Below, piece by piece: positions 1 to 64,000 of a DNA stretch of 64,000 nucleotides. The DNA is taken from positions 18,301 through 82,300 of the forward strand of contig JANQGX010000089.1 in the NCBI GenBank assembly GCA_028282885.1. The letters run 5' to 3'. Within the stretch, counting starts at the first letter, position 1, and every line of letters starts with the position of its first letter. Source of the stretch: SAR324 cluster bacterium (GTDB lineage Bacteria; SAR324; XYD2-FULL-50-16). The notes under the pieces are model-generated. The model was not told the origin of the DNA. It saw only the letters and a list, made by a program, of their open reading frames with translations, and did not search any database. The position numbers were made by a program, and so were the translations under genes.

Positions 1-228
1 GCATCCAAAAAAGAGTCTTTGGAATACTACTCCGCAGCCAAATCCTACGGAAATCAAATAGAACGTCGTAACCAGCAGATGATGACCTCAGCAGCTTTGT
101 CGCTGGTCGCTTTTGCTGCCTGGTACTGGTTTGATCCTGAACCGGTTGAAAAACCTGTGGAGTTGTCAGTGCGTCCCCTTATCATAAATGATTCATCCTT
201 TGGTTTGGGAATGAGTCTCAAGTGGTAG
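1..228 (+). CDS. 3' end of a hypothetical membrane/envelope protein (5'-truncated by window edge)
   Basis: Frame 1 is open from base 1 to TAG 228. It has a hydrophobic stretch (AALSLVAFAAWYWF) and a C-terminal amphipathic strand ending in W (FGLGMSLKW). Confidence 0.6.
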   Translation, partial: ASKKESLEYYSAAKSYGNQIERRNQQMMTSAALSLVAFAAWYWFDPEPVEKPVELSVRPLIINDSSFGLGMSLKW

Positions 229-362
229 TGAAAATTCCGGGATCATGAGACCGATCGGATTAAATCACTGTAGTCTGATGAAATTACTGGCAATAGCTGA
301 TTATCGGCTAGCGGTTTCAAACAAAGCTTTTCATGAATCCACAACGCATCATGGGTAATAAA

Positions 363-2129
363 ATGAAAAATCGACTTAAAATATTAATCGCCATCTTCAG
401 ATATTTGATGATGGAATTTCAGTGGATACGCTTGAAAAAGGTTAATACTGTGTCTCTTGATCCATTAGCCATTCAACGAATACATCATACTTCAGGAAAC
501 GGGAAAACGGGTACGATACAATCCCCGCTCTTCACGCCTCAATCAGAGTTGAGTTCTTCCCGAAAAACATTGACCATAAATATTACCGGGAGTCTGGGTA
601 GAACAGGATTGATTTTTCTCATAACAGTGATCGCTGTTCTATTCCATGCCTGCAAAACCGGGGATTCATCGGTAAATTCTTCAAACTCCTATGTGGATAC
701 CACCAGCCCCACCATAACAGAAATTTCACCCGCCAACGGCTCCAGCACGATCAGGGGAGGAGCCATCACGGTGATATTTTCCGAGGAGATGGACCCTTCT
801 ACCCTCACCACCAACACTACGGACAACACCTGCTCAGGTACTATCCAGGTATCCAATGATGATTTCACAACCTGTATTCAGATGGCGGCGGAACCTTCCT
901 CTGATACATCAAACTCCGTTTTCACCATAAAACCCGCATCCGTTCTGGATCGTTCGGAAACCTACACTATAAAAATCGCTTCGACTGCCAGCGATATCGC
1001 CAACAATAGAATGACAATCGATGCAATGTCTTCATTTGATATCTCTCATGCCACAGATTTATCGATTCATTTTTTTGAAACTTGTGCCTTGATGAATGAT
1101 GGATCTGTCTATTGCTGGGGACGTGTTCTTAGATCAACAAAATTCTGGGAACGAATTGTAGAATCACCGGAAAAAATTGAAGGCACTTCCAATGCAAGAC
1201 AGCTTTCTGTTAGCCGGGAAAAATGCATAATCGATGGAGATAGTAAAGTTAAGTGCTGGGGGACTTGTACGGACGAAGTGTCAATAGAACCAAGACTCGT
1301 CCAAAACCTCAATAATGCAGTGGAAGTGGCATCTGGCGAGTTTTGTTTTGCCTGCGCCAGACTCGATGATGGCACAGTTAAATGTTGGGGCAATAATTTT
1401 TTCGGTCAATTAGGCAATGGAGTGGCAACTATTGACGAAACAGACACCCGCCATGAAACACCTGTCAAAGTAGGCGGTATTGAAGATGCCGTGCAGATTC
1501 AGGCAGGTTACGCTCATGCCTGTACACTCCACGAGAATGGGACTGTTTCCTGTTGGGGAAATAACATTGAGGGACAAACAGGATCGCCTTTCGCTTCATC
1601 TGGAGATGCAATCATACAGCCAACTCCAGTTCGTGTTAACGATCTTTCCGAAGTAAGAAAAATATCTCTTGGCGACAATTATGCCTGTGCCGTCCTGGAA
1701 GATGGCGCGGTAAAATGCTGGGGCAGTAATGCGGGAGGACAGTTGGGTAGCGGAATTGCATATTTGAACAGCAGTTATGTACCGATAACGATTGAAGGGA
1801 TTTCCGGCGCAGTTGATATATTCACCGGAAGAAATCATGTTTGTGCTCTACTTACAGACGGATCGACGAAATGTTGGGGAGATAATTCCTACTCACAACT
1901 TGGAATAGAAGATACTGATTCTGACAGTATTCCCTCAACAAAAATTGAGTTATATCCAGTAACAATACCCCATACATCCGGTATGACACAACTTGCCACA
2001 GGTGGACATAACACCTGTGGTTTGTATGAAGACCATAGTGTCAAATGCTGGGGTTCAAACAGCTATAGACAACTTGGAGAAGTTGACATAACCGAATCAG
2101 TACTCCCGATTACCATTGAAGAGTTGTAA
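363..2129 (+). CDS. Ig-like (SbsA/Big_5) + RCC1-repeat beta-propeller lipoprotein, copy 1
   Basis: Lipobox LFHA-C, Ig-like DTTSPTITEISPANG...FSEEMD, and seven RCC1/BLIP-II-type CA.L.DG.VKCWG repeats. Start placed at MKN (363) by analogy to copies 2 and 3; the ORF is open from 333. Confidence 0.85.
   Translation: MKNRLKILIAIFRYLMMEFQWIRLKKVNTVSLDPLAIQRIHHTSGNGKTGTIQSPLFTPQSELSSSRKTLTINITGSLGRTGLIFLITVIAVLFHACKTGDSSVNSSNSYVDTTSPTITEISPANGSSTIRGGAITVIFSEEMDPSTLTTNTTDNTCSGTIQVSNDDFTTCIQMAAEPSSDTSNSVFTIKPASVLDRSETYTIKIASTASDIANNRMTIDAMSSFDISHATDLSIHFFETCALMNDGSVYCWGRVLRSTKFWERIVESPEKIEGTSNARQLSVSREKCIIDGDSKVKCWGTCTDEVSIEPRLVQNLNNAVEVASGEFCFACARLDDGTVKCWGNNFFGQLGNGVATIDETDTRHETPVKVGGIEDAVQIQAGYAHACTLHENGTVSCWGNNIEGQTGSPFASSGDAIIQPTPVRVNDLSEVRKISLGDNYACAVLEDGAVKCWGSNAGGQLGSGIAYLNSSYVPITIEGISGAVDIFTGRNHVCALLTDGSTKCWGDNSYSQLGIEDTDSDSIPSTKIELYPVTIPHTSGMTQLATGGHNTCGLYEDHSVKCWGSNSYRQLGEVDITESVLPITIEEL
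646..885 (+). repeat. ~240 bp near-identical block (lipobox + Ig domain) repeated at ~2384-2620 and ~4166-4402
   Basis: GCCTGYAAAACCGGGGATTC...TCCAATGATGATTTCA...CAGATGGC is visible in all three copies. Confidence 0.9.
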
Positions 2130-2194
2130 CACCTGGCAAAAAAACCAGTAACCCTAAATATCTCTCGAAAACAGCAATTCTTTCGGAGAACAAG

Positions 2195-3865
2195 ATGAAA
2201 AATCAACATAACTCATTGATCACAATAGTTCAGACTTTATTAAAAATCACATGCAGATTTAGATTTCTTTGTCGGCCTTTTCACAACAATCAGTCCGAAA
2301 TGGATAGTCAAAAACTGGCATTCAGTATTGGCAGCATAATTGTGCAGTCATTATTGTTTGTTTCGATCTGCATTTTGCTTAACGCCTGCAAAACCGGGGA
2401 TTCGTCGGTACGTTCTTCAGACTCTTATGTGGACACTACCAGCCCCACCATAACAGAAATCTCACCCGCCAACGGCTCCAGCACGATCAGGGGAGGATCT
2501 ATCACCGTGACATTTTCCGAGGAGATGGATCCTTCTACCCTCACCACCAACACTACGGACAACACCTGTTCAGGTACCATCCAGGTATCCAATGATGATT
2601 TCAGCACCTGTGTCCAGATGGCAGGGGAGCCAACCTCCGATGTTCAAAACGTCAGATTTAGTAGTGTACCCATGACAGGATTTGAGTATGACGGGACCTA
2701 TCAGATCAAAATCGACTCCACAGTTAGTGATATCAGCGGTGAAGCACTGGAAAACAGTTTTAACTCAAGTTTTACCATTTCCCATGTAAAACAATTGTCG
2801 GTAGGAGGCTTGAGAACTTGTGCATTATTGAATGATGGGTCCGTCTATTGTTGGGGAAGAAATCCAAAATGGGGAACTGATGACTGGTTTAGAATCTCTA
2901 AAAAACCGGAAAAGGTGGAAGGGATTGCTAACGCAAAAATACTTTCCGCACATATCGAGAAGTGTATTATAAATGATGAAGGTGAGGTGCAATGCTGGAG
3001 TGGTGTACCTGGTCATTTCCTCACTGCTCCCAGATTGATATCAAACATCGCCAATGCAATAGATATACAATCCAGTACTACGTTTTCATGTGCCCTGCTA
3101 GCGGAAGGAACTGTCAAATGTTGGGGCAATAATTTTTTCGGTCAATTGGGCATTGGAGTGACAGCTATGGACAAAACAGACACCCGCCATGAAACACCTG
3201 TCAAAGTAAGCGGGATTGAAAATGTTATTCAAATTCAGACTGGTTCCAGTCATGCCTGTGCACTGCATCAGAACGGAATTGTTTACTGCTGGGGGGACAA
3301 CTTTTATGGACAAGTTGGGGCTCCCTTCACATCAACCGGAGATCCCGATATTCGGCCAACCCCGGTTCGTGTTGCCAACCTTTCCAATGTCAGCAAAATA
3401 GCTCTTGGCAGCAGTTATGCCTGTGCCGTCCTGGAAGATAGCACGGTAAAATGCTGGGGCAGTAATGAGGGAGGACAGTTGGGTAGCGGAATTGAACATG
3501 TGTACGGCAGTTATGTACCGATAACGATTGAAGGGATTTCCGGTGCCACAGATGTTTTCACCGGCATGAAACACGTCTGTGCTCTCTTGATTGATAGGTC
3601 AGTCAAATGTTGGGGAGACAATTCCCTCTCACAACTCGGGATCGAAGATACCGATTCTGATAATGATCCCACAAAAGAAATTGAACTATATCCTGTGACC
3701 ATGCCTCATACATCCGGTCTGACACGACTCGTTACTGGAGTATATATCACTTGCGGTATATACGATGACTACAGTGTCAAATGCTGGGGCTCAAATGATT
3801 TTGGACAACTTGGAGAAGTTGACATAACTGAATCTGTTTTACCGATTACCATTAATGAGTTGTAA
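2195..3865 (+). CDS. Ig-like + RCC1-repeat lipoprotein, copy 2
   Basis: GGAGA RBS before ATG, lipobox LLNA-C, same architecture as copy 1. Alternative start at 2300 (MDSQK). Confidence 0.87.
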   Translation: MKNQHNSLITIVQTLLKITCRFRFLCRPFHNNQSEMDSQKLAFSIGSIIVQSLLFVSICILLNACKTGDSSVRSSDSYVDTTSPTITEISPANGSSTIRGGSITVTFSEEMDPSTLTTNTTDNTCSGTIQVSNDDFSTCVQMAGEPTSDVQNVRFSSVPMTGFEYDGTYQIKIDSTVSDISGEALENSFNSSFTISHVKQLSVGGLRTCALLNDGSVYCWGRNPKWGTDDWFRISKKPEKVEGIANAKILSAHIEKCIINDEGEVQCWSGVPGHFLTAPRLISNIANAIDIQSSTTFSCALLAEGTVKCWGNNFFGQLGIGVTAMDKTDTRHETPVKVSGIENVIQIQTGSSHACALHQNGIVYCWGDNFYGQVGAPFTSTGDPDIRPTPVRVANLSNVSKIALGSSYACAVLEDSTVKCWGSNEGGQLGSGIEHVYGSYVPITIEGISGATDVFTGMKHVCALLIDRSVKCWGDNSLSQLGIEDTDSDNDPTKEIELYPVTMPHTSGLTRLVTGVYITCGIYDDYSVKCWGSNDFGQLGEVDITESVLPITINEL

Positions 3866-3931
3866 CACCCGATAGAAAAAATCGGTGTCACTAGATATTT
3901 CTCGAAAACTGCACCTCTTTCGGAGAATAAG

Positions 3932-5641
3932 ATGAAAAATCAACTCGATTCATTGATTATAAAAACTCAAACTTTGTTAAAATTTATAAGCAGATTTCTT
4001 GATCGACCTATTTACAACAATCAGTTTTGCAGAATAAGGGCCAGGATCTCAATACAAAACAAAATAGACAAGCATTCCGAAATGGATAGTCAAAAACTGG
4101 CATTCAGTATTGGCAGCATAATTGTGCAGTCATTACTGTTTGTTTCGATCTGCATTTCGCTTAACGCCTGTAAAACCGGGGATTCATCGGTAAGCTCTTC
4201 AGACTCCTATGTGGACACCACCAGCCCCACTATAACAGAAATTTCACCCGCTAACGGCTCCAGCACGATCAGGGGAGGATCTATCACAGTAACATTTTCC
4301 GAGGAGATGGATACTTCAACCATCACCACCAACACCACGGACAACACCTGCTCAGGTACCATCCAGGTATCCAATGATGATTTCAACACCTGTGTTCAGA
4401 TGGCAGAAGAGCCAACCTCTGATGTTCAACATATCAAATTTAGTGTGGTACCGATTTCAGGATTTGAATATGACGGGACCTATCAGATCAAAATCGGCTC
4501 CACAGTTAGTGATATCAGCGGTGCAGCACTGCAAAATAGTTTTAATTCAAGTTTTACCATTTCCCATGTAAAACAATTGTCGGTAGGCGTTTTGGGAACT
4601 TGTGCATTATTGAATGATGGTTCTGTCTACTGCTGGGGAAGAAATCCAAAATTGGGGATTGATGACTGGTTCAGAATTTCTGAGAAACCGGAAAAGGTGG
4701 AAGGGATTGTCAACGCAAAAATACTCTCTGCGAATATCGAGAAGTGTATTATAAATGATGAAGATGAGGTGCAATGCTGGAGTGGTGCACCGGATTATTT
4801 CCTCACTGCACCCAAATTGATATCTAATATCGCCAATCCAATAGATATACAATCCAGTACCTCTTTTTCTTGTGCCTTGCTAGCAGAAGGAGCTGTCAAA
4901 TGTTGGGGAAATAACTACTATGGTCAATTGGGCAATGGGACGTTAGAAGCGTCTGAAGGTTCATATCACGAAGTACCTTTTTCGGTTCTTAGTATCATTG
5001 ACGCTGTCCAGATTCAAACAGGAACTTTGCATGCCTGTGCTCTTCGTCAGAATAACACTGTATCTTGCTGGGGAGCTAATGACGCAGGTCAAATCGGAGT
5101 TACCAGAGACCCCACCATAAATACTCCGAAACATCCCACGCCAGTTCAAGTTCCAAATTTGACAGATGTAGAGAAAATCGCCCTTGAAGGCGATTACTCC
5201 TGTGCCTTACTAAAAGATGGTACGGTAAAATGCTGGGGCTGGAACGATTCAAGAATTCTTGGAGCCGGTACAACTGACTCCTCCTGTGACACTCCAATTG
5301 CCATAGAAGGAATTAACGATGCAATAGATATATATGCCGGTTATTTGCATGCATGTGTAATAACAACTGATGCTTCGGTAAAATGTTGGGGTGGGAACTT
5401 CTATTCTCAACTCGGGGTAGAAGATACCGACTCTGACAATGATCCGGATACTGAGTTTGAAATCTATCCAATTGAAATGCCTTTCAGTACAAACTTGGTT
5501 CAACTCGCTCTCGGTAGTAATGCCACATGTGGATTATATGAAGATCACTCTGTAAAATGTTGGGGTTGTAATTATTTTGGACACCTAGGCGATATTAGCA
5601 TCTCGGAATCGCGGTTGCCGATCACAATTGAAGAGTTGTGA
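3932..5641 (+). CDS. Ig-like + RCC1-repeat lipoprotein, copy 3
   Basis: GGAGA RBS, lipobox SLNA-C, same architecture. Alternative start at 4082. Confidence 0.87.
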   Translation: MKNQLDSLIIKTQTLLKFISRFLDRPIYNNQFCRIRARISIQNKIDKHSEMDSQKLAFSIGSIIVQSLLFVSICISLNACKTGDSSVSSSDSYVDTTSPTITEISPANGSSTIRGGSITVTFSEEMDTSTITTNTTDNTCSGTIQVSNDDFNTCVQMAEEPTSDVQHIKFSVVPISGFEYDGTYQIKIGSTVSDISGAALQNSFNSSFTISHVKQLSVGVLGTCALLNDGSVYCWGRNPKLGIDDWFRISEKPEKVEGIVNAKILSANIEKCIINDEDEVQCWSGAPDYFLTAPKLISNIANPIDIQSSTSFSCALLAEGAVKCWGNNYYGQLGNGTLEASEGSYHEVPFSVLSIIDAVQIQTGTLHACALRQNNTVSCWGANDAGQIGVTRDPTINTPKHPTPVQVPNLTDVEKIALEGDYSCALLKDGTVKCWGWNDSRILGAGTTDSSCDTPIAIEGINDAIDIYAGYLHACVITTDASVKCWGGNFYSQLGVEDTDSDNDPDTEFEIYPIEMPFSTNLVQLALGSNATCGLYEDHSVKCWGCNYFGHLGDISISESRLPITIEEL

Positions 5642-5703
5642 CTTCACTGGAAATGATTGGTACGAGAGATTAACTATTTGTCGAGAACGAAACAAAAAAA
5701 TTC

Positions 5704-5738
5704 TTTATCTACGTGAGCTTGCAGCTCGCGTAGATAAA
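5704..5738 (-). terminator. Hairpin between convergent genes; intrinsic terminator for the minus-strand gene, possibly bidirectional
   Basis: TTTATCTACGTGAGCT-TGC-AGCTCGCGTAGATAAA is a 16-bp stem with one non-Watson-Crick pair. The A-run at ~5694-5700 gives a U-tract on the minus strand. Confidence 0.65.
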
Positions 5739-5779
5739 TGAGATGAGTCAGGATAAACATGGCTCGGTATGCCAATATC

Positions 5780-6541
5780 TCAATTATGGTTTTTGACTTT
5801 ACTCAGCACCACATACATCCTGGAAGCATTTCTTTCATTGGCGGGAAACAACCAGAACTTGTAGATCCTATAGAGTAGATTCTTCAATTGTCGTTGATTG
5901 AGGATGAAGAGGGGATTTGTCAGGATCTTGTTCATCACTTTGGCGACAATCGCGACTTTTTCAAAATAGACAACTTCATCAATCCTGAATATTCCCGACA
6001 CCGCTTTCTCCAGCATGGATATATTAAAATGTTGAAAATGCTTCTCTTCCAACGATTTGTTGATATGGGGCACCGTAAGAATCATTTTCCCATCTTGGTG
6101 TAGGAGGTTTGCGGCTGCCTTGATGAAATCTCTTACCTGATCGGGAGGAATGTGTTCCAGAACCTCAACCAGAGTTATCAGATCTGCTGTCTCTTCCAAA
6201 CGTGTTTTGGTTATGTCCATTTGTTCAAAACGAACCATCGGATTCATAGCCCTTGCCAGGCTTATCGCTTTTTCTGAGTAATCCACTCCCAGGATTTTCC
6301 TTCCTGGAAACTCGATAAACAGTTCCCTGACAAATCGACCATCTCCACAACCAATATCGATAACTGAGTTGAACTTAAAGTCTTTTATTCGGTTTATCAA
6401 AAATTCGACAGAGCTGGCATGGTATAACCCCCAGGTCCAGTTGAATGTCTGATTAAAACCTCCCCGGAATTCTGAAATATAGTGATAGGGAAAATAGTAT
6501 TCAAATTCCTGAATACTCTGTTTCGCAAGAGCTGTTTCCAT
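5780..6541 (-). CDS. Class I SAM-dependent methyltransferase
   Basis: Motif I VIDIGCGDG, GVDYS, and EVLEHI. Confidence 0.9.
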   Translation of the reverse strand: METALAKQSIQEFEYYFPYHYISEFRGGFNQTFNWTWGLYHASSVEFLINRIKDFKFNSVIDIGCGDGRFVRELFIEFPGRKILGVDYSEKAISLARAMNPMVRFEQMDITKTRLEETADLITLVEVLEHIPPDQVRDFIKAAANLLHQDGKMILTVPHINKSLEEKHFQHFNISMLEKAVSGIFRIDEVVYFEKVAIVAKVMNKILTNPLFILNQRQLKNLLYRIYKFWLFPANERNASRMYVVLSKVKNHN

Positions 6542-6856
6542 CTTTCCGGAGTGAAGAGTGTTTGGAAGTTCCCTGTTTTCCAGGCCATATTTCCGAAACT
6601 GTTATCGTTGATTCGTAGCGTAAGATTTGATGATTCAACTACTGTTATCCCAATATTAGAACTTGGTTAGAAATCTGAGCCGGCATTGAAAAATGATGAA
6701 TTTTATCGGATGCTGGTAAAAGATTGGAGTTGGTCTGGCTTCTGAAACACAAGATGTATGAGCTCACTCAATAAGCATCATCAGTTTCACGAGCTCGGTT
6801 GGTCTCATTGAATTGCGCTATTGAGCGATAAAACACATAAACAGGCATCAAATCTC

Positions 6857-7915
6857 ATGAAAATAGGATTTTTCGACCTGGGATTGAAGAATCCAACCAC
6901 AAAAGCTTCTTTCCAGGGAATGTATCAAAGCTTTTGGAATGCCCTCGAAGAAGTTGGAGCGAAAACCGAGCTTTTTTTCTCCGCAACAGATTCCGAATTA
7001 GACGTGATTGTCGTTCCACTGGGATCAGGGCAAGAGGTAAAGAGTGCACGTGTTCTGGCTAATAGTCGCTGTCCGGGGATCATTTACGTACCTCCTGCCA
7101 AAACCTGGTTTCGCAAATCATTTTTGCAACGTTGGAGACACAAAATCCTGTTTGCATACGGAACTGATGTCTCCGGTTATAGTGATGCCCGGTATAGATC
7201 ATTGGGGATTCCCTACCATCATTTTCCCTTTGCCAGCGACAAACAGGTATTCCGTCCCCTGGAAATAGAAAAATTGTATGACATCATCTTTGTAGGTAGT
7301 GCATCTTCCGGTGAAGGCAGACATAAATATATCGGTCCGCTCATGCAACGAGCCCGGGAAAAAAAGTGGAAGGTACTTCTGCTGGGAAACGGCTGGGATA
7401 AATATGGCTATACCACCCAGTTGGTCTCCCACGGTGAATTGCTTAATGCTATCTATAATTCCGGTCAAATCTGCATCAATATCGTCAACAAAGACCAGTT
7501 CTATAGCCCTCATCTTAGGCTGGATACCAACAATCGCCTGTTTGATCTGGCAATGGCGGGCTGTTTTCAGGTTGCCAATGCCCGCTTGCTTACCTCCAAG
7601 TACTTCGAAAGCGATGAAATCGTATCGGTAGATAATCCGCAACAATGGTTGGACCTTGTTGACTATTATCTGGATCACCCCGATGAGAGGACTGTGATTG
7701 CAGAAAGGTCAAGACAAAAAGCGTTGGCCGATCACTCCTGGGAAAAGAGATCCGCTGAGTTTTTGGGACTGGTTTATCACTATCTGAAACTGGCAAATAC
7801 CTCCGGTGTTAAAGATAATCGGGGCGTTTCTGCCTTGCAAAAGCTTGATACTGTTTTACCCCCGGGATATTGGATCATGTCAAAAGCCGGTAAACTGTTG
7901 AACAAACTCACCTGA
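6857..7915 (+). CDS. Glycosyltransferase (CgeB / Glyco_trans_1_2-like, GT-B)
   Basis: YDIIFVGS, YNSGQICINI, NNRLFDLAMAGCFQV and HSWEKR are typical CgeB-family motifs. The ORF is open from TTG 6821. Confidence 0.85.
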   Translation: MKIGFFDLGLKNPTTKASFQGMYQSFWNALEEVGAKTELFFSATDSELDVIVVPLGSGQEVKSARVLANSRCPGIIYVPPAKTWFRKSFLQRWRHKILFAYGTDVSGYSDARYRSLGIPYHHFPFASDKQVFRPLEIEKLYDIIFVGSASSGEGRHKYIGPLMQRAREKKWKVLLLGNGWDKYGYTTQLVSHGELLNAIYNSGQICINIVNKDQFYSPHLRLDTNNRLFDLAMAGCFQVANARLLTSKYFESDEIVSVDNPQQWLDLVDYYLDHPDERTVIAERSRQKALADHSWEKRSAEFLGLVYHYLKLANTSGVKDNRGVSALQKLDTVLPPGYWIMSKAGKLLNKLT

Positions 7916-8237
7916 AATCATTGCATTACAGCCAGCGACTATTAGTATTGAGAGCTTTATGCAAAGCCGAGGTCTGATCTGAGTTGAACAGATTAGCCTG
8001 TCCCTTTTCCCCATAGTTCACCTCCCACATCCATATCAAAACAACTATTGTGGGTTACTCCCCCTGTATCTCCTACCCTATGCGTGAATTAGTACACCTG
8101 CGACAATCCGTTTATTGAACATCAAATAATTTTTGTACATATTTGTTTGTGAATGTGTTACGGTATGAATAAGAACATCCGTTGAAGTAAAGGCATATCG
8201 GGCATTTCGAACATCTAACGACGTATTGGTACATCAC

Positions 8238-10190
8238 ATGCAGTCCTTAGCAACAGTTCGTTCCATAAAAAAAGCAAAAATTCTGATAGTGGAGGATGAA
8301 GCCATTGTCGTTGAGCATATTGAAGTAACCCTGAAATCATTCGGTTATGAAATCGCAGGAAGAACAAATACCGGTGAAGAGGCCATACAAATTGCCCAAA
8401 AAAACTCCCCTGACCTGATTTTAATGGACATCCGCCTGCGCGGAGAATTGGACGGCATTGAAGCGGCAAAACAGATTACAACCCTATCAGATATCCCTGT
8501 TGTTTTTCTTACTGCATTTGCTGATGATCAACTGGTTGAGAGAGCCAGGACTGTTCTTCCCTACGGTTATATTGTCAAACCGATTCAGAAAGGAACGCTG
8601 AAGGCCACCATCGAAATGGCCCTGTACATGGCAAAGATCGCAGGTGAAAGACAATTTATCGAAAAAGAACTCAGAGAAAGAGAGCGCTGGCTGAACAGTA
8701 CTTTTCAGCAGGCTGCGGTCGGTATAGCCCATGTCGATCTGGAAGGCCGTTTTCTGAGAGTTAACCAGCATTATTGTGAAATCATGGGATATGAGCAGGA
8801 TGAGTTGGTGGGGATCGGTTTGGAAGACATCTCACATCCCAAGTTTTTGGACGAAGAGTTTGAACATTTCAACAAACTGATCGAGAACAGAATGGATTCC
8901 TTTACCCAGGAAAAGATAAACATCAGAAAAGATCAGTCAGAGGTCTGGGTTCGTCTCAGTGCATCATGCGTCAAAGACCAGGATGGCAAAATTGATTTCA
9001 TAATTGTCATCATCGAAGATATAACCAGAAGAAAAAACCTGGAAAAAATGCTTCAACAAACCCAGAAAATGGAGGCAATTGGAACCCTTGCCGGAGGTAT
9101 TGCTCACGACTTCAACAATATTTTGCATCCGGTGATCGGGTTTTCAAAACTTGGCATACGCGCAACAGAGGAGGATGAAAAAACCCACAGCTATTTCAAA
9201 GTCATTTACGATGCCACCAATCGAGCCAAACATCTGGTTAAGCAAATCCTCACCTTCAGTCGTCAAAATGAACCTATCCTACAACCCGTTCTACTAACAC
9301 CAGTAGTAAAGGAAACTGTCAAAATGCTGAGATCCAGCCTGCCGACCACTATTAATCTGCTCGGTGAGATATCGGATCAAACAGACCCGATCAAAGCTGA
9401 TGTAACACAAGTACATCAGATCATAATGAATCTCGGAACCAACGCATTTCATGCTGTTGAGGATAAAGGAGGCGATATTAAGATTGTTTTTCAGCCTCTG
9501 GAAGTCGAAATCGAAACCGATGCTTACCCGGACCTGAAACCTGGTCACTACTATCGTTTGTCAGTCATCGACAACGGTCACGGAATTCCCGACAACATCA
9601 AACACAAAATTTTCGATCCTTATTTTACAACCAAGGGTCAAAATAAAGGGACTGGACTTGGCCTTTCGGTGGTGAAAGGGATTGTGGATTCGCATAATGG
9701 CAAATTAATCGTGAAAAGCTCACCCGAAACAGGAACAGAATTTAATGTTTTGTTTCCTTTGTCCGAGGAACAGATCCCACAGAAAAAGAAGAAGGCGGTG
9801 GCAATCGAAATAAAGGGGAACGAGCGGATCATGGTTGTGGACGATGAGGAAAACATTGTCTTCCTTTTGTCTGAATCACTCAAATCAATGGGTTATAAAG
9901 TCAGCGCTAAAACTGCTAGCCGGGATGCTTTCGATGAATTTAAAACCAATCCCGCCAACATCGATCTGGTCATCACAGACATGACCATGCCCTACAAGAC
10001 CGGATTCGAGCTGGCCAGGGACTTACTCGAGATCAGGCCTGATCTGCCCGTCATTCTTTGCACGGGCTACAATGAGAGAATTAGCGAGGAAAAAGCAATC
10101 TCAATTGGTATCAGAAAGTTCTTGAATAAACCGATTGATCAGGATGTTTTGGCAAGTGTTATCAGAGAGGAGCTGGATCGATGTCGCTGA
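8238..10190 (+). CDS. Hybrid histidine kinase REC-PAS-HisKA-HATPase-REC
   Basis: ILIVEDE/LMDIRL, H-box IAHDFNN, FTTK/GTGLGLS, and C-terminal VVDDE/ITDMTMP. Start could be TTG 8226. Confidence 0.92.
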   Translation: MQSLATVRSIKKAKILIVEDEAIVVEHIEVTLKSFGYEIAGRTNTGEEAIQIAQKNSPDLILMDIRLRGELDGIEAAKQITTLSDIPVVFLTAFADDQLVERARTVLPYGYIVKPIQKGTLKATIEMALYMAKIAGERQFIEKELRERERWLNSTFQQAAVGIAHVDLEGRFLRVNQHYCEIMGYEQDELVGIGLEDISHPKFLDEEFEHFNKLIENRMDSFTQEKINIRKDQSEVWVRLSASCVKDQDGKIDFIIVIIEDITRRKNLEKMLQQTQKMEAIGTLAGGIAHDFNNILHPVIGFSKLGIRATEEDEKTHSYFKVIYDATNRAKHLVKQILTFSRQNEPILQPVLLTPVVKETVKMLRSSLPTTINLLGEISDQTDPIKADVTQVHQIIMNLGTNAFHAVEDKGGDIKIVFQPLEVEIETDAYPDLKPGHYYRLSVIDNGHGIPDNIKHKIFDPYFTTKGQNKGTGLGLSVVKGIVDSHNGKLIVKSSPETGTEFNVLFPLSEEQIPQKKKKAVAIEIKGNERIMVVDDEENIVFLLSESLKSMGYKVSAKTASRDAFDEFKTNPANIDLVITDMTMPYKTGFELARDLLEIRPDLPVILCTGYNERISEEKAISIGIRKFLNKPIDQDVLASVIREELDRCR

Positions 10191-10555
10191 TTTTCGGCAC
10201 CCAGATCCGGACTTACTTTTCCTTGAATCCCTTTTTCATATTCTCTTCTTTTTTTCGCCAATCCGTATATTCATTTAAACCCACACTAACATCAGGACGG
10301 AGAACTGGTTTTAGGATGCTGGTATCGATCCCCTCAATCAGGAACATCGCCTTGGTTTCAGAACCCAGGGCAGGTTTCAGACTATTCATATATTCCTTGT
10401 CGGCAATATTTTTTTGTGGTGTTGACAAACCGGATGTTTTTAGTGAGGAGGATGGAGGATGTATGGCAACCGGCGAATTGATATTGATGATGTCACTTTA
10501 GTTGAAGGAGGATTTTTTTCACCTGCTGAGAGATATGAATAAGATTCTCAACAAA

Positions 10556-12577
10556 TCAGGAGATTTGGTTCGAATAGTTTGTAAAAACAGCGCTTAGCTC
10601 CTTTCGAACAAGATCGGGTTCGTTTTTTAATTGGCTGGCCAATCCGGCAAATATGTGATCCGCTCCACAAAGGTAGGCCCGAACTGCTTCCAGTCCCCAG
10701 GTAGTCAATCCTTCAATCCCCTCGGCCACTTCCTTGTCGATCAGCATTGACATGGTCCTGTCAAACACGGATTTCAGGCTGGTAAATCGATTCTCTTCCA
10801 GGGCATACCTTAAGACAGTCGCTCGAACAATCCTCTGCGGATTATGCGAAACCAGTCGGTTTTTGCGGGTTACCGGATAGAGGAGATTGAACAGATAAGT
10901 ATCAGGCAAACCCTTATAGATTGGCTGGACAATTACATCTCCTGCACAAGTGTTATCATTCGTGTCTTTCTTTCCCGGTAAGTCTCTTTCTTTTTCAGTT
11001 TGAAACCGGAATCGTATCAGCCTATGATCCAACTCTCCCGTTTCACCATTTATAAAACGGGTATGAAGCTCGAGGACGGAGTCTCCTATTACAACTAGCC
11101 GCCCGGAATGGCCCTTTTTTAAATATTTCGCGTTTTGTAAAATGGACTTTAAACGAGACCTGATATTATCCGGCTCATCAAAGGTCCAGAGCTTGAAATT
11201 ATTTCCCCTGAAAGAATTCCAGAAATGATCGGCGGTCCGGCCTTCGTTATTCAGGGAAGGATTTGTTGAAGCTGATTCCGGAAGAACCACTATTCCTGAT
11301 ATGGGGTCTTCCAAGCCAGCTTTTCCTTCCATTGTTGCCGGCTCGAACTTGATTTTCTTACTTGCATGATTTCTAACCTCTTCCGGAAAATCACGAGGCT
11401 GCAGATAGTCATTGTTACATAAGAGAACCGCTCTTTCGGTGAGATTCTGAAGTTCACGAACATTTCCGGGCCAGGGCCATTGTTTAAGGATATCCAGTGC
11501 TTCCGAACTGATTCCTTTGATTCGATCAGCGGCGCCGTTTCTGCTGATAAAATAACCCACAAGCGGCTCGATATCATCAGTTCTATCCCTTAGCGGGGGG
11601 ATTTTCAAAATGAAGGTATTAAGACGATAAAACAGGTCGCGACGGAACTGGCCAGTCTTCATTTTCTCTTCCAGATTCTGATGTGTTGCGCTTATGATAC
11701 GAACATCCAGGTTCACAGCGTCACTCAGTTTGTTACTACCAACCGGAAAAAACTGTTTCTCTTCCAGAACTCGAAGCAGTTTGGTTTGAAGTTCGGAAGG
11801 CATATCCCCAACTTCGTCCAGGAGAAGGGTTCCTCCATCGGCAAGTTTGAAATATCCCGCCCGATCCCCAACAGCGCCGGTAAATGATCCTTTTTTGTGT
11901 CCGAACAGTTCGCTTTCCAGCAATCCGTAAGGAATTGCACTACAGTTAATCGGAACAAAAACCTTGGAACCACGGGAACTCATTCGATGAATCTCTCTTG
12001 CCACAAGCTCCTTGCCGGTGCCGGTTTCTCCGGTTACCAAAACGGTTGTCATGCCGGGTGCCACTTTTTTGATAAGTCTTTTCACCTCATCGAACGACTC
12101 GGATTGCCCGATAAAATCCGGTTGAACAGAAGCATAGCGATTCCTGAGCATATCAGATAACCGATACTCAGCCGATAATGCCTTTCTTATCTCCGAAAGT
12201 TTCTGGCTTCTCAGCAGAGCGTTTTTAAGCTGGGTAAATTCCTGGACATCTTCCAGATCCTCTTTTATTAGAAAATCATCAAACTGGTGATCCCTGAGAG
12301 CAATGATAACTTTTTCGATGGTGGGATAAGCTGTCAGCATGATGGTTACTATGCTTGGATATTGTTGTTTCAACTTTTTCCCTGCTTGAAAACCATCAAT
12401 GAGCGGCATTTGCATATCGATGAAAGCAAGGTCAAACGAAGACAGAACCTCCTCTTCAAGACCTGTTGCTTCGCTGAAACTTCCTGCCTGTACAACCTGA
12501 TACCGGAACACATCTTCCAGTATCGAAGCCAAGTAAAGTCGAAAACTGGGTTCATCATCAATTATTAGAATTTTCAT
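10556..12577 (-). CDS. Sigma54-dependent response regulator (REC-AAA+) with atypical long C-terminal domain
   Basis: Walker [24 protein letters not shown], Walker B LLLDE, and [10 protein letters not shown]. Confidence 0.92.
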
Positions 12578-12985
12578 CGTCGCGAAAACAGGGATAGAGG
12601 TTTTGTCCCGGATGACAATCGTCTTTCAAAAGTCAGCGTTAAAAGACTTTGCAGCATTTATCATCAGTTTCAAATCATCAAAATACTAAATTGATTTAAG
12701 ATGATCGCAAACAGCGTATTGACGTTAGATATTTCTATTGTAGCAAAAGTTATTTCTTTTGTGTCACATTATTTTCTATTGTTTTCCCGACGTATCTTTC
12801 CCCGGTTGATTATCAAAACTAATTTTATCAATAATTTCATAATGTTAAACTTGCATACATCTACAAAAATCAATGGCATGCAACGTGAAACAGATTGGAT
12901 AAATCGAAATTAATCCAATCAAGATGATCGGCTTGACAGAATGATTGCAGAAATAGGGTTGATCACCTTCATTCGGGAGAAAATC

Positions 12986-14110
12986 ATGAAACTCAAATCG
13001 AACCGCATTATTCTTTCGGTTATAATCATTATCGGCATAACAGCAATCGGCATGGGAGTGTGGCAAAACATGAGCAGTGATCAGCAGATGTTCAAAGTGG
13101 GCGCCATTATTTCACTCTCAAGTCCATCCGGACCTTCCTTCATCGGAGAAGAGGTTCGGGATGGAATGCTGCTGGCAGTTGATGAGATAAACGCATGGGG
13201 CGGAATAAACAATATGAATGTTAAACTCATCCTCAAGGATTCGAAATCAAATCCACAACAGGGAGCATCAGCTTTTGAAGAAGTTGAAAAGGCCCACCGC
13301 CCGCATGTCTATATATCAACCCTGAGCTCGGTTTCACTGGCCATTGCCCCCCTGGCTGAAAAATACCAGGCACCTTTGTTCAGTCTTGTGGCAACGGCGC
13401 AGGAGTTAACGAAGAAAAAAAATTGGGTGTTCCGCTACTGGCCGACTGCGCAGGATGAATCCTTTTCCCTGGCAACGATGGCCAGTAAAATGGGGATTCA
13501 GCATATGGGTATTCTGCATCTCGATGATGAATACGGTAGAAGTATTCTAAAGCATGTTGAGTTAGAATTTCAAAAAGAGGATCGAAAGGTGGATTGCTTC
13601 CCTTTTAAGATGAGCGAAACCGATTTTACCCTCCACTTGAAGAATAAGGATTATCTTGACGGGATTTTGATTATCGGATTTCCAAACCATGTTACAAAAG
13701 CCCTGCAACAGATCAGAGAAAACGAATTTTCGGGGAAATTGCTGAATAATAATACTGTTTCCCTTCCTGCCATCAGAGAGCTGCCGGAATCGGAAGGTGT
13801 CTATGTCACCACCCCTATTATTTATAATCCAAACTTTCGATTTGCCAATGAGGTCAGCCGAAAATATGAAAATCGATTCAAGAAGCCGTTTAATCATTTT
13901 GCTGCCACCGGATATGACGCCATGAAGTTACTGGCAGGATTGTTGGATGATAACGCTATCAGCCGACAAGGAATCAGGGACCTGTTGCGGGAGGGATTCA
14001 ATTATCCCGGTGTATTCGGAGAACTGCATTCGAAGCCGGGACAATATGACATTTCATTTCCCATTCACCCGGGAAAAATCAAGAATGGGAAAGTGGTCTA
14101 CCTGAGATAA
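12986..14110 (+). CDS. LivJ/Peripla_BP_6-type solute-binding protein (no adjacent transporter)
   Basis: N-terminal TM anchor, KVGAIISLS, LAVDEINAWGGI and GYDA. GGGAGA RBS before 12986. Confidence 0.88.
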   Translation: MKLKSNRIILSVIIIIGITAIGMGVWQNMSSDQQMFKVGAIISLSSPSGPSFIGEEVRDGMLLAVDEINAWGGINNMNVKLILKDSKSNPQQGASAFEEVEKAHRPHVYISTLSSVSLAIAPLAEKYQAPLFSLVATAQELTKKKNWVFRYWPTAQDESFSLATMASKMGIQHMGILHLDDEYGRSILKHVELEFQKEDRKVDCFPFKMSETDFTLHLKNKDYLDGILIIGFPNHVTKALQQIRENEFSGKLLNNNTVSLPAIRELPESEGVYVTTPIIYNPNFRFANEVSRKYENRFKKPFNHFAATGYDAMKLLAGLLDDNAISRQGIRDLLREGFNYPGVFGELHSKPGQYDISFPIHPGKIKNGKVVYLR

Positions 14111-14208
14111 AAGGGCCTCCCCGGACCAGCAATAAGGCCATCGAAAGATTCCGATTCCAAAAGATCGAATTTTAACAGCTTATATGACCTTTTATCGAGA
14201 CTCGATAC

Positions 14209-17200
14209 ATGAAACTAACTATCGGAAAAAGACTCGCAATAGGTTTCACCTCCGCGTTGATCATGCTGCTGGTTGTTACAACCTATGCACTCATGGTCAG
14301 TCAAAGATCACTGGAACAGGCAGTCAGTAAAAACTCCGAACATTTGTCGGAGGCGCTGTTGTTAGACATAAAAAAAGCGGTTTTTTACACGGTCGAGGCA
14401 ATGAAGCTTGAAGTCAGGCAGGAGTATATCCAATCCGCCTTATCCGGGAAGTCTGTCGGCCTCATAAAGAAACCTGTTAAATCTGAACCGGGTGGATCAG
14501 CAAGTCTGAAGACCCGGCCTCAATCGACAATCATCACCCCATCCCGAAACAATTCAGCCGCAAATAATCAATTATTATCACAACAACTGGAGGAGCGATT
14601 TTTTAAATATTATGAAAAAACGCTGGGATACAGATTGATTCGCTATTTAAGGTTTCTGGACCGACAAGGAGCAGAAATATTGACTGTAGGCAATACCGGG
14701 GATTTCAGAAAAGTCAGTAACACCCATCGGCGGATCGCCGAAACCGAAGGATTTCACATTGGCGAGGTGAGATATAATCAGGAGAGGGGAACCGGTATCT
14801 TGCCCCTCATCATCACCGTTCGGAACAACAAGGATACGCTATTGGGGTATTTACACCTGGGAATGTTTGCCTCCCATTTTTTTCATATTGCCCAGTTGGA
14901 TATCCCCAAATACAAGAGCACCCGAATTCATCTTCTATCCAAATCAGGAAAGAAACTTCATTCCACCCAGGCATTCAAATTTATGGAGGATCTCTCCAAA
15001 ACCGAGATTTTCCTGAACATCAAATCAAACCAGGGCTCCTTTAAGTCGCTGAAAGGAAATCGAATCAAGTTATTCTCCTATATAAGAACACAGGGTAACA
15101 CCCCTGAGAATCAATTGGACTGGATACTCCTGATTGAAAATGACGAAGGTGAGGTCCTGGCTCCCATTTCTGACTTAAGAAATCAAATCTTGCTTGCCCT
15201 TGTCATTGTCATCCTGTTTTTCGGTTTTATGAGTTTTTTCATCTCCCGATCCATTGTCCGACCCATTTTAAAACTTAATAGGGGGGTGAGCATTATTGGG
15301 AGAGGGAATCTGGATTATTCCCTGGAAACAACGTCTCGGGATGAAATTGGTGATCTGAGCCTTGCTTTTAACAAAATGGCAATAAACCTGAAGCAGGTGG
15401 ACCAAAAGCTGAGACAGAAGCAAAGAACGCTCGAGGATGAAAACCAGATCAAAACCCTGCAAACCGAACTTAATAACAAGATGCAAGGCGAACTAAACCC
15501 GATTCACCTGGCAGAGATAATTATCAATTACCTGGCTGAATTTCTGGATGCGCAAACCGGTGCTGTTTACCTGCTTAATGATCAGAACGAACTAAAACTG
15601 ACCGCTGGCTATGCCTACTGGAAATTAAGCCAAAATGACCACTGCCTGAAAATGGGGGAAGGGATCATCGGTCAAGCGGCGGTGGAAGGAAAAACGCTTT
15701 CAATAGTGGATATCGAGGAAGAGTTCCTGGTCGTTGATGCCGGAATCGTCAAAATTGTGCCCCGTAACTTCCTTGCCTGTCCCATCTTGTTTCAGGGCAA
15801 AGTATCAGGGGTTGTATTTCTGGGCGCCGTAAAATCCTTTTCGCCTTTTAAGAAGCGAATCCTGAAAACAGTTTTGGAAAACATCGGTGTTACCATCAAC
15901 TCATCACTAGCCAGAATCCGTCTGCAGGAACTACTGGAAGAGACCCAGGCTCAGTCGGAAGAGCTCCAGGAACAACAGGAAGCGCTGCGAATCGTCAATG
16001 AAGAGCTGGAAGGGCAAACCCAGGCACTGCGTCAATCGGAGTCTGAGCTTCAATCTCAGCAGGAAGAGTTACGGCAATCCAACGAGGAACTGCAGATACA
16101 GCAAGAAGAATTGAGACAGGCGAATGAAGAGCTGGAAGAGAAATCCGAAGCTCTGAAGAGCCAAAAACATGAGGTCGTGTCAAAAAACCAGGAACTGGAA
16201 AAGGTGGGAAAAAAATTGAAACAGCAATCTTTGGAGCTGGAGACAAGCAACAGATACAAGTCGGAATTTCTGGCGAACATGTCTCATGAGCTCCGAACAC
16301 CATTGAATGGGCTGCTTATCTTCGCCCAACTCCTGTATGAAAACAACCAGGGCAATCTCACGGACAAACAGGTGAAATTCGCCAAAGACATCCACTCTTG
16401 TGGCATAGAGCTGCTTCATTTGATTAATGACATCCTTGATCTCTCGAAAATAGAAGCCGGGAAGATGGAACTGAAGCTCAATCTGGTCCATTTTGCAGAC
16501 CTTGTCGAATACCTTAATCACACCCTCAAACCTCTTGCAGATAAAAAGCAACTCGGTTTTGAAGTCAAGTTGGTAGAGGATTTTCCGAAAGCCCTCACAA
16601 CCGATCACCAGAGACTGATACAGATTCTGAAAAACCTGGTTTCCAATGGAATCAAATTCACGGATCAGGGCAAGGTAAAGGTGAACTTTTTCCTTCCCGA
16701 GAGTTTGCCGGAACCCCTAAACCTGAAACAGGGTAAATTCGTCGCCATTTCAGTTTCGGATACGGGGATCGGTATTTCCGAGGACGACCAGATGATGGTA
16801 TTCGAGGCATTTCAACAGGTTGATGGTAAAACGGATCGCCAGTTCGGCGGGACAGGATTGGGCCTGTCCATATCCAGGGAACTGGCCAATATCCTTGGTG
16901 GAGAAATCTTCCTGCAAAGCAGCCCGGACCAGGGCAGTACCTTCACTCTATTCCTCCCCCTGGAATCAAAACAGGAATCCCCGAAGGAAATCGTTCCGGT
17001 TGAAGTCATCGGGGAAAACCCACAACCGAGCGTAATACCTGAACAGCCGGTCGTGAAACAGGACCCTGCGGTATCGTTAAGTGAGAGTGAAAATCACCCG
17101 GGTCAGGCTGATGAAGAATCTCCCGGGTGGGATGACCGTAACTCATTGGATTCATCCGATAAAACGATCCTGATTATAGATGATGATCGACGATTTGCCG

Positions 17201-18333
17201 AACTACTTCTGGACCTGACAAGAAAAAGTGGTTTTAAAGGGCTCGTTACCAATAACGGAATCCGTGGTTATGGTTTGGCAGAAGAGTACGAACCCGACGC
17301 CATCATTCTCGATATAAATCTGCCCGGAATGACGGGCTGGGAAGTTATGCAACGTCTCAAAAGCAATCCAAAAACCCAGGCCATTCCCGTTCATTTCCTT
17401 TCGGTCCTGGACAAGAAAAAAGTCAGTCTGAAGATGGGTGCCATGGGATTTTTAAGCAAACCGGTCAGCGTCGATGAACTCAATCAGGTCTTTGCCAAAA
17501 TCAGCCATCTGATCAACAAAACGGTTAACCATATTCTGATTGTTGAAGTCCACAGAGACAAAAGAGAAAGTCTTAACGCAGTGTTCAAGAACAAAAGGGA
17601 CATTACTCTGCACTATGCTGCCGATGCATCGGAAGCTTCAAAGATCCTGAACAGCAGCAGCATTGATCTGATGATTCTTGATCTCAGTCTGCCAAGCCTG
17701 TCCGGAATGGATATACTGCAAAAACTGGAACCGGAAGTAACGGGTTCAATGCCCCCCATCGTTGTGTATACAGGCAACCACATTACCCAGAAAGAGGAAG
17801 TGGAACTAAGAAAGCATGTCGAAAGCATTATCATAAAAGGTGAAAATTCACCTGACAGGCTTCTGGACGAAGTAGAGCTGTTTCTTCACCGGGTAAAAAA
17901 GGATCTCGCTCCCGAAAAGAAGAACATGTTGGATCTGTTAAACAATCACGATGAAGTGCTAAACGGGAAAACAGTCTTGCTGGTGGATGACGACATGAGA
18001 AATGTGTATGCACTGATGAATATTCTGGAAGAATATGGGCTAACCGTCAAAGTTTCCACCAATGGCAAGGAAGCTTTGGAAACATTGAATGCGGAAAACG
18101 ATATTAACCTGGTGTTGATGGATATGATGATGCCGGAAATGGATGGTTATGAATGTATCCAAATCATAAGAAAGCAGAATCGCTGGGAAAAGCTTCCCGT
18201 CATTGCTCTGACTGCCAAGGCAATGAAAGGGGATCGTGAAAAATGCATTGATGCCGGTGCCAATGACTATCTTTCCAAACCGATAGATACCAATAAACTG
18301 TTTTCGCTACTGAGGGTATGGCTCTATGAATAA
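14209..18333 (+). CDS. Membrane hybrid histidine kinase (Cache-like - HAMP - GAF - coiled coil - HisKA - HATPase - 3x REC)
   Basis: Two TMs, HAMP DEIGDL, MSHELRTPLN, GGTGLGLSI and three receiver domains. Confidence 0.93.
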   Translation: MKLTIGKRLAIGFTSALIMLLVVTTYALMVSQRSLEQAVSKNSEHLSEALLLDIKKAVFYTVEAMKLEVRQEYIQSALSGKSVGLIKKPVKSEPGGSASLKTRPQSTIITPSRNNSAANNQLLSQQLEERFFKYYEKTLGYRLIRYLRFLDRQGAEILTVGNTGDFRKVSNTHRRIAETEGFHIGEVRYNQERGTGILPLIITVRNNKDTLLGYLHLGMFASHFFHIAQLDIPKYKSTRIHLLSKSGKKLHSTQAFKFMEDLSKTEIFLNIKSNQGSFKSLKGNRIKLFSYIRTQGNTPENQLDWILLIENDEGEVLAPISDLRNQILLALVIVILFFGFMSFFISRSIVRPILKLNRGVSIIGRGNLDYSLETTSRDEIGDLSLAFNKMAINLKQVDQKLRQKQRTLEDENQIKTLQTELNNKMQGELNPIHLAEIIINYLAEFLDAQTGAVYLLNDQNELKLTAGYAYWKLSQNDHCLKMGEGIIGQAAVEGKTLSIVDIEEEFLVVDAGIVKIVPRNFLACPILFQGKVSGVVFLGAVKSFSPFKKRILKTVLENIGVTINSSLARIRLQELLEETQAQSEELQEQQEALRIVNEELEGQTQALRQSESELQSQQEELRQSNEELQIQQEELRQANEELEEKSEALKSQKHEVVSKNQELEKVGKKLKQQSLELETSNRYKSEFLANMSHELRTPLNGLLIFAQLLYENNQGNLTDKQVKFAKDIHSCGIELLHLINDILDLSKIEAGKMELKLNLVHFADLVEYLNHTLKPLADKKQLGFEVKLVEDFPKALTTDHQRLIQILKNLVSNGIKFTDQGKVKVNFFLPESLPEPLNLKQGKFVAISVSDTGIGISEDDQMMVFEAFQQVDGKTDRQFGGTGLGLSISRELANILGGEIFLQSSPDQGSTFTLFLPLESKQESPKEIVPVEVIGENPQPSVIPEQPVVKQDPAVSLSESENHPGQADEESPGWDDRNSLDSSDKTILIIDDDRRFAELLLDLTRKSGFKGLVTNNGIRGYGLAEEYEPDAIILDINLPGMTGWEVMQRLKSNPKTQAIPVHFLSVLDKKKVSLKMGAMGFLSKPVSVDELNQVFAKISHLINKTVNHILIVEVHRDKRESLNAVFKNKRDITLHYAADASEASKILNSSSIDLMILDLSLPSLSGMDILQKLEPEVTGSMPPIVVYTGNHITQKEEVELRKHVESIIIKGENSPDRLLDEVELFLHRVKKDLAPEKKNMLDLLNNHDEVLNGKTVLLVDDDMRNVYALMNILEEYGLTVKVSTNGKEALETLNAENDINLVLMDMMMPEMDGYECIQIIRKQNRWEKLPVIALTAKAMKGDREKCIDAGANDYLSKPIDTNKLFSLLRVWLYE

Positions 18334-19171
18334 GGTTGAAAACGGAAATCACCTTACTGTCGATGAAATTGAGATCAAGCTGCTGCTGGATGCCATCTTC
18401 CTGAAGTATGGATATGACTTCAGAAACTACTCCAGGGCCTCGATCAAAAGACGAATTACCCAACACAAGACAATAGCGGGCTATCAAAAGTTGTCTGATC
18501 TTCAGCATCAAATCCTGGTTGAAGAGCCGGCTTTCAGGAAACTGCTTCATGATCTCTCCGTTAATGTTACTGAAATGTTTAGAGATCCCTTGTTTTATAA
18601 AAAATTCAGGACGGATATCGTTCCCATTTTGCAAACCTATCCGTTTGTCCGCTTATGGGTCGCGGGCTGCTCAACGGGTGAGGAAGTATACTCACTGGCT
18701 ATCATCCTTTATGAAGAAGGGCTGCGGGAACGGTGTCAAATCTATGCCACGGATCTGAATGAATCGGTTTTGAAAAGGGCAAAAACCGGAATTTTTCCCA
18801 TCAGCAAAATCAAAGAGTACACAACCAATTACATTCAGGCGGGAGGTTCAGAACAGTTTTCCGATTACTACACTGCCCGGTACGATTCCGCCATCATGAA
18901 AAAGTTTTTAAAGGACAAAATTGTTTTCTCTTCTCATAACCTGGCGATAGACGGTGTGTTTAATGAAATGCAGGTCGTCACTTGCAGAAACGTCATGATC
19001 TACTTCAACAGGAAATTGCAGAATCGGGTGGTCACGCTTTTCAGAGATAGTCTGTGTACTGGCGGATTCCTGTGTCTGGGCAAGAAAGAAACTATGAAAT
19101 TTCTGTCCTGCGAAAAGGACTTCATCGAAATTGCCGATCAGGAACGAATCTACCGGAAACATAAATCATGA
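18326..19171 (+). CDS. cheR: CheR-type protein-glutamate methyltransferase
   Basis: VTEMFRD, WVAGCSTGEEVYS and CRNVMIYF. Overlaps the upstream stop. Confidence 0.93.
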   Translation: MNKVENGNHLTVDEIEIKLLLDAIFLKYGYDFRNYSRASIKRRITQHKTIAGYQKLSDLQHQILVEEPAFRKLLHDLSVNVTEMFRDPLFYKKFRTDIVPILQTYPFVRLWVAGCSTGEEVYSLAIILYEEGLRERCQIYATDLNESVLKRAKTGIFPISKIKEYTTNYIQAGGSEQFSDYYTARYDSAIMKKFLKDKIVFSSHNLAIDGVFNEMQVVTCRNVMIYFNRKLQNRVVTLFRDSLCTGGFLCLGKKETMKFLSCEKDFIEIADQERIYRKHKS

Positions 19172-19737
19172 ACCGCCAACCAAAAGCGATTGTTCTGGGA
19201 GTCTCCACGGGCGGGTGGCAGGCGTTGAACCGGACCATTCCGGAACTGCCTGAGCATTTCCCGGTACCATTAATCACGGTTCAGCACATGGCTTCTTCAT
19301 CCGATAATATATTGGTTAAAACCCTGGATCAGGCATCGCACCTGACCGTCAAGGAAGCTGACGAGAAAGAGACGCTCAATAAAGGAACCGTCTATATAGC
19401 GCCTGCCAATTATCATTTAATGGTGGAAAAAAACATGACATTGAGCCTTTCGACCGGACAACCAGTGAATTTCTCCCGGCCTTCAATAGATGTACTGTTC
19501 GAAACGGCAGCAGACGCTTTTGGAGCAAGCCTTATCGGCGTTCTGTTAACTGGGGCAAGCAAAGATGGCAGCCTTGGTATGCTCAGAATCAAAAACAGAG
19601 GAGGTTTGACGATTGTACAAGATCCGAAAACAGCCGCCGCACCTCTCATGCCCCAATCTGCAATTGATTTGATTGAGGCCGACTACGTCACTGGACTGGA
19701 TGAATTAGCAAATCTGCTAGTGGAGTTAACATGTTAG
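19168..19737 (+). CDS. cheB: Stand-alone CheB methylesterase (no REC)
   Basis: Catalytic triad GVSTGG / VQHM / GASKDG, plus RPSIDVLF. Confidence 0.92.
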   Translation: MNRQPKAIVLGVSTGGWQALNRTIPELPEHFPVPLITVQHMASSSDNILVKTLDQASHLTVKEADEKETLNKGTVYIAPANYHLMVEKNMTLSLSTGQPVNFSRPSIDVLFETAADAFGASLIGVLLTGASKDGSLGMLRIKNRGGLTIVQDPKTAAAPLMPQSAIDLIEADYVTGLDELANLLVELTC

Positions 19738-21773
19738 ACGAAATGCAGCCCAAAATACTCCTGGTCGATGACAAACAGGAAAACTTAGACGCCTTGACCA
19801 ACCTTCTGGCCGAATTCAAGGCAGATCTTTATACAGCCTCAAGCGGAAACAAGGCATTGGAACTGACCTTGAAACATAATTTCGCACTGATTCTGCTCGA
19901 TGTGCAGATGCCCAAAATGGACGGATTTGAAACGGCGAACACTATGCGTTCCCGGATAGATTCACCGATCGTCCTCGTAACGGCCTTTAGCAGCGATAAT
20001 GAAAATATTCGAAAAGGATACGAAAGTGGCGCCATTGATTATTTGGTTAAACCCATCGATCCGGTCATTCTCCGGGGTAAGGTAAAGATATTTCTGGATC
20101 TTTATAAACAGAAAATGCTCCTGGAAGCTTCCAATCAAAGACTCCATCAGGAGGTTCAGCGAAGGAAAGAGATTGAAGAGGAACTAAGACATGCTTATGA
20201 GATCGTAGAGTCAACAGTCAAAGAACGAACAGCAGAGCTTAGAAAAGCCTTTGAGGAACTGGCACAGAATGAGAACCGAATGCGACTGGTGATAGACAAT
20301 ATACCGGCCATGCTGGCGTTAATTAACCGCGACCGGACTTATGAATACGCGAACCAACAGTATATCCGTCTCGCACAGTTTGACGGAGATCCCCGATGTA
20401 AACATCTCCAAGAGGTTCTGGGAGAGGATGTCTATAGCAGTTTGAAACCTTACGTCGACAAGGTGCTTCAAGGCGAAACCGTTTCCTTCGAGACCGAATT
20501 GCAGGATGGAGAGCAAAACCTCTTCGTCAAGTCGGATTATATCCCCCACAAAGTGGAAGAGCGTGTCCTGGGCTATTTCGCACTGATTCAGGACATCACC
20601 AAACAGAAGGAAGAGGAGGAAAACAGGCTTTTGATTAACGCACAAATCCAACAAATCAAGAAACTAAAAGCACTTTCAACACTTTCCGGCGGTGTTGCTC
20701 ATGAATTCAACAACCTGCTGGTTCCCATTATCGGATTCAGCAAAATGGTTCGCAAATCTGTATCAGATGCAAGCATCGAAGCCAATTACCTGGACCGAGT
20801 TGTCAACACAGCCTACAGAGCGAGAGATATTGTATCACAAGTCAGGATTTTCAGTCAGAAGTGGGAAATACGAAAAGAGAAAATACAACCGGAGTCACTG
20901 ATCAAAAATCTGTTAGCTGAAATCGAGAAAGCAAAGAACAGCAACATTGAGACCTCCCTCTCTGTCACCAGACCGGTACCGCCTATTACAGGAAATCGGC
21001 TGCAGCTCAAGCATATCATTTCAAACCTGTATGCCAACGCCAACGAAGCGATGTCGAACGGCGGCAAACTTAATATCAGGCTTTTCAAATCCAAAATTGG
21101 ACCGAAGTCGCACACCAACCATATTGTTTCACAGCACTCCAGCCTTTGTTTCGAATTTCAGGACAACGGCCCGGGTATGGATGATGAAACAGTTGAGCAG
21201 GCTTTTGTTCCCTTCTTTTCCACCAAAGAGCCCGGAAAACATACAGGCCTGGGACTCTCCGTCGTGATGGGGATTATCGAACAAATGGGTGGGAGTATCG
21301 AAATGGAGAGTTCGCCGGGAGAAGGCTCCACCATTAGAATGTTCTTTCCTATAGCGGATTCAGCTGAAAATGAGATCGGACCTGAAGAGAAAACGACAAA
21401 ACAGAAAAATCATGTCCTTTTAATAGACAACAATGAGGCCACCCTGGAACTCCATCGTTTGAGCCTGGAAGAGGCAGGTTACCAGGTGGATATTGCTAGA
21501 GATGGTGAAAGCTTTCTTGAACTGTTTGAAAAACAGCCATCCTATTATGATGTTGTTGTTGTCGAGCAACTGCTTTCAGCCAGATCCGGTTCGGAATTGA
21601 TAAGGAAAGTCAAGAATATACGTCCGGATATACCATCGATTCTCTGCACAGGTTTCGTCAGTAACGAAAACGAAGAGGAGTTGGCGGGATTGGGCATCAA
21701 CCGCATTATTATCAAACCGTTCGAATGCGAAGAGTTGGGAAGGGAGATTAAAGATGTCCTGGTTGAAGCATAA
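19731..21773 (+). CDS. Hybrid kinase REC-PAS-HisKA-HATPase-(pseudo)REC
   Basis: LLDVQMP, VAHEFNN, FSTK and TGLGLS. The C-terminal receiver has E (VVVVEQ) at the phospho-Asp position. Confidence 0.9.
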   Translation: MLDEMQPKILLVDDKQENLDALTNLLAEFKADLYTASSGNKALELTLKHNFALILLDVQMPKMDGFETANTMRSRIDSPIVLVTAFSSDNENIRKGYESGAIDYLVKPIDPVILRGKVKIFLDLYKQKMLLEASNQRLHQEVQRRKEIEEELRHAYEIVESTVKERTAELRKAFEELAQNENRMRLVIDNIPAMLALINRDRTYEYANQQYIRLAQFDGDPRCKHLQEVLGEDVYSSLKPYVDKVLQGETVSFETELQDGEQNLFVKSDYIPHKVEERVLGYFALIQDITKQKEEEENRLLINAQIQQIKKLKALSTLSGGVAHEFNNLLVPIIGFSKMVRKSVSDASIEANYLDRVVNTAYRARDIVSQVRIFSQKWEIRKEKIQPESLIKNLLAEIEKAKNSNIETSLSVTRPVPPITGNRLQLKHIISNLYANANEAMSNGGKLNIRLFKSKIGPKSHTNHIVSQHSSLCFEFQDNGPGMDDETVEQAFVPFFSTKEPGKHTGLGLSVVMGIIEQMGGSIEMESSPGEGSTIRMFFPIADSAENEIGPEEKTTKQKNHVLLIDNNEATLELHRLSLEEAGYQVDIARDGESFLELFEKQPSYYDVVVVEQLLSARSGSELIRKVKNIRPDIPSILCTGFVSNENEEELAGLGINRIIIKPFECEELGREIKDVLVEA

Positions 21774-21832
21774 TTTGTTAACTTACTTACTCTGGTCCGA
21801 CAGGGCAGAAATACATTAACCAAGTAGGCGCC

Positions 21833-22765
21833 ATGCAAAACAACAATACAGACCTGATTTTAGGAGGCCGAATCCTGGTGGTTGAAGACCTGGAGGATAG
21901 CAGGTTCTATCTGCAAAATCTCCTTGAACAAAAAGGATTTATAACCGAAGCGGCGGAAAATGGAAAAGTGGCCTTTCAAAAATTCAAGGAGGGGCGTTTC
22001 GATCTTGTCATCACAGATTTAAAGATGCCGGGGATGAGTGGGATAACATTGCTAAAAATGATCCGGGAAACTAATCCTGATATACCGGTCATCATGATTT
22101 CCGCTTACCGGGAAATTAATGACGTGGTGGAAGCACTAAGAATTGGTGCCTGTGACTACATTGCCAAACCATATGAAGAGAAGGACCTATTCCGGAGTAT
22201 TGACCGGGCAATCCGATTAACGGATCTGGGTAGAACCCAAAAGATCTGTGCCAGCTATGTAACCTCGGAAATAAGAAGATTTGAATTTGATAACCAGCCC
22301 GAATATATCAATTCGATGGCCCGATTTCTCTGCCGGGATCTGGCCCTCCAGGGAATGCACGCCGAAATGCAGTCAATGCAGGTTTCCCTGATAGAAGCAC
22401 TTAATAATGCGATTTTTCATGGAAATCTGGAAATCAGTTCCGATGTCAAAGATTCGAATGATATCTCCAGTTTCAAACAGTACCTGAAGATAGCCAATAA
22501 AAGAAGGTCCCTGAATCCATATAAATCGCGGAAGGTGACCATTGTTTATACTCTAAACAGTGAAAAAACCGAATATGTAGTCCGGGACGAAGGACCCGGA
22601 TTCGATTTCAAAACTTTGCCGGATCCCTTAGATCCTGAAAGCTTCATTAAACCGACTGGTAGAGGTATTTTACTGATTCAGACTTTTTGCGATGAGGTGA
22701 CCTGGAATGAAAAAGGGAATGAGATCACCCTGGTTAAATACCGGGATAACAGGGGTCAGGATTGA
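21833..22765 (+). CDS. REC + RsbW-like anti-sigma Ser kinase (HATPase_c_2)
   Basis: ITDLKMP, EALNNAIFHGN, DEGPGFD and GRGILLI. Confidence 0.88.
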   Translation: MQNNNTDLILGGRILVVEDLEDSRFYLQNLLEQKGFITEAAENGKVAFQKFKEGRFDLVITDLKMPGMSGITLLKMIRETNPDIPVIMISAYREINDVVEALRIGACDYIAKPYEEKDLFRSIDRAIRLTDLGRTQKICASYVTSEIRRFEFDNQPEYINSMARFLCRDLALQGMHAEMQSMQVSLIEALNNAIFHGNLEISSDVKDSNDISSFKQYLKIANKRRSLNPYKSRKVTIVYTLNSEKTEYVVRDEGPGFDFKTLPDPLDPESFIKPTGRGILLIQTFCDEVTWNEKGNEITLVKYRDNRGQD

Positions 22766-22888
22766 TCAAGGTTAAGAGGATTCATAGTCCGGAAAGCATT
22801 TGAAACTACCAGTAGAGATTAAACTGTCCAATATCAGGGTAAATATTCACAAAATAAACCAAGACATCATCACTGAACAGGTGACCGA

Positions 22889-25800
22889 ATGAACAGTCAG
22901 GCAGATGCGGCTTCCCAACAAATAAAAGGCTGGGTGTCGGGCCAAAATCCGACATTAAGATATGCCACCCTGGGATTTCTTATGGGGTTGGTATTCCCTC
23001 TTTTCAGCACCTTAATTGAAAGCTGGAACAGATTTTCAGTCATCAGTTTCGACTATATCCTGAGAGTCCAAAGCGAAACCCCCCTGCTCTGGGTAATCGA
23101 CCTGGCACCGGTTGTTCTTGGGCTGTTTGCTGCGTTCATGGGGATCAAACAGAAGAAAATTGCAGGTATCATAAGTACCCTTAGACAAACAATTAAAACC
23201 CAGACTGGTGAACTCGTACAGGCCAATCGTCGGCTGGCAGACATCCTTCAATCCATGGGAGACCTTGTAATCATCCTGGATAAGAAGGGTTGGATAAAGG
23301 AAGTCAACATAGCGGTAGTTAAATCCTTTGGATTGGAAGAGACCGACCTGATCGACCAGCCGGTTTCGATTCTTTTTGGAGTGGAAGATCATAAAAGAAT
23401 CAGCTCAAATTCTCCTGTGGACATGTTCGATTTCGGATTCCAGAAACACATCGAAGGGACCTATCAAACACGGTACGGTCACAGTATCTGCTTGGAAACA
23501 ACGGTAACCAATATATTAAACAGCCTGGGAAAGGTGGAAGGTGTGGTGTGTGTATCTCACGATATCAGTGACCGAAAAAAAAGGGAGGAAATGCTGGAGA
23601 AAAGCAGAAAAGCGTATGAATCCCTGTTTGAAGCCTCTCCTATTCCCATCATCGTCGACCAGGATAACGGGATCGTTTTTCATAACCGGGAAATCGAAAA
23701 CACGCTGGGATTTTCGGCTGACCAGATTCAAAGCAAAACCCTAGAAGAATTCATCCATCCTGACGACAGGGAAACAGCATTAAACGGGCACTCAAAAGTT
23801 GAATCAGGCGTTCAAAACAACGGGAAACCTGTTTTTCGCATCATTACCCCTGATGGCGAAACCCGCTGGTTGGAGGTCAGGTCGACAAGTATGACCTGGA
23901 ATGATAGACCTGCCCTGCTCAGTTTCATTATCGATATTACCGATCGGCACAAAATGGAACTTGAAATACAGGAAAGTGAAAAGCAATATCGCGGGCTAGT
24001 CCAGTCGATCAATACCATTGTCATGAAAGTTGACAACCAGTTTCGATTTACCTTCCTCAATAAATTCGGGCAGGAGTTTTTTGGATACAGTGAAGAAGAG
24101 GTATTGGGATTAAGCGTTTTGGATACCATCACGCCCAAGAGAGATGCGAAAGGAAATGATCTCCGGTCAATGACCCGGAAAATCCTGGAAAACCCTGCCG
24201 AATTTACGGAAAACGAGAATGAAAATATCCGCAGCAATGGAGAACGGATTTGGGTCGCTTGGCGAAACCGACCCGTTTTTGATGAACAGAACAACCTGCT
24301 TGAAATCCTGTCTACCGGATATGATATCACAGAAAGGGTAAATGCCGAAAACATTGTAAAACAGAAAACCGCACAACTTGAAGACAGTATTAAGGAGTTA
24401 AACTGCCTCTACGGAATGTCCAAACTGACAGAGTTGCACGGAAAATCACCTCAAACCTTCCTGCAGGAGACAATTGAACTCATTCGATCATCCCTACAGT
24501 ATCCGGAGTTGGCCGGAGTTAAACTGCTCCTCAAAGGAGAGGAATACTTTACTTTTGGGTTTCAGAATTCCCTCGTGAAGATATCTGAAGTCATTTATAA
24601 AAATCAAACACATGTCGGCACTCTCGAGGTTCACTACCGATATGACGAATCGAAACGAAGCATCGTTGGATTTTTGACCCGGGAGACAAAACTGTTGCAG
24701 GTCATTGCAGATCGGATCGGTAGAGCCCTGGAGCACTTTGCCCTGGAAGATGCCCTTAAAGAAAGCGAGACCCGCTATAAGCTGGTTTTCAATAGCGCTC
24801 CTATACCCCTGCTTGTAACCCAAGATGAAAAGTTTTGTTTCGCTAACAAACAAGCCGAAGCGCTTTTTGGATATTCCAGGGAAGATTTGTTCTCAAGGCC
24901 CTTTATTGAGTTTGTTTACGAGGAGGACAGGAAAATTGTCTTCGACAGATACCAGAAAAGAATTCGGGGAAAAGAGGCAATACCGAATTATTCCTACCGA
25001 ATTCTAAATAGATTAGGGGAAGTCAGGTGGGTAGAAATCATATCTATCCCTCTTGCCTGGAATAACAGACCAGCCACCTTGAGCTTTCAGATGGATATTA
25101 CCGACAGGCTTGAATCAGAAAAAAAGATCAGGGAGCAGAATCAAATACTGGAACAAGTGCACAGCCAGATGACAGATGAACTAGAGCAAGCCCGACTTGC
25201 GCAGCTCACCCTGCTCCCGGCCAAAATCCCCAAACTGCAGAATATCAGGGTCGCCAGAAGATATGAACCCATTACACACATTGGCGGTGACTTCTATGAC
25301 CTTTTTAACGAGAAGGACCGCCTGGGAATCCTGGTGGGCGATGTTACAGGGCATGGTATTCCGGCCGCGCTTCTCTCATTCCTTTTTCTGACAACGTTTA
25401 AGAATCACCAGCAGAACGGTAGCAAACCCGATGAGATTATCAATCGAACCAACACGATGCTTGCGGGAAACCTGCCACAGGGCAAATATGCCAGTATGTT
25501 TTATTGCAGCTATCACCAGTCTGAACGAATACTCAGGTTCAGCAGTGCCGGACATCCTCCGGCCATTCTGCTGCGACCGAATACCGGTGAGCTGATCTAC
25601 CTGAAAACCGGAGGCATGGTCGTAGGCATGTTCAAAGACCCCATGCTGCCTTTTGAAACCAGGGAGATCGAGTTACAGCCCGGTGACAAGGTTCTCATTT
25701 ATACGGACGGGATTATTGAGATTTCCGACAAACAGAACAAGATGCAGGAACCGGAGATCTTCGAAGAGTTTCTTAGCACCCAGATGCAGATTCCTATCGA

Positions 25801-25897
25801 AAAACTGCTGGACAAAATCTATCGCTATTGTCTTAGCGTCACCGGTTTCGAGGGATTTGACGATGATATAACCATGATAGGACTGGAGATATTCTGA
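22889..25897 (+). CDS. TM - multi-PAS - PP2C/SpoIIE (RsbU-like) phosphatase
   Basis: Two N-terminal TMs, four PAS domains, GGDFYD, GDVTGHG, YTDG and DDITM. Confidence 0.9.
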   Translation: MNSQADAASQQIKGWVSGQNPTLRYATLGFLMGLVFPLFSTLIESWNRFSVISFDYILRVQSETPLLWVIDLAPVVLGLFAAFMGIKQKKIAGIISTLRQTIKTQTGELVQANRRLADILQSMGDLVIILDKKGWIKEVNIAVVKSFGLEETDLIDQPVSILFGVEDHKRISSNSPVDMFDFGFQKHIEGTYQTRYGHSICLETTVTNILNSLGKVEGVVCVSHDISDRKKREEMLEKSRKAYESLFEASPIPIIVDQDNGIVFHNREIENTLGFSADQIQSKTLEEFIHPDDRETALNGHSKVESGVQNNGKPVFRIITPDGETRWLEVRSTSMTWNDRPALLSFIIDITDRHKMELEIQESEKQYRGLVQSINTIVMKVDNQFRFTFLNKFGQEFFGYSEEEVLGLSVLDTITPKRDAKGNDLRSMTRKILENPAEFTENENENIRSNGERIWVAWRNRPVFDEQNNLLEILSTGYDITERVNAENIVKQKTAQLEDSIKELNCLYGMSKLTELHGKSPQTFLQETIELIRSSLQYPELAGVKLLLKGEEYFTFGFQNSLVKISEVIYKNQTHVGTLEVHYRYDESKRSIVGFLTRETKLLQVIADRIGRALEHFALEDALKESETRYKLVFNSAPIPLLVTQDEKFCFANKQAEALFGYSREDLFSRPFIEFVYEEDRKIVFDRYQKRIRGKEAIPNYSYRILNRLGEVRWVEIISIPLAWNNRPATLSFQMDITDRLESEKKIREQNQILEQVHSQMTDELEQARLAQLTLLPAKIPKLQNIRVARRYEPITHIGGDFYDLFNEKDRLGILVGDVTGHGIPAALLSFLFLTTFKNHQQNGSKPDEIINRTNTMLAGNLPQGKYASMFYCSYHQSERILRFSSAGHPPAILLRPNTGELIYLKTGGMVVGMFKDPMLPFETREIELQPGDKVLIYTDGIIEISDKQNKMQEPEIFEEFLSTQMQIPIEKLLDKIYRYCLSVTGFEGFDDDITMIGLEIF

Positions 25898-25996
25898 TTC
25901 CGGTCTTTCATGTTTTCTAAGTGTTCTGATTTTATTATCCGGACTCGGCAGCTCCGGCTGCCTTACACTAAACCCAATCAAAAAAGAGGTATGGCA

Positions 25997-26326
25997 ATGG
26001 AAAAAATAATTATGGATAAAAACAACACCGTTGTTTGGGTTCCCACTGATGAATTAGAGGATCCGGCCAATCTGAAATCTCCACTTGAAGAGTTCAAGAA
26101 AAGTGGAATGCAGCAGGTTGTTCTCGACCTGACCGCAAAAGAATGGCTGACCAGTTCCGAAATAGGAGCGGTGATGTGGGTATTTAAGGAGCTGGAAGCT
26201 CTGAAAGCCAAACTGTGCCTGGTTGCAGTCTCTCCTTTTGTTTTAAAAACCGTAAAACTGACCGGTATTGACCAGTTGCTGGAAGTCTTTGATTCCAGAG
26301 AATCAGCGCTGAATCAAACCCATTAA
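25997..26326 (+). CDS. STAS-domain anti-anti-sigma (RsbV-like)
   Basis: VVLDL...LTSSEIG...VKLTGID. AGAGGT RBS upstream; alternative ATG at 25991. Confidence 0.85.
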   Translation: MEKIIMDKNNTVVWVPTDELEDPANLKSPLEEFKKSGMQQVVLDLTAKEWLTSSEIGAVMWVFKELEALKAKLCLVAVSPFVLKTVKLTGIDQLLEVFDSRESALNQTH

Positions 26327-26338
26327 GCCAATTGAGCG

Positions 26339-28708
26339 ATGGAAGCATTAAAAATTGATAGCCGGCTCTCTTCGGATATTGACGAGGAGTTTATTCGCCA
26401 TTTGAAAAACCTTTCGATATTCAAAGAACTGACCCTTCCCCAGCTCCAGATCATCACCAAAGCTGTCAAGCTGAAACAATTTGAGCCGGGGGCGGAACTG
26501 ATTATCCAAGGTTTCCCGGTCACAGCCGTCTTTTTTATCAAGAACGGTCTGGTGGATGTACTGGTTAATGACGATCGGGTGGCCCAAAGGGGTGAGTTGG
26601 ACACCATTGGTGAAATGTCCTGCCTGTCGGGAGAACGTTTTGCCTCAGCAACCGTCAAGGCCGTCACCCGCTGTCAGGCCTGGGAGATTGAACGCGAACT
26701 TTTTATAAGTATAATCAATTCGATACCCAGTTTGCGATCGCAAATGTTTTCCTTGATCTCCAGTCGGTTGCAGCAAATCAGCCATCGATTCTCAGAAATA
26801 CTGAAGCACATTCCCCATGGAATTATAAAAATCGATGTTCAGGGGCTCATCACCGACGAGTTTTCCAGCCGCTGCATCGAGTATTTCGGTGTCAGCCGAT
26901 TGACGGGCAAAAGCTTTGGCGAATTGTTATTCGTGGATGATTCCAAATTGAAAAACCGGTGGGAAGAGACGATTCAATCCATGGTGGAAAACGGAAGCGA
27001 TATCACCTCAAAAATCAGAACATTACCAAGTGAGGTAACTTATCCTCATCCTGACGGAACAAATCGGATCTTTGAACTGTTTTACCATGATTGCAGGGAT
27101 GAATCGGGAAAACTGGTCGGTTTTGATATCGGAATGGATGATGTCACCCGTAGCCGTTATTATAAAACACAGCTTTCCTCATTCAAAGACCTGCTCACCA
27201 GGATGGAGCAATTGCTCATTCTTTTCGATTCGGAAAGCGGTTTGGTGATACAGGAAACCATCAGCAAGTCAAAAATCGGTCAATTACACTTCCCTTCCTG
27301 GAAAAATCTGAAGGGGAGTAACATCCTGTCCAGCATATTAAGTTATCGAAGCTCTGAAGAGCGCCAGCATCTGGACCGATGGCTGAAAATGCTTCAAGAC
27401 CCTTTTGTTTTGGAATCCATGGATGGAAATCAACTCGCCGATTTGGCCCCCAGGTTTGCGATTGAAACAGCAACCGGCGATGTTGCCGAACTCACCTTTT
27501 CATTAGGTAGAAATACACCCAAAGGTTACAGGGAGATACTTTGCAGTCTGAAATTCCTGGAAGCGGGCCCTGATTGCGGACCACCCGTTTATTCTACCAT
27601 GCAGCTCATGGAGGAAATCACTGCGGCTGAAAAAGAGCATTCCAGGAATCTGCCTGAAGCATTGAATGAAATGCAGACGTCACTGGATATTGTCCAATCC
27701 TTGATGTCGACGCCGGACAATCTCTTAAAAAACCAAAACCGCATCGCTGCAATCATTCATTCGGTGAAAGGCCTGGGACAATCTTTCGGTCTAAGCACCA
27801 TCGCCACCGCATCTCATGAGTTCGAGGATGTTCTTGGTGATACCCTCAAAGGCAATCAAAATCCCGAAACATCCGAACAATTGATAGATTTATTCAAATC
27901 CCTTTTATCGCTTATTCTGGTTTCCAGGAGTCTCTGCAAGACTGAGCGGGATTTGGACTTGGGGGTAATCCGGAACAGAAAACCCGAGATTCAAATATCT
28001 CAGAAGAATTACAAAGCCTTGCACCAGCACTTTGCCCGAATTGTGGAGAGTTTTCAAAAATCACCTCACAACCAGGATGATCTGTCTGCATTGATGGTTC
28101 TGAAGAAAGAAATCGAATCATATGGTCAGACCAAACCTGGTGATGTTTTTCCCAGATTGCAGCGGATCGTCGCTGATACATCCAACCTGCTGAATAAAAA
28201 AGTAGAGTTCATCATCCACGAAAAATCCACAGCAATGATTTCGATTGAAAAGGGCCATGTGTTGAATTCCTGCTTGATCCAACTGGTAAAAAACGCCGTC
28301 TGCCATGGGGTTGAAACCAAGGAGGAGAGAAAATTCCTGGGCAAACCTGAAAAGGCCCTGATTGAACTGATTATTGCCCGAAATGGGACCAATCTTGTCG
28401 TCTGTGTCAAAGATGATGGCAAGGGGTTGAATTTTAAAAAAATAGCTGAACGGGCGCTACTGATGAAACTGGTGGATGCGGAAACCTGCCAGAAACTGCT
28501 GGAAGAAAAAAACCACGAACATATCGCCAATTGGATCTGGGAAACCGGATTCAGCACTTCGGAATCGATATCGCTGGCTTCGGGTCGAGGCGTTGGAATG
28601 AGTATGGTTAAGGAAGAGATAGAAAGACTGGGGGGAACAGTCCGCATAGAAGCCACGGAAGGCAAGTGCAGCCGAATTACCCTGCACATTCCGATAAACG
28701 ATGATTAA
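26339..28708 (+). CDS. cNMP-binding - PAS-like - Hpt - CheA-type HATPase kinase lacking a CheW domain
   Basis: cNMP domain GEMSCLSGERFASATVKA, Hpt IIHSVKG, and CheA-like LVKNAVCHGVE, DDGKG and SGRGVGM. The protein ends right after the ATPase domain. Confidence 0.87.
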   Translation: MEALKIDSRLSSDIDEEFIRHLKNLSIFKELTLPQLQIITKAVKLKQFEPGAELIIQGFPVTAVFFIKNGLVDVLVNDDRVAQRGELDTIGEMSCLSGERFASATVKAVTRCQAWEIERELFISIINSIPSLRSQMFSLISSRLQQISHRFSEILKHIPHGIIKIDVQGLITDEFSSRCIEYFGVSRLTGKSFGELLFVDDSKLKNRWEETIQSMVENGSDITSKIRTLPSEVTYPHPDGTNRIFELFYHDCRDESGKLVGFDIGMDDVTRSRYYKTQLSSFKDLLTRMEQLLILFDSESGLVIQETISKSKIGQLHFPSWKNLKGSNILSSILSYRSSEERQHLDRWLKMLQDPFVLESMDGNQLADLAPRFAIETATGDVAELTFSLGRNTPKGYREILCSLKFLEAGPDCGPPVYSTMQLMEEITAAEKEHSRNLPEALNEMQTSLDIVQSLMSTPDNLLKNQNRIAAIIHSVKGLGQSFGLSTIATASHEFEDVLGDTLKGNQNPETSEQLIDLFKSLLSLILVSRSLCKTERDLDLGVIRNRKPEIQISQKNYKALHQHFARIVESFQKSPHNQDDLSALMVLKKEIESYGQTKPGDVFPRLQRIVADTSNLLNKKVEFIIHEKSTAMISIEKGHVLNSCLIQLVKNAVCHGVETKEERKFLGKPEKALIELIIARNGTNLVVCVKDDGKGLNFKKIAERALLMKLVDAETCQKLLEEKNHEHIANWIWETGFSTSESISLASGRGVGMSMVKEEIERLGGTVRIEATEGKCSRITLHIPINDD

Positions 28709-28767
28709 GGGCTTTGAGATAACCTGTTTTAACGTAAATCAATGTAAACCAAGCAAGGGAAAATCTA

Positions 28768-30477
28768 ATGACTTATCTGGATTTTAGTAATGATCGACAT
28801 CTCGACCTGCTTTCATCGCAGAAGATTGATCCTTCAAATCTGAAGAAAACAATCATTCAGTTTAAGCAGTTCAATGATCGATTTTACCATTCCACAAAGA
28901 AAAATGAACATATTTACACAATGCTGAGTTCGGGTGAAATGATGCTGAACGGCTACCTTCCCTACAAGAACATGCCGCTCAAAGAAAAAAAAGAATGGGA
29001 AACAATCAAAGACCTCAAAACAGGAGATAGGGGATATGTCAACCGCTACCTGGTCATGGAACTGGAAAAGATCATGCCTAGACTTTACCGGGAAATCATC
29101 TACCCTCTCTACTCAATTCAAGTATCGGAAAACCGGATTGAAGCCCCCGAGTTATCAGACGATATCAATGCCCTGCTGGTTACTTCCAATATACCGGGAT
29201 GTTTCAGATTCCTGGAAAAAATGGGGAACTACAAAAAAGGTGTCTTTAATCCCCTCCGCAGAAACTACATTAGCTTCATTGAAAACAAAATATTAGACAC
29301 AATTACCCAGTACCTTAAATCCGTGGAAAACGAGCTGGATAAGCTTGATCTGGCCCTATTCGGCAACAATCATCAAACAAGCTGGTCTTTTATAGAAGAT
29401 ATAATTCTCAAGTTATGCAGTCGTGCCGATCCCAATCACGATGATCCAATCAGCACTGAAGCTATCAACAGTCTGAGATCCATTTACATCTCCTTATTCA
29501 ACATTGCCATGATCTGGTTGATCGAAAGAGATCAGGTCCCCATCTCTTTTCGTCGATTACTGCCCGCAATACCGGATCGCCTGGACTTCTCAAAAGAGGG
29601 GTTGCAGGACGACAATGCCTGGAAAAGATATCAGGATCACCATTTCCTGTTCATGCGTCTTCCCAAAGATCAGAAAGAAAAGCTCACCTCCTGCCTGGGG
29701 ACACTTACCGCGGCTCAAAGAGTTATGTGGATGGGCTGTCTCGGTAAACAGGAAATTCAAGCTCTGGTTTTGCCCATGGTTTCACAAAGAGGAAGATTCG
29801 AAAATCTGGCCACTGCAGCATTCCGACTGAAGGATCCGGGTGAGGAGGACAGTTTTTTCGGTTCCAGGGTCTGGTCGGTACTCCAAACTATATACAGCAA
29901 GTATTTTTCAGGAAAGGACATTGTTTCAAATGAAACGCATCACTTGTTTGGAAGTGCAAAGCAACAAAACGAAGCCCCGGTTAATCCGAAAATCGAAATT
30001 GGACATGAAGGTGAGGAAACCGATTTTTCATATATTCGAGACCTCAGGTTTCTCGTTGTGGATGACTCCGAAAAAATCCGCAAGATGACCATCACTGTTC
30101 TGGAAAAAGAAGGAGTGAATCAAATACATGAAGCAGCAGACGGGGAGCAGGCCTGGGAAATCATCAATCGACAGCCGCTTGATATCATCCTCTGCGATTG
30201 GATAATGCCCAACTTAACCGGAATCGAACTGGTCCAAAGAATGATGCAGGTGGAAAACCTGGCCAACAATGTCGCCTTTCTGATGCTGACCACCGTCAAT
30301 GACAAGGCATCCATCGTTGAAGCCCTGAGTGTTGGGGTGCGGGGCTATTTGATCAAACCATTTTCCAGAAAGCAATTGCTGGAGAAAGTTGGTTTTGCAT
30401 CCAAATGGCTTAGCAAAGAAAGACTGGCAGGGAAAGTACCCGTTCAAACCGATCCGACGCAACCCGCAGCTTTCTGA
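28768..30477 (+). CDS. Unknown ~420-aa N-terminal domain + CheY-like receiver (paralog A)
   Basis: REC motifs VVDDS, LCDWIMP, MLTT and LIKPF. Aligns full-length with 36206..37876. Confidence 0.85.
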   Translation: MTYLDFSNDRHLDLLSSQKIDPSNLKKTIIQFKQFNDRFYHSTKKNEHIYTMLSSGEMMLNGYLPYKNMPLKEKKEWETIKDLKTGDRGYVNRYLVMELEKIMPRLYREIIYPLYSIQVSENRIEAPELSDDINALLVTSNIPGCFRFLEKMGNYKKGVFNPLRRNYISFIENKILDTITQYLKSVENELDKLDLALFGNNHQTSWSFIEDIILKLCSRADPNHDDPISTEAINSLRSIYISLFNIAMIWLIERDQVPISFRRLLPAIPDRLDFSKEGLQDDNAWKRYQDHHFLFMRLPKDQKEKLTSCLGTLTAAQRVMWMGCLGKQEIQALVLPMVSQRGRFENLATAAFRLKDPGEEDSFFGSRVWSVLQTIYSKYFSGKDIVSNETHHLFGSAKQQNEAPVNPKIEIGHEGEETDFSYIRDLRFLVVDDSEKIRKMTITVLEKEGVNQIHEAADGEQAWEIINRQPLDIILCDWIMPNLTGIELVQRMMQVENLANNVAFLMLTTVNDKASIVEALSVGVRGYLIKPFSRKQLLEKVGFASKWLSKERLAGKVPVQTDPTQPAAF

Positions 30478-30508
30478 TGACCAGAGCAGATTAATCAAGG
30501 AGCCATCC

Positions 30509-32989
30509 ATGAGTCAGGAAATCGAACAGGAACAGATCGAGAAAAAAGAGCAGGAACGGATTCGGAAGGGGTTATTTAAACTGCAGACGGATCGACGTTA
30601 TCTGCTTCATTTGCCGGGTGATCTTTATGAACTCTACCATGCCGCACTTGCCGAAAGAATGAAATCGATGCGAATCAAGCTGGAGATTGGCAAAGAAGAG
30701 TCAGAGAACCACTCAAAGGGGAACTGGCATCAAACTTTCAGCTATCGATGTTCCCAACCCGATACCATTTTCAAAGATGCTCCCGGCCCGGAAGATGACC
30801 CGGAGATTGTCATCGACGAATTGTTCGATGTTGAGGGAAGCCCGGAAAAAGTCCGGATGGAACCGTTTCCCAGGGAATCAAACCTGCTGACTGATCTGGA
30901 GCAGCGGTATCTGTCCCTTAAAGAGGCCGTCGAAAACAGGGAGGATAACACTCATCTCTGGAAACTGGCAGAAATGCAACAACGAATACGACTGAAAATC
31001 AAGGAGATTGATAAACTGAAAAAGAATCTGGCCCTTCTTGATGAAGAGATCTGCAAACACGATGAGGTGTACTTCCAGATTCTCGAACATCTGCTCCGGG
31101 AAGCCATCGATTTTGTGCTCGATTTGAAACGACTTGGGGATGTGATGAAGCGATATATCCGGATTCTCATTGTCGATAACCTGGGAGACCGCGCGCTCGA
31201 CCAACTGGAAGAGAGGGGCTTCAGAAAACGATTTGTCACCATCATGAGCCTGAACCAGTTCAATCGTACCTATTCTGAGTTCAAACAGCAGTTCAAGGAA
31301 CGGTATCCGGACAAGGAGGCAACCTACCAGGACTTTTTCACCAAGTGTTCCGTTTTTAACGAATATGAGATCGTTTTCTATAATCCATGGAGATTTGGTG
31401 AAGAGGGCCTGCCCGTTCAGTTAAGACTTAAAAAAACCCCCGAGCTTTCCAAAAAAGAGATCCGAAAAATGGAAGAGGATCCTGAGTTAAAGGCGATTAA
31501 AGTTAAAAAGATTACCGAGAAAAAAAGTGAGTTGGAAGCAATACTGCAAAAAACAGAGCAGGAAATGCACATCTCTGAAACCGAAGGAGGGGTTGGTGAA
31601 TCGGCCTATGTCGCACTCAACAAAAAACGAAAACGTTTGTTGGCAACGATCAAGAATAATAACGCCGAACTGGAGGAACTACAAAAAGAGATTAGCTATA
31701 AACCAAAAACCTTGTTTTATATTCGAAATTTTGCCGACCTGCTTAAGGATCGAAAAATATCAAAACAACTATCGGGACAGAAAGTTTCACAAACCAAAGA
31801 GTTGGAATGCCTTTCAAATCTGGCAAAACGGAAAACTGCCCAGGAACAAGTCATCAACAGGCTGAATGCCCGGGTTAAGAGTATTTTAAGGGATATGAAT
31901 ATCTACTCCCGCCAGAACCCACTAGATCCTGAAAAAAGCTATCAACAGGTTCTAGGCATACACACCCTGGATAAAATTGAGATGTCGATTCTCGGCAGTA
32001 GTATAGCGTATTCAAACAAACTGATTCATAAGCATCCGAGGCCAAGACTTGGCAGTCAGATGGAAATGGGAGCAATCGACTGGCAAAATGAAGCCGTCTC
32101 CTACAGCTCCATTTACGTGGCATCCAAGCTAATGTCAATTGACACCTCTCTGCTATGCCGGTTCTTTCGAATAACTGAGGATGACTATACGGAACGATTG
32201 ACCGTATCCCCCGTATTGCCACAGAAAAGAGATTTTGACGGTAATATTTATGACCTGGTTATCTTCAATCACGAGTCCTTTTCCCACTCGGAAATCACCG
32301 AGTGTCTGGAAACCAGAAAATTGGCCGATTATTCAAAGACACCCGTATTGATTCTGGATCCACACAAATCCGTCGAGAAGAATCCGAATCGGTTAACCCT
32401 GGAATTAATGCTGGGATTAACGGTTGATGAGAATGGATTATTCAATTTTGAGATCCCTCCTTATAGTGTCACATCTCTCACCAAACCGGAAAAACTTACA
32501 CCTGCGCTCTGTGAACTGATGGGGATTGATGATGAGACGGTTCCGGAATTTGAAGAAGATGCAGACTCAGATGAATATCAAGTTTCAGGGGCCATCCAGG
32601 TCGATGTTGACAAAACAGCTTCAGAAGAAGATATCAACCCGGATTTTCTGTCTTTGTCGGATACCGATCAATCCGATGCCGTGATCAAGCCCCCCGAATC
32701 AAATGATCAGATTCAGATATTTCCTCCCGAAGAGGAACCGGAAACCATCTATTCGCTGGGCTCCCTTTTCTCATTCGACGACGAAAACAAGGACTTTGTA
32801 GCCAGTACTGAAGATCATTCGGAAGGACTCAAAGTAAATACTGAAACCCCCGGGGAAAACGAAGAGGAAAGAGTTTCCGGATTAACAGAAGAGTTCGCCA
32901 ACCCGCATCCTCAACCTGAAAAGAAAGAAGATCAGGAACCGGCTAAAGGAGAGGATGATTCCGTTTACGACGCGTCACATCTTTTCTAG
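30509..32989 (+). CDS. Hypothetical coiled-coil protein with possible degenerate receiver folds and acidic tail
   Basis: Long ORF with AAGGAG RBS before 30509. Coiled-coil stretches, RILIVDN and YDLVIF/TPVLIL segments, and a D/E-rich last ~150 aa. Confidence 0.75.
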   Translation: MSQEIEQEQIEKKEQERIRKGLFKLQTDRRYLLHLPGDLYELYHAALAERMKSMRIKLEIGKEESENHSKGNWHQTFSYRCSQPDTIFKDAPGPEDDPEIVIDELFDVEGSPEKVRMEPFPRESNLLTDLEQRYLSLKEAVENREDNTHLWKLAEMQQRIRLKIKEIDKLKKNLALLDEEICKHDEVYFQILEHLLREAIDFVLDLKRLGDVMKRYIRILIVDNLGDRALDQLEERGFRKRFVTIMSLNQFNRTYSEFKQQFKERYPDKEATYQDFFTKCSVFNEYEIVFYNPWRFGEEGLPVQLRLKKTPELSKKEIRKMEEDPELKAIKVKKITEKKSELEAILQKTEQEMHISETEGGVGESAYVALNKKRKRLLATIKNNNAELEELQKEISYKPKTLFYIRNFADLLKDRKISKQLSGQKVSQTKELECLSNLAKRKTAQEQVINRLNARVKSILRDMNIYSRQNPLDPEKSYQQVLGIHTLDKIEMSILGSSIAYSNKLIHKHPRPRLGSQMEMGAIDWQNEAVSYSSIYVASKLMSIDTSLLCRFFRITEDDYTERLTVSPVLPQKRDFDGNIYDLVIFNHESFSHSEITECLETRKLADYSKTPVLILDPHKSVEKNPNRLTLELMLGLTVDENGLFNFEIPPYSVTSLTKPEKLTPALCELMGIDDETVPEFEEDADSDEYQVSGAIQVDVDKTASEEDINPDFLSLSDTDQSDAVIKPPESNDQIQIFPPEEEPETIYSLGSLFSFDDENKDFVASTEDHSEGLKVNTETPGENEEERVSGLTEEFANPHPQPEKKEDQEPAKGEDDSVYDASHLF

Positions 32990-33038
32990 CCCGGAAAATT
33001 CGGGCAAATTATTGAGGCAGACGACGGGAGGTACCAAA

Positions 33039-34292
33039 ATGACCGAACAAGAAACCAGCGCCGGTACGAAAACATATGAACGACCCGGTATTGTCGATCC
33101 CCAATTGATAAAACGGATCAAAACCGCTATGAAGATTGCCGCTCCCGAAAAAGATTCATATTGGGAAATAGAGCCAGTCGGTCAGGATGAGCAAAAGAAA
33201 AAGAAGATTCTGGGTATCTTCAAAAGACCGACCTTAAGCGAAGACCTCACCCGGGAACTGAGGAAGGAGGTCGTTCAGACACCGGGTAACACCCTCTCGA
33301 AGGTTAACAGGTTAAGGAAGAAGTATCCGAATGACGGCCTATTGGTTCTGTTCTCATCCATCTGCGCCTATGGCAATGCCATCAATTCGGGAAGCAAGGA
33401 AGGGGCGTTTCACAGCTTCAAATCTGCTGTTCAGGACGCTGCAATAGCCATCTACAGTGACCAGGTTTGTCTGTACAGCATGGAGATGTTTTTCAAAAAC
33501 TACTTTGCCTATCTCGACAGGTTCAGAAGATTCCAAATCGCCGTTTACGAGGAAATGGTTCAGGATCCGCAACTTGATGGTTATAAAAAAGATTTTCTCA
33601 ATGCCATACAGATTTCAGAGCAGTTGTTCGCCGAAAAAACAGGAGTCCAGAAAGTCATCAACCAGTTGAAGAAGCGCATCAAATCCTCTATGTACAATAC
33701 CAACATTGATGCCCCGTTAATCCGTGAGGCAGCACATCAAATCGTCAATGGGAAAGCTTCCGAAAAATGCAGGATGGGTACCGCCAGCGAAACCATCGCC
33801 TTTGTGCATGCCATGGCGTCCACTTTCGCCCGGGTTCCCATATTGTTCGGTGTGGTAGACAAAATACTGGGACAGCTTCCTGATCTGCACAAATCTTTTG
33901 TACTTAGAAAGATCTCTATTTCTTCCATTCGCAATTTTGTCAAGCTCAGAATGGCTGCTGCAGAGGGGGACAAGGAACTGATGTCCAGGATCAGTCAGAC
34001 CATATTCAAGGAAAACACCGCCGCCATGATCAAATTAGAGGGGCAATCGCTTTACCAGCCCTATGAAACCGATCCCTTCTTCAATATCGCCTACCTGGCC
34101 GAACTAAGCCATGGCTCACGAGGGGATTCTTACTATCAGGAATTAATCACAACAGCAGTTGATGCCATGGAAGAGGTGATCAAGCGGGACATGTCGAAAA
34201 ACAATGTCTTTACCGAAACTGCCACCAAACTGTCCCGAAAACTGAGTATTCACAAAACCCCCGACTCCGTTGAAGAGAACAGCTCAGCCTGA
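33039..34292 (+). CDS. Hypothetical helical protein
   Basis: Long ORF with GGGAGGT RBS before 33039; no recognised motif. Confidence 0.75.
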   Translation: MTEQETSAGTKTYERPGIVDPQLIKRIKTAMKIAAPEKDSYWEIEPVGQDEQKKKKILGIFKRPTLSEDLTRELRKEVVQTPGNTLSKVNRLRKKYPNDGLLVLFSSICAYGNAINSGSKEGAFHSFKSAVQDAAIAIYSDQVCLYSMEMFFKNYFAYLDRFRRFQIAVYEEMVQDPQLDGYKKDFLNAIQISEQLFAEKTGVQKVINQLKKRIKSSMYNTNIDAPLIREAAHQIVNGKASEKCRMGTASETIAFVHAMASTFARVPILFGVVDKILGQLPDLHKSFVLRKISISSIRNFVKLRMAAAEGDKELMSRISQTIFKENTAAMIKLEGQSLYQPYETDPFFNIAYLAELSHGSRGDSYYQELITTAVDAMEEVIKRDMSKNNVFTETATKLSRKLSIHKTPDSVEENSSA

Positions 34293-34403
34293 TCCCTGCA
34301 ACCGATTAAGGTTTGGGCACAGTGCAACTGAATAATGGATAAGGATGTTCTTGAGTATCATTTGAATTGAAAACGACCAACTCAACTAACCAACAGGATA
34401 ATC

Positions 34404-36125
34404 ATGGGAATCCCCGCATCAAAGTTAAACTCGGAACAAACCACCTGGTATGCCAAGATGATGATTGCCGCCATCCTGGCTGATGAAGAAGTAAGTGCAA
34501 GCGAAATTGGTTTTTTAAAACATATTGCAGATATGATTAAAGATCCGGAGGAAAAAAAAGCACTCCTCTCCATGATCAGCAACCGGGAAAAACCGGCGGT
34601 TTATGTTCCTGAAAACACATCCAAAGAACTGCTGGCCGCTGTTTATCTCGAGTTGATATCGATTATCATCTCTGACCAGGAGTTTACCAGGGAGGAGCAA
34701 CAGTTTTTAGACCGGGTGGCCAAAGTTTTTGATTTTAGCCCCAAATACAAGAATGAGCTGATGAAATGGGCGGAAAGCGGACTTCAACTGAATGAACAGA
34801 AAAGAAGACTGCTTCCCAATAATTCCCAAAATGTCAGTATCGTCGTTCCCGTTGATAAACTGAACTCTGAGCAAAAGACCTGGTATGCCAGTATGTTGGT
34901 CGCTGCAGTGATGCTGGACGGGGAGGTAGATAAATATGAGCAGGCATTCCTTAAGGTCGCTTTGAATATCGTCGAAAACAAGACAGACCGGCAAAGACTC
35001 TCCGGGCACATAAGGAATAAAATAAAACTCCCGATTACCGGTCCTCCCGACATGCCCATGAATGTGCTGATTGCGGTAATGGTGGAAATCATTCAAATCC
35101 TTGCTGTCGACGAAGCGATCAGTGTGACCGAGCATTCACATCTGCAACGACTTGCCCGCTTATGTCAGATCCCCCCGAATCAGTTTGATATAATGTTGGA
35201 ATGGTGTAATCGAAGTATCCGCTGGAAGAAGAGCAGATCATCGTTGATTGGCGATTGCTCACTGAATAGCCGGAAAACAAAAATCGGCCCGAGGATTCTT
35301 GTTGATAATCCCGATAACTCATCGATTCAGAATCGCTACTACCATTGCTTTGTTTGCGAATCCCCGGACAAATTCCCAGCTTTCTTTTTAAGACCCCTAA
35401 GCCAGGAATCCAGACAGAATATTTTTGGCATCACTACTTATCAAACGGCTGCTCCCGGTTTTGATTTCATCGATTACAACCTAGTCAATATGATCATCTG
35501 TCCCAACTGCTTTTTTGCCAGCAAGGAAAAATCGCTTTTCCGAAAGAGTCCCGCCGATAAACCACCTGAGATACTGGATGAAGCTCACTTCAGAAGGGTG
35601 TGGCTCAAAGAAATAGAAAAAAGAAGGCGTTTTTTTACCAAACCGGAAGAGATCACCAGCCTGAATCGTTCTCTGCTAACAGTGGTCAATTCCTTCAAAA
35701 TGGCCATTGAGATTGCAAAGAAACTCGGAGAACTGAAAAAGAACGATGCAATGCGTTGGGAAGTAATCCATCTGCTTATGGTACTCTCCGAAATCCTGGT
35801 CTCGAACAACAGAATGAAAGAAGGTTTACAAACCCTGAATGATGCCTGCATCAGGGCCAAATCTCTTTTTGATACAACCGTGGTTAACAGCATCTCATTT
35901 AAGTGTGCACGTCTTTTGATCCTGTTCGGACTCTATAAAGGCGAATTCAGGGTGGCTTCACCGTACCTGGAATTCCTGCGTGACCTGAAATTGAACAAAC
36001 TTGATCAATTGAATCAGAAAGATAAACAATTGCTGAATAAAGTTTTCGGGGAAATGAAGAGGGCCGTTGAGAACAGGAGCGAGTATCACAAAGATCATCT
36101 TGAAGGGTTTCATCGGTATTGTTGA
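34404..36125 (+). CDS. Tandem TerB-like domains + DUF2225-like Zn-binding/helical domain
   Basis: Two repeats KLNSEQ.TWYA.M..AA...D.EV...E..FL, then CFVC...ICPNCFFAS and a helical tail. Confidence 0.78.
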   Translation: MGIPASKLNSEQTTWYAKMMIAAILADEEVSASEIGFLKHIADMIKDPEEKKALLSMISNREKPAVYVPENTSKELLAAVYLELISIIISDQEFTREEQQFLDRVAKVFDFSPKYKNELMKWAESGLQLNEQKRRLLPNNSQNVSIVVPVDKLNSEQKTWYASMLVAAVMLDGEVDKYEQAFLKVALNIVENKTDRQRLSGHIRNKIKLPITGPPDMPMNVLIAVMVEIIQILAVDEAISVTEHSHLQRLARLCQIPPNQFDIMLEWCNRSIRWKKSRSSLIGDCSLNSRKTKIGPRILVDNPDNSSIQNRYYHCFVCESPDKFPAFFLRPLSQESRQNIFGITTYQTAAPGFDFIDYNLVNMIICPNCFFASKEKSLFRKSPADKPPEILDEAHFRRVWLKEIEKRRRFFTKPEEITSLNRSLLTVVNSFKMAIEIAKKLGELKKNDAMRWEVIHLLMVLSEILVSNNRMKEGLQTLNDACIRAKSLFDTTVVNSISFKCARLLILFGLYKGEFRVASPYLEFLRDLKLNKLDQLNQKDKQLLNKVFGEMKRAVENRSEYHKDHLEGFHRYC

Positions 36126-36205
36126 CGTTTTAACAGATCGTCTAAATTGTCTTCAGAGAAGTTGTAGCGACCGGAAGCAAAAAACAGTGTTGCTGGAGCA
36201 AATTC

Positions 36206-37876
36206 ATGAATCTCATAGATATTGAAAATTCCAGGGATCAGCAACTGTTGAAGCAATATGGCATCACTACCGAGCAGTACGATAGAATGCTGGTTGTTGT
36301 GGAACAGGCCAATGAGAGCTATTTTCGTCTCACTCCCAATCATGAACATTTTTACAAGATGTTAATGTCGGACGAAACCCTGTTGAGCTCTGAACCCGGT
36401 TTTACTCAGCTATCCGAGAATGAAAAAGAGGAATGGTGTAAAATAAAAAACACCCGGTCAGGTGATCGCGGCTTTGTTTTCCGCTGTATTATCTCTATCC
36501 TGGAATCCGTCTGCCCGAAGATCCTGGATGAGCTTGTTCGACCGCAGCTTGCCTCTTCTCAAAGCGACAATGCGACTGACCATCTGGATTTATCCAATGA
36601 AATCGATACCCTGCTGCTGGGCTGCAATATACCGGCCTGTTTCGAGTTCCTTGACAGGCTGATCCAGTACAAGACAGGAATATCTCAAGCTTTACGCAGA
36701 TCCTATTTCACCTACATACAAATACGAATTCTAAACCTCATTTCCGAATTTTTGAAAGCATTCGAAAACGAGTCAGGGGTCATGGAGACAGCATTGCTGA
36801 ACGATAAACTCCTTTCAGCCTGGTCGAACATGGGGGAAGTCATTCGCAGAATCTGCCAGCAAGCCAGTCCCGGTCACCATGACCCATTAAGCCTGAATTC
36901 GATCAATTGTCTGCGATCCATCTACATATCGTTGTTTAATGCAGCCACGAACAGGTTGACAGAGAAGGGATCTGTTCCGAAACCGTTTCTTTCGTGTCTG
37001 CCAATCATACCCGATGCCATTGATTTTTCTAACAAAAAACTGGAAAAAGAGAATGCCTGGATTCGATATCAAAAACATCGTTTCCTCTTTTTGCCTCCTC
37101 CCGGCGGGATTAGATCCGCTCTGATCAAAACCGTTTCTACCTTTACACCATCGCAGCGAATTACCTGGTTGGGGTCGCTGGGAAAATCCGAAATAAGAAC
37201 CCTGATTCAGCCCCTGGTAGCTGAAACCGCAGTCTTCGAATCTCTGGCAAGACAATGCAAGGAGAGTCCTGAAGACGATGAGCAGTCTCTTTTTTTTAAA
37301 ACCAGGGTGTGGGACGCCTTGACATATTTCTACACGGAATGTCTGGCTGGAAGTTCAACTGTCTCGGAATCCCTGCACGAATTGTTTGATCAACCAAAAG
37401 GGAGCAGATCCGGGCCTTCAGATTCCGAAGGTGAAGCCGATCTGTCAGTTATCAGAAATTTATCGTTCCTGGTCGTCGATGATTCCGAGCGGATTCGGCA
37501 GATGACGATCAAAGTGCTCCGGGAAGCCGGAATTGAGAGAATAGCCCAGGCTGCAGACGGTACGGAAGCCTGGAGGATATTGCAAAAATATGCTGTCGAT
37601 GTCGTCTTGTGCGACTGGATTATGCCCAATATGGCAGGCATAGACCTAGTCAAGAAAATGATGCGGGTTGAGCGGATCGCCCAAAAAACCACCTTTTTGA
37701 TGCTGACTACTGTGAACGTAAAAGCTTCCATTGTCGAAGCACTTAGCAGCGGCGTCAGGGGGTATCTAATCAAGCCGTTCACCCGTCATCAGCTTCTTGA
37801 AAAAGTATATTTCGCAACGCAATGGCAAAGAAAGGAGCAACAATCAAAAGCCAGGGTAGCCACTTCAGCGGTTTGA
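36206..37876 (+). CDS. Unknown N-terminal domain + CheY-like receiver (paralog B)
   Basis: Homologous to 28768..30477 (GDRG.V, NIP.CF.FL, HDP.S...IN.LRSIYISLFN). Receiver is intact. Confidence 0.85.
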   Translation: MNLIDIENSRDQQLLKQYGITTEQYDRMLVVVEQANESYFRLTPNHEHFYKMLMSDETLLSSEPGFTQLSENEKEEWCKIKNTRSGDRGFVFRCIISILESVCPKILDELVRPQLASSQSDNATDHLDLSNEIDTLLLGCNIPACFEFLDRLIQYKTGISQALRRSYFTYIQIRILNLISEFLKAFENESGVMETALLNDKLLSAWSNMGEVIRRICQQASPGHHDPLSLNSINCLRSIYISLFNAATNRLTEKGSVPKPFLSCLPIIPDAIDFSNKKLEKENAWIRYQKHRFLFLPPPGGIRSALIKTVSTFTPSQRITWLGSLGKSEIRTLIQPLVAETAVFESLARQCKESPEDDEQSLFFKTRVWDALTYFYTECLAGSSTVSESLHELFDQPKGSRSGPSDSEGEADLSVIRNLSFLVVDDSERIRQMTIKVLREAGIERIAQAADGTEAWRILQKYAVDVVLCDWIMPNMAGIDLVKKMMRVERIAQKTTFLMLTTVNVKASIVEALSSGVRGYLIKPFTRHQLLEKVYFATQWQRKEQQSKARVATSAV

Positions 37877-37910
37877 GAACTCATGTCATCAATCATATGA
37901 TCAGAAAAAC

Positions 37911-40790
37911 ATGACAAAGCGAGAGATAAAAGCAAGGAAATCTTCAGTGCCTTCAGGAATCACGGCAACGCAAAGCCGATCCACAAAACCATCCTCAGGA
38001 GAGGTGAGTGACTTGTTCCGCGAAGGATTGCAGCTTTCCGTTGAAGAAGAGACTCAACTTGCGCAGGGCCTGGAAAAAGGATTGGCATATTTCAACCAGT
38101 GGAATGAATCCCGGATGGAGCTGGCATTCGATTCCTTCGACCTCTCTATGAAAAGAGCTCTCTACGAAATCATCTATCTGCTTCATATCAACGATCCTAA
38201 ATTGGAAAACTGGAAATACAAAACCTATCAGCCATCCAACCCCAGAAACCATAATGAACAGGAGAAGACCGCCTGTCTTTATTTAAGAGACGCACCCTTC
38301 GGAGTAAAGGCAATTGACAGGATCTCTTCCGTCTTCAAGGAGGAGTTTGAGGATTATGTTCTGGAAACCTTCGGGGAACCGATTCCCACCCCACAGGATA
38401 ATTCAAATCCAGCGATTGAGGGCTTATATAGTATTGGTTCCATCGGCACCGTGGGGCATAAAAACATCGATTCTGATCTGGATCTTCAGGTCCAGTACAA
38501 CCTGGAACCCTCGGACACAAACCCTGCGGACTGGAATGATGGTCTGATACTGGAAAAACTTAAGCGTGTACTGAAAGGCTATCAACAAAAAGTGCTTAAG
38601 CAAGAGACAATTGCAAAAGAAGTGATGCCACCGGAGTCTCTGAAGAGAAAAGCTGACCGTATGGCACGACATAAGCTGAAAGCAGCCTTTCCCTTTCTGT
38701 ACCAGCAGTTGATAACCAAAGAAAGGAATATTTGTACTGAAATAAGGAGAAAAAACAGTCAGAAGCTGAAAAGGCAACTTGTTTTCGAGATAGTGAGATT
38801 GATGAGTGACACCAGTGATGGTGAGGAACTGAAAAACCGCGAAGAACTGCTGGTATCGCGAATAAAATCCATTCAAAACTATGTCACTGATAAGTTTCCG
38901 GACGCGGAAATCTACCTGTTTTCCTTTTCCAGGGAGAACCTGCAAAAAGGGAGTTTCGGATCAACGGTTGAATCAAAAGAGTCATCGGGTGGTGCTTACG
39001 AGCTTATATTGAATTATGAAACCCTGTTTCCGGGGATCTTTTTCACTCCGGTTGTACCCAGCCATTTTTTGTTTTCTCAGGACATCAACAACGCTCCTGA
39101 TCAGTTCGCGCGTCTGAATGAACAGATCAGGTTCGGGCTGTTAAAAGGCTATGACAGTGTTGCCGGTTTGATTAACGACCAGGGTCCCACTCCCGACTTA
39201 ACACCTGGGTATGTGGCAGATCATTCAGCCGCGGCATATTGGGAAGCTTTCAAGGGTTCTTCCGGCAATCTTCCCAAAGCCACCCTGAACCTGTTGCGAT
39301 TTGAAATGCTCCTGGAAGCGGATTTAAACAAAACCAATATCCAGATGGTCAAAAATCCGGACTGCATCGACGGGTTGATCCTGCCTTCCAGACCCGAACA
39401 GGAGAAAAAGCATCACAGATCCGAATTTCCCTTCCCCATAGGACCCTATCTGTTTTCAACCGACGAGACGAAAATTCCTGTTGAATATAACGATGCGGGC
39501 CAGGAGATGATCTTTCCTCCGGACAGGATGAAAGACTTTGAGGAAAAACATCCGAAATTGAAACAGGATCCCTGGTGGTTAAGATACAAATCGTTGAAAA
39601 TTGCTTATGGTCGTCCCGGATTGGTTCCGGATGTGCCGGACAGCGCCATTCCCAAGATTTCCGATACCATAGACCTTGCATTCGCCCTTCATATCCGAAT
39701 TTCCGATGTTTTTACAAAACCAGGTAATACCGGGGCTTCTTTACGTCATCGGGAACAAGTCTTAACGGATTACCTGGCGGAGGTTTTTCCGAACGACTCG
39801 CCCCAGAGACATCGACTGCATGCCACTTTTGTCGGTGATGTTAAAACCGTAAATGAGTTCGAAAAGGACCTGCGTGAAATCTTTCAAAGTAGTGTGGATC
39901 GCATACATGAGAAAGTCTCCAAACCAAACGCCGGTGAAAAAAACAAATCCAGCGATGAAGAACAGATCTGGTATCACTACTACAAGAAAAGCTTCCAGGC
40001 TCCACCCAATGTGATTCAAAAATCGATATTGAACCACCTCCAGGTTCCACGAGGAAGATTGCAGATTGGTTACAAGGCTGAAAGCGGATGGTTTTTTAAA
40101 TCTTTGCAAAAAAGCCAATCAATGAACCGCAGGTTTCAATCCTCCGTTATCGACCTTCTGCCGGACGAAATTATATTGGTGGAACACCCACATTTCCTCA
40201 GCGGATTGGTCTACTGTGTCATCAACGGATACTATGGCATCTTTAACAGGGGTCGGCTGGACGAGACGAAAACCGCAATCGAATATGACAGGCAGAACAT
40301 TAATGTGGGATCGACAAAAGACAATGAACTGGCCTTTCTGAGACCAGATCAAATTGATCGTATTATGGAAAGCATACTGGAAGCTTTTCCTGAACGCAAA
40401 GTCAGCTATCTTGACTGTATCAGCAAAGAGAGGGCGATAAACGAAGTCATGATTTTTCTGAACTTGATGAAGTTTGGTCAGCTATCCATCCTTTATCGCG
40501 ACAATTTTAATACCTATTATGCGGATCAGTTTATCTTGGCAAACTTTGAAAAAAACACCAACACCTATATCGCTTCCTATGAAAAAATGTTTAAATCCAG
40601 TGAAATAAACCTGGTGTTGAATCGGTTTTTCCTTAGCAGATCCATCAATCCGGATAAGATTTCATTGAATGCCTGGGTGAATCCCAACAGTGTTCAGACA
40701 AGTCATGCCAGTCCGCAACTCAAAGCCAAGGAAATTATGCTCGCCGACGCCTTCAGGGAAACAATCAAGGCTTTTAAACAACCCGAATGA
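37911..40790 (+). CDS. Divergent class I adenylate cyclase-like nucleotidyltransferase
   Basis: GLYSIGSIGTVGHKNIDSDLDL resembles the class I AC G.Y.MGS..S..Q...SDLDIW motif. AAAYWEAFKG...PKATLNLLRFE resembles GASLWQLYK...PYKAVLK.LLLE. Confidence 0.8.
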   Translation: MTKREIKARKSSVPSGITATQSRSTKPSSGEVSDLFREGLQLSVEEETQLAQGLEKGLAYFNQWNESRMELAFDSFDLSMKRALYEIIYLLHINDPKLENWKYKTYQPSNPRNHNEQEKTACLYLRDAPFGVKAIDRISSVFKEEFEDYVLETFGEPIPTPQDNSNPAIEGLYSIGSIGTVGHKNIDSDLDLQVQYNLEPSDTNPADWNDGLILEKLKRVLKGYQQKVLKQETIAKEVMPPESLKRKADRMARHKLKAAFPFLYQQLITKERNICTEIRRKNSQKLKRQLVFEIVRLMSDTSDGEELKNREELLVSRIKSIQNYVTDKFPDAEIYLFSFSRENLQKGSFGSTVESKESSGGAYELILNYETLFPGIFFTPVVPSHFLFSQDINNAPDQFARLNEQIRFGLLKGYDSVAGLINDQGPTPDLTPGYVADHSAAAYWEAFKGSSGNLPKATLNLLRFEMLLEADLNKTNIQMVKNPDCIDGLILPSRPEQEKKHHRSEFPFPIGPYLFSTDETKIPVEYNDAGQEMIFPPDRMKDFEEKHPKLKQDPWWLRYKSLKIAYGRPGLVPDVPDSAIPKISDTIDLAFALHIRISDVFTKPGNTGASLRHREQVLTDYLAEVFPNDSPQRHRLHATFVGDVKTVNEFEKDLREIFQSSVDRIHEKVSKPNAGEKNKSSDEEQIWYHYYKKSFQAPPNVIQKSILNHLQVPRGRLQIGYKAESGWFFKSLQKSQSMNRRFQSSVIDLLPDEIILVEHPHFLSGLVYCVINGYYGIFNRGRLDETKTAIEYDRQNINVGSTKDNELAFLRPDQIDRIMESILEAFPERKVSYLDCISKERAINEVMIFLNLMKFGQLSILYRDNFNTYYADQFILANFEKNTNTYIASYEKMFKSSEINLVLNRFFLSRSINPDKISLNAWVNPNSVQTSHASPQLKAKEIMLADAFRETIKAFKQPE

Positions 40791-40831
40791 ACGTATGATA
40801 ATCATTAACCCAAAATCACACAAAACCTGAA

Positions 40832-41297
40832 ATGAAAAAAGCCCTGTTTCAGGATCGATTGCGTCACAGGCTGGATAGCTTTTTCTCTAAAGGGGGGGAT
40901 TCTCTATCTTTCTGACGTTGCTACTGTTATCTGGCATCGTGTTTCTGGCTGTGGGGTTCGTTCGCATTGCCCTGAATACAGTTTTTCCCGATCCTTTTGA
41001 TAAGGAGCTGTGGAATCCGGGATAGATAATCTGGCGAACTGTACTGCAAGTGGTTGACATTGGCTCAATAGCGGAAGACTCGCAGTCGGCGTTTTACAAC
41101 AGAAGCATCGGTAGTTTGACCGGTCTGTTCGGTTTTGCGCTGAGTTCAACCATGCCTGCCGGGATCCGGTAACCATCGTAGAGGCCTTGGAATTTGCGAA
41201 AAAACAGAGAGGCGGGTATTTTAATCCCGATCCGGCGGATCTCTTTATTTCTAAATTTGCAGATATTGTCACGATCAAAGCGAAGTTCCCGAACTAA
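40832..41297 (+). pseudogene. Relic: CASTOR/POLLUX-like ion-channel N-terminus joined to an HD-GYP C-terminus
   Basis: MKKALFQDRLRHRLDSFFSKGG, then a frameshift at G7 (40892-40898), then FSIFLTLLLLSGIVF...NPG*(TAG 41023)IIWRTVLQVVDIGSIAEDSQSAFYNRSIGSLTGLFG. A different frame then gives DPVTIVEALEFAKKQRGGYFNPDPADLFISKFADIVTIKAKFPN* (TAA 41295-41297). Confidence 0.7.
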
Positions 41298-41337
41298 GTC
41301 AACAGGCAGATACGGAAATCGCAAGAATAGTTTTCTG

Positions 41338-42738
41338 TCAGGGAAGTTTAAATTTAATCAAAAACCGGCTTCCCTCCTCCCCTGATACGGATAGTTCACC
41401 GTTTAATTGTAGATTGACAAGGATCCTCACAAGATGCAGCCCGAAAGAATCGGTGGATTGAAGATCGATCTCACCCGGAAAGCCAATTCCGTTGTCCATG
41501 ACGATTAATTCACAATGCTCTTTGGTTTCCTTAAGACAAATCGAAAGCTCTCCGTTCCTGTTATCGGGAAATGCATATTTCAGAGCGTTTGACACCAATT
41601 CACTGATGATCAACCCCAATGGTGTAGCAGTATCCACGTCCAGGTGAACATCCTCTGTTTGCAGATCAAACGTTATCCGCTTGCTGTCTATACCATAGGT
41701 GCGAAACTGGATCTGAATCAGTTTTTCAATATAAGATTTGAATTCGATTCGGGCCAGATTGTCCGATTGATACAACTGGTCATGGATCATTGCCATCGCA
41801 TTAACCCTGTGCTGGATTTCTTTGATAATGCCTATAATTCCAGCATCCTGCAAACGATCACTTTGAAGCTGCAGAAGACTCAAAATTACCTGAAGATTAT
41901 TCTTCACCCGGTGATGAACTTCTTTCAGTAAAACCTCTTTTTCAGCCAGGGAAGCTTTGATTTTCTTTTCGGTCTCCCTGGCGTTAGAATCATCCTGAAA
42001 AACAAGGACAACTCCTGATGGTTTTTGACCTTCAAGACAAATCGGGGCACCGCTGTCTTTGATGGGGATTTCTTCCCCATTTTTGTTAATCAGGAGCGTA
42101 TGATTAGCCAAGCCGATGATCTGGCCCGTCTGCAACACTTTTCTTACCGGATTGTCAACCGGTTCCCGGGTTTCCTCGTTGATGATGATGAAAACCTCTT
42201 CCAACGGTCTTCCAAATGCCTCGGATTGTTTCCAGCCTGTCAGATTTTCTGCAATCGGATTCATGAATTTTACTCCCCCTTCGGCGTCGGTTGCGACCAC
42301 ACCATCCCCAATACTGGCAAGGGTTTTAGCCAGCCATTGCTCACTCTCTTTCAGCTTGAGTTCGATTTTGTGCTTATAGATAGCAATTTCAATGGTCGAT
42401 TGCAGTTCCTTGGTGTCGAATGGTTTGATCAGGTATCCATGGGGCTCTGTCAGCTTTACCCTCGCGATGGTCTTGTCATCCGCATAAGCAGTCAGATAGA
42501 TAATAGGCGTCTGGTACAGCCTGTTGATTTCGGCTGCGGTGTCAATACCATTCATACCTTTTCCAAGCTGAATATCCATCAGAATTATATCCGGAGACTG
42601 TTTCTGAACCAGATTCAATGCCTTCTTGCCGGTCGTAGCGACTCCGACGACGGAGTAACCCAGCAGCTCCAGTTTGTGTTTGAGATCTTCCGCAACAATG
42701 CGATTATCTTCTACAATTAATAGTCTTGATTTCGTCAT
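41338..42738 (-). CDS. REC-PAS-HisKA_2 histidine kinase
   Basis: [35 protein letters not shown] and DNGIG. Confidence 0.92.
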   Translation of the reverse strand: MTKSRLLIVEDNRIVAEDLKHKLELLGYSVVGVATTGKKALNLVQKQSPDIILMDIQLGKGMNGIDTAAEINRLYQTPIIYLTAYADDKTIARVKLTEPHGYLIKPFDTKELQSTIEIAIYKHKIELKLKESEQWLAKTLASIGDGVVATDAEGGVKFMNPIAENLTGWKQSEAFGRPLEEVFIIINEETREPVDNPVRKVLQTGQIIGLANHTLLINKNGEEIPIKDSGAPICLEGQKPSGVVLVFQDDSNARETEKKIKASLAEKEVLLKEVHHRVKNNLQVILSLLQLQSDRLQDAGIIGIIKEIQHRVNAMAMIHDQLYQSDNLARIEFKSYIEKLIQIQFRTYGIDSKRITFDLQTEDVHLDVDTATPLGLIISELVSNALKYAFPDNRNGELSICLKETKEHCELIVMDNGIGFPGEIDLQSTDSFGLHLVRILVNLQLNGELSVSGEEGSRFLIKFKLP

Positions 42739-42741
42739 AAA

Positions 42742-44505
42742 TTAGTTGTCTTGATTTTGTACTGGGAAAGAAACACAGACCCTTAACCCTTTTTCCTGGG
42801 AAACGGTCAACTGACCGTTAAGCTGATCCTCTGCCAGCATTTTTACCAGTTTAAATCCCAGTGTTTCAGCATTTTCTATCTCTATGTTCTCGGGAAGACC
42901 CGATCCATCGTCTTCAACAGTTAGTATGGCCTCCCGGTTGCCTTTTCGATGCAGAGATATGGTGAGAATGCCATTATTTTTTCCTTGAAATGCGTGTTTC
43001 AGGGCGTTAACCACCAACTCATTGACAATCAATCCGCAAGAAATACAGGTATCCAAATCGATGTTCAATGGTTTGATATCAAAATCCACAGTTACAGTTG
43101 CCGCTATGTTTGCGTATATGTGTGAAATGTAACCGATCAGTTCTTCAAAATAGGCCTTGATATCCAGCTTGTTGAGGTTTTCCGATCGATAAAGGGTTTC
43201 ATGCACCAAGGCGATGGAATTGATTCGGTTTATGGAGTCCTGGAACACCTGCTCGGGATCATCCCTGTTGATATGTACAGACTGAAGGCTCAGCAGGCTC
43301 TGAATCATCTGCAGGTTGTTTTTCACCCTGTGATGGATTTCCCTGAGCAGAACATTTTTTTCCTCCAGCGAGGAAATCAAATCAGTCTCAGCCCGTTTTC
43401 TCTCGGTAATATCTTCTCCCGAACTGAGCGTTCCTGTTACCCGACCTTTTTTATCCTTGAGTACGGTGTGATGCCATGCAATCAATTTTTTTCCGCCATC
43501 TTTGCACAGGACCTGGTTTTCTGCATATTCGGTGTGAGTAACCTCTCCGTTTATTACCCGGAAAAAAACCTCTTCAATTCTATCCCTGTTCTTGGCCGGA
43601 ACAAAGTGGTCAAACCAGTTTTTCCCGACCACCTCCGACTCATCATACCCCAGCAAACTGCACCCTTTTGTATTGATAAGTCTGACCTTCTTATCGCTAT
43701 CAATAGCAAGCATCATAACGCCCGAGATATCCAGGTAGGTTTGCGCCCTGTCCCTTTCTTCAACCAGCTTTGATTCCGCCTTCAACCTCCTTTGCACTTC
43801 CCGATCCAACTCATCTCGTGACGCCGTGATAGTTTTAATATCTTCGATCATCTTTCTGAACGAATGTGCTAACTGTCCGATTTCATCATTGCTACTCACG
43901 TTTATGGGCGTGTCAAACTTTCCGGAACCAATTTTGCGTGCTGAATTTTCCAGTTCCAGCAACGGCAGGAAAATGTATTTCCTGCTGGTGATGACGACGG
44001 TAATAGCCACTGCACCGACCAACAGAATGACAAGGGCGAGATTGACAGCACTGTCCCTGAAGATTCTGTTCCGGGCATGTTTTCGGGTTAATACGAGTCT
44101 TATTGTGCCAATATTAAAATTGTTATATATGACAGTGTTTTCTCTGGTGATGTAGGTATCAGAGTTCTTGAAAAACTGAAAACTCCGGGTTTTTGTTTTA
44201 TCACGCGATCTGGCTTTTATCGCCTTGTCTCCCGACAACACACCAACATAGACAATATCTTTGTATAGAAAAAGAGAATCAACAAAATCATTGATATATT
44301 CGTAATTGTATTGCCAGAGAGCACTGGTCAGGCTGGTGGTCGCCAACTCGGAGATGTCATTCATCTGGCTGGTCAACTCCTCTTCCAGGCTATTAAGGCT
44401 GAAAGTCAGATAACTGACTGTAAATACGACGACAATAAACGCTGCAACCAATGCCAAAAGTGCGACAAACCGTTTTTGAATGCTCCCCCGTTTAACTCGC
44501 GCCAT
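42742..44505 (-). CDS. Membrane HAMP-PAS-HisKA_2 histidine kinase
   Basis: Two TMs, [17 protein letters not shown] and NALKHAF. Confidence 0.92.
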
Positions 44506-44562
44506 GAACCCCTTGAATTATTTTCCAGTACTGTCCTAAAAACCAAGACAAGATTTTCCCCA

Positions 44563-44577
44563 CGGCACCACTCTTGC
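44563..44577 (+). promoter_or_regulatory. Possible sigma54 -24/-12 promoter
   Basis: CGGCACCACTCTTGC fits GG-N10-GC with GGCAC and TTGC. It lies ~400 bp upstream of the SBP gene. Confidence 0.3.
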
Positions 44578-44973
44578 CTATGCCTGCTGGTGATTCGTTG
44601 AATGACTGATGCTCAGACGGAACTATCGATTTTGATGACATTGATTTTATTGGTTTTTTATGATATTTCAACAGAATTTTCGCCTTCAACATCAGAACAA
44701 GAACCAGATTCAGGATGGTTTTATATTGTTTCAAACTCTCACTATAGCTTCGATACGGTTTGAACACGGACTTTGAACCAAAATTTTAGCTGATTCCAAC
44801 CTGATTTACAATAAATAATCGATTCTATAAAATGTACTTTCACGTCCAAAGAAATTAAATATTGAATAACATCGTAGTTGTATGAGAGAATAAATCACGA
44901 AAAATACTTCACTATTCAGTCTTTTTTCTGTATCTGAGACGATTTATCGAATGAATCAGACAGACGTTAAATC

Positions 44974-46482
44974 ATGAACTATCCAGATTTCAACCCCGAA
45001 TCCAGATACGAGAAACTGGTTTTGCTAAACTGTCTCTCAATGCCGATAATCTGTTTTGCCCTCCTGATCATCATAATTGCAGCTCATCTCGAAGGTTCAG
45101 AGATGAGGACAATCAGACTGACCAGCGGTGAATGGCCGCCCTATACATCAGCTAGTCTAAAACACTACGGCATCATTTCCCAAATTGTCTCCGAGGCTTA
45201 CGCAAAGGAAGGATATTTGGTGGACTTTGACTTTTACCCTGGGATCAGGAGCCTCAAGCAAGCAAAATTGAAATCCTGGGACGGTTCTCTGCCCTGGCAA
45301 CCGACTAAAGAGCGCGAGGCCGAGTTTTTGTTCAGTAATCCGGTTCTGACATCCCGAAATGTATTCTTTCACCGCAAGGACCGGGACTTCCAATGGAAAA
45401 AACTGGCAGACCTGAAAGGGCTAAAAATTGGTACTGCAAAAGGTTATGCATACTCTTCCGGATTCAGAAAATCAGTTAACAAGATCGGGATCAATCTGAT
45501 TGACAGTGATTCCGACCTTGTTAACATGAAACTCTTGTTGGATGGGCGGATCGATCTTCTTTTATGTGACATCAATGTTGGCTTATTCCTGTTGGCAAAC
45601 CATTTTAAACCGCAGAAAGCTCAAACTATCACTTACAACTCCAGAGATGTTTTTCAAGTTCCATTGTCACTCGTCTTCCCGAAAAACAACCGACGCAGTT
45701 CTCAACTGAAAGTGGCCTTCAACAATGGTCTGGCAAAGCTAAAAAATTCAGGTAAATACAATACTATACTATCACCGGTGGAAAATGATAAACCTCTGTT
45801 GGTCGCGCTGTCCCATTGGCCTCCTTGGAAAATCACCCGTGGGGGAAAATTCACCGGGATAGATGTGGAAATACTGAAGTCCATCTCAAAGCGTACAGGT
45901 ATCCGTTTCGAATACAGGGAATGCCCGTGGAAACGTTGTATTGAACTGGTTGGCAATGGAAAAGCTGATCTGATCACCAGTTTTGGAAAGACACCCAAGA
46001 GGGAGAAGATCGTCTATTACATCGAACCTCCTTACACTCTCAGCACGGTCGTCTTTTACAGGAAAAAGGGGAGTCCTGTAGAGATCAGCGACTATGATCA
46101 GTTACGGAATTATAAGATCGGAGTAATCAAGGGATCGGTCTATTTTGATCACTTTGATAAGGATGATAGCCTTAATAAAACAGCTGTAACCAGGAAGTAT
46201 CAACTGATTAACATGCTTTTATCAGAGAGGATCGATCTGATTGTTGGTTATGAATATCCCACCGACTACTCCATCGCTCTTATGGGTAAATCGGACCAAC
46301 TTGAAAAACTGAGCTTCAATGTCAAAGGCGTTTCCGAATCGTATTTTGCCATCTCAAAAAAGTCATCAGCATTAAAATCAGCGCCAGTTTTGGGTGCAGC
46401 CCTTCACAGGATGGTTCAACAAAATGAGGTACGGACCATTATCAAAACCTATCTGCGGAATCTGCCTGCAGACAAGGAATAA
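44974..46482 (+). CDS. Tandem SBP_bac_3 (family 3) substrate-binding protein
   Basis: Two repeats starting EWPPY and HWPPW, each with RIDL and A...L...G-like ends. N-terminal hydrophobic helix. Confidence 0.88.
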   Translation: MNYPDFNPESRYEKLVLLNCLSMPIICFALLIIIIAAHLEGSEMRTIRLTSGEWPPYTSASLKHYGIISQIVSEAYAKEGYLVDFDFYPGIRSLKQAKLKSWDGSLPWQPTKEREAEFLFSNPVLTSRNVFFHRKDRDFQWKKLADLKGLKIGTAKGYAYSSGFRKSVNKIGINLIDSDSDLVNMKLLLDGRIDLLLCDINVGLFLLANHFKPQKAQTITYNSRDVFQVPLSLVFPKNNRRSSQLKVAFNNGLAKLKNSGKYNTILSPVENDKPLLVALSHWPPWKITRGGKFTGIDVEILKSISKRTGIRFEYRECPWKRCIELVGNGKADLITSFGKTPKREKIVYYIEPPYTLSTVVFYRKKGSPVEISDYDQLRNYKIGVIKGSVYFDHFDKDDSLNKTAVTRKYQLINMLLSERIDLIVGYEYPTDYSIALMGKSDQLEKLSFNVKGVSESYFAISKKSSALKSAPVLGAALHRMVQQNEVRTIIKTYLRNLPADKE

Positions 46483-46630
46483 CCTGTTAAACCGACTCCC
46501 GGACTTTCATATCAACTTATGCCGGGTTCAAAGGTTTTGTTGGCCTGAAACTGATCGATCAATTTCGTCAGTTCCTCGCGAGAGCCCAGCTTTTTGAAGA
46601 ATGCTGCGTTTTTAAATCCGGACGCTTTAC

Positions 46631-47018
46631 TCAACATCTCGGCTTGAGGATCATTTCAGTATCCAGGCCAACCGTATCTATGCAATAGCCTGCTGCCCGG
46701 AAATGATTCCCCCCAATACTGCTTTTCCTTCCGTTGACGAAACTTGTTAAAGACTCGAATGGCTGTTCTTCCCTTAACTATTCCAACATAACTGGAAATT
46801 GATATTTTGGGAGGAGTCACGACCACCAAGTGTATATGATCAATTTGGACATTAAGTTCAACAACTTCACATCCTTTTTGATCTGAAAACATTTTTATGC
46901 ACCTGGATACTTCATTGGCCAGTTTGCCTTTCAGTATCCGATATCTATATTTCGGTACCCGAACTATATGGTGCTGGCAATGCCAAATGGTTTGTGATAA
47001 TTTTCCAAAGCGGCTCAT
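46631..47018 (-). pseudogene. tnpA: IS200/IS605 Y1 transposase, frameshifted and 3'-truncated
   Basis: HIVRVPKYR, HUH motif DHIH, and KGRTA. An extra G in the G6 run (46709-46714) breaks YWG/NHFRAAGYCIDTVGLDTEMI. The catalytic-Tyr helix is missing before TGA. Confidence 0.88.
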
Positions 47019-47127
47019 TGATTAGCTCCATAGTTAGAGTTGCGGGAACAACTTAACTACTGGATCTATCATTGAGTCGTCCAAAAGGCAAAGCCTATGG
47101 ACTCTGCCCCCGTCCAGAGGACGGGGG
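46631..47127 (-). mobile_element. IS200/IS605-family remnant with left-end hairpin
   Basis: tnpA relic, a perfect hairpin CCCCCGTCC-AGA-GGACGGGGG (47107-47127), and a second hairpin at 47031-47059 next to the RBS. No right end or tnpB seen. Confidence 0.75.
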
Positions 47128-47152
47128 AAATCGTTTTCGATTGCGGATCAGG

Positions 47153-47866
47153 CTACTTTCCGAATACCAGATATCCACCCACATGTCCCAATGTAGCCAG
47201 CATAAACATGGCTGACCCCATCAAAACAAAATAGACAAACGTTACCGGTATCATAACCGGATTCTCGAAGGGTATCACCCCTGCCGTAAATACAACCGGA
47301 TGCAGGATCAATATAACAATTCCAATCCCGATAAACAGTCCGGATAACACCAGTTTCAGTGTTATCACCCTATAGGGTCTCCCCCCGTATCGTTGTTTCC
47401 AATCGAGGAAACCGGTCAGAAAGGTGAATCCCGATGACAGCACGGCTATAAACAGAAAAATCCAGGTAATGTTATCAAGGACGGGTGAAATATCCCTGCA
47501 GAATCCGCATTCAAGGGAGTTGGTTCCTGAAGCTTTAATATAAGCGGACGCAATCGTAATGATCAATGCACCCAGAAAGGCTAATGGAAACAGCCCAATC
47601 GGGAAATGCGTGGCAAGGGGATGTAACCGTTTTTTAGGTTGTGCTCGATTGATTTCAACATCGTTCACTATGGGAATCGAATGACCATAGGTCTCATGAA
47701 GTTCGATGACAACCCCACACAGCGGGCAAACCAAGTTGCCATTGACGTCGACATCATAATAGGACAGTTCCAGGTGGCAAACGGGGCAGAAGAAGGTTTT
47801 TCCATACAATCGTTTCTTGAACCCCCCCACAAATTTGTCCACCAGTTTCATTAAGTCGCTTATCAT
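47153..47866 (-). CDS. Zinc-ribbon (CxxC..CxxC) + DUF2231-like membrane protein
   Basis: CPVC...CPLC, LHPLATHFPIG, TGFLDW and LGHVGGYLVFG, with four TMs. GGGAGGT RBS. Confidence 0.78.
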   Translation of the reverse strand: MISDLMKLVDKFVGGFKKRLYGKTFFCPVCHLELSYYDVDVNGNLVCPLCGVVIELHETYGHSIPIVNDVEINRAQPKKRLHPLATHFPIGLFPLAFLGALIITIASAYIKASGTNSLECGFCRDISPVLDNITWIFLFIAVLSSGFTFLTGFLDWKQRYGGRPYRVITLKLVLSGLFIGIGIVILILHPVVFTAGVIPFENPVMIPVTFVYFVLMGSAMFMLATLGHVGGYLVFGK

Positions 47867-47890
47867 TATACCTCCCGAGGTCAGAATTAA

Positions 47891-49027
47891 TTAGTGGACT
47901 TCTTTAGTACGCATGAGCTTTGCTACGATAATCATCTTCTGGATTTCGGCAGCGCCTTCGTAAATCTGGTAGATTTTAGCATCCCTGAGTAGCTTTTCAG
48001 CCGGCATCTCATTGGTGTAACCGTAACCACCAAGGATCTGACAGCACTCCACAGCCGCCCACATGGCTACTTCACCGGCATACCATTTGGCTTGGGCAGC
48101 CTGGCGGGCGTTGTCCTGCCCCTTGTCAAAAAGATCGGCGGACAGATAGGTCATATATCGTGAAGCATCCAGTTTGGTAACCATATCTGCCAATTTGAAC
48201 GAAACTCCCTGGTTTGAGATCAACTTCTTATCAAAGCTCCTTCTCCCCTTGGCATAGGTGAGAGCGATATTCAATGCGGCCTTGGTGATGCCGTTTGCCC
48301 CGGAGGCAATACCGGGACGGGTATGATCGAAGGTTTTCATCGCTATTTTAAAACCATCGCCCTCTTCACCCAGTCGGTATTCCTGGGGGACCTTCACATC
48401 TTCAAAGGTAACCCTTACCGTGTTGGACGCATGCTGACCCAGGTTTTGCTCCTTGATGCCCCGGACGATTCCATCGGTGTCTGCGGGCACCACAAATCCG
48501 GTGGGCTTATCTCCCACCCTTGCCAAAACAAAATACCAGCTGGCAACAGAACCACAGGTGATCCACCATTTGACACCATTGATGACATAATCGTTGCCTA
48601 TTTTCTCGGCAGTGGTTTTGATGCGGGATACGTCCGATCCGGCTTCAGGCTCCGTTACACAATAGGCTGAGAACATTAACTCCTGGGTCATCGGTTCCAG
48701 GAACTTCTTTTTCTGATAGTCGTTACCTGCAAAAATAACCGGGTATTGTGAAAGTCCATTGGATCCAAGGGCGGTTCCAATGCCTGTGCAGCCCGTACCG
48801 ATCTCCTCCATGACCAGACAATGATTCAACACCGGCTCTTCCAATCCTCCATATTCTTTAGGGATATGCGGATTCATAAAACCCTGTTTGAAAGCCTCCG
48901 CACAGATAGCTTTGGGGAACTCGCCGGTTCGATCATGTTCAGCGGCGTTAGGCGATATCCACTCTTTTGTAAATGCTCTGGCTTTCTCAACCAGTTCCTT
49001 CTGTTCCTTGGTTAAACTGAATTCCAT
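47891..49027 (-). CDS. Acyl-CoA dehydrogenase
   Basis: YCVTEPEAGSD, INGVKWWIT, QILGGYGY and IYEGAAEIQK (catalytic Glu). Confidence 0.95.
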   Translation of the reverse strand: MEFSLTKEQKELVEKARAFTKEWISPNAAEHDRTGEFPKAICAEAFKQGFMNPHIPKEYGGLEEPVLNHCLVMEEIGTGCTGIGTALGSNGLSQYPVIFAGNDYQKKKFLEPMTQELMFSAYCVTEPEAGSDVSRIKTTAEKIGNDYVINGVKWWITCGSVASWYFVLARVGDKPTGFVVPADTDGIVRGIKEQNLGQHASNTVRVTFEDVKVPQEYRLGEEGDGFKIAMKTFDHTRPGIASGANGITKAALNIALTYAKGRRSFDKKLISNQGVSFKLADMVTKLDASRYMTYLSADLFDKGQDNARQAAQAKWYAGEVAMWAAVECCQILGGYGYTNEMPAEKLLRDAKIYQIYEGAAEIQKMIIVAKLMRTKEVH

Positions 49028-49028
49028 T

Positions 49029-49577
49029 TTATCTCTCCGTTAACAGGTCTATGTATTTTGGTTCTTCTTTTCGTTGAGCGGCAGCAGTCACCAATATGTC
49101 GATGGGTTCCGGCTTCATCAGGTCCGGAACATAAGATGCCCGGCCCAGGGATTGACGACCCAGTGTTATTTTCAATCCGTATTTACCCAGAAGAAAAAGA
49201 ATGATGTTGTTCACAATTACAATCAAACCTCCAGTGAGTGACCATAACCCACTTTCTAATTCCGTCAGGTGAAGGAGCAACAGCTCGATGCCCAATACCG
49301 GAACAAGCAGTAATGAAAGAATGAGTTTTACTTTGTGGGTGGAATGCCATTTGGCGTAAATGTGATTCCGTTCAAACACACCGGTGAGAACAGAGGGAAT
49401 TGCTGCAAGCAACATGATAATAATGGACAAATAGACCAGGTAACTCCAGGTAGCCTGGTCAAAAGAGAGGAAATTCAGTTGTAGACTGAAGAATATATAG
49501 GCAATTGCGGCCACAGGGGATAAAGCTGCTACCACATGCACGATCATGGAGTGTAGATGCAATTTTTGCGTCGCCAT
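49029..49577 (-). CDS. DUF2231-like four-TM membrane protein
   Basis: LHSMIVH (H-x4-H as in HPLATH), LTG, K.KLILS and LGKYG. Similar layout to 47153..47866. Confidence 0.7.
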   Translation of the reverse strand: MATQKLHLHSMIVHVVAALSPVAAIAYIFFSLQLNFLSFDQATWSYLVYLSIIIMLLAAIPSVLTGVFERNHIYAKWHSTHKVKLILSLLLVPVLGIELLLLHLTELESGLWSLTGGLIVIVNNIILFLLGKYGLKITLGRQSLGRASYVPDLMKPEPIDILVTAAAQRKEEPKYIDLLTER

Positions 49578-50093
49578 TGAGTCCTCTTTAATGGTTGATC
49601 AACTTGATTCAAGAAAATGATGATTGGATAAGGCAGATTTGAATTCGGCGTTGTGATGCCGTTGCAGGAACCTTCGATTATATCATGGCTAATTCGGAAT
49701 TGGCTTTTTACCCCTTTTTTCCAGTCTTTCTGATCCACTATTTCAGGAAAAGTATATTCCGGTCAAAAACAAAAGTCCTTGCGAACGCTCGTTCTTAATT
49801 CAAACAAGGCTTTTTGCCCTTGTTTTCGGCTCTTCACAAAATTCAATCGATATTATTGAACCAATCACTAAAGTGTGAGGTGATACAGCAAAATAGGGGA
49901 AAATATTCTCTTTTTTTGTCGATCATTATGTATTAAACTGATGTCCAGATCTACTTGCCTTTTTAACAAAATCCGGCTGGGGTTATTATTCGTTTAATTA
50001 AGTTTTCAACCCAGGGCAAGAGTTTTATCAGGTCACTATTCATCACACACTAGATAACGATATCCGTATATCAATTCAGCTAAAGGTGATGCC

Positions 50094-53000
50094 ATGATTC
50101 CGCAAGACCCAAACAAGAACGATAGTGATAATCGGTTGTCAGAAATATCCAGTTCCAATTCACCTTCGCATTATGTTGGTATCGGCGCTTCGGCCGGGGG
50201 ACTTGAAGCAATCGAAGAATTTTTCAAACAGATGCCGCCACGTACGGGTTTGGCTTTCGTGGTCATCCAACATCTATCACCGGATTACAAAAGCCTGATG
50301 GGAGAACTGCTGGCCAAGCATACGGAAATTCCTATCTACAAGGCTGAAAACGGAATGATTGTTGAGACCGATTCAATTTATCTGATTCCACCCAAAAAAA
50401 ACCTGACCATTTTCCATGGTAAACTGATTCTGACCGAACAGGATCATTCACAGGGAATCAATCTCCCCATAGACGTCTTTCTAAAATCCCTTGCCGATGA
50501 TCAGGCTGAAAAAGCTATAGCTGTTATTCTATCGGGTACGGGGAGCGATGGAACCCGCGGTGTCAGAGCCATTAAAGAATCCGGGGGTATGGTCATGGTG
50601 CAGGATGAGGATTCCGCCAAATTTGACGGCATGCCCCGAAGCGCATCCTCAACCGGATTAGCCGATTTTATCCTGGAACCCGGAGAAATGCCAAAACAAT
50701 TGCTGTCTTTCAGTAAGCATCCCTATGCAACCAAATCCGAGATATCCGATACCCTGCTTGGAGATGACGACGGACTGACCAGGCTGTTTGCATTGTTAAG
50801 AGATAAACATCGCATAGATTTCACCTACTACAAACCCAGTACAGTAGTGCGGCGGATTGAACGCCGAATGACCGTTAACCAGATTCACGAGTTGAGGGAC
50901 TATGTTAAATATATGGAAAGCTATCCCCGGGAGATTACCAATCTCTATCGTGAACTGCTGATCGGTGTCACCAGTTTCTTCAGGGATCCCGAAGCGTTTG
51001 CCACCTTGGCGGAGAAATGGATCCCGCAGATTATCAGTAATGCAAAAGAAGACCAAATCCGCTTCTGGGTTCCGGGCTGTTCAACCGGGGAAGAGGCATA
51101 CTCCCTCGCCATTCTCTGCCAGGAAGCCCAGAAACAGCTTTCAAAATCTGTTGATATCAAAATCTTTGCAACCGATATTGACGCCGAAGCAATCCAAAAA
51201 GCCGCAACAGGGATCTACCCTGAAAGTATCACTGCTGATCTGTCCCCCCATCTGCTGGCCCGGTATTTTTACAAACATGATGACTTGAGTTTTCACGTTT
51301 CAAGGAATATCCGGGAAATGGTGGTCTTCGCCAACCAGAATATCATCAAGGATCCACCGTTTACCAATATCAGCCTGGTTAGCTGCCGAAACCTGATGAT
51401 CTACCTGCAGCCGGTTCTTCAGAAAAAAATCCTCCAGTTAATTAATTTTTCACTGCTCCCGGAAGGCATTCTTTTTTTGGGAACAAGTGAAACGACCGGC
51501 GAGATGACCGATTATTATGAGGCCCTGGATCACCGATGGAAAATATACTGCTCAAAAGGGCGGCAGAATCGGGTTATTCCCAGAACGGTACTGGGTCCGG
51601 CAACTGACATCAGCGACCGACAATATATAGCCTCAGCGACCAGGTCTCAGACCGTCAGATTCCAGGAAGAGGAGCGTATCCTGGACAGGGTGCTGCAATC
51701 CATTGCCGGACACTATTTTACCTGCGCTCTCGTTGTTAATGAGAACGGAGAGCTGCTCCATATATTGGGGGATGCTGGCAAATACCTGAAGTTCCCTGCC
51801 GGAAGAGTTTTGAACAAAATCTCAAAAATCGCCATCAAAGAACTCTCTATTCCGCTTTCCACCGGTATCCAGAGAGTTCTTAAAAATAGAAAAGAGGAGC
51901 AGTACCCTCGTATCAGGCTCAATCAGGACGACAGCACTGCCATCATCCAGATACGCCTTTGTCCACTCCCCGGAAAAAGGAACCAGGAATCGCTGGTTTT
52001 GGTCCTGATCGATGAACTGAAAGAAGAGAGCAAGGAATCGGAACAGCCCCTTCCCGCCTTTAACCTGGGAGTGGAAGCAGAACAGCGGATTTATGACCTG
52101 GAGCAGGAACTACAGTTTTCAAAGGAAAATCTGCAGGCAACCATAGAAGAGCTGGAAACATCCAATGAAGAACTTCAGGCGACTAATGAGGAACTTTTAG
52201 CCAGTAACGAGGAACTGCAGAGCACCAACCAGGAACTGCAGTCGGTTAATGAGGAGTTATTTACGGTCAACGCAGAGTACCAGAAAAAGATTCTGGAACT
52301 CACCGAATCCAATAACGATGTTAATAACCTGCTCTCAAGTTCCGATGAGATCAAACTGTTTCTTGACGAAAATCTGGACATCCGGGTCTTCAATCCGGTA
52401 GCAAAACAGATCTTCAAACTGCTTCAATCGGACATCGGTCGTCCCTTTGGGCACATCTCCCACAATCTTAAGGATATGGATTTAATGGAGCTTGCTAATA
52501 AAGTCCTGAAGTCATCGGAGCCCATCCGAAAAGAGGTGGAAAATGACCTGGGTCAGACTTTCCTGATGCGTATCCTGCCCTATTATGTTTCTCAGCAATA
52601 CACCTCGGGTGTCTCTCTTAATTTTACGGATATAACCGAATTGAAAAAGGCTCAGGAAGAGATTAAGGAGCAGATTGAGACCTTAAAGATCAGTGAAGCA
52701 AAACACCGTATTCTGTTTGAATCCATGGCGCAGGGGGTTGTTTACCAGGATATTGGCGGTGATATTGTTGATGCCAACGACGCAGCCCAGAGAATCCTCG
52801 GTTTGGATCTGGACCAGATGAGGGGTCGAACGTCGATGGATCCACAATGGAAATCAATCCATGAGGACGGTTCCCATTTTCCGGGTGAGGAGCATCCGGC
52901 CATGGTGGCACTGGAGACAGGAGAGCCTGTCAATGATGTCATCATGGGGATTTATCATCCTGAAAAACAACAGCGCCGCTGGATAAAGATTAACGCGGTT

Positions 53001-53438
53001 CCCAAAAAGAATAAGGCAAACAACCAGCCCTTTCAGGTTTTTACGACCTTTGACGACATCACTGATCTCAAACAGAGTGAAAAAAAATATAAAGATTTAT
53101 TTGAAACCATGACCAACGGGTTTGCCTACCATAAAATCATCACCGATGAAGAGGGAGTTCCGGTCGATTATCTTTTTCTTGAGATTAATTCAACGTTTGA
53201 AAGCATGACAGGGCTTCATAAAAAAGATGTTGTTGGCAGGGAAGTGACCGAAATAATCCCAAATATCAAGGAAGATGAAATCGACTGGATAGCAAAATAT
53301 GGTAAAGTTGCCCTCACCGGAGAACCAGCCAGGTTCAAACAGTATTCCACAGTGTTGGAGAAATGGTTTTCAATCTCAGCCTACAGCCCTGTCAAGGAAT
53401 ACTTCGCAGTGTTAATCGAGTTGGTCGAAACGACGTAA
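50094..53438 (+). CDS. CheB-CheR fusion with coiled coil and PAS domains (no kinase domain)
   Basis: [44 protein letters not shown] repeats and C-terminal PAS domains. Confidence 0.93.
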
Positions 53439-53638
53439 TCGTTTATAGGATTACGCGGATCATTCTCTTGAAGCAATTTGAAGATTTGATTTTGCAGTTT
53501 TTTATGGCATACTAAACAAAGCTCTTTTCAGATTGAGAAACAGGTTTGACGAAATAGACTGTTCTTCTACTGGTAGTGATCATTGGAATCGGCCGCCATT
53601 TCTATTAAAATCAAAACTGGGCACACAAAGAATCAGGT

Positions 53639-54853
53639 ATGTCACCGGAAAGTGAAAAGTTTAAAAAACTCAGGAAAAAGGCTGAAAAAAGCCTTCAGGT
53701 TCGTCCGGTTGAAAACGAATCTGTTGATTTGAATGAAGCGAAGAAGCTGCTTCATGAACTGCGGGTTCACCAGCTTGAACTGGAAATGCAGAATGATGAG
53801 TTGAAACAAACCTATAAGGAACTGGAAAAAGCGAAGGACCGGTATGTATACCTGTTTGACAATGCTCCCACCGGATATGTCATTGTCAACTCTGCAGGGA
53901 TTATCAAGCAAGCCAACAAAACCTTTGCCGATATGATCGGTCAAGATCTGTTAAACCTGAAGGAAAAGTACTTTACGACGTTGATTGCAGAAGAGCATCT
54001 GGCTCACTTTGTTAGCCGATTTAAAGCTTTCTTCAAACAGCCTGATCATAAAACCATTGACCTTCAACTGACCTTGAAAAAAAACCCACCTGTCTGGGTT
54101 TCGCTGGAAGCCAATCGCCCGGTGGATCAAAATCACTATTTTGATGAAGAAAACCTGCTATTATCGGTCGTTGACATCAACCAGAGAAAAGCTGATGAAG
54201 AGCAGATAGAAAGATCTCTGAAAGAGAAGACCACACTTCTGCAGGAAATCCATCATCGGGTTAAAAACAATATGCAGGTCATTTCCAGCATTTTGAGTCT
54301 GCAAAAATTATCAACCGAAGACGAAAACGCCAGGACGGTACTCCGGGACAGCCAGATGCGGGTACAGGCGATGGCTTTCATTCATGAATCCCTGTACAAT
54401 GCTGATAATCTTCATGAAGTAAATCTGCAGCACCACCTGGGTCGATTGGTGAGTAACATTCAATCACACTACTCCAATATAGATAGTCCGATTAATATTG
54501 AAATCCAAATCGAACAGATTACTATTGATGTCAAACAGGCCACCCCTCTAGGCATGATTATAAACGAGCTTGTTTCCAACTGTTTTAAACACGCCTTCCA
54601 CAAGGATCGATCCCGTGAAGTAAAAATCGAATTAATCCGCAAGAAAGGGAACGTTATCAACCTGATCGTCGCTGATAATGGGATCGGTGTTCCTCACGAT
54701 TTCAGTCTGGAGCGATCCGCAAATCTGGGCCTCAGACTTGTCAAGATTCTGGTCGAAGAACAGCTTGATGGGATCCTGACAGTGACCGGTAATGAAGGAG
54801 CCCGATTTGACATCCAATTCAAGGACATGCGTTCAGAGAACCCTGAATGGTGA
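53639..54853 (+). CDS. PAS-HisKA_2 histidine kinase
   Basis: [18 protein letters not shown] and DNGIG. Confidence 0.92.
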   Translation: MSPESEKFKKLRKKAEKSLQVRPVENESVDLNEAKKLLHELRVHQLELEMQNDELKQTYKELEKAKDRYVYLFDNAPTGYVIVNSAGIIKQANKTFADMIGQDLLNLKEKYFTTLIAEEHLAHFVSRFKAFFKQPDHKTIDLQLTLKKNPPVWVSLEANRPVDQNHYFDEENLLLSVVDINQRKADEEQIERSLKEKTTLLQEIHHRVKNNMQVISSILSLQKLSTEDENARTVLRDSQMRVQAMAFIHESLYNADNLHEVNLQHHLGRLVSNIQSHYSNIDSPINIEIQIEQITIDVKQATPLGMIINELVSNCFKHAFHKDRSREVKIELIRKKGNVINLIVADNGIGVPHDFSLERSANLGLRLVKILVEEQLDGILTVTGNEGARFDIQFKDMRSENPEW

Positions 54854-55191
54854 GAGTATCGGGACTGGGAACCCCATGAACCGCACTTGCACTCGCAATC
54901 ATCGAAAGAAAAACCTAACGATTTGGAATATATTGCAAAAAGAGGACAACAACGATGCCATGTAAAAATTTCACTGTTTCAGAACCAAAGATGACCAATC
55001 CTTCGATATACCCTGAAAAGACTCAAGCACTGGACAAATCGGTACTGCTGATGGCTCTTGATTTTCGTGCTGTATTCAGATTGACAATCAAATTGAACGA
55101 ACAGCTCAACGATTAAATCCAGTCCAATCAGAACATCTGGTATTTCTATAAACAACAACATAACAATTCCACTTTTGCTATAGCCACTAAA

Positions 55192-58100
55192 ATGAGTGAA
55201 GGTCAAAATTATAACGAAATACTTCGTAAGAGAGCGGAGAAACAGATCAACAGAGACGAAACCGAAATAGACGACCTCGACCGTGAAGAGCTGAAGAAAA
55301 GGCTGCACGAACTCAAGGTCTTTCAAGCTGAACTTGAACTCCAGAATGAAGAGCTCCGTCAGACCCAAATTGAACTGATCAATGCAAAAGATCACTATTC
55401 CGACCTGTATCACAAGGCCCCCGTCGGTCACATTACAATAGATAGCCAGGGAGTGGTGAATGAAGTCAATTCATCCTTTGTGGAACTGATTGGCAAACCG
55501 TTGGAAAAAATAACCGGTTCCCATTTCTTTCGATACGTTAAAAGCTTAGATCAAGCGAGATACCTTGGTTGGTTTGATGGATTAAGCAAAAGAAAGGGAA
55601 GCGATTACCTGGAGCTTAATCTCGATCATGAGACCCAGCCGGAATTGCGTGTGCAAATATATGGCAGATGCATAGAAACTAGCTCTCATGATTTGCCAGT
55701 AACGCCCAAATCACCTGATGTAATGCTGACCGTTATCGATGTGACGGAAAAATGGCTCTGGCATCGAGAACTGGAAAGAACAAACAACTATCTGAACCGT
55801 GCCATTGAGACTGGAAATCTGGCTTGGTGGCATATGGACGCTAAAACGGGGATCGTTCATTTCCACCGTAAAAAAACCGATATGCTGAAATACCCGTATG
55901 AAGAGTTCGAAGGAAAAACCTACCACGTCTTTACTGATCTCCTTCATCCGGAAGATGAACCCGTCGCCGTACAAGCCATGCGAGATCATCTCGAAGGAAA
56001 AAAAACCGTTTATGAAGTTGAATATCGAATCAAGTCAAGCGATGGCCAGTATTACTGGTTTCGTGATTTCGGGAAAATCTCCGAATACTCAGATGACGGC
56101 GTTCCCCTTAGTCTGACAGGTATTGTCATCGACATCACCAGTCAGAAAAAAAGCCAGCAGATTTTGGAAGAGAGCGAACGAAAATACAGGCTCCTGGCAG
56201 AAAACACCAAGGATCTGGTCTGTCTCCATGAACCGAACGGATCTTATCTCTATATTAGCCCATCTGTAGAAGCTATGACCGGATTTACGCCGGAAGAACT
56301 CATCGGTCGAAACGCTTATGAATTTTTTCATGAAGCGGATATTGAAAGAATCAGGAAGGAATCCTATGAGGCCAGTCTTGAGAATCGGCAGATTGACAGC
56401 ATCGCTTACCGCTTTCGGAAAAAAGACGGCAGTTATCTCTGGATGGAAACCAGCACTATCCCGATTCTGGATCCATCAGGAACAGTTGCTCAATTGGTGA
56501 CTTCATCCAGAGACTATACGGTTCGCAAAGCAATGATGGACTCATTGAGCACGGAACGCTCCTTGCTTAATGCCACTTTTGATGCAATTCGGGGTGGTAT
56601 CATTATTATCGATAACAATCTCAGAATCATTAAAATCAATAAAACCATGCAGGAATGGTCGGGAAATGAACTTATAGGTCTTCAATGCAGAGATGCTTTT
56701 CCCGATTGCCCCGGTTCCTGCGAAAACTGTCAGACACAGCAGGTCATGCAGAACCGGGAATACAGGCATAGAATTCTGCATTTTACCGCACAAAAGGGAG
56801 ATGACAAAGTTCTGCATCTTCATAGTTACCCGCTGGTCGATGGAGAAACAGTTACCGGAGTTGTGCAGTTTGCCGATGATATCACCGAAGTTACCAGAAT
56901 TCAAAAAGACCTGGAAAAAAGCGAGCATCGCTGGCGAACCGTCTTCGAAAAGTCAAAGGAAGGGATTGTCATGGCGGATCAGGAAACCGCTCATTTTCAA
57001 TACGCCAATGCGGCATGGTCGGAACTGACCGGCTATGATCAATCAGATCTCACAAATCTGACGATTACTGATATTCATCCGATTGAAAACGCTAAAGAAA
57101 ACAGGGAATTATTTGTCAAAGCCGCTAACGGTGAAATTGATCATCTGCCTGAAATTCAAATCAAACGCAAAGATGGTGAGCTCTGTTGGGTAGAACTGTC
57201 CACCTACCCCATCACGCTGGAAAATCAGAACTACCTGGTAGGCGCTTTCCGCGACATCACTGATAGAAAACTCACCAGAGATGCTTTGAAAAAGAGTGAA
57301 GCGCTCTCCCGTTTCATTCTTGACAGCTCACCGGACTCCATGTTCATCATTGATCGCCAGACAATGCAGTTTGTCGATTGCAACAAGGAGGCCTGCCACT
57401 CACTGGGATTAACACGTGAAGAGATGCTCGCCAAAGGTCTTCATGATATTGAACCGAATTACACCAAAGATGAACTGGCTGCTGTTTTTGATGAGATCAT
57501 TGATTGTTCTTCCCGTAGCGGACGCATCGAAACCATACACATAAAGAAGGACGGCAGCACCCTGCCCGTCGAAATCTTTATAGGGGCCGCACGTCACGAC
57601 GATCGAGTCCTCTTGGTTGCATCAGCACGTGATATCACGGATCGGCTTCAGGCCGTCTCAGCTCTCAAAGAGAGTGAAGAGAGATACGCCATGGCTCAGG
57701 ATGTCGCCAAGGTGGGAAGTTGGGAGTGGATAATCGAATCCGGCTCGGTTTTCTGGAGCGAGGAAGCTTACAGAATCTTTGGACAAGACAAAGAGACGTT
57801 TGAGGTCACTTACGAATCTTATATGGAATGCCTGCATCCGGATGACAGGATTATCATTAGCGACAGCGTTGAGAAACGCTTATCCGGAGAAGGAGAATAT
57901 GATGTGGAGCATCGTATCATTCTTCCTGACGGTAGCATTCGCTGGGTAGCATCCAAAGGGGGCCTGGCACTGGACGAACAGGGAAATCCTGAACGCATGG
58001 TGGGTATTGTGCAGGACATTACCGATAAAAAACAGGGTGAACAAAGAATGCGATTGCTCTCCTACGTGGTTGAGCATAGCCCGTTTCTGATTATTTTGAC

Positions 58101-59574
58101 TGATCCGAAGGGAGATATTGAGTATGTCAACCCGAAATTCACTGAAATCACCGGCTATTCAGCAGAAGAGGCATTAGGTAAAAACCCGAGGATCCTGAAG
58201 TCAGGCATCAAAAAATCCGAAGAATACAAAGAGATGTGGCAAACGATCACATCAGGTCGTGAATGGCGAGGTGAAGTCTATAACAAGAAAAAGGATGGAA
58301 GTTTCTATTGGGCCCAGGTTTCCATCGCCTCCATCTCTTCAGGAAACAGGAAAATTTCCCACTATATCGGTATCCAGGAAGATATAACAGACCGCAAACT
58401 GATGGAGATGGAACTGATTAAGGCAAAAGAACAGGCAGAAAAAGCCAATCAGGCCAAATCCACTTTCCTGGCCAGCATGAGTCATGAGTTGCGAACACCC
58501 CTGAACTCCATACTGGGTTTCTCACAAATCCTCAGAAATAATCGAAACCAGACCCTGTCCGACAAAGAACTCACCTATGTCTCCAATATACTTATCTCGG
58601 GTCAACTGTTGCTGGAACTGATTAACGATGTTCTGGATCTCTCCAAAATCGAATCCGGTAAGTTCGATATCTCTCTTGAGCCTGTCTCTTTAAAAACCGT
58701 TGTTGCCGAGGCGTTTGATCAGGTTGGATCCCTGGCGGCCAAACACGAGGTTAAAGTCATTATAGACAAAAACACCCCGGATGAGTTTGTGCAAGTCGAT
58801 AACAGGGGGATTAAACAGGTCCTGATCAATCTCCTCTCCAATGCCATCAAGTACAATAAAAAAGGTGGCGAAGTACGAATCGTCGGCTCTTTGCCCAATC
58901 CTGATCAGATCATTGTTGCTGTTTCCGATACAGGCCCGGGAATAACCGAGGAGAAGCTGGAACTGCTGTTCCAGCCTTTTAATCGCTTGGGTGCAGAATC
59001 TACCAATATTGAAGGAACAGGAATCGGGTTAACCATCACCAAGCGCCTCATTGAAATGATGAAAGGTGAAATCACGGTTGAAAGCGAACCGGGAAAAGGA
59101 AGTGCTTTCCAATTACTGTTACAGCGAGCTGAAAACCCGGGAATAGTGACAAAAGAGAAAGCAGCCCAACCGGATGAAACCGCTGGGCCTCGTCTCCAAG
59201 TGAAAAGAACCGTGCTCTATGTTGAAGATAATACGGTCAATTTGAAACTAATGGAAAGTATCCTGGGATCATTTCAGAACCTTAAGCTGATATCCGCTTC
59301 CAATGCCGAAGAAGGTATAGCAAAGGCCAAATCTCATAAACCGGATGTTGTCCTGATGGATATTAATTTACCCGGAATGGATGGATTCAAAGCCCTGCAA
59401 ACGCTTAAGGAATCAGCAGAAACAAATAAAATTCCTGTTATTGCTGTGACAGCCAATGCTATGGTTGGGGATTCTGAAAAGGCGATTGAAGCGGGTTTCT
59501 ACGACTACATCACCAAACCGATACAGGTCGGACGCTTCAAAGAAATCATCGGAAAGTTGCTGTTTGATTTTTAA
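55192..59574 (+). CDS. Cytoplasmic multi-PAS (~8) hybrid histidine kinase
   Basis: Repeated PAS/PAC units ending DIT, MSHELRTPLN, GTGIGL and C-terminal REC LMDINLP. Confidence 0.93.
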   Translation: MSEGQNYNEILRKRAEKQINRDETEIDDLDREELKKRLHELKVFQAELELQNEELRQTQIELINAKDHYSDLYHKAPVGHITIDSQGVVNEVNSSFVELIGKPLEKITGSHFFRYVKSLDQARYLGWFDGLSKRKGSDYLELNLDHETQPELRVQIYGRCIETSSHDLPVTPKSPDVMLTVIDVTEKWLWHRELERTNNYLNRAIETGNLAWWHMDAKTGIVHFHRKKTDMLKYPYEEFEGKTYHVFTDLLHPEDEPVAVQAMRDHLEGKKTVYEVEYRIKSSDGQYYWFRDFGKISEYSDDGVPLSLTGIVIDITSQKKSQQILEESERKYRLLAENTKDLVCLHEPNGSYLYISPSVEAMTGFTPEELIGRNAYEFFHEADIERIRKESYEASLENRQIDSIAYRFRKKDGSYLWMETSTIPILDPSGTVAQLVTSSRDYTVRKAMMDSLSTERSLLNATFDAIRGGIIIIDNNLRIIKINKTMQEWSGNELIGLQCRDAFPDCPGSCENCQTQQVMQNREYRHRILHFTAQKGDDKVLHLHSYPLVDGETVTGVVQFADDITEVTRIQKDLEKSEHRWRTVFEKSKEGIVMADQETAHFQYANAAWSELTGYDQSDLTNLTITDIHPIENAKENRELFVKAANGEIDHLPEIQIKRKDGELCWVELSTYPITLENQNYLVGAFRDITDRKLTRDALKKSEALSRFILDSSPDSMFIIDRQTMQFVDCNKEACHSLGLTREEMLAKGLHDIEPNYTKDELAAVFDEIIDCSSRSGRIETIHIKKDGSTLPVEIFIGAARHDDRVLLVASARDITDRLQAVSALKESEERYAMAQDVAKVGSWEWIIESGSVFWSEEAYRIFGQDKETFEVTYESYMECLHPDDRIIISDSVEKRLSGEGEYDVEHRIILPDGSIRWVASKGGLALDEQGNPERMVGIVQDITDKKQGEQRMRLLSYVVEHSPFLIILTDPKGDIEYVNPKFTEITGYSAEEALGKNPRILKSGIKKSEEYKEMWQTITSGREWRGEVYNKKKDGSFYWAQVSIASISSGNRKISHYIGIQEDITDRKLMEMELIKAKEQAEKANQAKSTFLASMSHELRTPLNSILGFSQILRNNRNQTLSDKELTYVSNILISGQLLLELINDVLDLSKIESGKFDISLEPVSLKTVVAEAFDQVGSLAAKHEVKVIIDKNTPDEFVQVDNRGIKQVLINLLSNAIKYNKKGGEVRIVGSLPNPDQIIVAVSDTGPGITEEKLELLFQPFNRLGAESTNIEGTGIGLTITKRLIEMMKGEITVESEPGKGSAFQLLLQRAENPGIVTKEKAAQPDETAGPRLQVKRTVLYVEDNTVNLKLMESILGSFQNLKLISASNAEEGIAKAKSHKPDVVLMDINLPGMDGFKALQTLKESAETNKIPVIAVTANAMVGDSEKAIEAGFYDYITKPIQVGRFKEIIGKLLFDF

Positions 59575-59625
59575 CGAATAGTTAGTGTTCCGGATATCTG
59601 GCTCAATTGAATGAAACAATAACTA

Positions 59626-60699
59626 ATGGATTCAATACAAAAGTCTCGAATTCTCGTCATTGATGACAAAAAGCAGAATGTCGCCCTCCTCGAGGACCTG
59701 CTAATGGATGCAGGGTATTCCAATATTGTCGGCTCAACGGACTCCAGAGATGCTTTGGATCTCTACAAGGGGTTCGAACCGGACATTGTGCTTCTCGATT
59801 TGAACATGCCCTATTTTGATGGATTCCAGGTAATGAAGCAGCTACAGGAACTGGAAAAGGATGAATATGCTCCGGTATTGGTCCTGACAGCGATGAAGGA
59901 GGAGGATGTCAGGTTAAAGGCCTTAGGCTCTGGTGCAAAAGATTTTATTTCAAAACCGTTTAACAGAACGGAAGTCCTGCTCCGTATTCAAAATATGCTC
60001 GAAGTTCGCTTGCTAAACCGCAAGGTGAAAGAACAGAACAAGCTGCTTGAAAATCAAAACACTATCCTCGAAGAAAAAGTCCGGGACAGAACCCTTGAGC
60101 TAAAAGAGACCAGGTTGGAAGTCATTAACCGGTTGGGAAGAGCAGCAGAATACCGCGATAACGAAACCGGGTTGCATATCATCAGGATGAGCAAAATGAG
60201 CAAAATCCTGGCTTTGGCTTCAGGCATACCAGATGATGAAGCGGACATTATCCTTCATGCCAGTCCCATGCATGACATCGGAAAAATCGGCATACCCGAT
60301 CGGATTCTCCTAAAACCGGGAAAACTCAATGATGAAGAATGGGAGATCATGAAGACCCATACCACCATTGGAGAAAAGATTCTTGAAGGTCACCCCTCAC
60401 AGCTCTTGAAAACAGCCAGGGAAATCGCTGTTTCTCATCATGAGAAATGGGATGGATCGGGCTACCCCAAAGGAATTGAAAAGGATCAAATCCCTGTTTC
60501 GGGTCGGATCTGTGCTTTGGCTGATGTTTTCGACGCTTTAACTTCGGTACGCCCCTACAAAGCTGCCTGGTCTGTGGAAGATGCCGTGGAAGAGATTCGC
60601 AAAGGGGCGGGTAAAAGCTTTGACCCCGATTTGGTGGAGATTCTGATCAACGAAATCCCCCAAATGAAGCAGATCAAAGATCAATACCGGGAGCCGTAA
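59626..60699 (+). CDS. REC-HD-GYP cyclic-dinucleotide phosphodiesterase (RpfG-like)
   Basis: MHDIGK, HHEKWDGSGYP and ADVFDALTSVRPYK. Confidence 0.95.
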   Translation: MDSIQKSRILVIDDKKQNVALLEDLLMDAGYSNIVGSTDSRDALDLYKGFEPDIVLLDLNMPYFDGFQVMKQLQELEKDEYAPVLVLTAMKEEDVRLKALGSGAKDFISKPFNRTEVLLRIQNMLEVRLLNRKVKEQNKLLENQNTILEEKVRDRTLELKETRLEVINRLGRAAEYRDNETGLHIIRMSKMSKILALASGIPDDEADIILHASPMHDIGKIGIPDRILLKPGKLNDEEWEIMKTHTTIGEKILEGHPSQLLKTAREIAVSHHEKWDGSGYPKGIEKDQIPVSGRICALADVFDALTSVRPYKAAWSVEDAVEEIRKGAGKSFDPDLVEILINEIPQMKQIKDQYREP

Positions 60700-60825
60700 A
60701 AACAGTTGATCCTGAAAAGCCGGCGACATCCGGCACTCCGAGATGGTTCATGTCCCGGTTTGATCGGCAGACAGCCATATCCCCATTGCCAGTTCCAGCC
60801 CCTGAATACAACGAAGCTCGGGGCC

Positions 60826-62094
60826 CTACTTTTCTTTAATCATTTTAATATAATCGCGGACGAACATTGCCACAGCTGTGGTGACAGGCACAGCTATGAT
60901 TGCACCTATGATACCGAGGAAATGCCAACCAATAATCAAAACCATCATCACAATAATGGGGGATAGTCCAACAACGCGTTTCATTACCGTTGGCACCAGA
61001 ATGTTTCCCTCAACCGTCTGAATAACAACATAAAAAATCAGCAGCTTAAGCACAACGATCCAGGATATGCCAAAGGCGATTGGCAGCGAAAAAGCCAGGA
61101 AAATGAGCGGGCCGATATAGGGGATCATCTCACCGATCCCCATGATTAAAGCAAGGGTTAAAGCATATTTCTCCATACCGATGGCAATCAGGCTGACAAA
61201 GGTCAACACAAACATAATCAGTGCCAGCAGGAATGTACCGCGTAACCAGGCACCCATTTGATCCTGAATATCCTTGATTCGAGTCGTGATAAATGAACTA
61301 TAGCGTTTGGGAAAGAGAGACTGAAAGAAATCATAAAGGTTGTTTCGATCCACCACCATAAAAAACACCAGGAAGAAAACCAATACCAGGCTAAAGAAAA
61401 ACTCGGCTATGGTGACAGTGACTGAGGTAACCCCAGCACCAACTGCACCAACAGTTGTACCCACGCCACTGGCCAAATCTTTTATCTGTTCGGTGAAGTT
61501 GGAGAAGTTATCGATTAATTGGGTAAATGCCACCTCAATATTGATTGACTGAACTCCGGTTTGAACATAAGTACGAATTGTTTCCGGCAGAAACTCCAGT
61601 CCCTCACCGGATTGGATATTTCGAAACAATTCTTGAAAATACTGTCCAAGACTGGTGGCGATCAAAGCAACCTGTTCGATTATAATAGGAACGGCTGAAC
61701 CAATAACAACCACGAAAATGCTGAAGAACAGCAATAGAATTAAAATAACTCCTATCGAACGAGGAATTCGACGTTTCTCCAACCAATCGACAAATGGTTC
61801 CAAAGCAGAAGAGAAAAAGATGGATATAAAAAACAGAACCAACAGGTTGCGAATCTCATAAAGAAAATAGCCCAAAACGAGAATTGATAAAATAACCAGT
61901 GTCGATTTAGCAACCGACTTGGCGGAGACATGCACTGTCTGAACAATCTCCGTTTTATTCACCTCCTCCATCTCTTCAATATCATCCGTTTCGGGAAAGG
62001 TCAGTTTCTCAATCTTCTTTTTTTGGTGAAGCTCTTCCTGTATTTGCTGCAGCTTTTGCAAAAGCTCCTTGGTTCTATCGATAAATGTCGGCAT
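60826..62094 (-). CDS. AI-2E (PerM) family transporter
   Basis: Multi-TM protein with EPFVDWLE, IPYIGP, QTVEGNILVP and GIIGAIIAVP. Confidence 0.9.
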   Translation of the reverse strand: MPTFIDRTKELLQKLQQIQEELHQKKKIEKLTFPETDDIEEMEEVNKTEIVQTVHVSAKSVAKSTLVILSILVLGYFLYEIRNLLVLFFISIFFSSALEPFVDWLEKRRIPRSIGVILILLLFFSIFVVVIGSAVPIIIEQVALIATSLGQYFQELFRNIQSGEGLEFLPETIRTYVQTGVQSINIEVAFTQLIDNFSNFTEQIKDLASGVGTTVGAVGAGVTSVTVTIAEFFFSLVLVFFLVFFMVVDRNNLYDFFQSLFPKRYSSFITTRIKDIQDQMGAWLRGTFLLALIMFVLTFVSLIAIGMEKYALTLALIMGIGEMIPYIGPLIFLAFSLPIAFGISWIVVLKLLIFYVVIQTVEGNILVPTVMKRVVGLSPIIVMMVLIIGWHFLGIIGAIIAVPVTTAVAMFVRDYIKMIKEK

Positions 62095-62309
62095 GGATCA
62101 GTCTCTTTTTGATATTCTTATGTGAAATTAGAGAAATCTGTTTAGTCTTTTTCACCTCTAATACTCGGAAGACCTCCTTTAAATTTGACTGATGTTCCCG
62201 TATTCAGTCAAACAAACCTCCAACTGGGGCACAGCAAAAAGCTGTAGGTAACAGGAATCGTAAAGAGGACGAATGATTGGCACATCCGACCTATTACAAC
62301 TCCCTTTAG

Positions 62310-62328
62310 AATCATGATTATCATCATC
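62310..62328. promoter_or_regulatory. Putative Fur box
   Basis: AATCATGATTATCATCATC matches GATAATGATAATCATTATC at 15/19. It lies in the divergent region upstream of a heme-degradation gene. Confidence 0.5.
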
Positions 62329-62771
62329 TCGACTATCATTAGCACGGGATTGTTGTAATCATCCGGATTATATCCTCCGGAACTGAAGCAAAGATACGCC
62401 GATCCTCTTCACTACGGGCAGCGAAGGCGGCTGAAGACAATATTGCGAGCCAGTTTGACTTATCGGCCACTCCCCCAAAAGGAGTCATATTTTGAGAAAC
62501 CGGTCTAACCCGACTACCTTGATTTGGATTCTATGTTTAACCGGCCAGTTACCTCAGATAGAAATACAGAAGGACAGTACCCTGACCGAAAAAAAAACGA
62601 ATTCTGAATAAGTGTTTTGAACTCTTACTTCATAATCAAACCGGGTTCCATATTAAATATTTCAGCACTACGGTTTTTTGAACTAATTCGTAGTATCTAA
62701 AAAAATCAATCCTTTATCGATATGTCATTTTATAACAACTGCATTCCATCATGCATAATCAATAATTCGTA

Positions 62772-62834
62772 TTGACAAATTTCTAAGCCTTCAACTATTG
62801 TTTCCATAGTATTCTTATATACTAATTATATAAT
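62772..62834 (+). promoter_or_regulatory. Sigma70-like promoter elements upstream of the Com-like gene
   Basis: TTGACA (62772-62777)-N18-TATTGT, plus a TATAAT at 62829-62834. Confidence 0.5.
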
Positions 62835-62840
62835 TCTCAC

Positions 62841-63026
62841 ATGGATATAACTAAACTCAAATCGTCAATACCGACGCATGGTGACTGCATTAAGGCAGTT
62901 GATCAAGAAAGTCTTCAAGAAATCCGTTGTAAAAAATGTCGGAGATTACTGATGAAAGGATCAGTCACCTACATCGAAATCAAATGTCCAAAATGTAACA
63001 GCATACAGAAATTCAGGAGTGTCTGA
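62841..63026 (+). CDS. Mu Com-family zinc-ribbon protein
   Basis: EIRCKKCRRLL...IEIKCPKCNSIQ fits the Com pattern RC..C.KLL...EIKCP.C. Confidence 0.85.
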   Translation: MDITKLKSSIPTHGDCIKAVDQESLQEIRCKKCRRLLMKGSVTYIEIKCPKCNSIQKFRSV

Positions 63027-63072
63027 GTAGGCACTCCTGAATGACAAAAAGCAGAGCCCTTCGAGAGCCTTC
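63011..63072 (+). promoter_or_regulatory. 14-bp RNA hairpin over the Com stop codon followed by an AGAGCC direct-repeat motif
   Basis: ATTCAGGAGTGTCT-GAGT-AGGCACTCCTGAAT (63011-63042), then CAGAGCCCTTC-GAGAGCCTTC. Confidence 0.55.
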
Positions 63073-63272
63073 CAACCAGAGGAATCTTAATTCCCAGCCA
63101 AGCTGTCTAACGGTATGTAAGTTTAAAACATCGACCTGAATTTCACCATTCTTCCCATCAACCTGTTTACTAATATTCAGAAGTACCTAAGTAACCAATT
63201 CTGAAACAATCCTGGTTTTATGGTGATTCCTGCTATCGAAAGAAACTGAATACCCTCAATCGCAAACATAGA

Positions 63273-64000
63273 ATGAACCTGCAAGAAGAATTAACCTGGA
63301 TTTTTAGTCAACAGACCTCCGACCCCCTGAGATATGCTTTTCCCAAGAAACGAGTGGTACACCCATTTGTAAAAGGAATGGAACCGGTTTCAAACCCCCA
63401 TGATCAGTGGCAGGATTTGATATGTAGTCAAGATAGAAGCCCCAAACACATTGCTTACATCAACATTCCCTTCTGCCAAACACAATGTCTGTTTTGCGGG
63501 TTTTATCGTAATAACGCCAGGACCGGCCTGGAAAGTGAGTACATTGATTGTCTGATTAAGGAACTAAAGGAAGTTAAAAAAAACCATTTTCTGGAGAGAA
63601 GTCCACTGCAAGCAGTCTATATAGGCGGCGGGACACCTTCGTCCCTGAGTTCCGGGAATATTTTCCGATTGTTGGAGTCGATACATGAAAACCTGAATCT
63701 GGCCAATGATTGTGAACTCACGTTTGAATGCCGTTTATACGATTTTGACGACGATAAGATCCAGTCCTGTCTTGACGGCGGAGTCAACCGATTTTCCATA
63801 GGCGTGCAGAGTTTTAACACTCGCTGCCGCCAACTACTGGGCAGAATGCTTCCCGGGGATGAGATTGTTTCGCGGCTCAGCCACATTCAAAGCCAGGGTC
63901 AGGCCGCCTTGGCAATCGACCTGATGTATGGACTACCCGAGCAGACCATGGAGATTTGGGAAAAGGATCTGATGCGTGCAGCCCAATATGGATTGGATGG
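63273..64000 (+). CDS. hutW: Heme anaerobic-degradation radical SAM methyltransferase HutW/ChuW (3'-truncated; absent from ORF track)
   Basis: Manual translation gives MNLQEE...DPLRYAF...YINIPFCQTQCLFCGFY (CxxxCxxC), AVYIGGGTPS, LANDCELTFE, NRFSIGVQSF and IDLMYGLP. DPLRYAF and LANDCE favour HutW over HemN. Confidence 0.85.
   Translation, partial: MNLQEELTWIFSQQTSDPLRYAFPKKRVVHPFVKGMEPVSNPHDQWQDLICSQDRSPKHIAYINIPFCQTQCLFCGFYRNNARTGLESEYIDCLIKELKEVKKNHFLERSPLQAVYIGGGTPSSLSSGNIFRLLESIHENLNLANDCELTFECRLYDFDDDKIQSCLDGGVNRFSIGVQSFNTRCRQLLGRMLPGDEIVSRLSHIQSQGQAALAIDLMYGLPEQTMEIWEKDLMRAAQYGLD

Follow-up and report, generated by a model that had tools for sequence, protein, structure and literature searches.

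A possible multi-input phosphorelay island with a partner switch, centred on protein families without known relatives, in a SAR324-type bacterium

We suggest, with a probability of roughly 0.45 for the explanation taken as a whole, that the ten genes at 21833-40790 make up the 3′ two-thirds of an accessory signalling island that is larger than the run itself (about 8226-40790) and belongs to a SAR324-type bacterium, and that in this island a phosphorelay with several inputs is coupled to a partner switch. The island is centred on protein families without known relatives. Judging from sequence comparison, its grouping exceeds chance, as g01 to g11 are collinear in another genus (genome G018) at 39-62% identity. 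Coordinates refer to the window, the whole stretch of 64,000 nucleotides that was analysed. The genes considered are as follows.

8226-10190, + strand: u3, a REC-PAS-HisKA-HATPase-REC hybrid kinase (Pfam), outside the ten genes.
10556-12577, − strand: REC-sigma54 activator with an atypical C-terminal domain of ~250 aa replacing the usual HTH (Pfam), outside the ten genes.
12941-14110, + strand: periplasmic binding protein, Peripla_BP_6 (Pfam, NCBIfam), ending 99 bases before g01.
14209-18333, + strand: g01, an RsbK-like membrane hybrid kinase, TM-periplasmic-TM-HAMP-GAF-coiled coil-HisKA-HATPase-3xREC (Pfam).
18326-19171, + strand: g02, a CheR methyltransferase (Pfam CheR, 137 bits), 62% identical in G018.
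19168-19737, + strand: g03, a CheB methylesterase domain without a receiver (Pfam CheB_methylest, 188 bits), 62% identical in G018.
19731-21773, + strand: g04, a REC-PAS-HisKA-HATPase-REC hybrid kinase (Pfam), 47% identical in G018.
21833-22765, + strand: g05, REC fused to an RsbW-type serine kinase (Pfam REC 112 bits, HATPase_c_2 58 bits).
22889-25897, + strand: g06, a 4xPAS-PP2C (SpoIIE) phosphatase (Pfam, SpoIIE/PP2C 160 bits).
25910-26326, + strand: g07, an RsbV-like single-domain STAS protein (Pfam STAS 35 bits; NCBIfam).
26339-28708, + strand: g08, a soluble kinase of the CheA class, made up of a cNMP-like domain, PAS, Hpt (His474), a linker and a catalytic domain of the CheA type (Pfam, NCBIfam, PADLOC).
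28768-30477, + strand: g09, X-REC A, an all-alpha domain of ~400-420 aa without known family, then a CheY-like receiver (Pfam REC).
30389-32989, + strand: g10, a coiled-coil and alpha/beta protein of ~830 aa, likely start near 30509 (homolog alignment).
32955-34292, + strand: g11, a helical protein without known family, likely start near 33036 (homolog alignment).
34404-36125, + strand: g12, two TerB-like units (Pfam TerB, two stretches), then a C-terminal CxxC...CxxC and helical region.
36206-37876, + strand: g13, X-REC B, a family-less region of ~420 aa then REC (Pfam REC), an old paralog of g09.
37911-40790, + strand: g14, a nucleotidyltransferase distantly related to the class I adenylate cyclase N-terminal domain (Pfam Adenyl_cycl_N only, 36.2 bits, cut-off 27).

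Ten ORFs, all on the + strand, fill 21833-40790, with intergenic distances from a short overlap up to 123 bases. The earlier note had described this run and its domains, and both were recovered in the ORF list and by Pfam, except for a DUF2225 domain in g12, which was not found even at E values up to 10. As a border, however, 21833 was too narrow. The co-directional run begins further upstream, at 12941 or 14209, and the block that is collinear in the second genus extends from about 8226 to 34292. The ten genes do not form a closed unit, since conservation reaches 13 kb upstream and takes in CheR, CheB, hybrid kinases and a sigma54 activator; these upstream genes had been left out of the proposed composition, and they alter the picture. 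The run does lack CheW, MCP and CRP genes, as had been claimed, but CheR and CheB are encoded just upstream in the same orientation. Among the scanned ORFs we saw no gene for a sigma factor.

On contig C14 of G018, g01 to g11 stand in the same order as in the window. A homolog of the binding protein (31% identity) precedes the g01 homolog there, whilst the activator and a convergent u3 homolog (both 56% identical to those of the window and arranged as in it) stand on a separate 7.4-kb contig, C99. Homologs of g05 are 55% identical in G018 and 54% in locus L052, and g06 homologs are present in both. Of the ten genes, g05 to g11 were syntenic in G018, but g12 to g14 were missing at the G018 locus. 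Across 88 genomes of the phylum, g08, X-REC, g10 and the atypical activator co-occurred in only four. The X domain was confined to these four genomes, as were g08 orthologs covering residues 15-440, and the two genes adjoined in three of five independent loci. The kinase and the receivers with an unfamiliar domain therefore form a true pair, as had been supposed.

The two X-REC proteins share 43% identity over 552 aa. No relatives of the X domain, their all-alpha part, were detectable, and X-REC counted 15 proteins in 5.8 billion clusters and three representatives in 1.84 billion. Their receivers retain the acceptor residues (DD, D, T, K) and structure prediction agreed with the assignment for this part of the protein, whose predicted model is CheY-like (Foldseek E 1.8e-6; VIA Z 21.7, rmsd 1.5 over 130 residues) with 32% identity in the model comparison. 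The g10 gene adjoins X-REC in four of the five loci and is one gene distant in the fifth. Five aligned homologs of g10 share an acidic tail, a conserved tail motif and an invariant terminal Phe. Following g10 in the window, G018 and L052 is g11, which has two paralogs elsewhere in the genome. Neither protein matched a Pfam or NCBIfam family or a PDB entry, and the alignments suggest that the true starts of both are later than the ORF calls. The TerB protein g12 was not conserved together with this core. In two g12 paralogs elsewhere in the genome DUF2225 reached only 16.2 and 17.2 bits (cut-off 21), and a paralog on C64 neighbours REC, CheC/CheX and hybrid-kinase genes.

The cNMP-like domain of g08 was matched by the Pfam cNMP_binding model at 47.3 bits (cut-off 27.5). 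Hpt and HATPase_c were also matched, and NCBIfam CheA models scored 105-120 bits over residues 603-786. The g08 family comprises 17 members in 5.8 billion clusters; in its alignment His474 is invariant within HSxKG, the N, G1 and G2 boxes are intact, and the pocket is preceded by an invariant DRVxQRG stretch. The domain belongs to the same fold family as PKA, PKG, CRP and PycTIR (phmmer E 1e-27 to PKG and 7e-11 to PycTIR 8jsk), and its pocket retains the Gly-Glu pair that holds the ribose 2′-OH, plus the following Ser-Ala. Unlike those receptors, it has Ala102 in place of the phosphate-binding Arg, and this Ala is invariant in 16 of 16 family members. In PsPycTIR the corresponding R97, ten residues past the Glu, binds the cyclic phosphodiester (PMC11224242). 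Because the pocket is non-canonical and without the Arg, the ligand of g08 need not be cAMP or cGMP. The genome also holds six class III cyclases, about 25 other cNMP-type domains and at least five CRP-type regulators, and a nucleotide therefore need be neither made nor read within the cluster. Among 26 cNMP-type domains of this genome, five keep GE...R[ST]A.

The same domain scored 69 bits against the PADLOC PycTIR model, which raised the question of a Pycsar-like anti-phage defence, with a cyclase and a cNMP-activated effector. The distribution is patchy and an AbiEi/AbiEii pair lies just upstream of the module in genome G039. However, the PADLOC match spans the generic cNMP fold only, g14 and six other proteins of the ten were PADLOC-negative, no TIR or membrane effector is present, and the proteins are built as a two-component relay with a sigma54 activator. 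We consider defence very improbable.

The cyclase-like g14 is a putative accessory part of the module. Like E. coli CyaA it matches the N-terminal domain model, and its Pol-beta-type motif aligns with CyaA residues 95-119, GS and SDLD included. Nothing of g14 beyond this region aligns with CyaA, and where CyaA has Trp after the DxD the g14 family has Gln or Glu. The motif G-S...S-D-L-D was invariant or nearly so in 118 family members. Against the NCBIfam equivalogs g14 scored 27 bits (cut-off 802), and PF01295 was not found anywhere in the genome. About 750 aa, with many invariant residues, lie outside the nucleotidyltransferase core, which suggests regulatory domains. To judge from its members, the family appears to be largely confined to SAR324-type lineages, with two or three paralogs per genome in G000 and congeners. 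Source names were all "hypothetical" except for one PilZ-fusion label and one UniRef class I N-terminal name.

Taken literally, the model of the earlier note would have g14 make cAMP or another 3′,5′-cNMP, a canonical g08 domain bind it and g08 then phosphorylate the X-RECs, with the ten genes as a self-contained pathway. In that strict form we find the proposal unlikely, given the invariant Ala in g08, the match of g14 to the class I N-terminal domain model only, the reach of the conserved unit and the G018 module, where g01 to g11 are present without an adjacent cyclase or any member of the g14 subclade. It is partly supported, nevertheless. The two genes share one co-directional run, the g08 domain is above its cut-off and resembles PKG, PKA and PycTIR, and a link of the island to a nucleotide cyclase is plausible. 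Within the family tree g14 falls in a clade of nine rows (SH-like support 97), and in three further assemblies members of this clade seem to lie on the same contigs as module genes, as seen from identical contig counts and lengths only: P0051 (three contigs, longest 153055) with the X-REC P0009 and the g08 homolog P0029, P0052 (18531) with the X-REC P0006, and P0050/P0168 (108166) with the g08 homolog P0027. In G039, a class III cyclase with a 7TM sensor follows the module at the position matching g14.

These two observations also bear on whether g12 to g14 lie beside the core incidentally, in a dense signalling island that gathers unrelated sensory genes. Additional hybrid kinases, two HisKA_2 kinases and a CheB-CheR-PAS fusion are also encoded in the window, and of 41 related genomes 37 have the cyclase-like family, for the most part in other surroundings. 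The other two paralogs of the window's genome adjoin trpBA, RNase H and ChaC genes. At 11 other places, the best relatives of g14 lacked g09 to g13 homologs and none adjoined module genes, with a partial g08-like kinase ~7 kb off in one. The G018 locus, without g12 to g14, fits as well. Against mere adjacency stand the apparently shared contigs, one of only 18.5 kb, the different cyclase class beside the G039 module, and four same-genus genomes that lack both the module and the g14 subclade and have no cyclase-like match above 52% identity. We regard adjacency by accident as improbable, more so than either reading that gives the cyclase a role in signalling through the relay.

The other such reading takes the cyclase as an output, in which the relay, via X-REC B and perhaps g12, controls g14 and the nucleotide acts on CRP-type regulators or other cNMP-domain proteins. 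Only 34 bases separate the end of g13 from the start of g14, the region past the core could be regulatory, and the genome has many possible recipients, five of them with a canonical pocket. One member of the family, P0154, is fused to PilZ, and a role as regulated effector is thus open to the family. However, the G039 cyclase bears its own sensor and resembles an input device, and X-REC occurs without any adjoining cyclase in G018. This reading is about as doubtful as the strict form of the original proposal.

The activator, for which Pfam finds REC, Sigma54_activat and AAA_lid_14 and HTH_8 was not found, is a candidate transcriptional output. Its C-terminal domain had no match in PDB or NCBIfam, but was found in 18 of the 88 genomes of the phylum, including all four X-REC holders, and within the window's own family only in G000 and G018. 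Full-length identity is 42% with the activator at the end of the G039 operon, and the protein is 49% identical to a copy on contig C468 of G076, where the homolog adjoins a g08 homolog in divergent orientation. The −24/−12 sigma54 promoter consensus was not found in the relevant intergenic regions of the window.

In the preferred reading, that of a multi-input relay, all phosphate-flow arrows are drawn from domains and gene neighbourhood. A periplasmic cue would be sensed by g01 (hydrophobic segments at about 5-30 and 320-345), perhaps via the neighbouring binding protein, and CheR and CheB may adjust g01 through methylation, as RsbM does with RsbK in Bacillus cereus. The hub would be g08, because g01, g04 and u3, each with a terminal receiver, depend on an Hpt, and among the 17 listed genes Pfam finds Hpt only in g08; its CheA-type catalytic domain could also load His474. 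In L052, a HisKA_2 kinase takes the place of g08 beside X-REC, and g08 is therefore not the sole possible donor. From g08 the phosphoryl group would pass to CheY-like receivers of four kinds, those of the two X-REC proteins, of REC-RsbW and of the sigma54 activator. One output would be sigma54-dependent transcription. A second would be the phosphorylation state of the STAS protein, whose serines sit in a TSSEIG stretch, with REC-RsbW and PAS-PP2C acting on it in opposition; between the g10 homolog and X-REC of G076 there is a STAS gene. A third would be the X domain, acting with g10 and g11. The nucleotide cyclase would be a recurrent yet dispensable accessory, whose product, or a related nucleotide, most likely modulates g08 via the cNMP-like domain, in keeping with the original proposal. 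Locus L052 has an HD_5 phosphohydrolase inside the module.

In the Pseudomonas HptB-HsbR-HsbA and Vibrio fischeri SypE-SypA systems, receivers fused to RsbW-type and/or PP2C modules set STAS phosphorylation in an Hpt-dependent phosphorelay, with kinase, receiver and phosphatase in one protein. The island resembles these in having a predicted Hpt-dependent relay that ends on an RsbW-fused receiver, but its kinase-receiver and PAS-phosphatase are separate genes and its Hpt lies within a CheA-class kinase with sensor domains of its own. Like CheA, g08 has an Hpt (P1) with the HSxKG histidine and a CheA-type catalytic domain, and its predicted substrates are CheY-like receivers. Unlike the nine classical CheAs compared, all of which carry PF01584, g08 had no P5/CheW-like, P2 or P3 Pfam domain, and the cluster has no chemotaxis genes of the CheW or MCP kind. 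Its input domains, cNMP-like and PAS, are part of the protein itself, whereas CheA is without a sensor domain (PMC10782961); in the text of that paper, "cNMP", "cyclic nucleotide" and "PAS" do not occur.

A further likeness was to B. cereus, in which RsbK, a hybrid of HAMP, GAF, signalling helix, kinase and receiver, adjoins the methyltransferase RsbM that modifies it, and drives an RsbW kinase/PP2C/STAS partner switch via a receiver domain in the sigmaB pathway (RsbK-RsbM-RsbY-RsbV-RsbW; PMC4574943). The island likewise has a HAMP-GAF hybrid kinase beside CheR, plus an RsbW-type kinase, PP2C and STAS. Unlike in B. cereus, the receiver is fused to the RsbW kinase and not to the phosphatase, which here carries four PAS domains, g01 has three receivers and no CHASE3 call, and no sigma factor gene was seen near the island. 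The island further differs in its cognate CheB methylesterase, and it adds a CheA-class Hpt kinase and the proteins of unknown family.

The candidate signalling system described in the earlier note comprised ten co-directional genes (g05-g14). These are the last ten genes of an unbroken plus-strand run, and the borders given for them proved too narrow: four further same-strand genes lie directly 5′ of g05, and g01-g11 are collinear in another genome of the phylum (G018). The observation itself holds, and its interpretation is partly supported. The parts of the window concerned are as follows.

8226-10190, plus strand: hybrid kinase
10556-12577, minus strand: activator with a receiver and a sigma54-type domain
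12941-40790, plus strand: gene run without a break
14209-40790, plus strand: genes g01-g14
21833-40790, plus strand: genes g05-g14, the ten genes originally described
41338-44505, minus strand: two HisKA_2/HWE-type kinases, convergent with the end of the cluster

Nearly all of the domains stated for the ten genes were recovered with Pfam. They include a receiver and an RsbW-type kinase in g05 (HATPase_c_2, 58 bits), four PAS domains and a PP2C in g06 (SpoIIE, 160 bits), a STAS domain in g07 (35 bits), and cNMP_binding, Hpt and HATPase_c domains in g08. The paralogs g09 and g13 (43% identical), labelled X-REC A and B, each have about 420 unassigned residues (the X domain) followed by a receiver, and g10 and g11 have no family match in Pfam, NCBIfam or PADLOC. 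TerB was matched in two stretches of g12 (38.2 bits, cut-off 24.4), but the DUF2225 stated for this protein was not detected; two of its paralogs scored 16.2 and 17.2 bits against a cut-off of 21. Upstream, g01 encodes a membrane-bound hybrid kinase that joins HAMP, GAF and kinase domains to three receivers, g02 a CheR, g03 a CheB methylesterase and g04 a second hybrid kinase. Farther 5′ of g01 are a periplasmic binding protein, the divergently oriented activator, which is without the usual HTH, and the hybrid kinase at 8226-10190. Promoter and terminator scans gave nothing above shuffled sequence, and sigma54 -24/-12 patterns had 2 and 4 matches versus 3.3 and 9.8 expected by chance, with none in any relevant intergenic region. 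The neighbours of one g12 paralog of this genome (TerB-TerB-zinc-ribbon; locus L057, G000:C64:2270-8752) in its gene run encode an O-methyltransferase, a single-domain receiver, a CheC/CheX phosphatase, a hybrid kinase and a further receiver protein. The g12 family seems to be tied to two-component signalling.

Among 88 species genomes of the phylum, the X domain of g09 was found in four (the window's own genome G000, G018, G039 and G076), which are also the ones with g08 orthologs spanning the first 440 residues. In another 14 genomes only a related cNMP-like and PAS piece was present, within other proteins. The atypical C-terminal domain of the activator was present in 18 of the 88, including all four X-domain holders; G000 and G018 are the only genomes with it in the family to which the window belongs. 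The X domain, the g08 ortholog and this C-terminal domain were all absent from four genomes of the same genus (88-92% complete).

Five independent loci were compared, namely the window, G018, G039, G076 and the metagenome locus L052. Locus L051 is a repeat of G018, and loci L002-L012, with flanks of only about 1.5 kb, were uninformative on synteny. In G018, which belongs to a different genus of the same family, g01-g11 are collinear with the window at 39-62% identity. A binding protein precedes g01, the trio of RsbW-type kinase, PP2C and STAS is also there, and on a small separate contig the activator (56% identical) is convergent with a homolog of the 8226-10190 kinase (56%), as in the window. 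Of the ten genes originally described, g12, g13 and g14 are absent from this locus. After g11 it has an opposite-strand MASE3-HisKA_2 kinase, at the place matching the two minus-strand kinases of the window.

X-REC and a g10 homolog are adjacent in four of the five loci, and in the fifth a single STAS gene lies between them; g08 adjoins X-REC in three. In G076 the g08 gene is on a different short contig, in divergent orientation to the activator, and in L052 a 4HB-HAMP-PAS-HisKA_2 kinase takes its place. The g11 gene follows g10 in three loci; G039 has an unrelated 462-aa protein there. The G039 operon runs from a REC-g08 gene through X-REC, the g10-like gene, the 462-aa protein and a class III cyclase with a 7TM sensor to the atypical activator, which is 42% identical to that of the window over its full length. 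An AbiEi/AbiEii toxin-antitoxin pair lies directly 5′ of this copy of the module (L039 11607-13087, on G039:C77), which fits an accessory, possibly mobile, region. In L052 (2526-5072), the REC-RsbW and PAS-PP2C genes are separated by inserted genes for a potassium channel with TrkA_N, another TrkA_N protein and an HD_5 phosphohydrolase.

The g08 family had 17 members in 5.8 billion clusters, the other nine matches being classical CheAs that aligned to the kinase core only. Its Hpt domain (Pfam, 30.9 bits) has H474, S475, K477 and G478 invariant in 16 of 16 members, an HSxKG context shared with CheA, and the N, G1 and G2 boxes of the kinase are conserved. NCBIfam CheA models scored 120 and 105 bits over residues 603-786, against whole-protein cut-offs of 950 and 793. 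Pfam detected neither PF01584, which all nine of the classical CheAs compared possess, nor PF02895, and no P2, P3 or P5 domain. With these domains missing, g08 would be a CheA-class kinase unable to couple to chemoreceptors via CheW. The earlier statement that CheW and MCPs do not accompany it was borne out, as neither family was found by Pfam in any scanned ORF of the window. Unlike CheA, g08 combines this independence of CheW and chemoreceptors with cNMP-fold and PAS sensors of its own, which is an unusual arrangement.

It had also been proposed that the kinase reads a nucleotide directly through its cNMP domain. The domain matches PF00027 (47.3 bits, cut-off 27.5) and clearly has a CNB fold, closest to the domains of PKG, PKA and PycTIR; in its phosphate-binding cassette G91 and E92 are invariant and the Ser-Ala is also kept. 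However, the canonical cassette Arg position (Glu+10, as in PsPycTIR E87/R97) is occupied by Ala102 in 16 of 16 aligned members, and PKG alignments placed no g08 Arg on the canonical Arg. In the passages of PMC11224242 that deal with this residue, R97 of PsPycTIR lies ten residues past the Glu, binds the cyclic phosphodiester and is called highly conserved among CNB proteins. Within the window's own genome, five of the 26 cNMP-type domains keep the GE...R[ST]A pattern and one paralog has the Ala form. Because the cassette Arg is absent, canonical cNMP binding by g08 is doubtful, and its pocket may take another ligand. Pycsar models in PADLOC matched only g08, over this domain, and no PycC-type cyclase with a TIR or membrane effector, the composition of a Pycsar defence system, was found. 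A literature search found no paper on a cNMP-regulated histidine kinase.

The resemblance of g14 to class I adenylate cyclases is limited. The 959-aa protein matches only the class I N-terminal domain model (PF12633, 36.2 bits over residues 59-196, cut-off 27; 37.1 bits when only the first 300 aa are used). PF01295 had no match in the whole genome, although the E. coli control matched, and the NCBIfam class I equivalog NF006981 scored 27.4 bits against a cut-off of 802. Only the Pol-beta-type motif (GS ... SDxD) aligns with E. coli CyaA, at CyaA residues 95-119; the residues of this motif are essential in CyaA. Sharing this motif and the N-terminal domain match with CyaA and lacking PF01295, g14 is, by its sequence, related to the N-terminal domain of class I cyclases and is not itself one of these enzymes. 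Of 118 family members, all have G164, S165, S176 and D179 and 117 have D177 (G-S...S-D-L-D), and about 100 other columns are invariant, so the family looks like an active enzyme. It had 183 matches, apparently largely confined to SAR324-type lineages. Of 41 related genomes, 37 carry it, and G000 and its congeners have two or three paralogs. All of its names are “hypothetical”, save one UniRef name citing the class I N-terminal domain and one PilZ-fusion label. One member (P0154, 1082 aa) carries a fused PilZ domain, a hint that some organisms connect this family with c-di-GMP signalling. PADLOC had no family for g14. No paper about this AC-like family was found, by title and abstract, among the papers listed for PF12633 and class I cyclases, and a search combining SAR324, adenylate cyclase and two-component systems gave nothing related.

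The link between this enzyme and the kinase was upheld in part. In a FastTree phylogeny of 56 AC-like family members (chosen best matches plus paralogs), g14 and its closest relatives formed a 9-row clade (SH-like support 97); the G018 copy and the own-genome paralogs fell in other clades. One of these relatives (P0051, 57% identical to g14) has the same contig count (3) and longest contig (153055 bases) as an X-REC (P0009) and a g08 homolog (P0029). For a second (P0052, 56%) the contig-length value of 18531 bases agrees with that of an X-REC (P0006), and for a third (P0168, in the cluster of P0050, 62%) the value of 108166 bases agrees with that of a g08 homolog (P0027). Judged from contig statistics only, the g14 subclade would thus lie on the same contigs as module genes. 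G039 has its class III cyclase at the place matching g14, L052 has its HD_5 phosphohydrolase inside the module, and the congeners have neither the module nor the g14 subclade. Taken together, these observations suggest that the module is probably tied functionally to nucleotide-signalling enzymes. The tie is clearly not obligatory, since G018 has the module without the cyclase, and the Arg missing from the g08 pocket also speaks against a direct link between enzyme and kinase. The best AC-like relatives in 11 other places did not adjoin any module gene and had none of g09-g13 in their surroundings, though in one of these places a partial g08-like kinase lies at a distance of about 7 kb. The other two AC-like paralogs of G000 lie beside trpBA, RNase H and ChaC genes. 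The genome is rich in nucleotide signalling (six class III cyclases, 26 cNMP-type domain matches and at least five CRP-type regulators), so neither source nor reader need lie inside the cluster. In one place (G000:C26:169854-172522), a class III cyclase gene adjoins that of a 765-aa protein with a canonical-Arg cNMP domain. Another genome, without X-REC, has a kinase with a cNMP-like-PAS part related to that of g08 about 7 kb from an AC-like gene (L027/L028, G033:C33, ~16100-27500).

The X-REC family had 15 proteins in 5.8 billion clusters. An X-domain profile found three representatives in 1.84 billion, two of them family members and the third a distant 761-aa protein with no Pfam family. The full-length protein was modelled with confidence (pLDDT 85). 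Its C-terminal domain resembles CheY (Foldseek E 1.8e-6; VIA Z 21.7, rmsd 1.5 over 130 residues) and retains the acidic pair, acceptor Asp, Thr and Lys; every structural match of the full-length model fell on this receiver. Modelled alone, the all-alpha X domain (pLDDT 75) had no Foldseek match at E <= 0.001, and its best VIA match (Z 6.6, 8fqc_U1, rmsd 4.6, 170 aligned; no chain at Z >= 8) falls under the tool's quoted noise level for helical proteins. No fold relative is recognised for the modelled X domain, which does not in itself prove a new fold. Its many invariant polar residues could form a binding or catalytic pocket. Reading its H-[HD]-D-P motif as HD-type or class I phosphodiesterase was considered and dropped, as neither structure search listed an HD-domain or phosphodiesterase chain; the fold is not thereby excluded. 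The X-REC tree gave no signal on whether g13 arrived together with g14.

Single sequences of g10, g11, g12 and g14 found nothing useful among PDB sequences, and profiles of g10 (A4) and g11 (A5) found nothing below E 0.04. The Atlas had no usable match for g10 and only low-recognition matches for the G018 homolog of g11. A complex prediction of X-REC with the g10 tail (residues 690-866) gave scores of 0.02 and 0.01, where the mark is 0.32, without controls. The acidic end of this tail (residues ~780-866) has a conserved IYxLGSLFSFDD-like motif, and its C-terminal Phe is invariant in five of five homologs; the motif resembles short docking peptides. Comparison of the acidic tail and terminal aromatic with the MCP pentapeptide suggested g10 as a substrate of CheR and CheB. 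This idea was rejected because none of the 14 proteins has a classical MCP methylation motif, the aromatic spacing differs, and G039 has g10 without CheR or CheB (no homolog by tblastn in the 40 kb of contig examined).

RsbM is a CheR-type methyltransferase, and the nearest described system to the upstream half of the island is the RsbK/RsbM/RsbY/RsbV/RsbW system of B. cereus. In the island, g01 (HAMP-GAF-kinase-receiver) adjoins the CheR-type g02, and the RsbW-type kinase, PP2C and STAS protein are encoded together in g05-g07. In the passages of PMC4574943 on RsbK, this kinase has the architecture CHASE3-HAMP-GAF-S-helix-kinase-receiver, is methylated by RsbM and drives the partner switch. 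Unlike RsbK, g01 had no Pfam or NCBIfam match to CHASE3 in residues 1-344. The precedent would explain why the island has CheR and CheB but no chemoreceptors. The STAS protein has serines within a TSSEIG stretch, which may include a phosphorylatable one. No sigma factor was found among 27 window ORFs scanned with Pfam (those at 47153-49577, 53639-54853 and 59626-63998 lay outside the scan).

In its wiring the module follows known logic (phosphorelay, Hpt hub, partner switch and action of CheR/CheB on a kinase), and it is built partly from orphan protein families. The hybrid kinases of the island have receivers at their ends and so require an Hpt; among the 17 genes listed, Pfam found one only in g08, which is therefore read as the hub. 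In the scheme that we infer for all phosphoryl and signal flows, g08 would receive its phosphoryl group from its own catalytic domain, controlled by its cNMP-like and PAS sensors, and possibly from the hybrid kinases as well; it would pass the group on to the receivers in X-REC, REC-RsbW and the sigma54 activator. Its outputs would be sigma54 transcription, the phosphorylation state of the STAS protein and whatever the X domain does together with g10 and g11. The cyclase would feed into g08 and not be one of the outputs, an order favoured because the G039 cyclase has its own 7TM sensor in a module without a membrane kinase; confidence in it is low owing to the Arg missing from the g08 pocket.

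The X domain, g10, g11 and the activator C-terminal domain have no detectable relatives beyond a handful of SAR324-type assemblies, which is unusual too. Tightly co-inherited as they are, these components may mark an output mechanism not yet known. A further unusual feature is that three kinds of nucleotide-signalling enzyme recur beside the module, namely the class-I-like NTase, the class III cyclase and the HD_5 phosphohydrolase. Should the Arg-less pocket bind a nucleotide, the ligand range of the cNMP fold would be widened and the SAR324-specific AC-like family would gain its first functional context. We put at roughly 15% the probability of a second-messenger pathway not described before, in which the distant class-I-like NTase makes a nucleotide other than cAMP or cGMP, the Arg-less pocket of the CheA-class kinase reads it, and the signal passes to the orphan X domain with g10 and g11 and to a sigma54 activator with an orphan domain in place of its DNA-binding domain. 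SAR324 is an abundant, uncultured deep-ocean lineage, and to our knowledge its regulation is essentially unstudied.

The remainder of the window contains a second methylation-linked kinase set, also without chemoreceptors. It consists of a CheB-CheR fusion with PAS domains (50094-53438, plus strand, 1114 aa) and a multi-PAS hybrid kinase (55192-59574, plus strand, 1460 aa), separated by one 404-aa ORF (53639-54853). At the other end (333-5641, plus strand) are three tandem paralogs of 598, 556 and 569 aa, in each of which a Big_5 Ig-like domain precedes RCC1 repeats.
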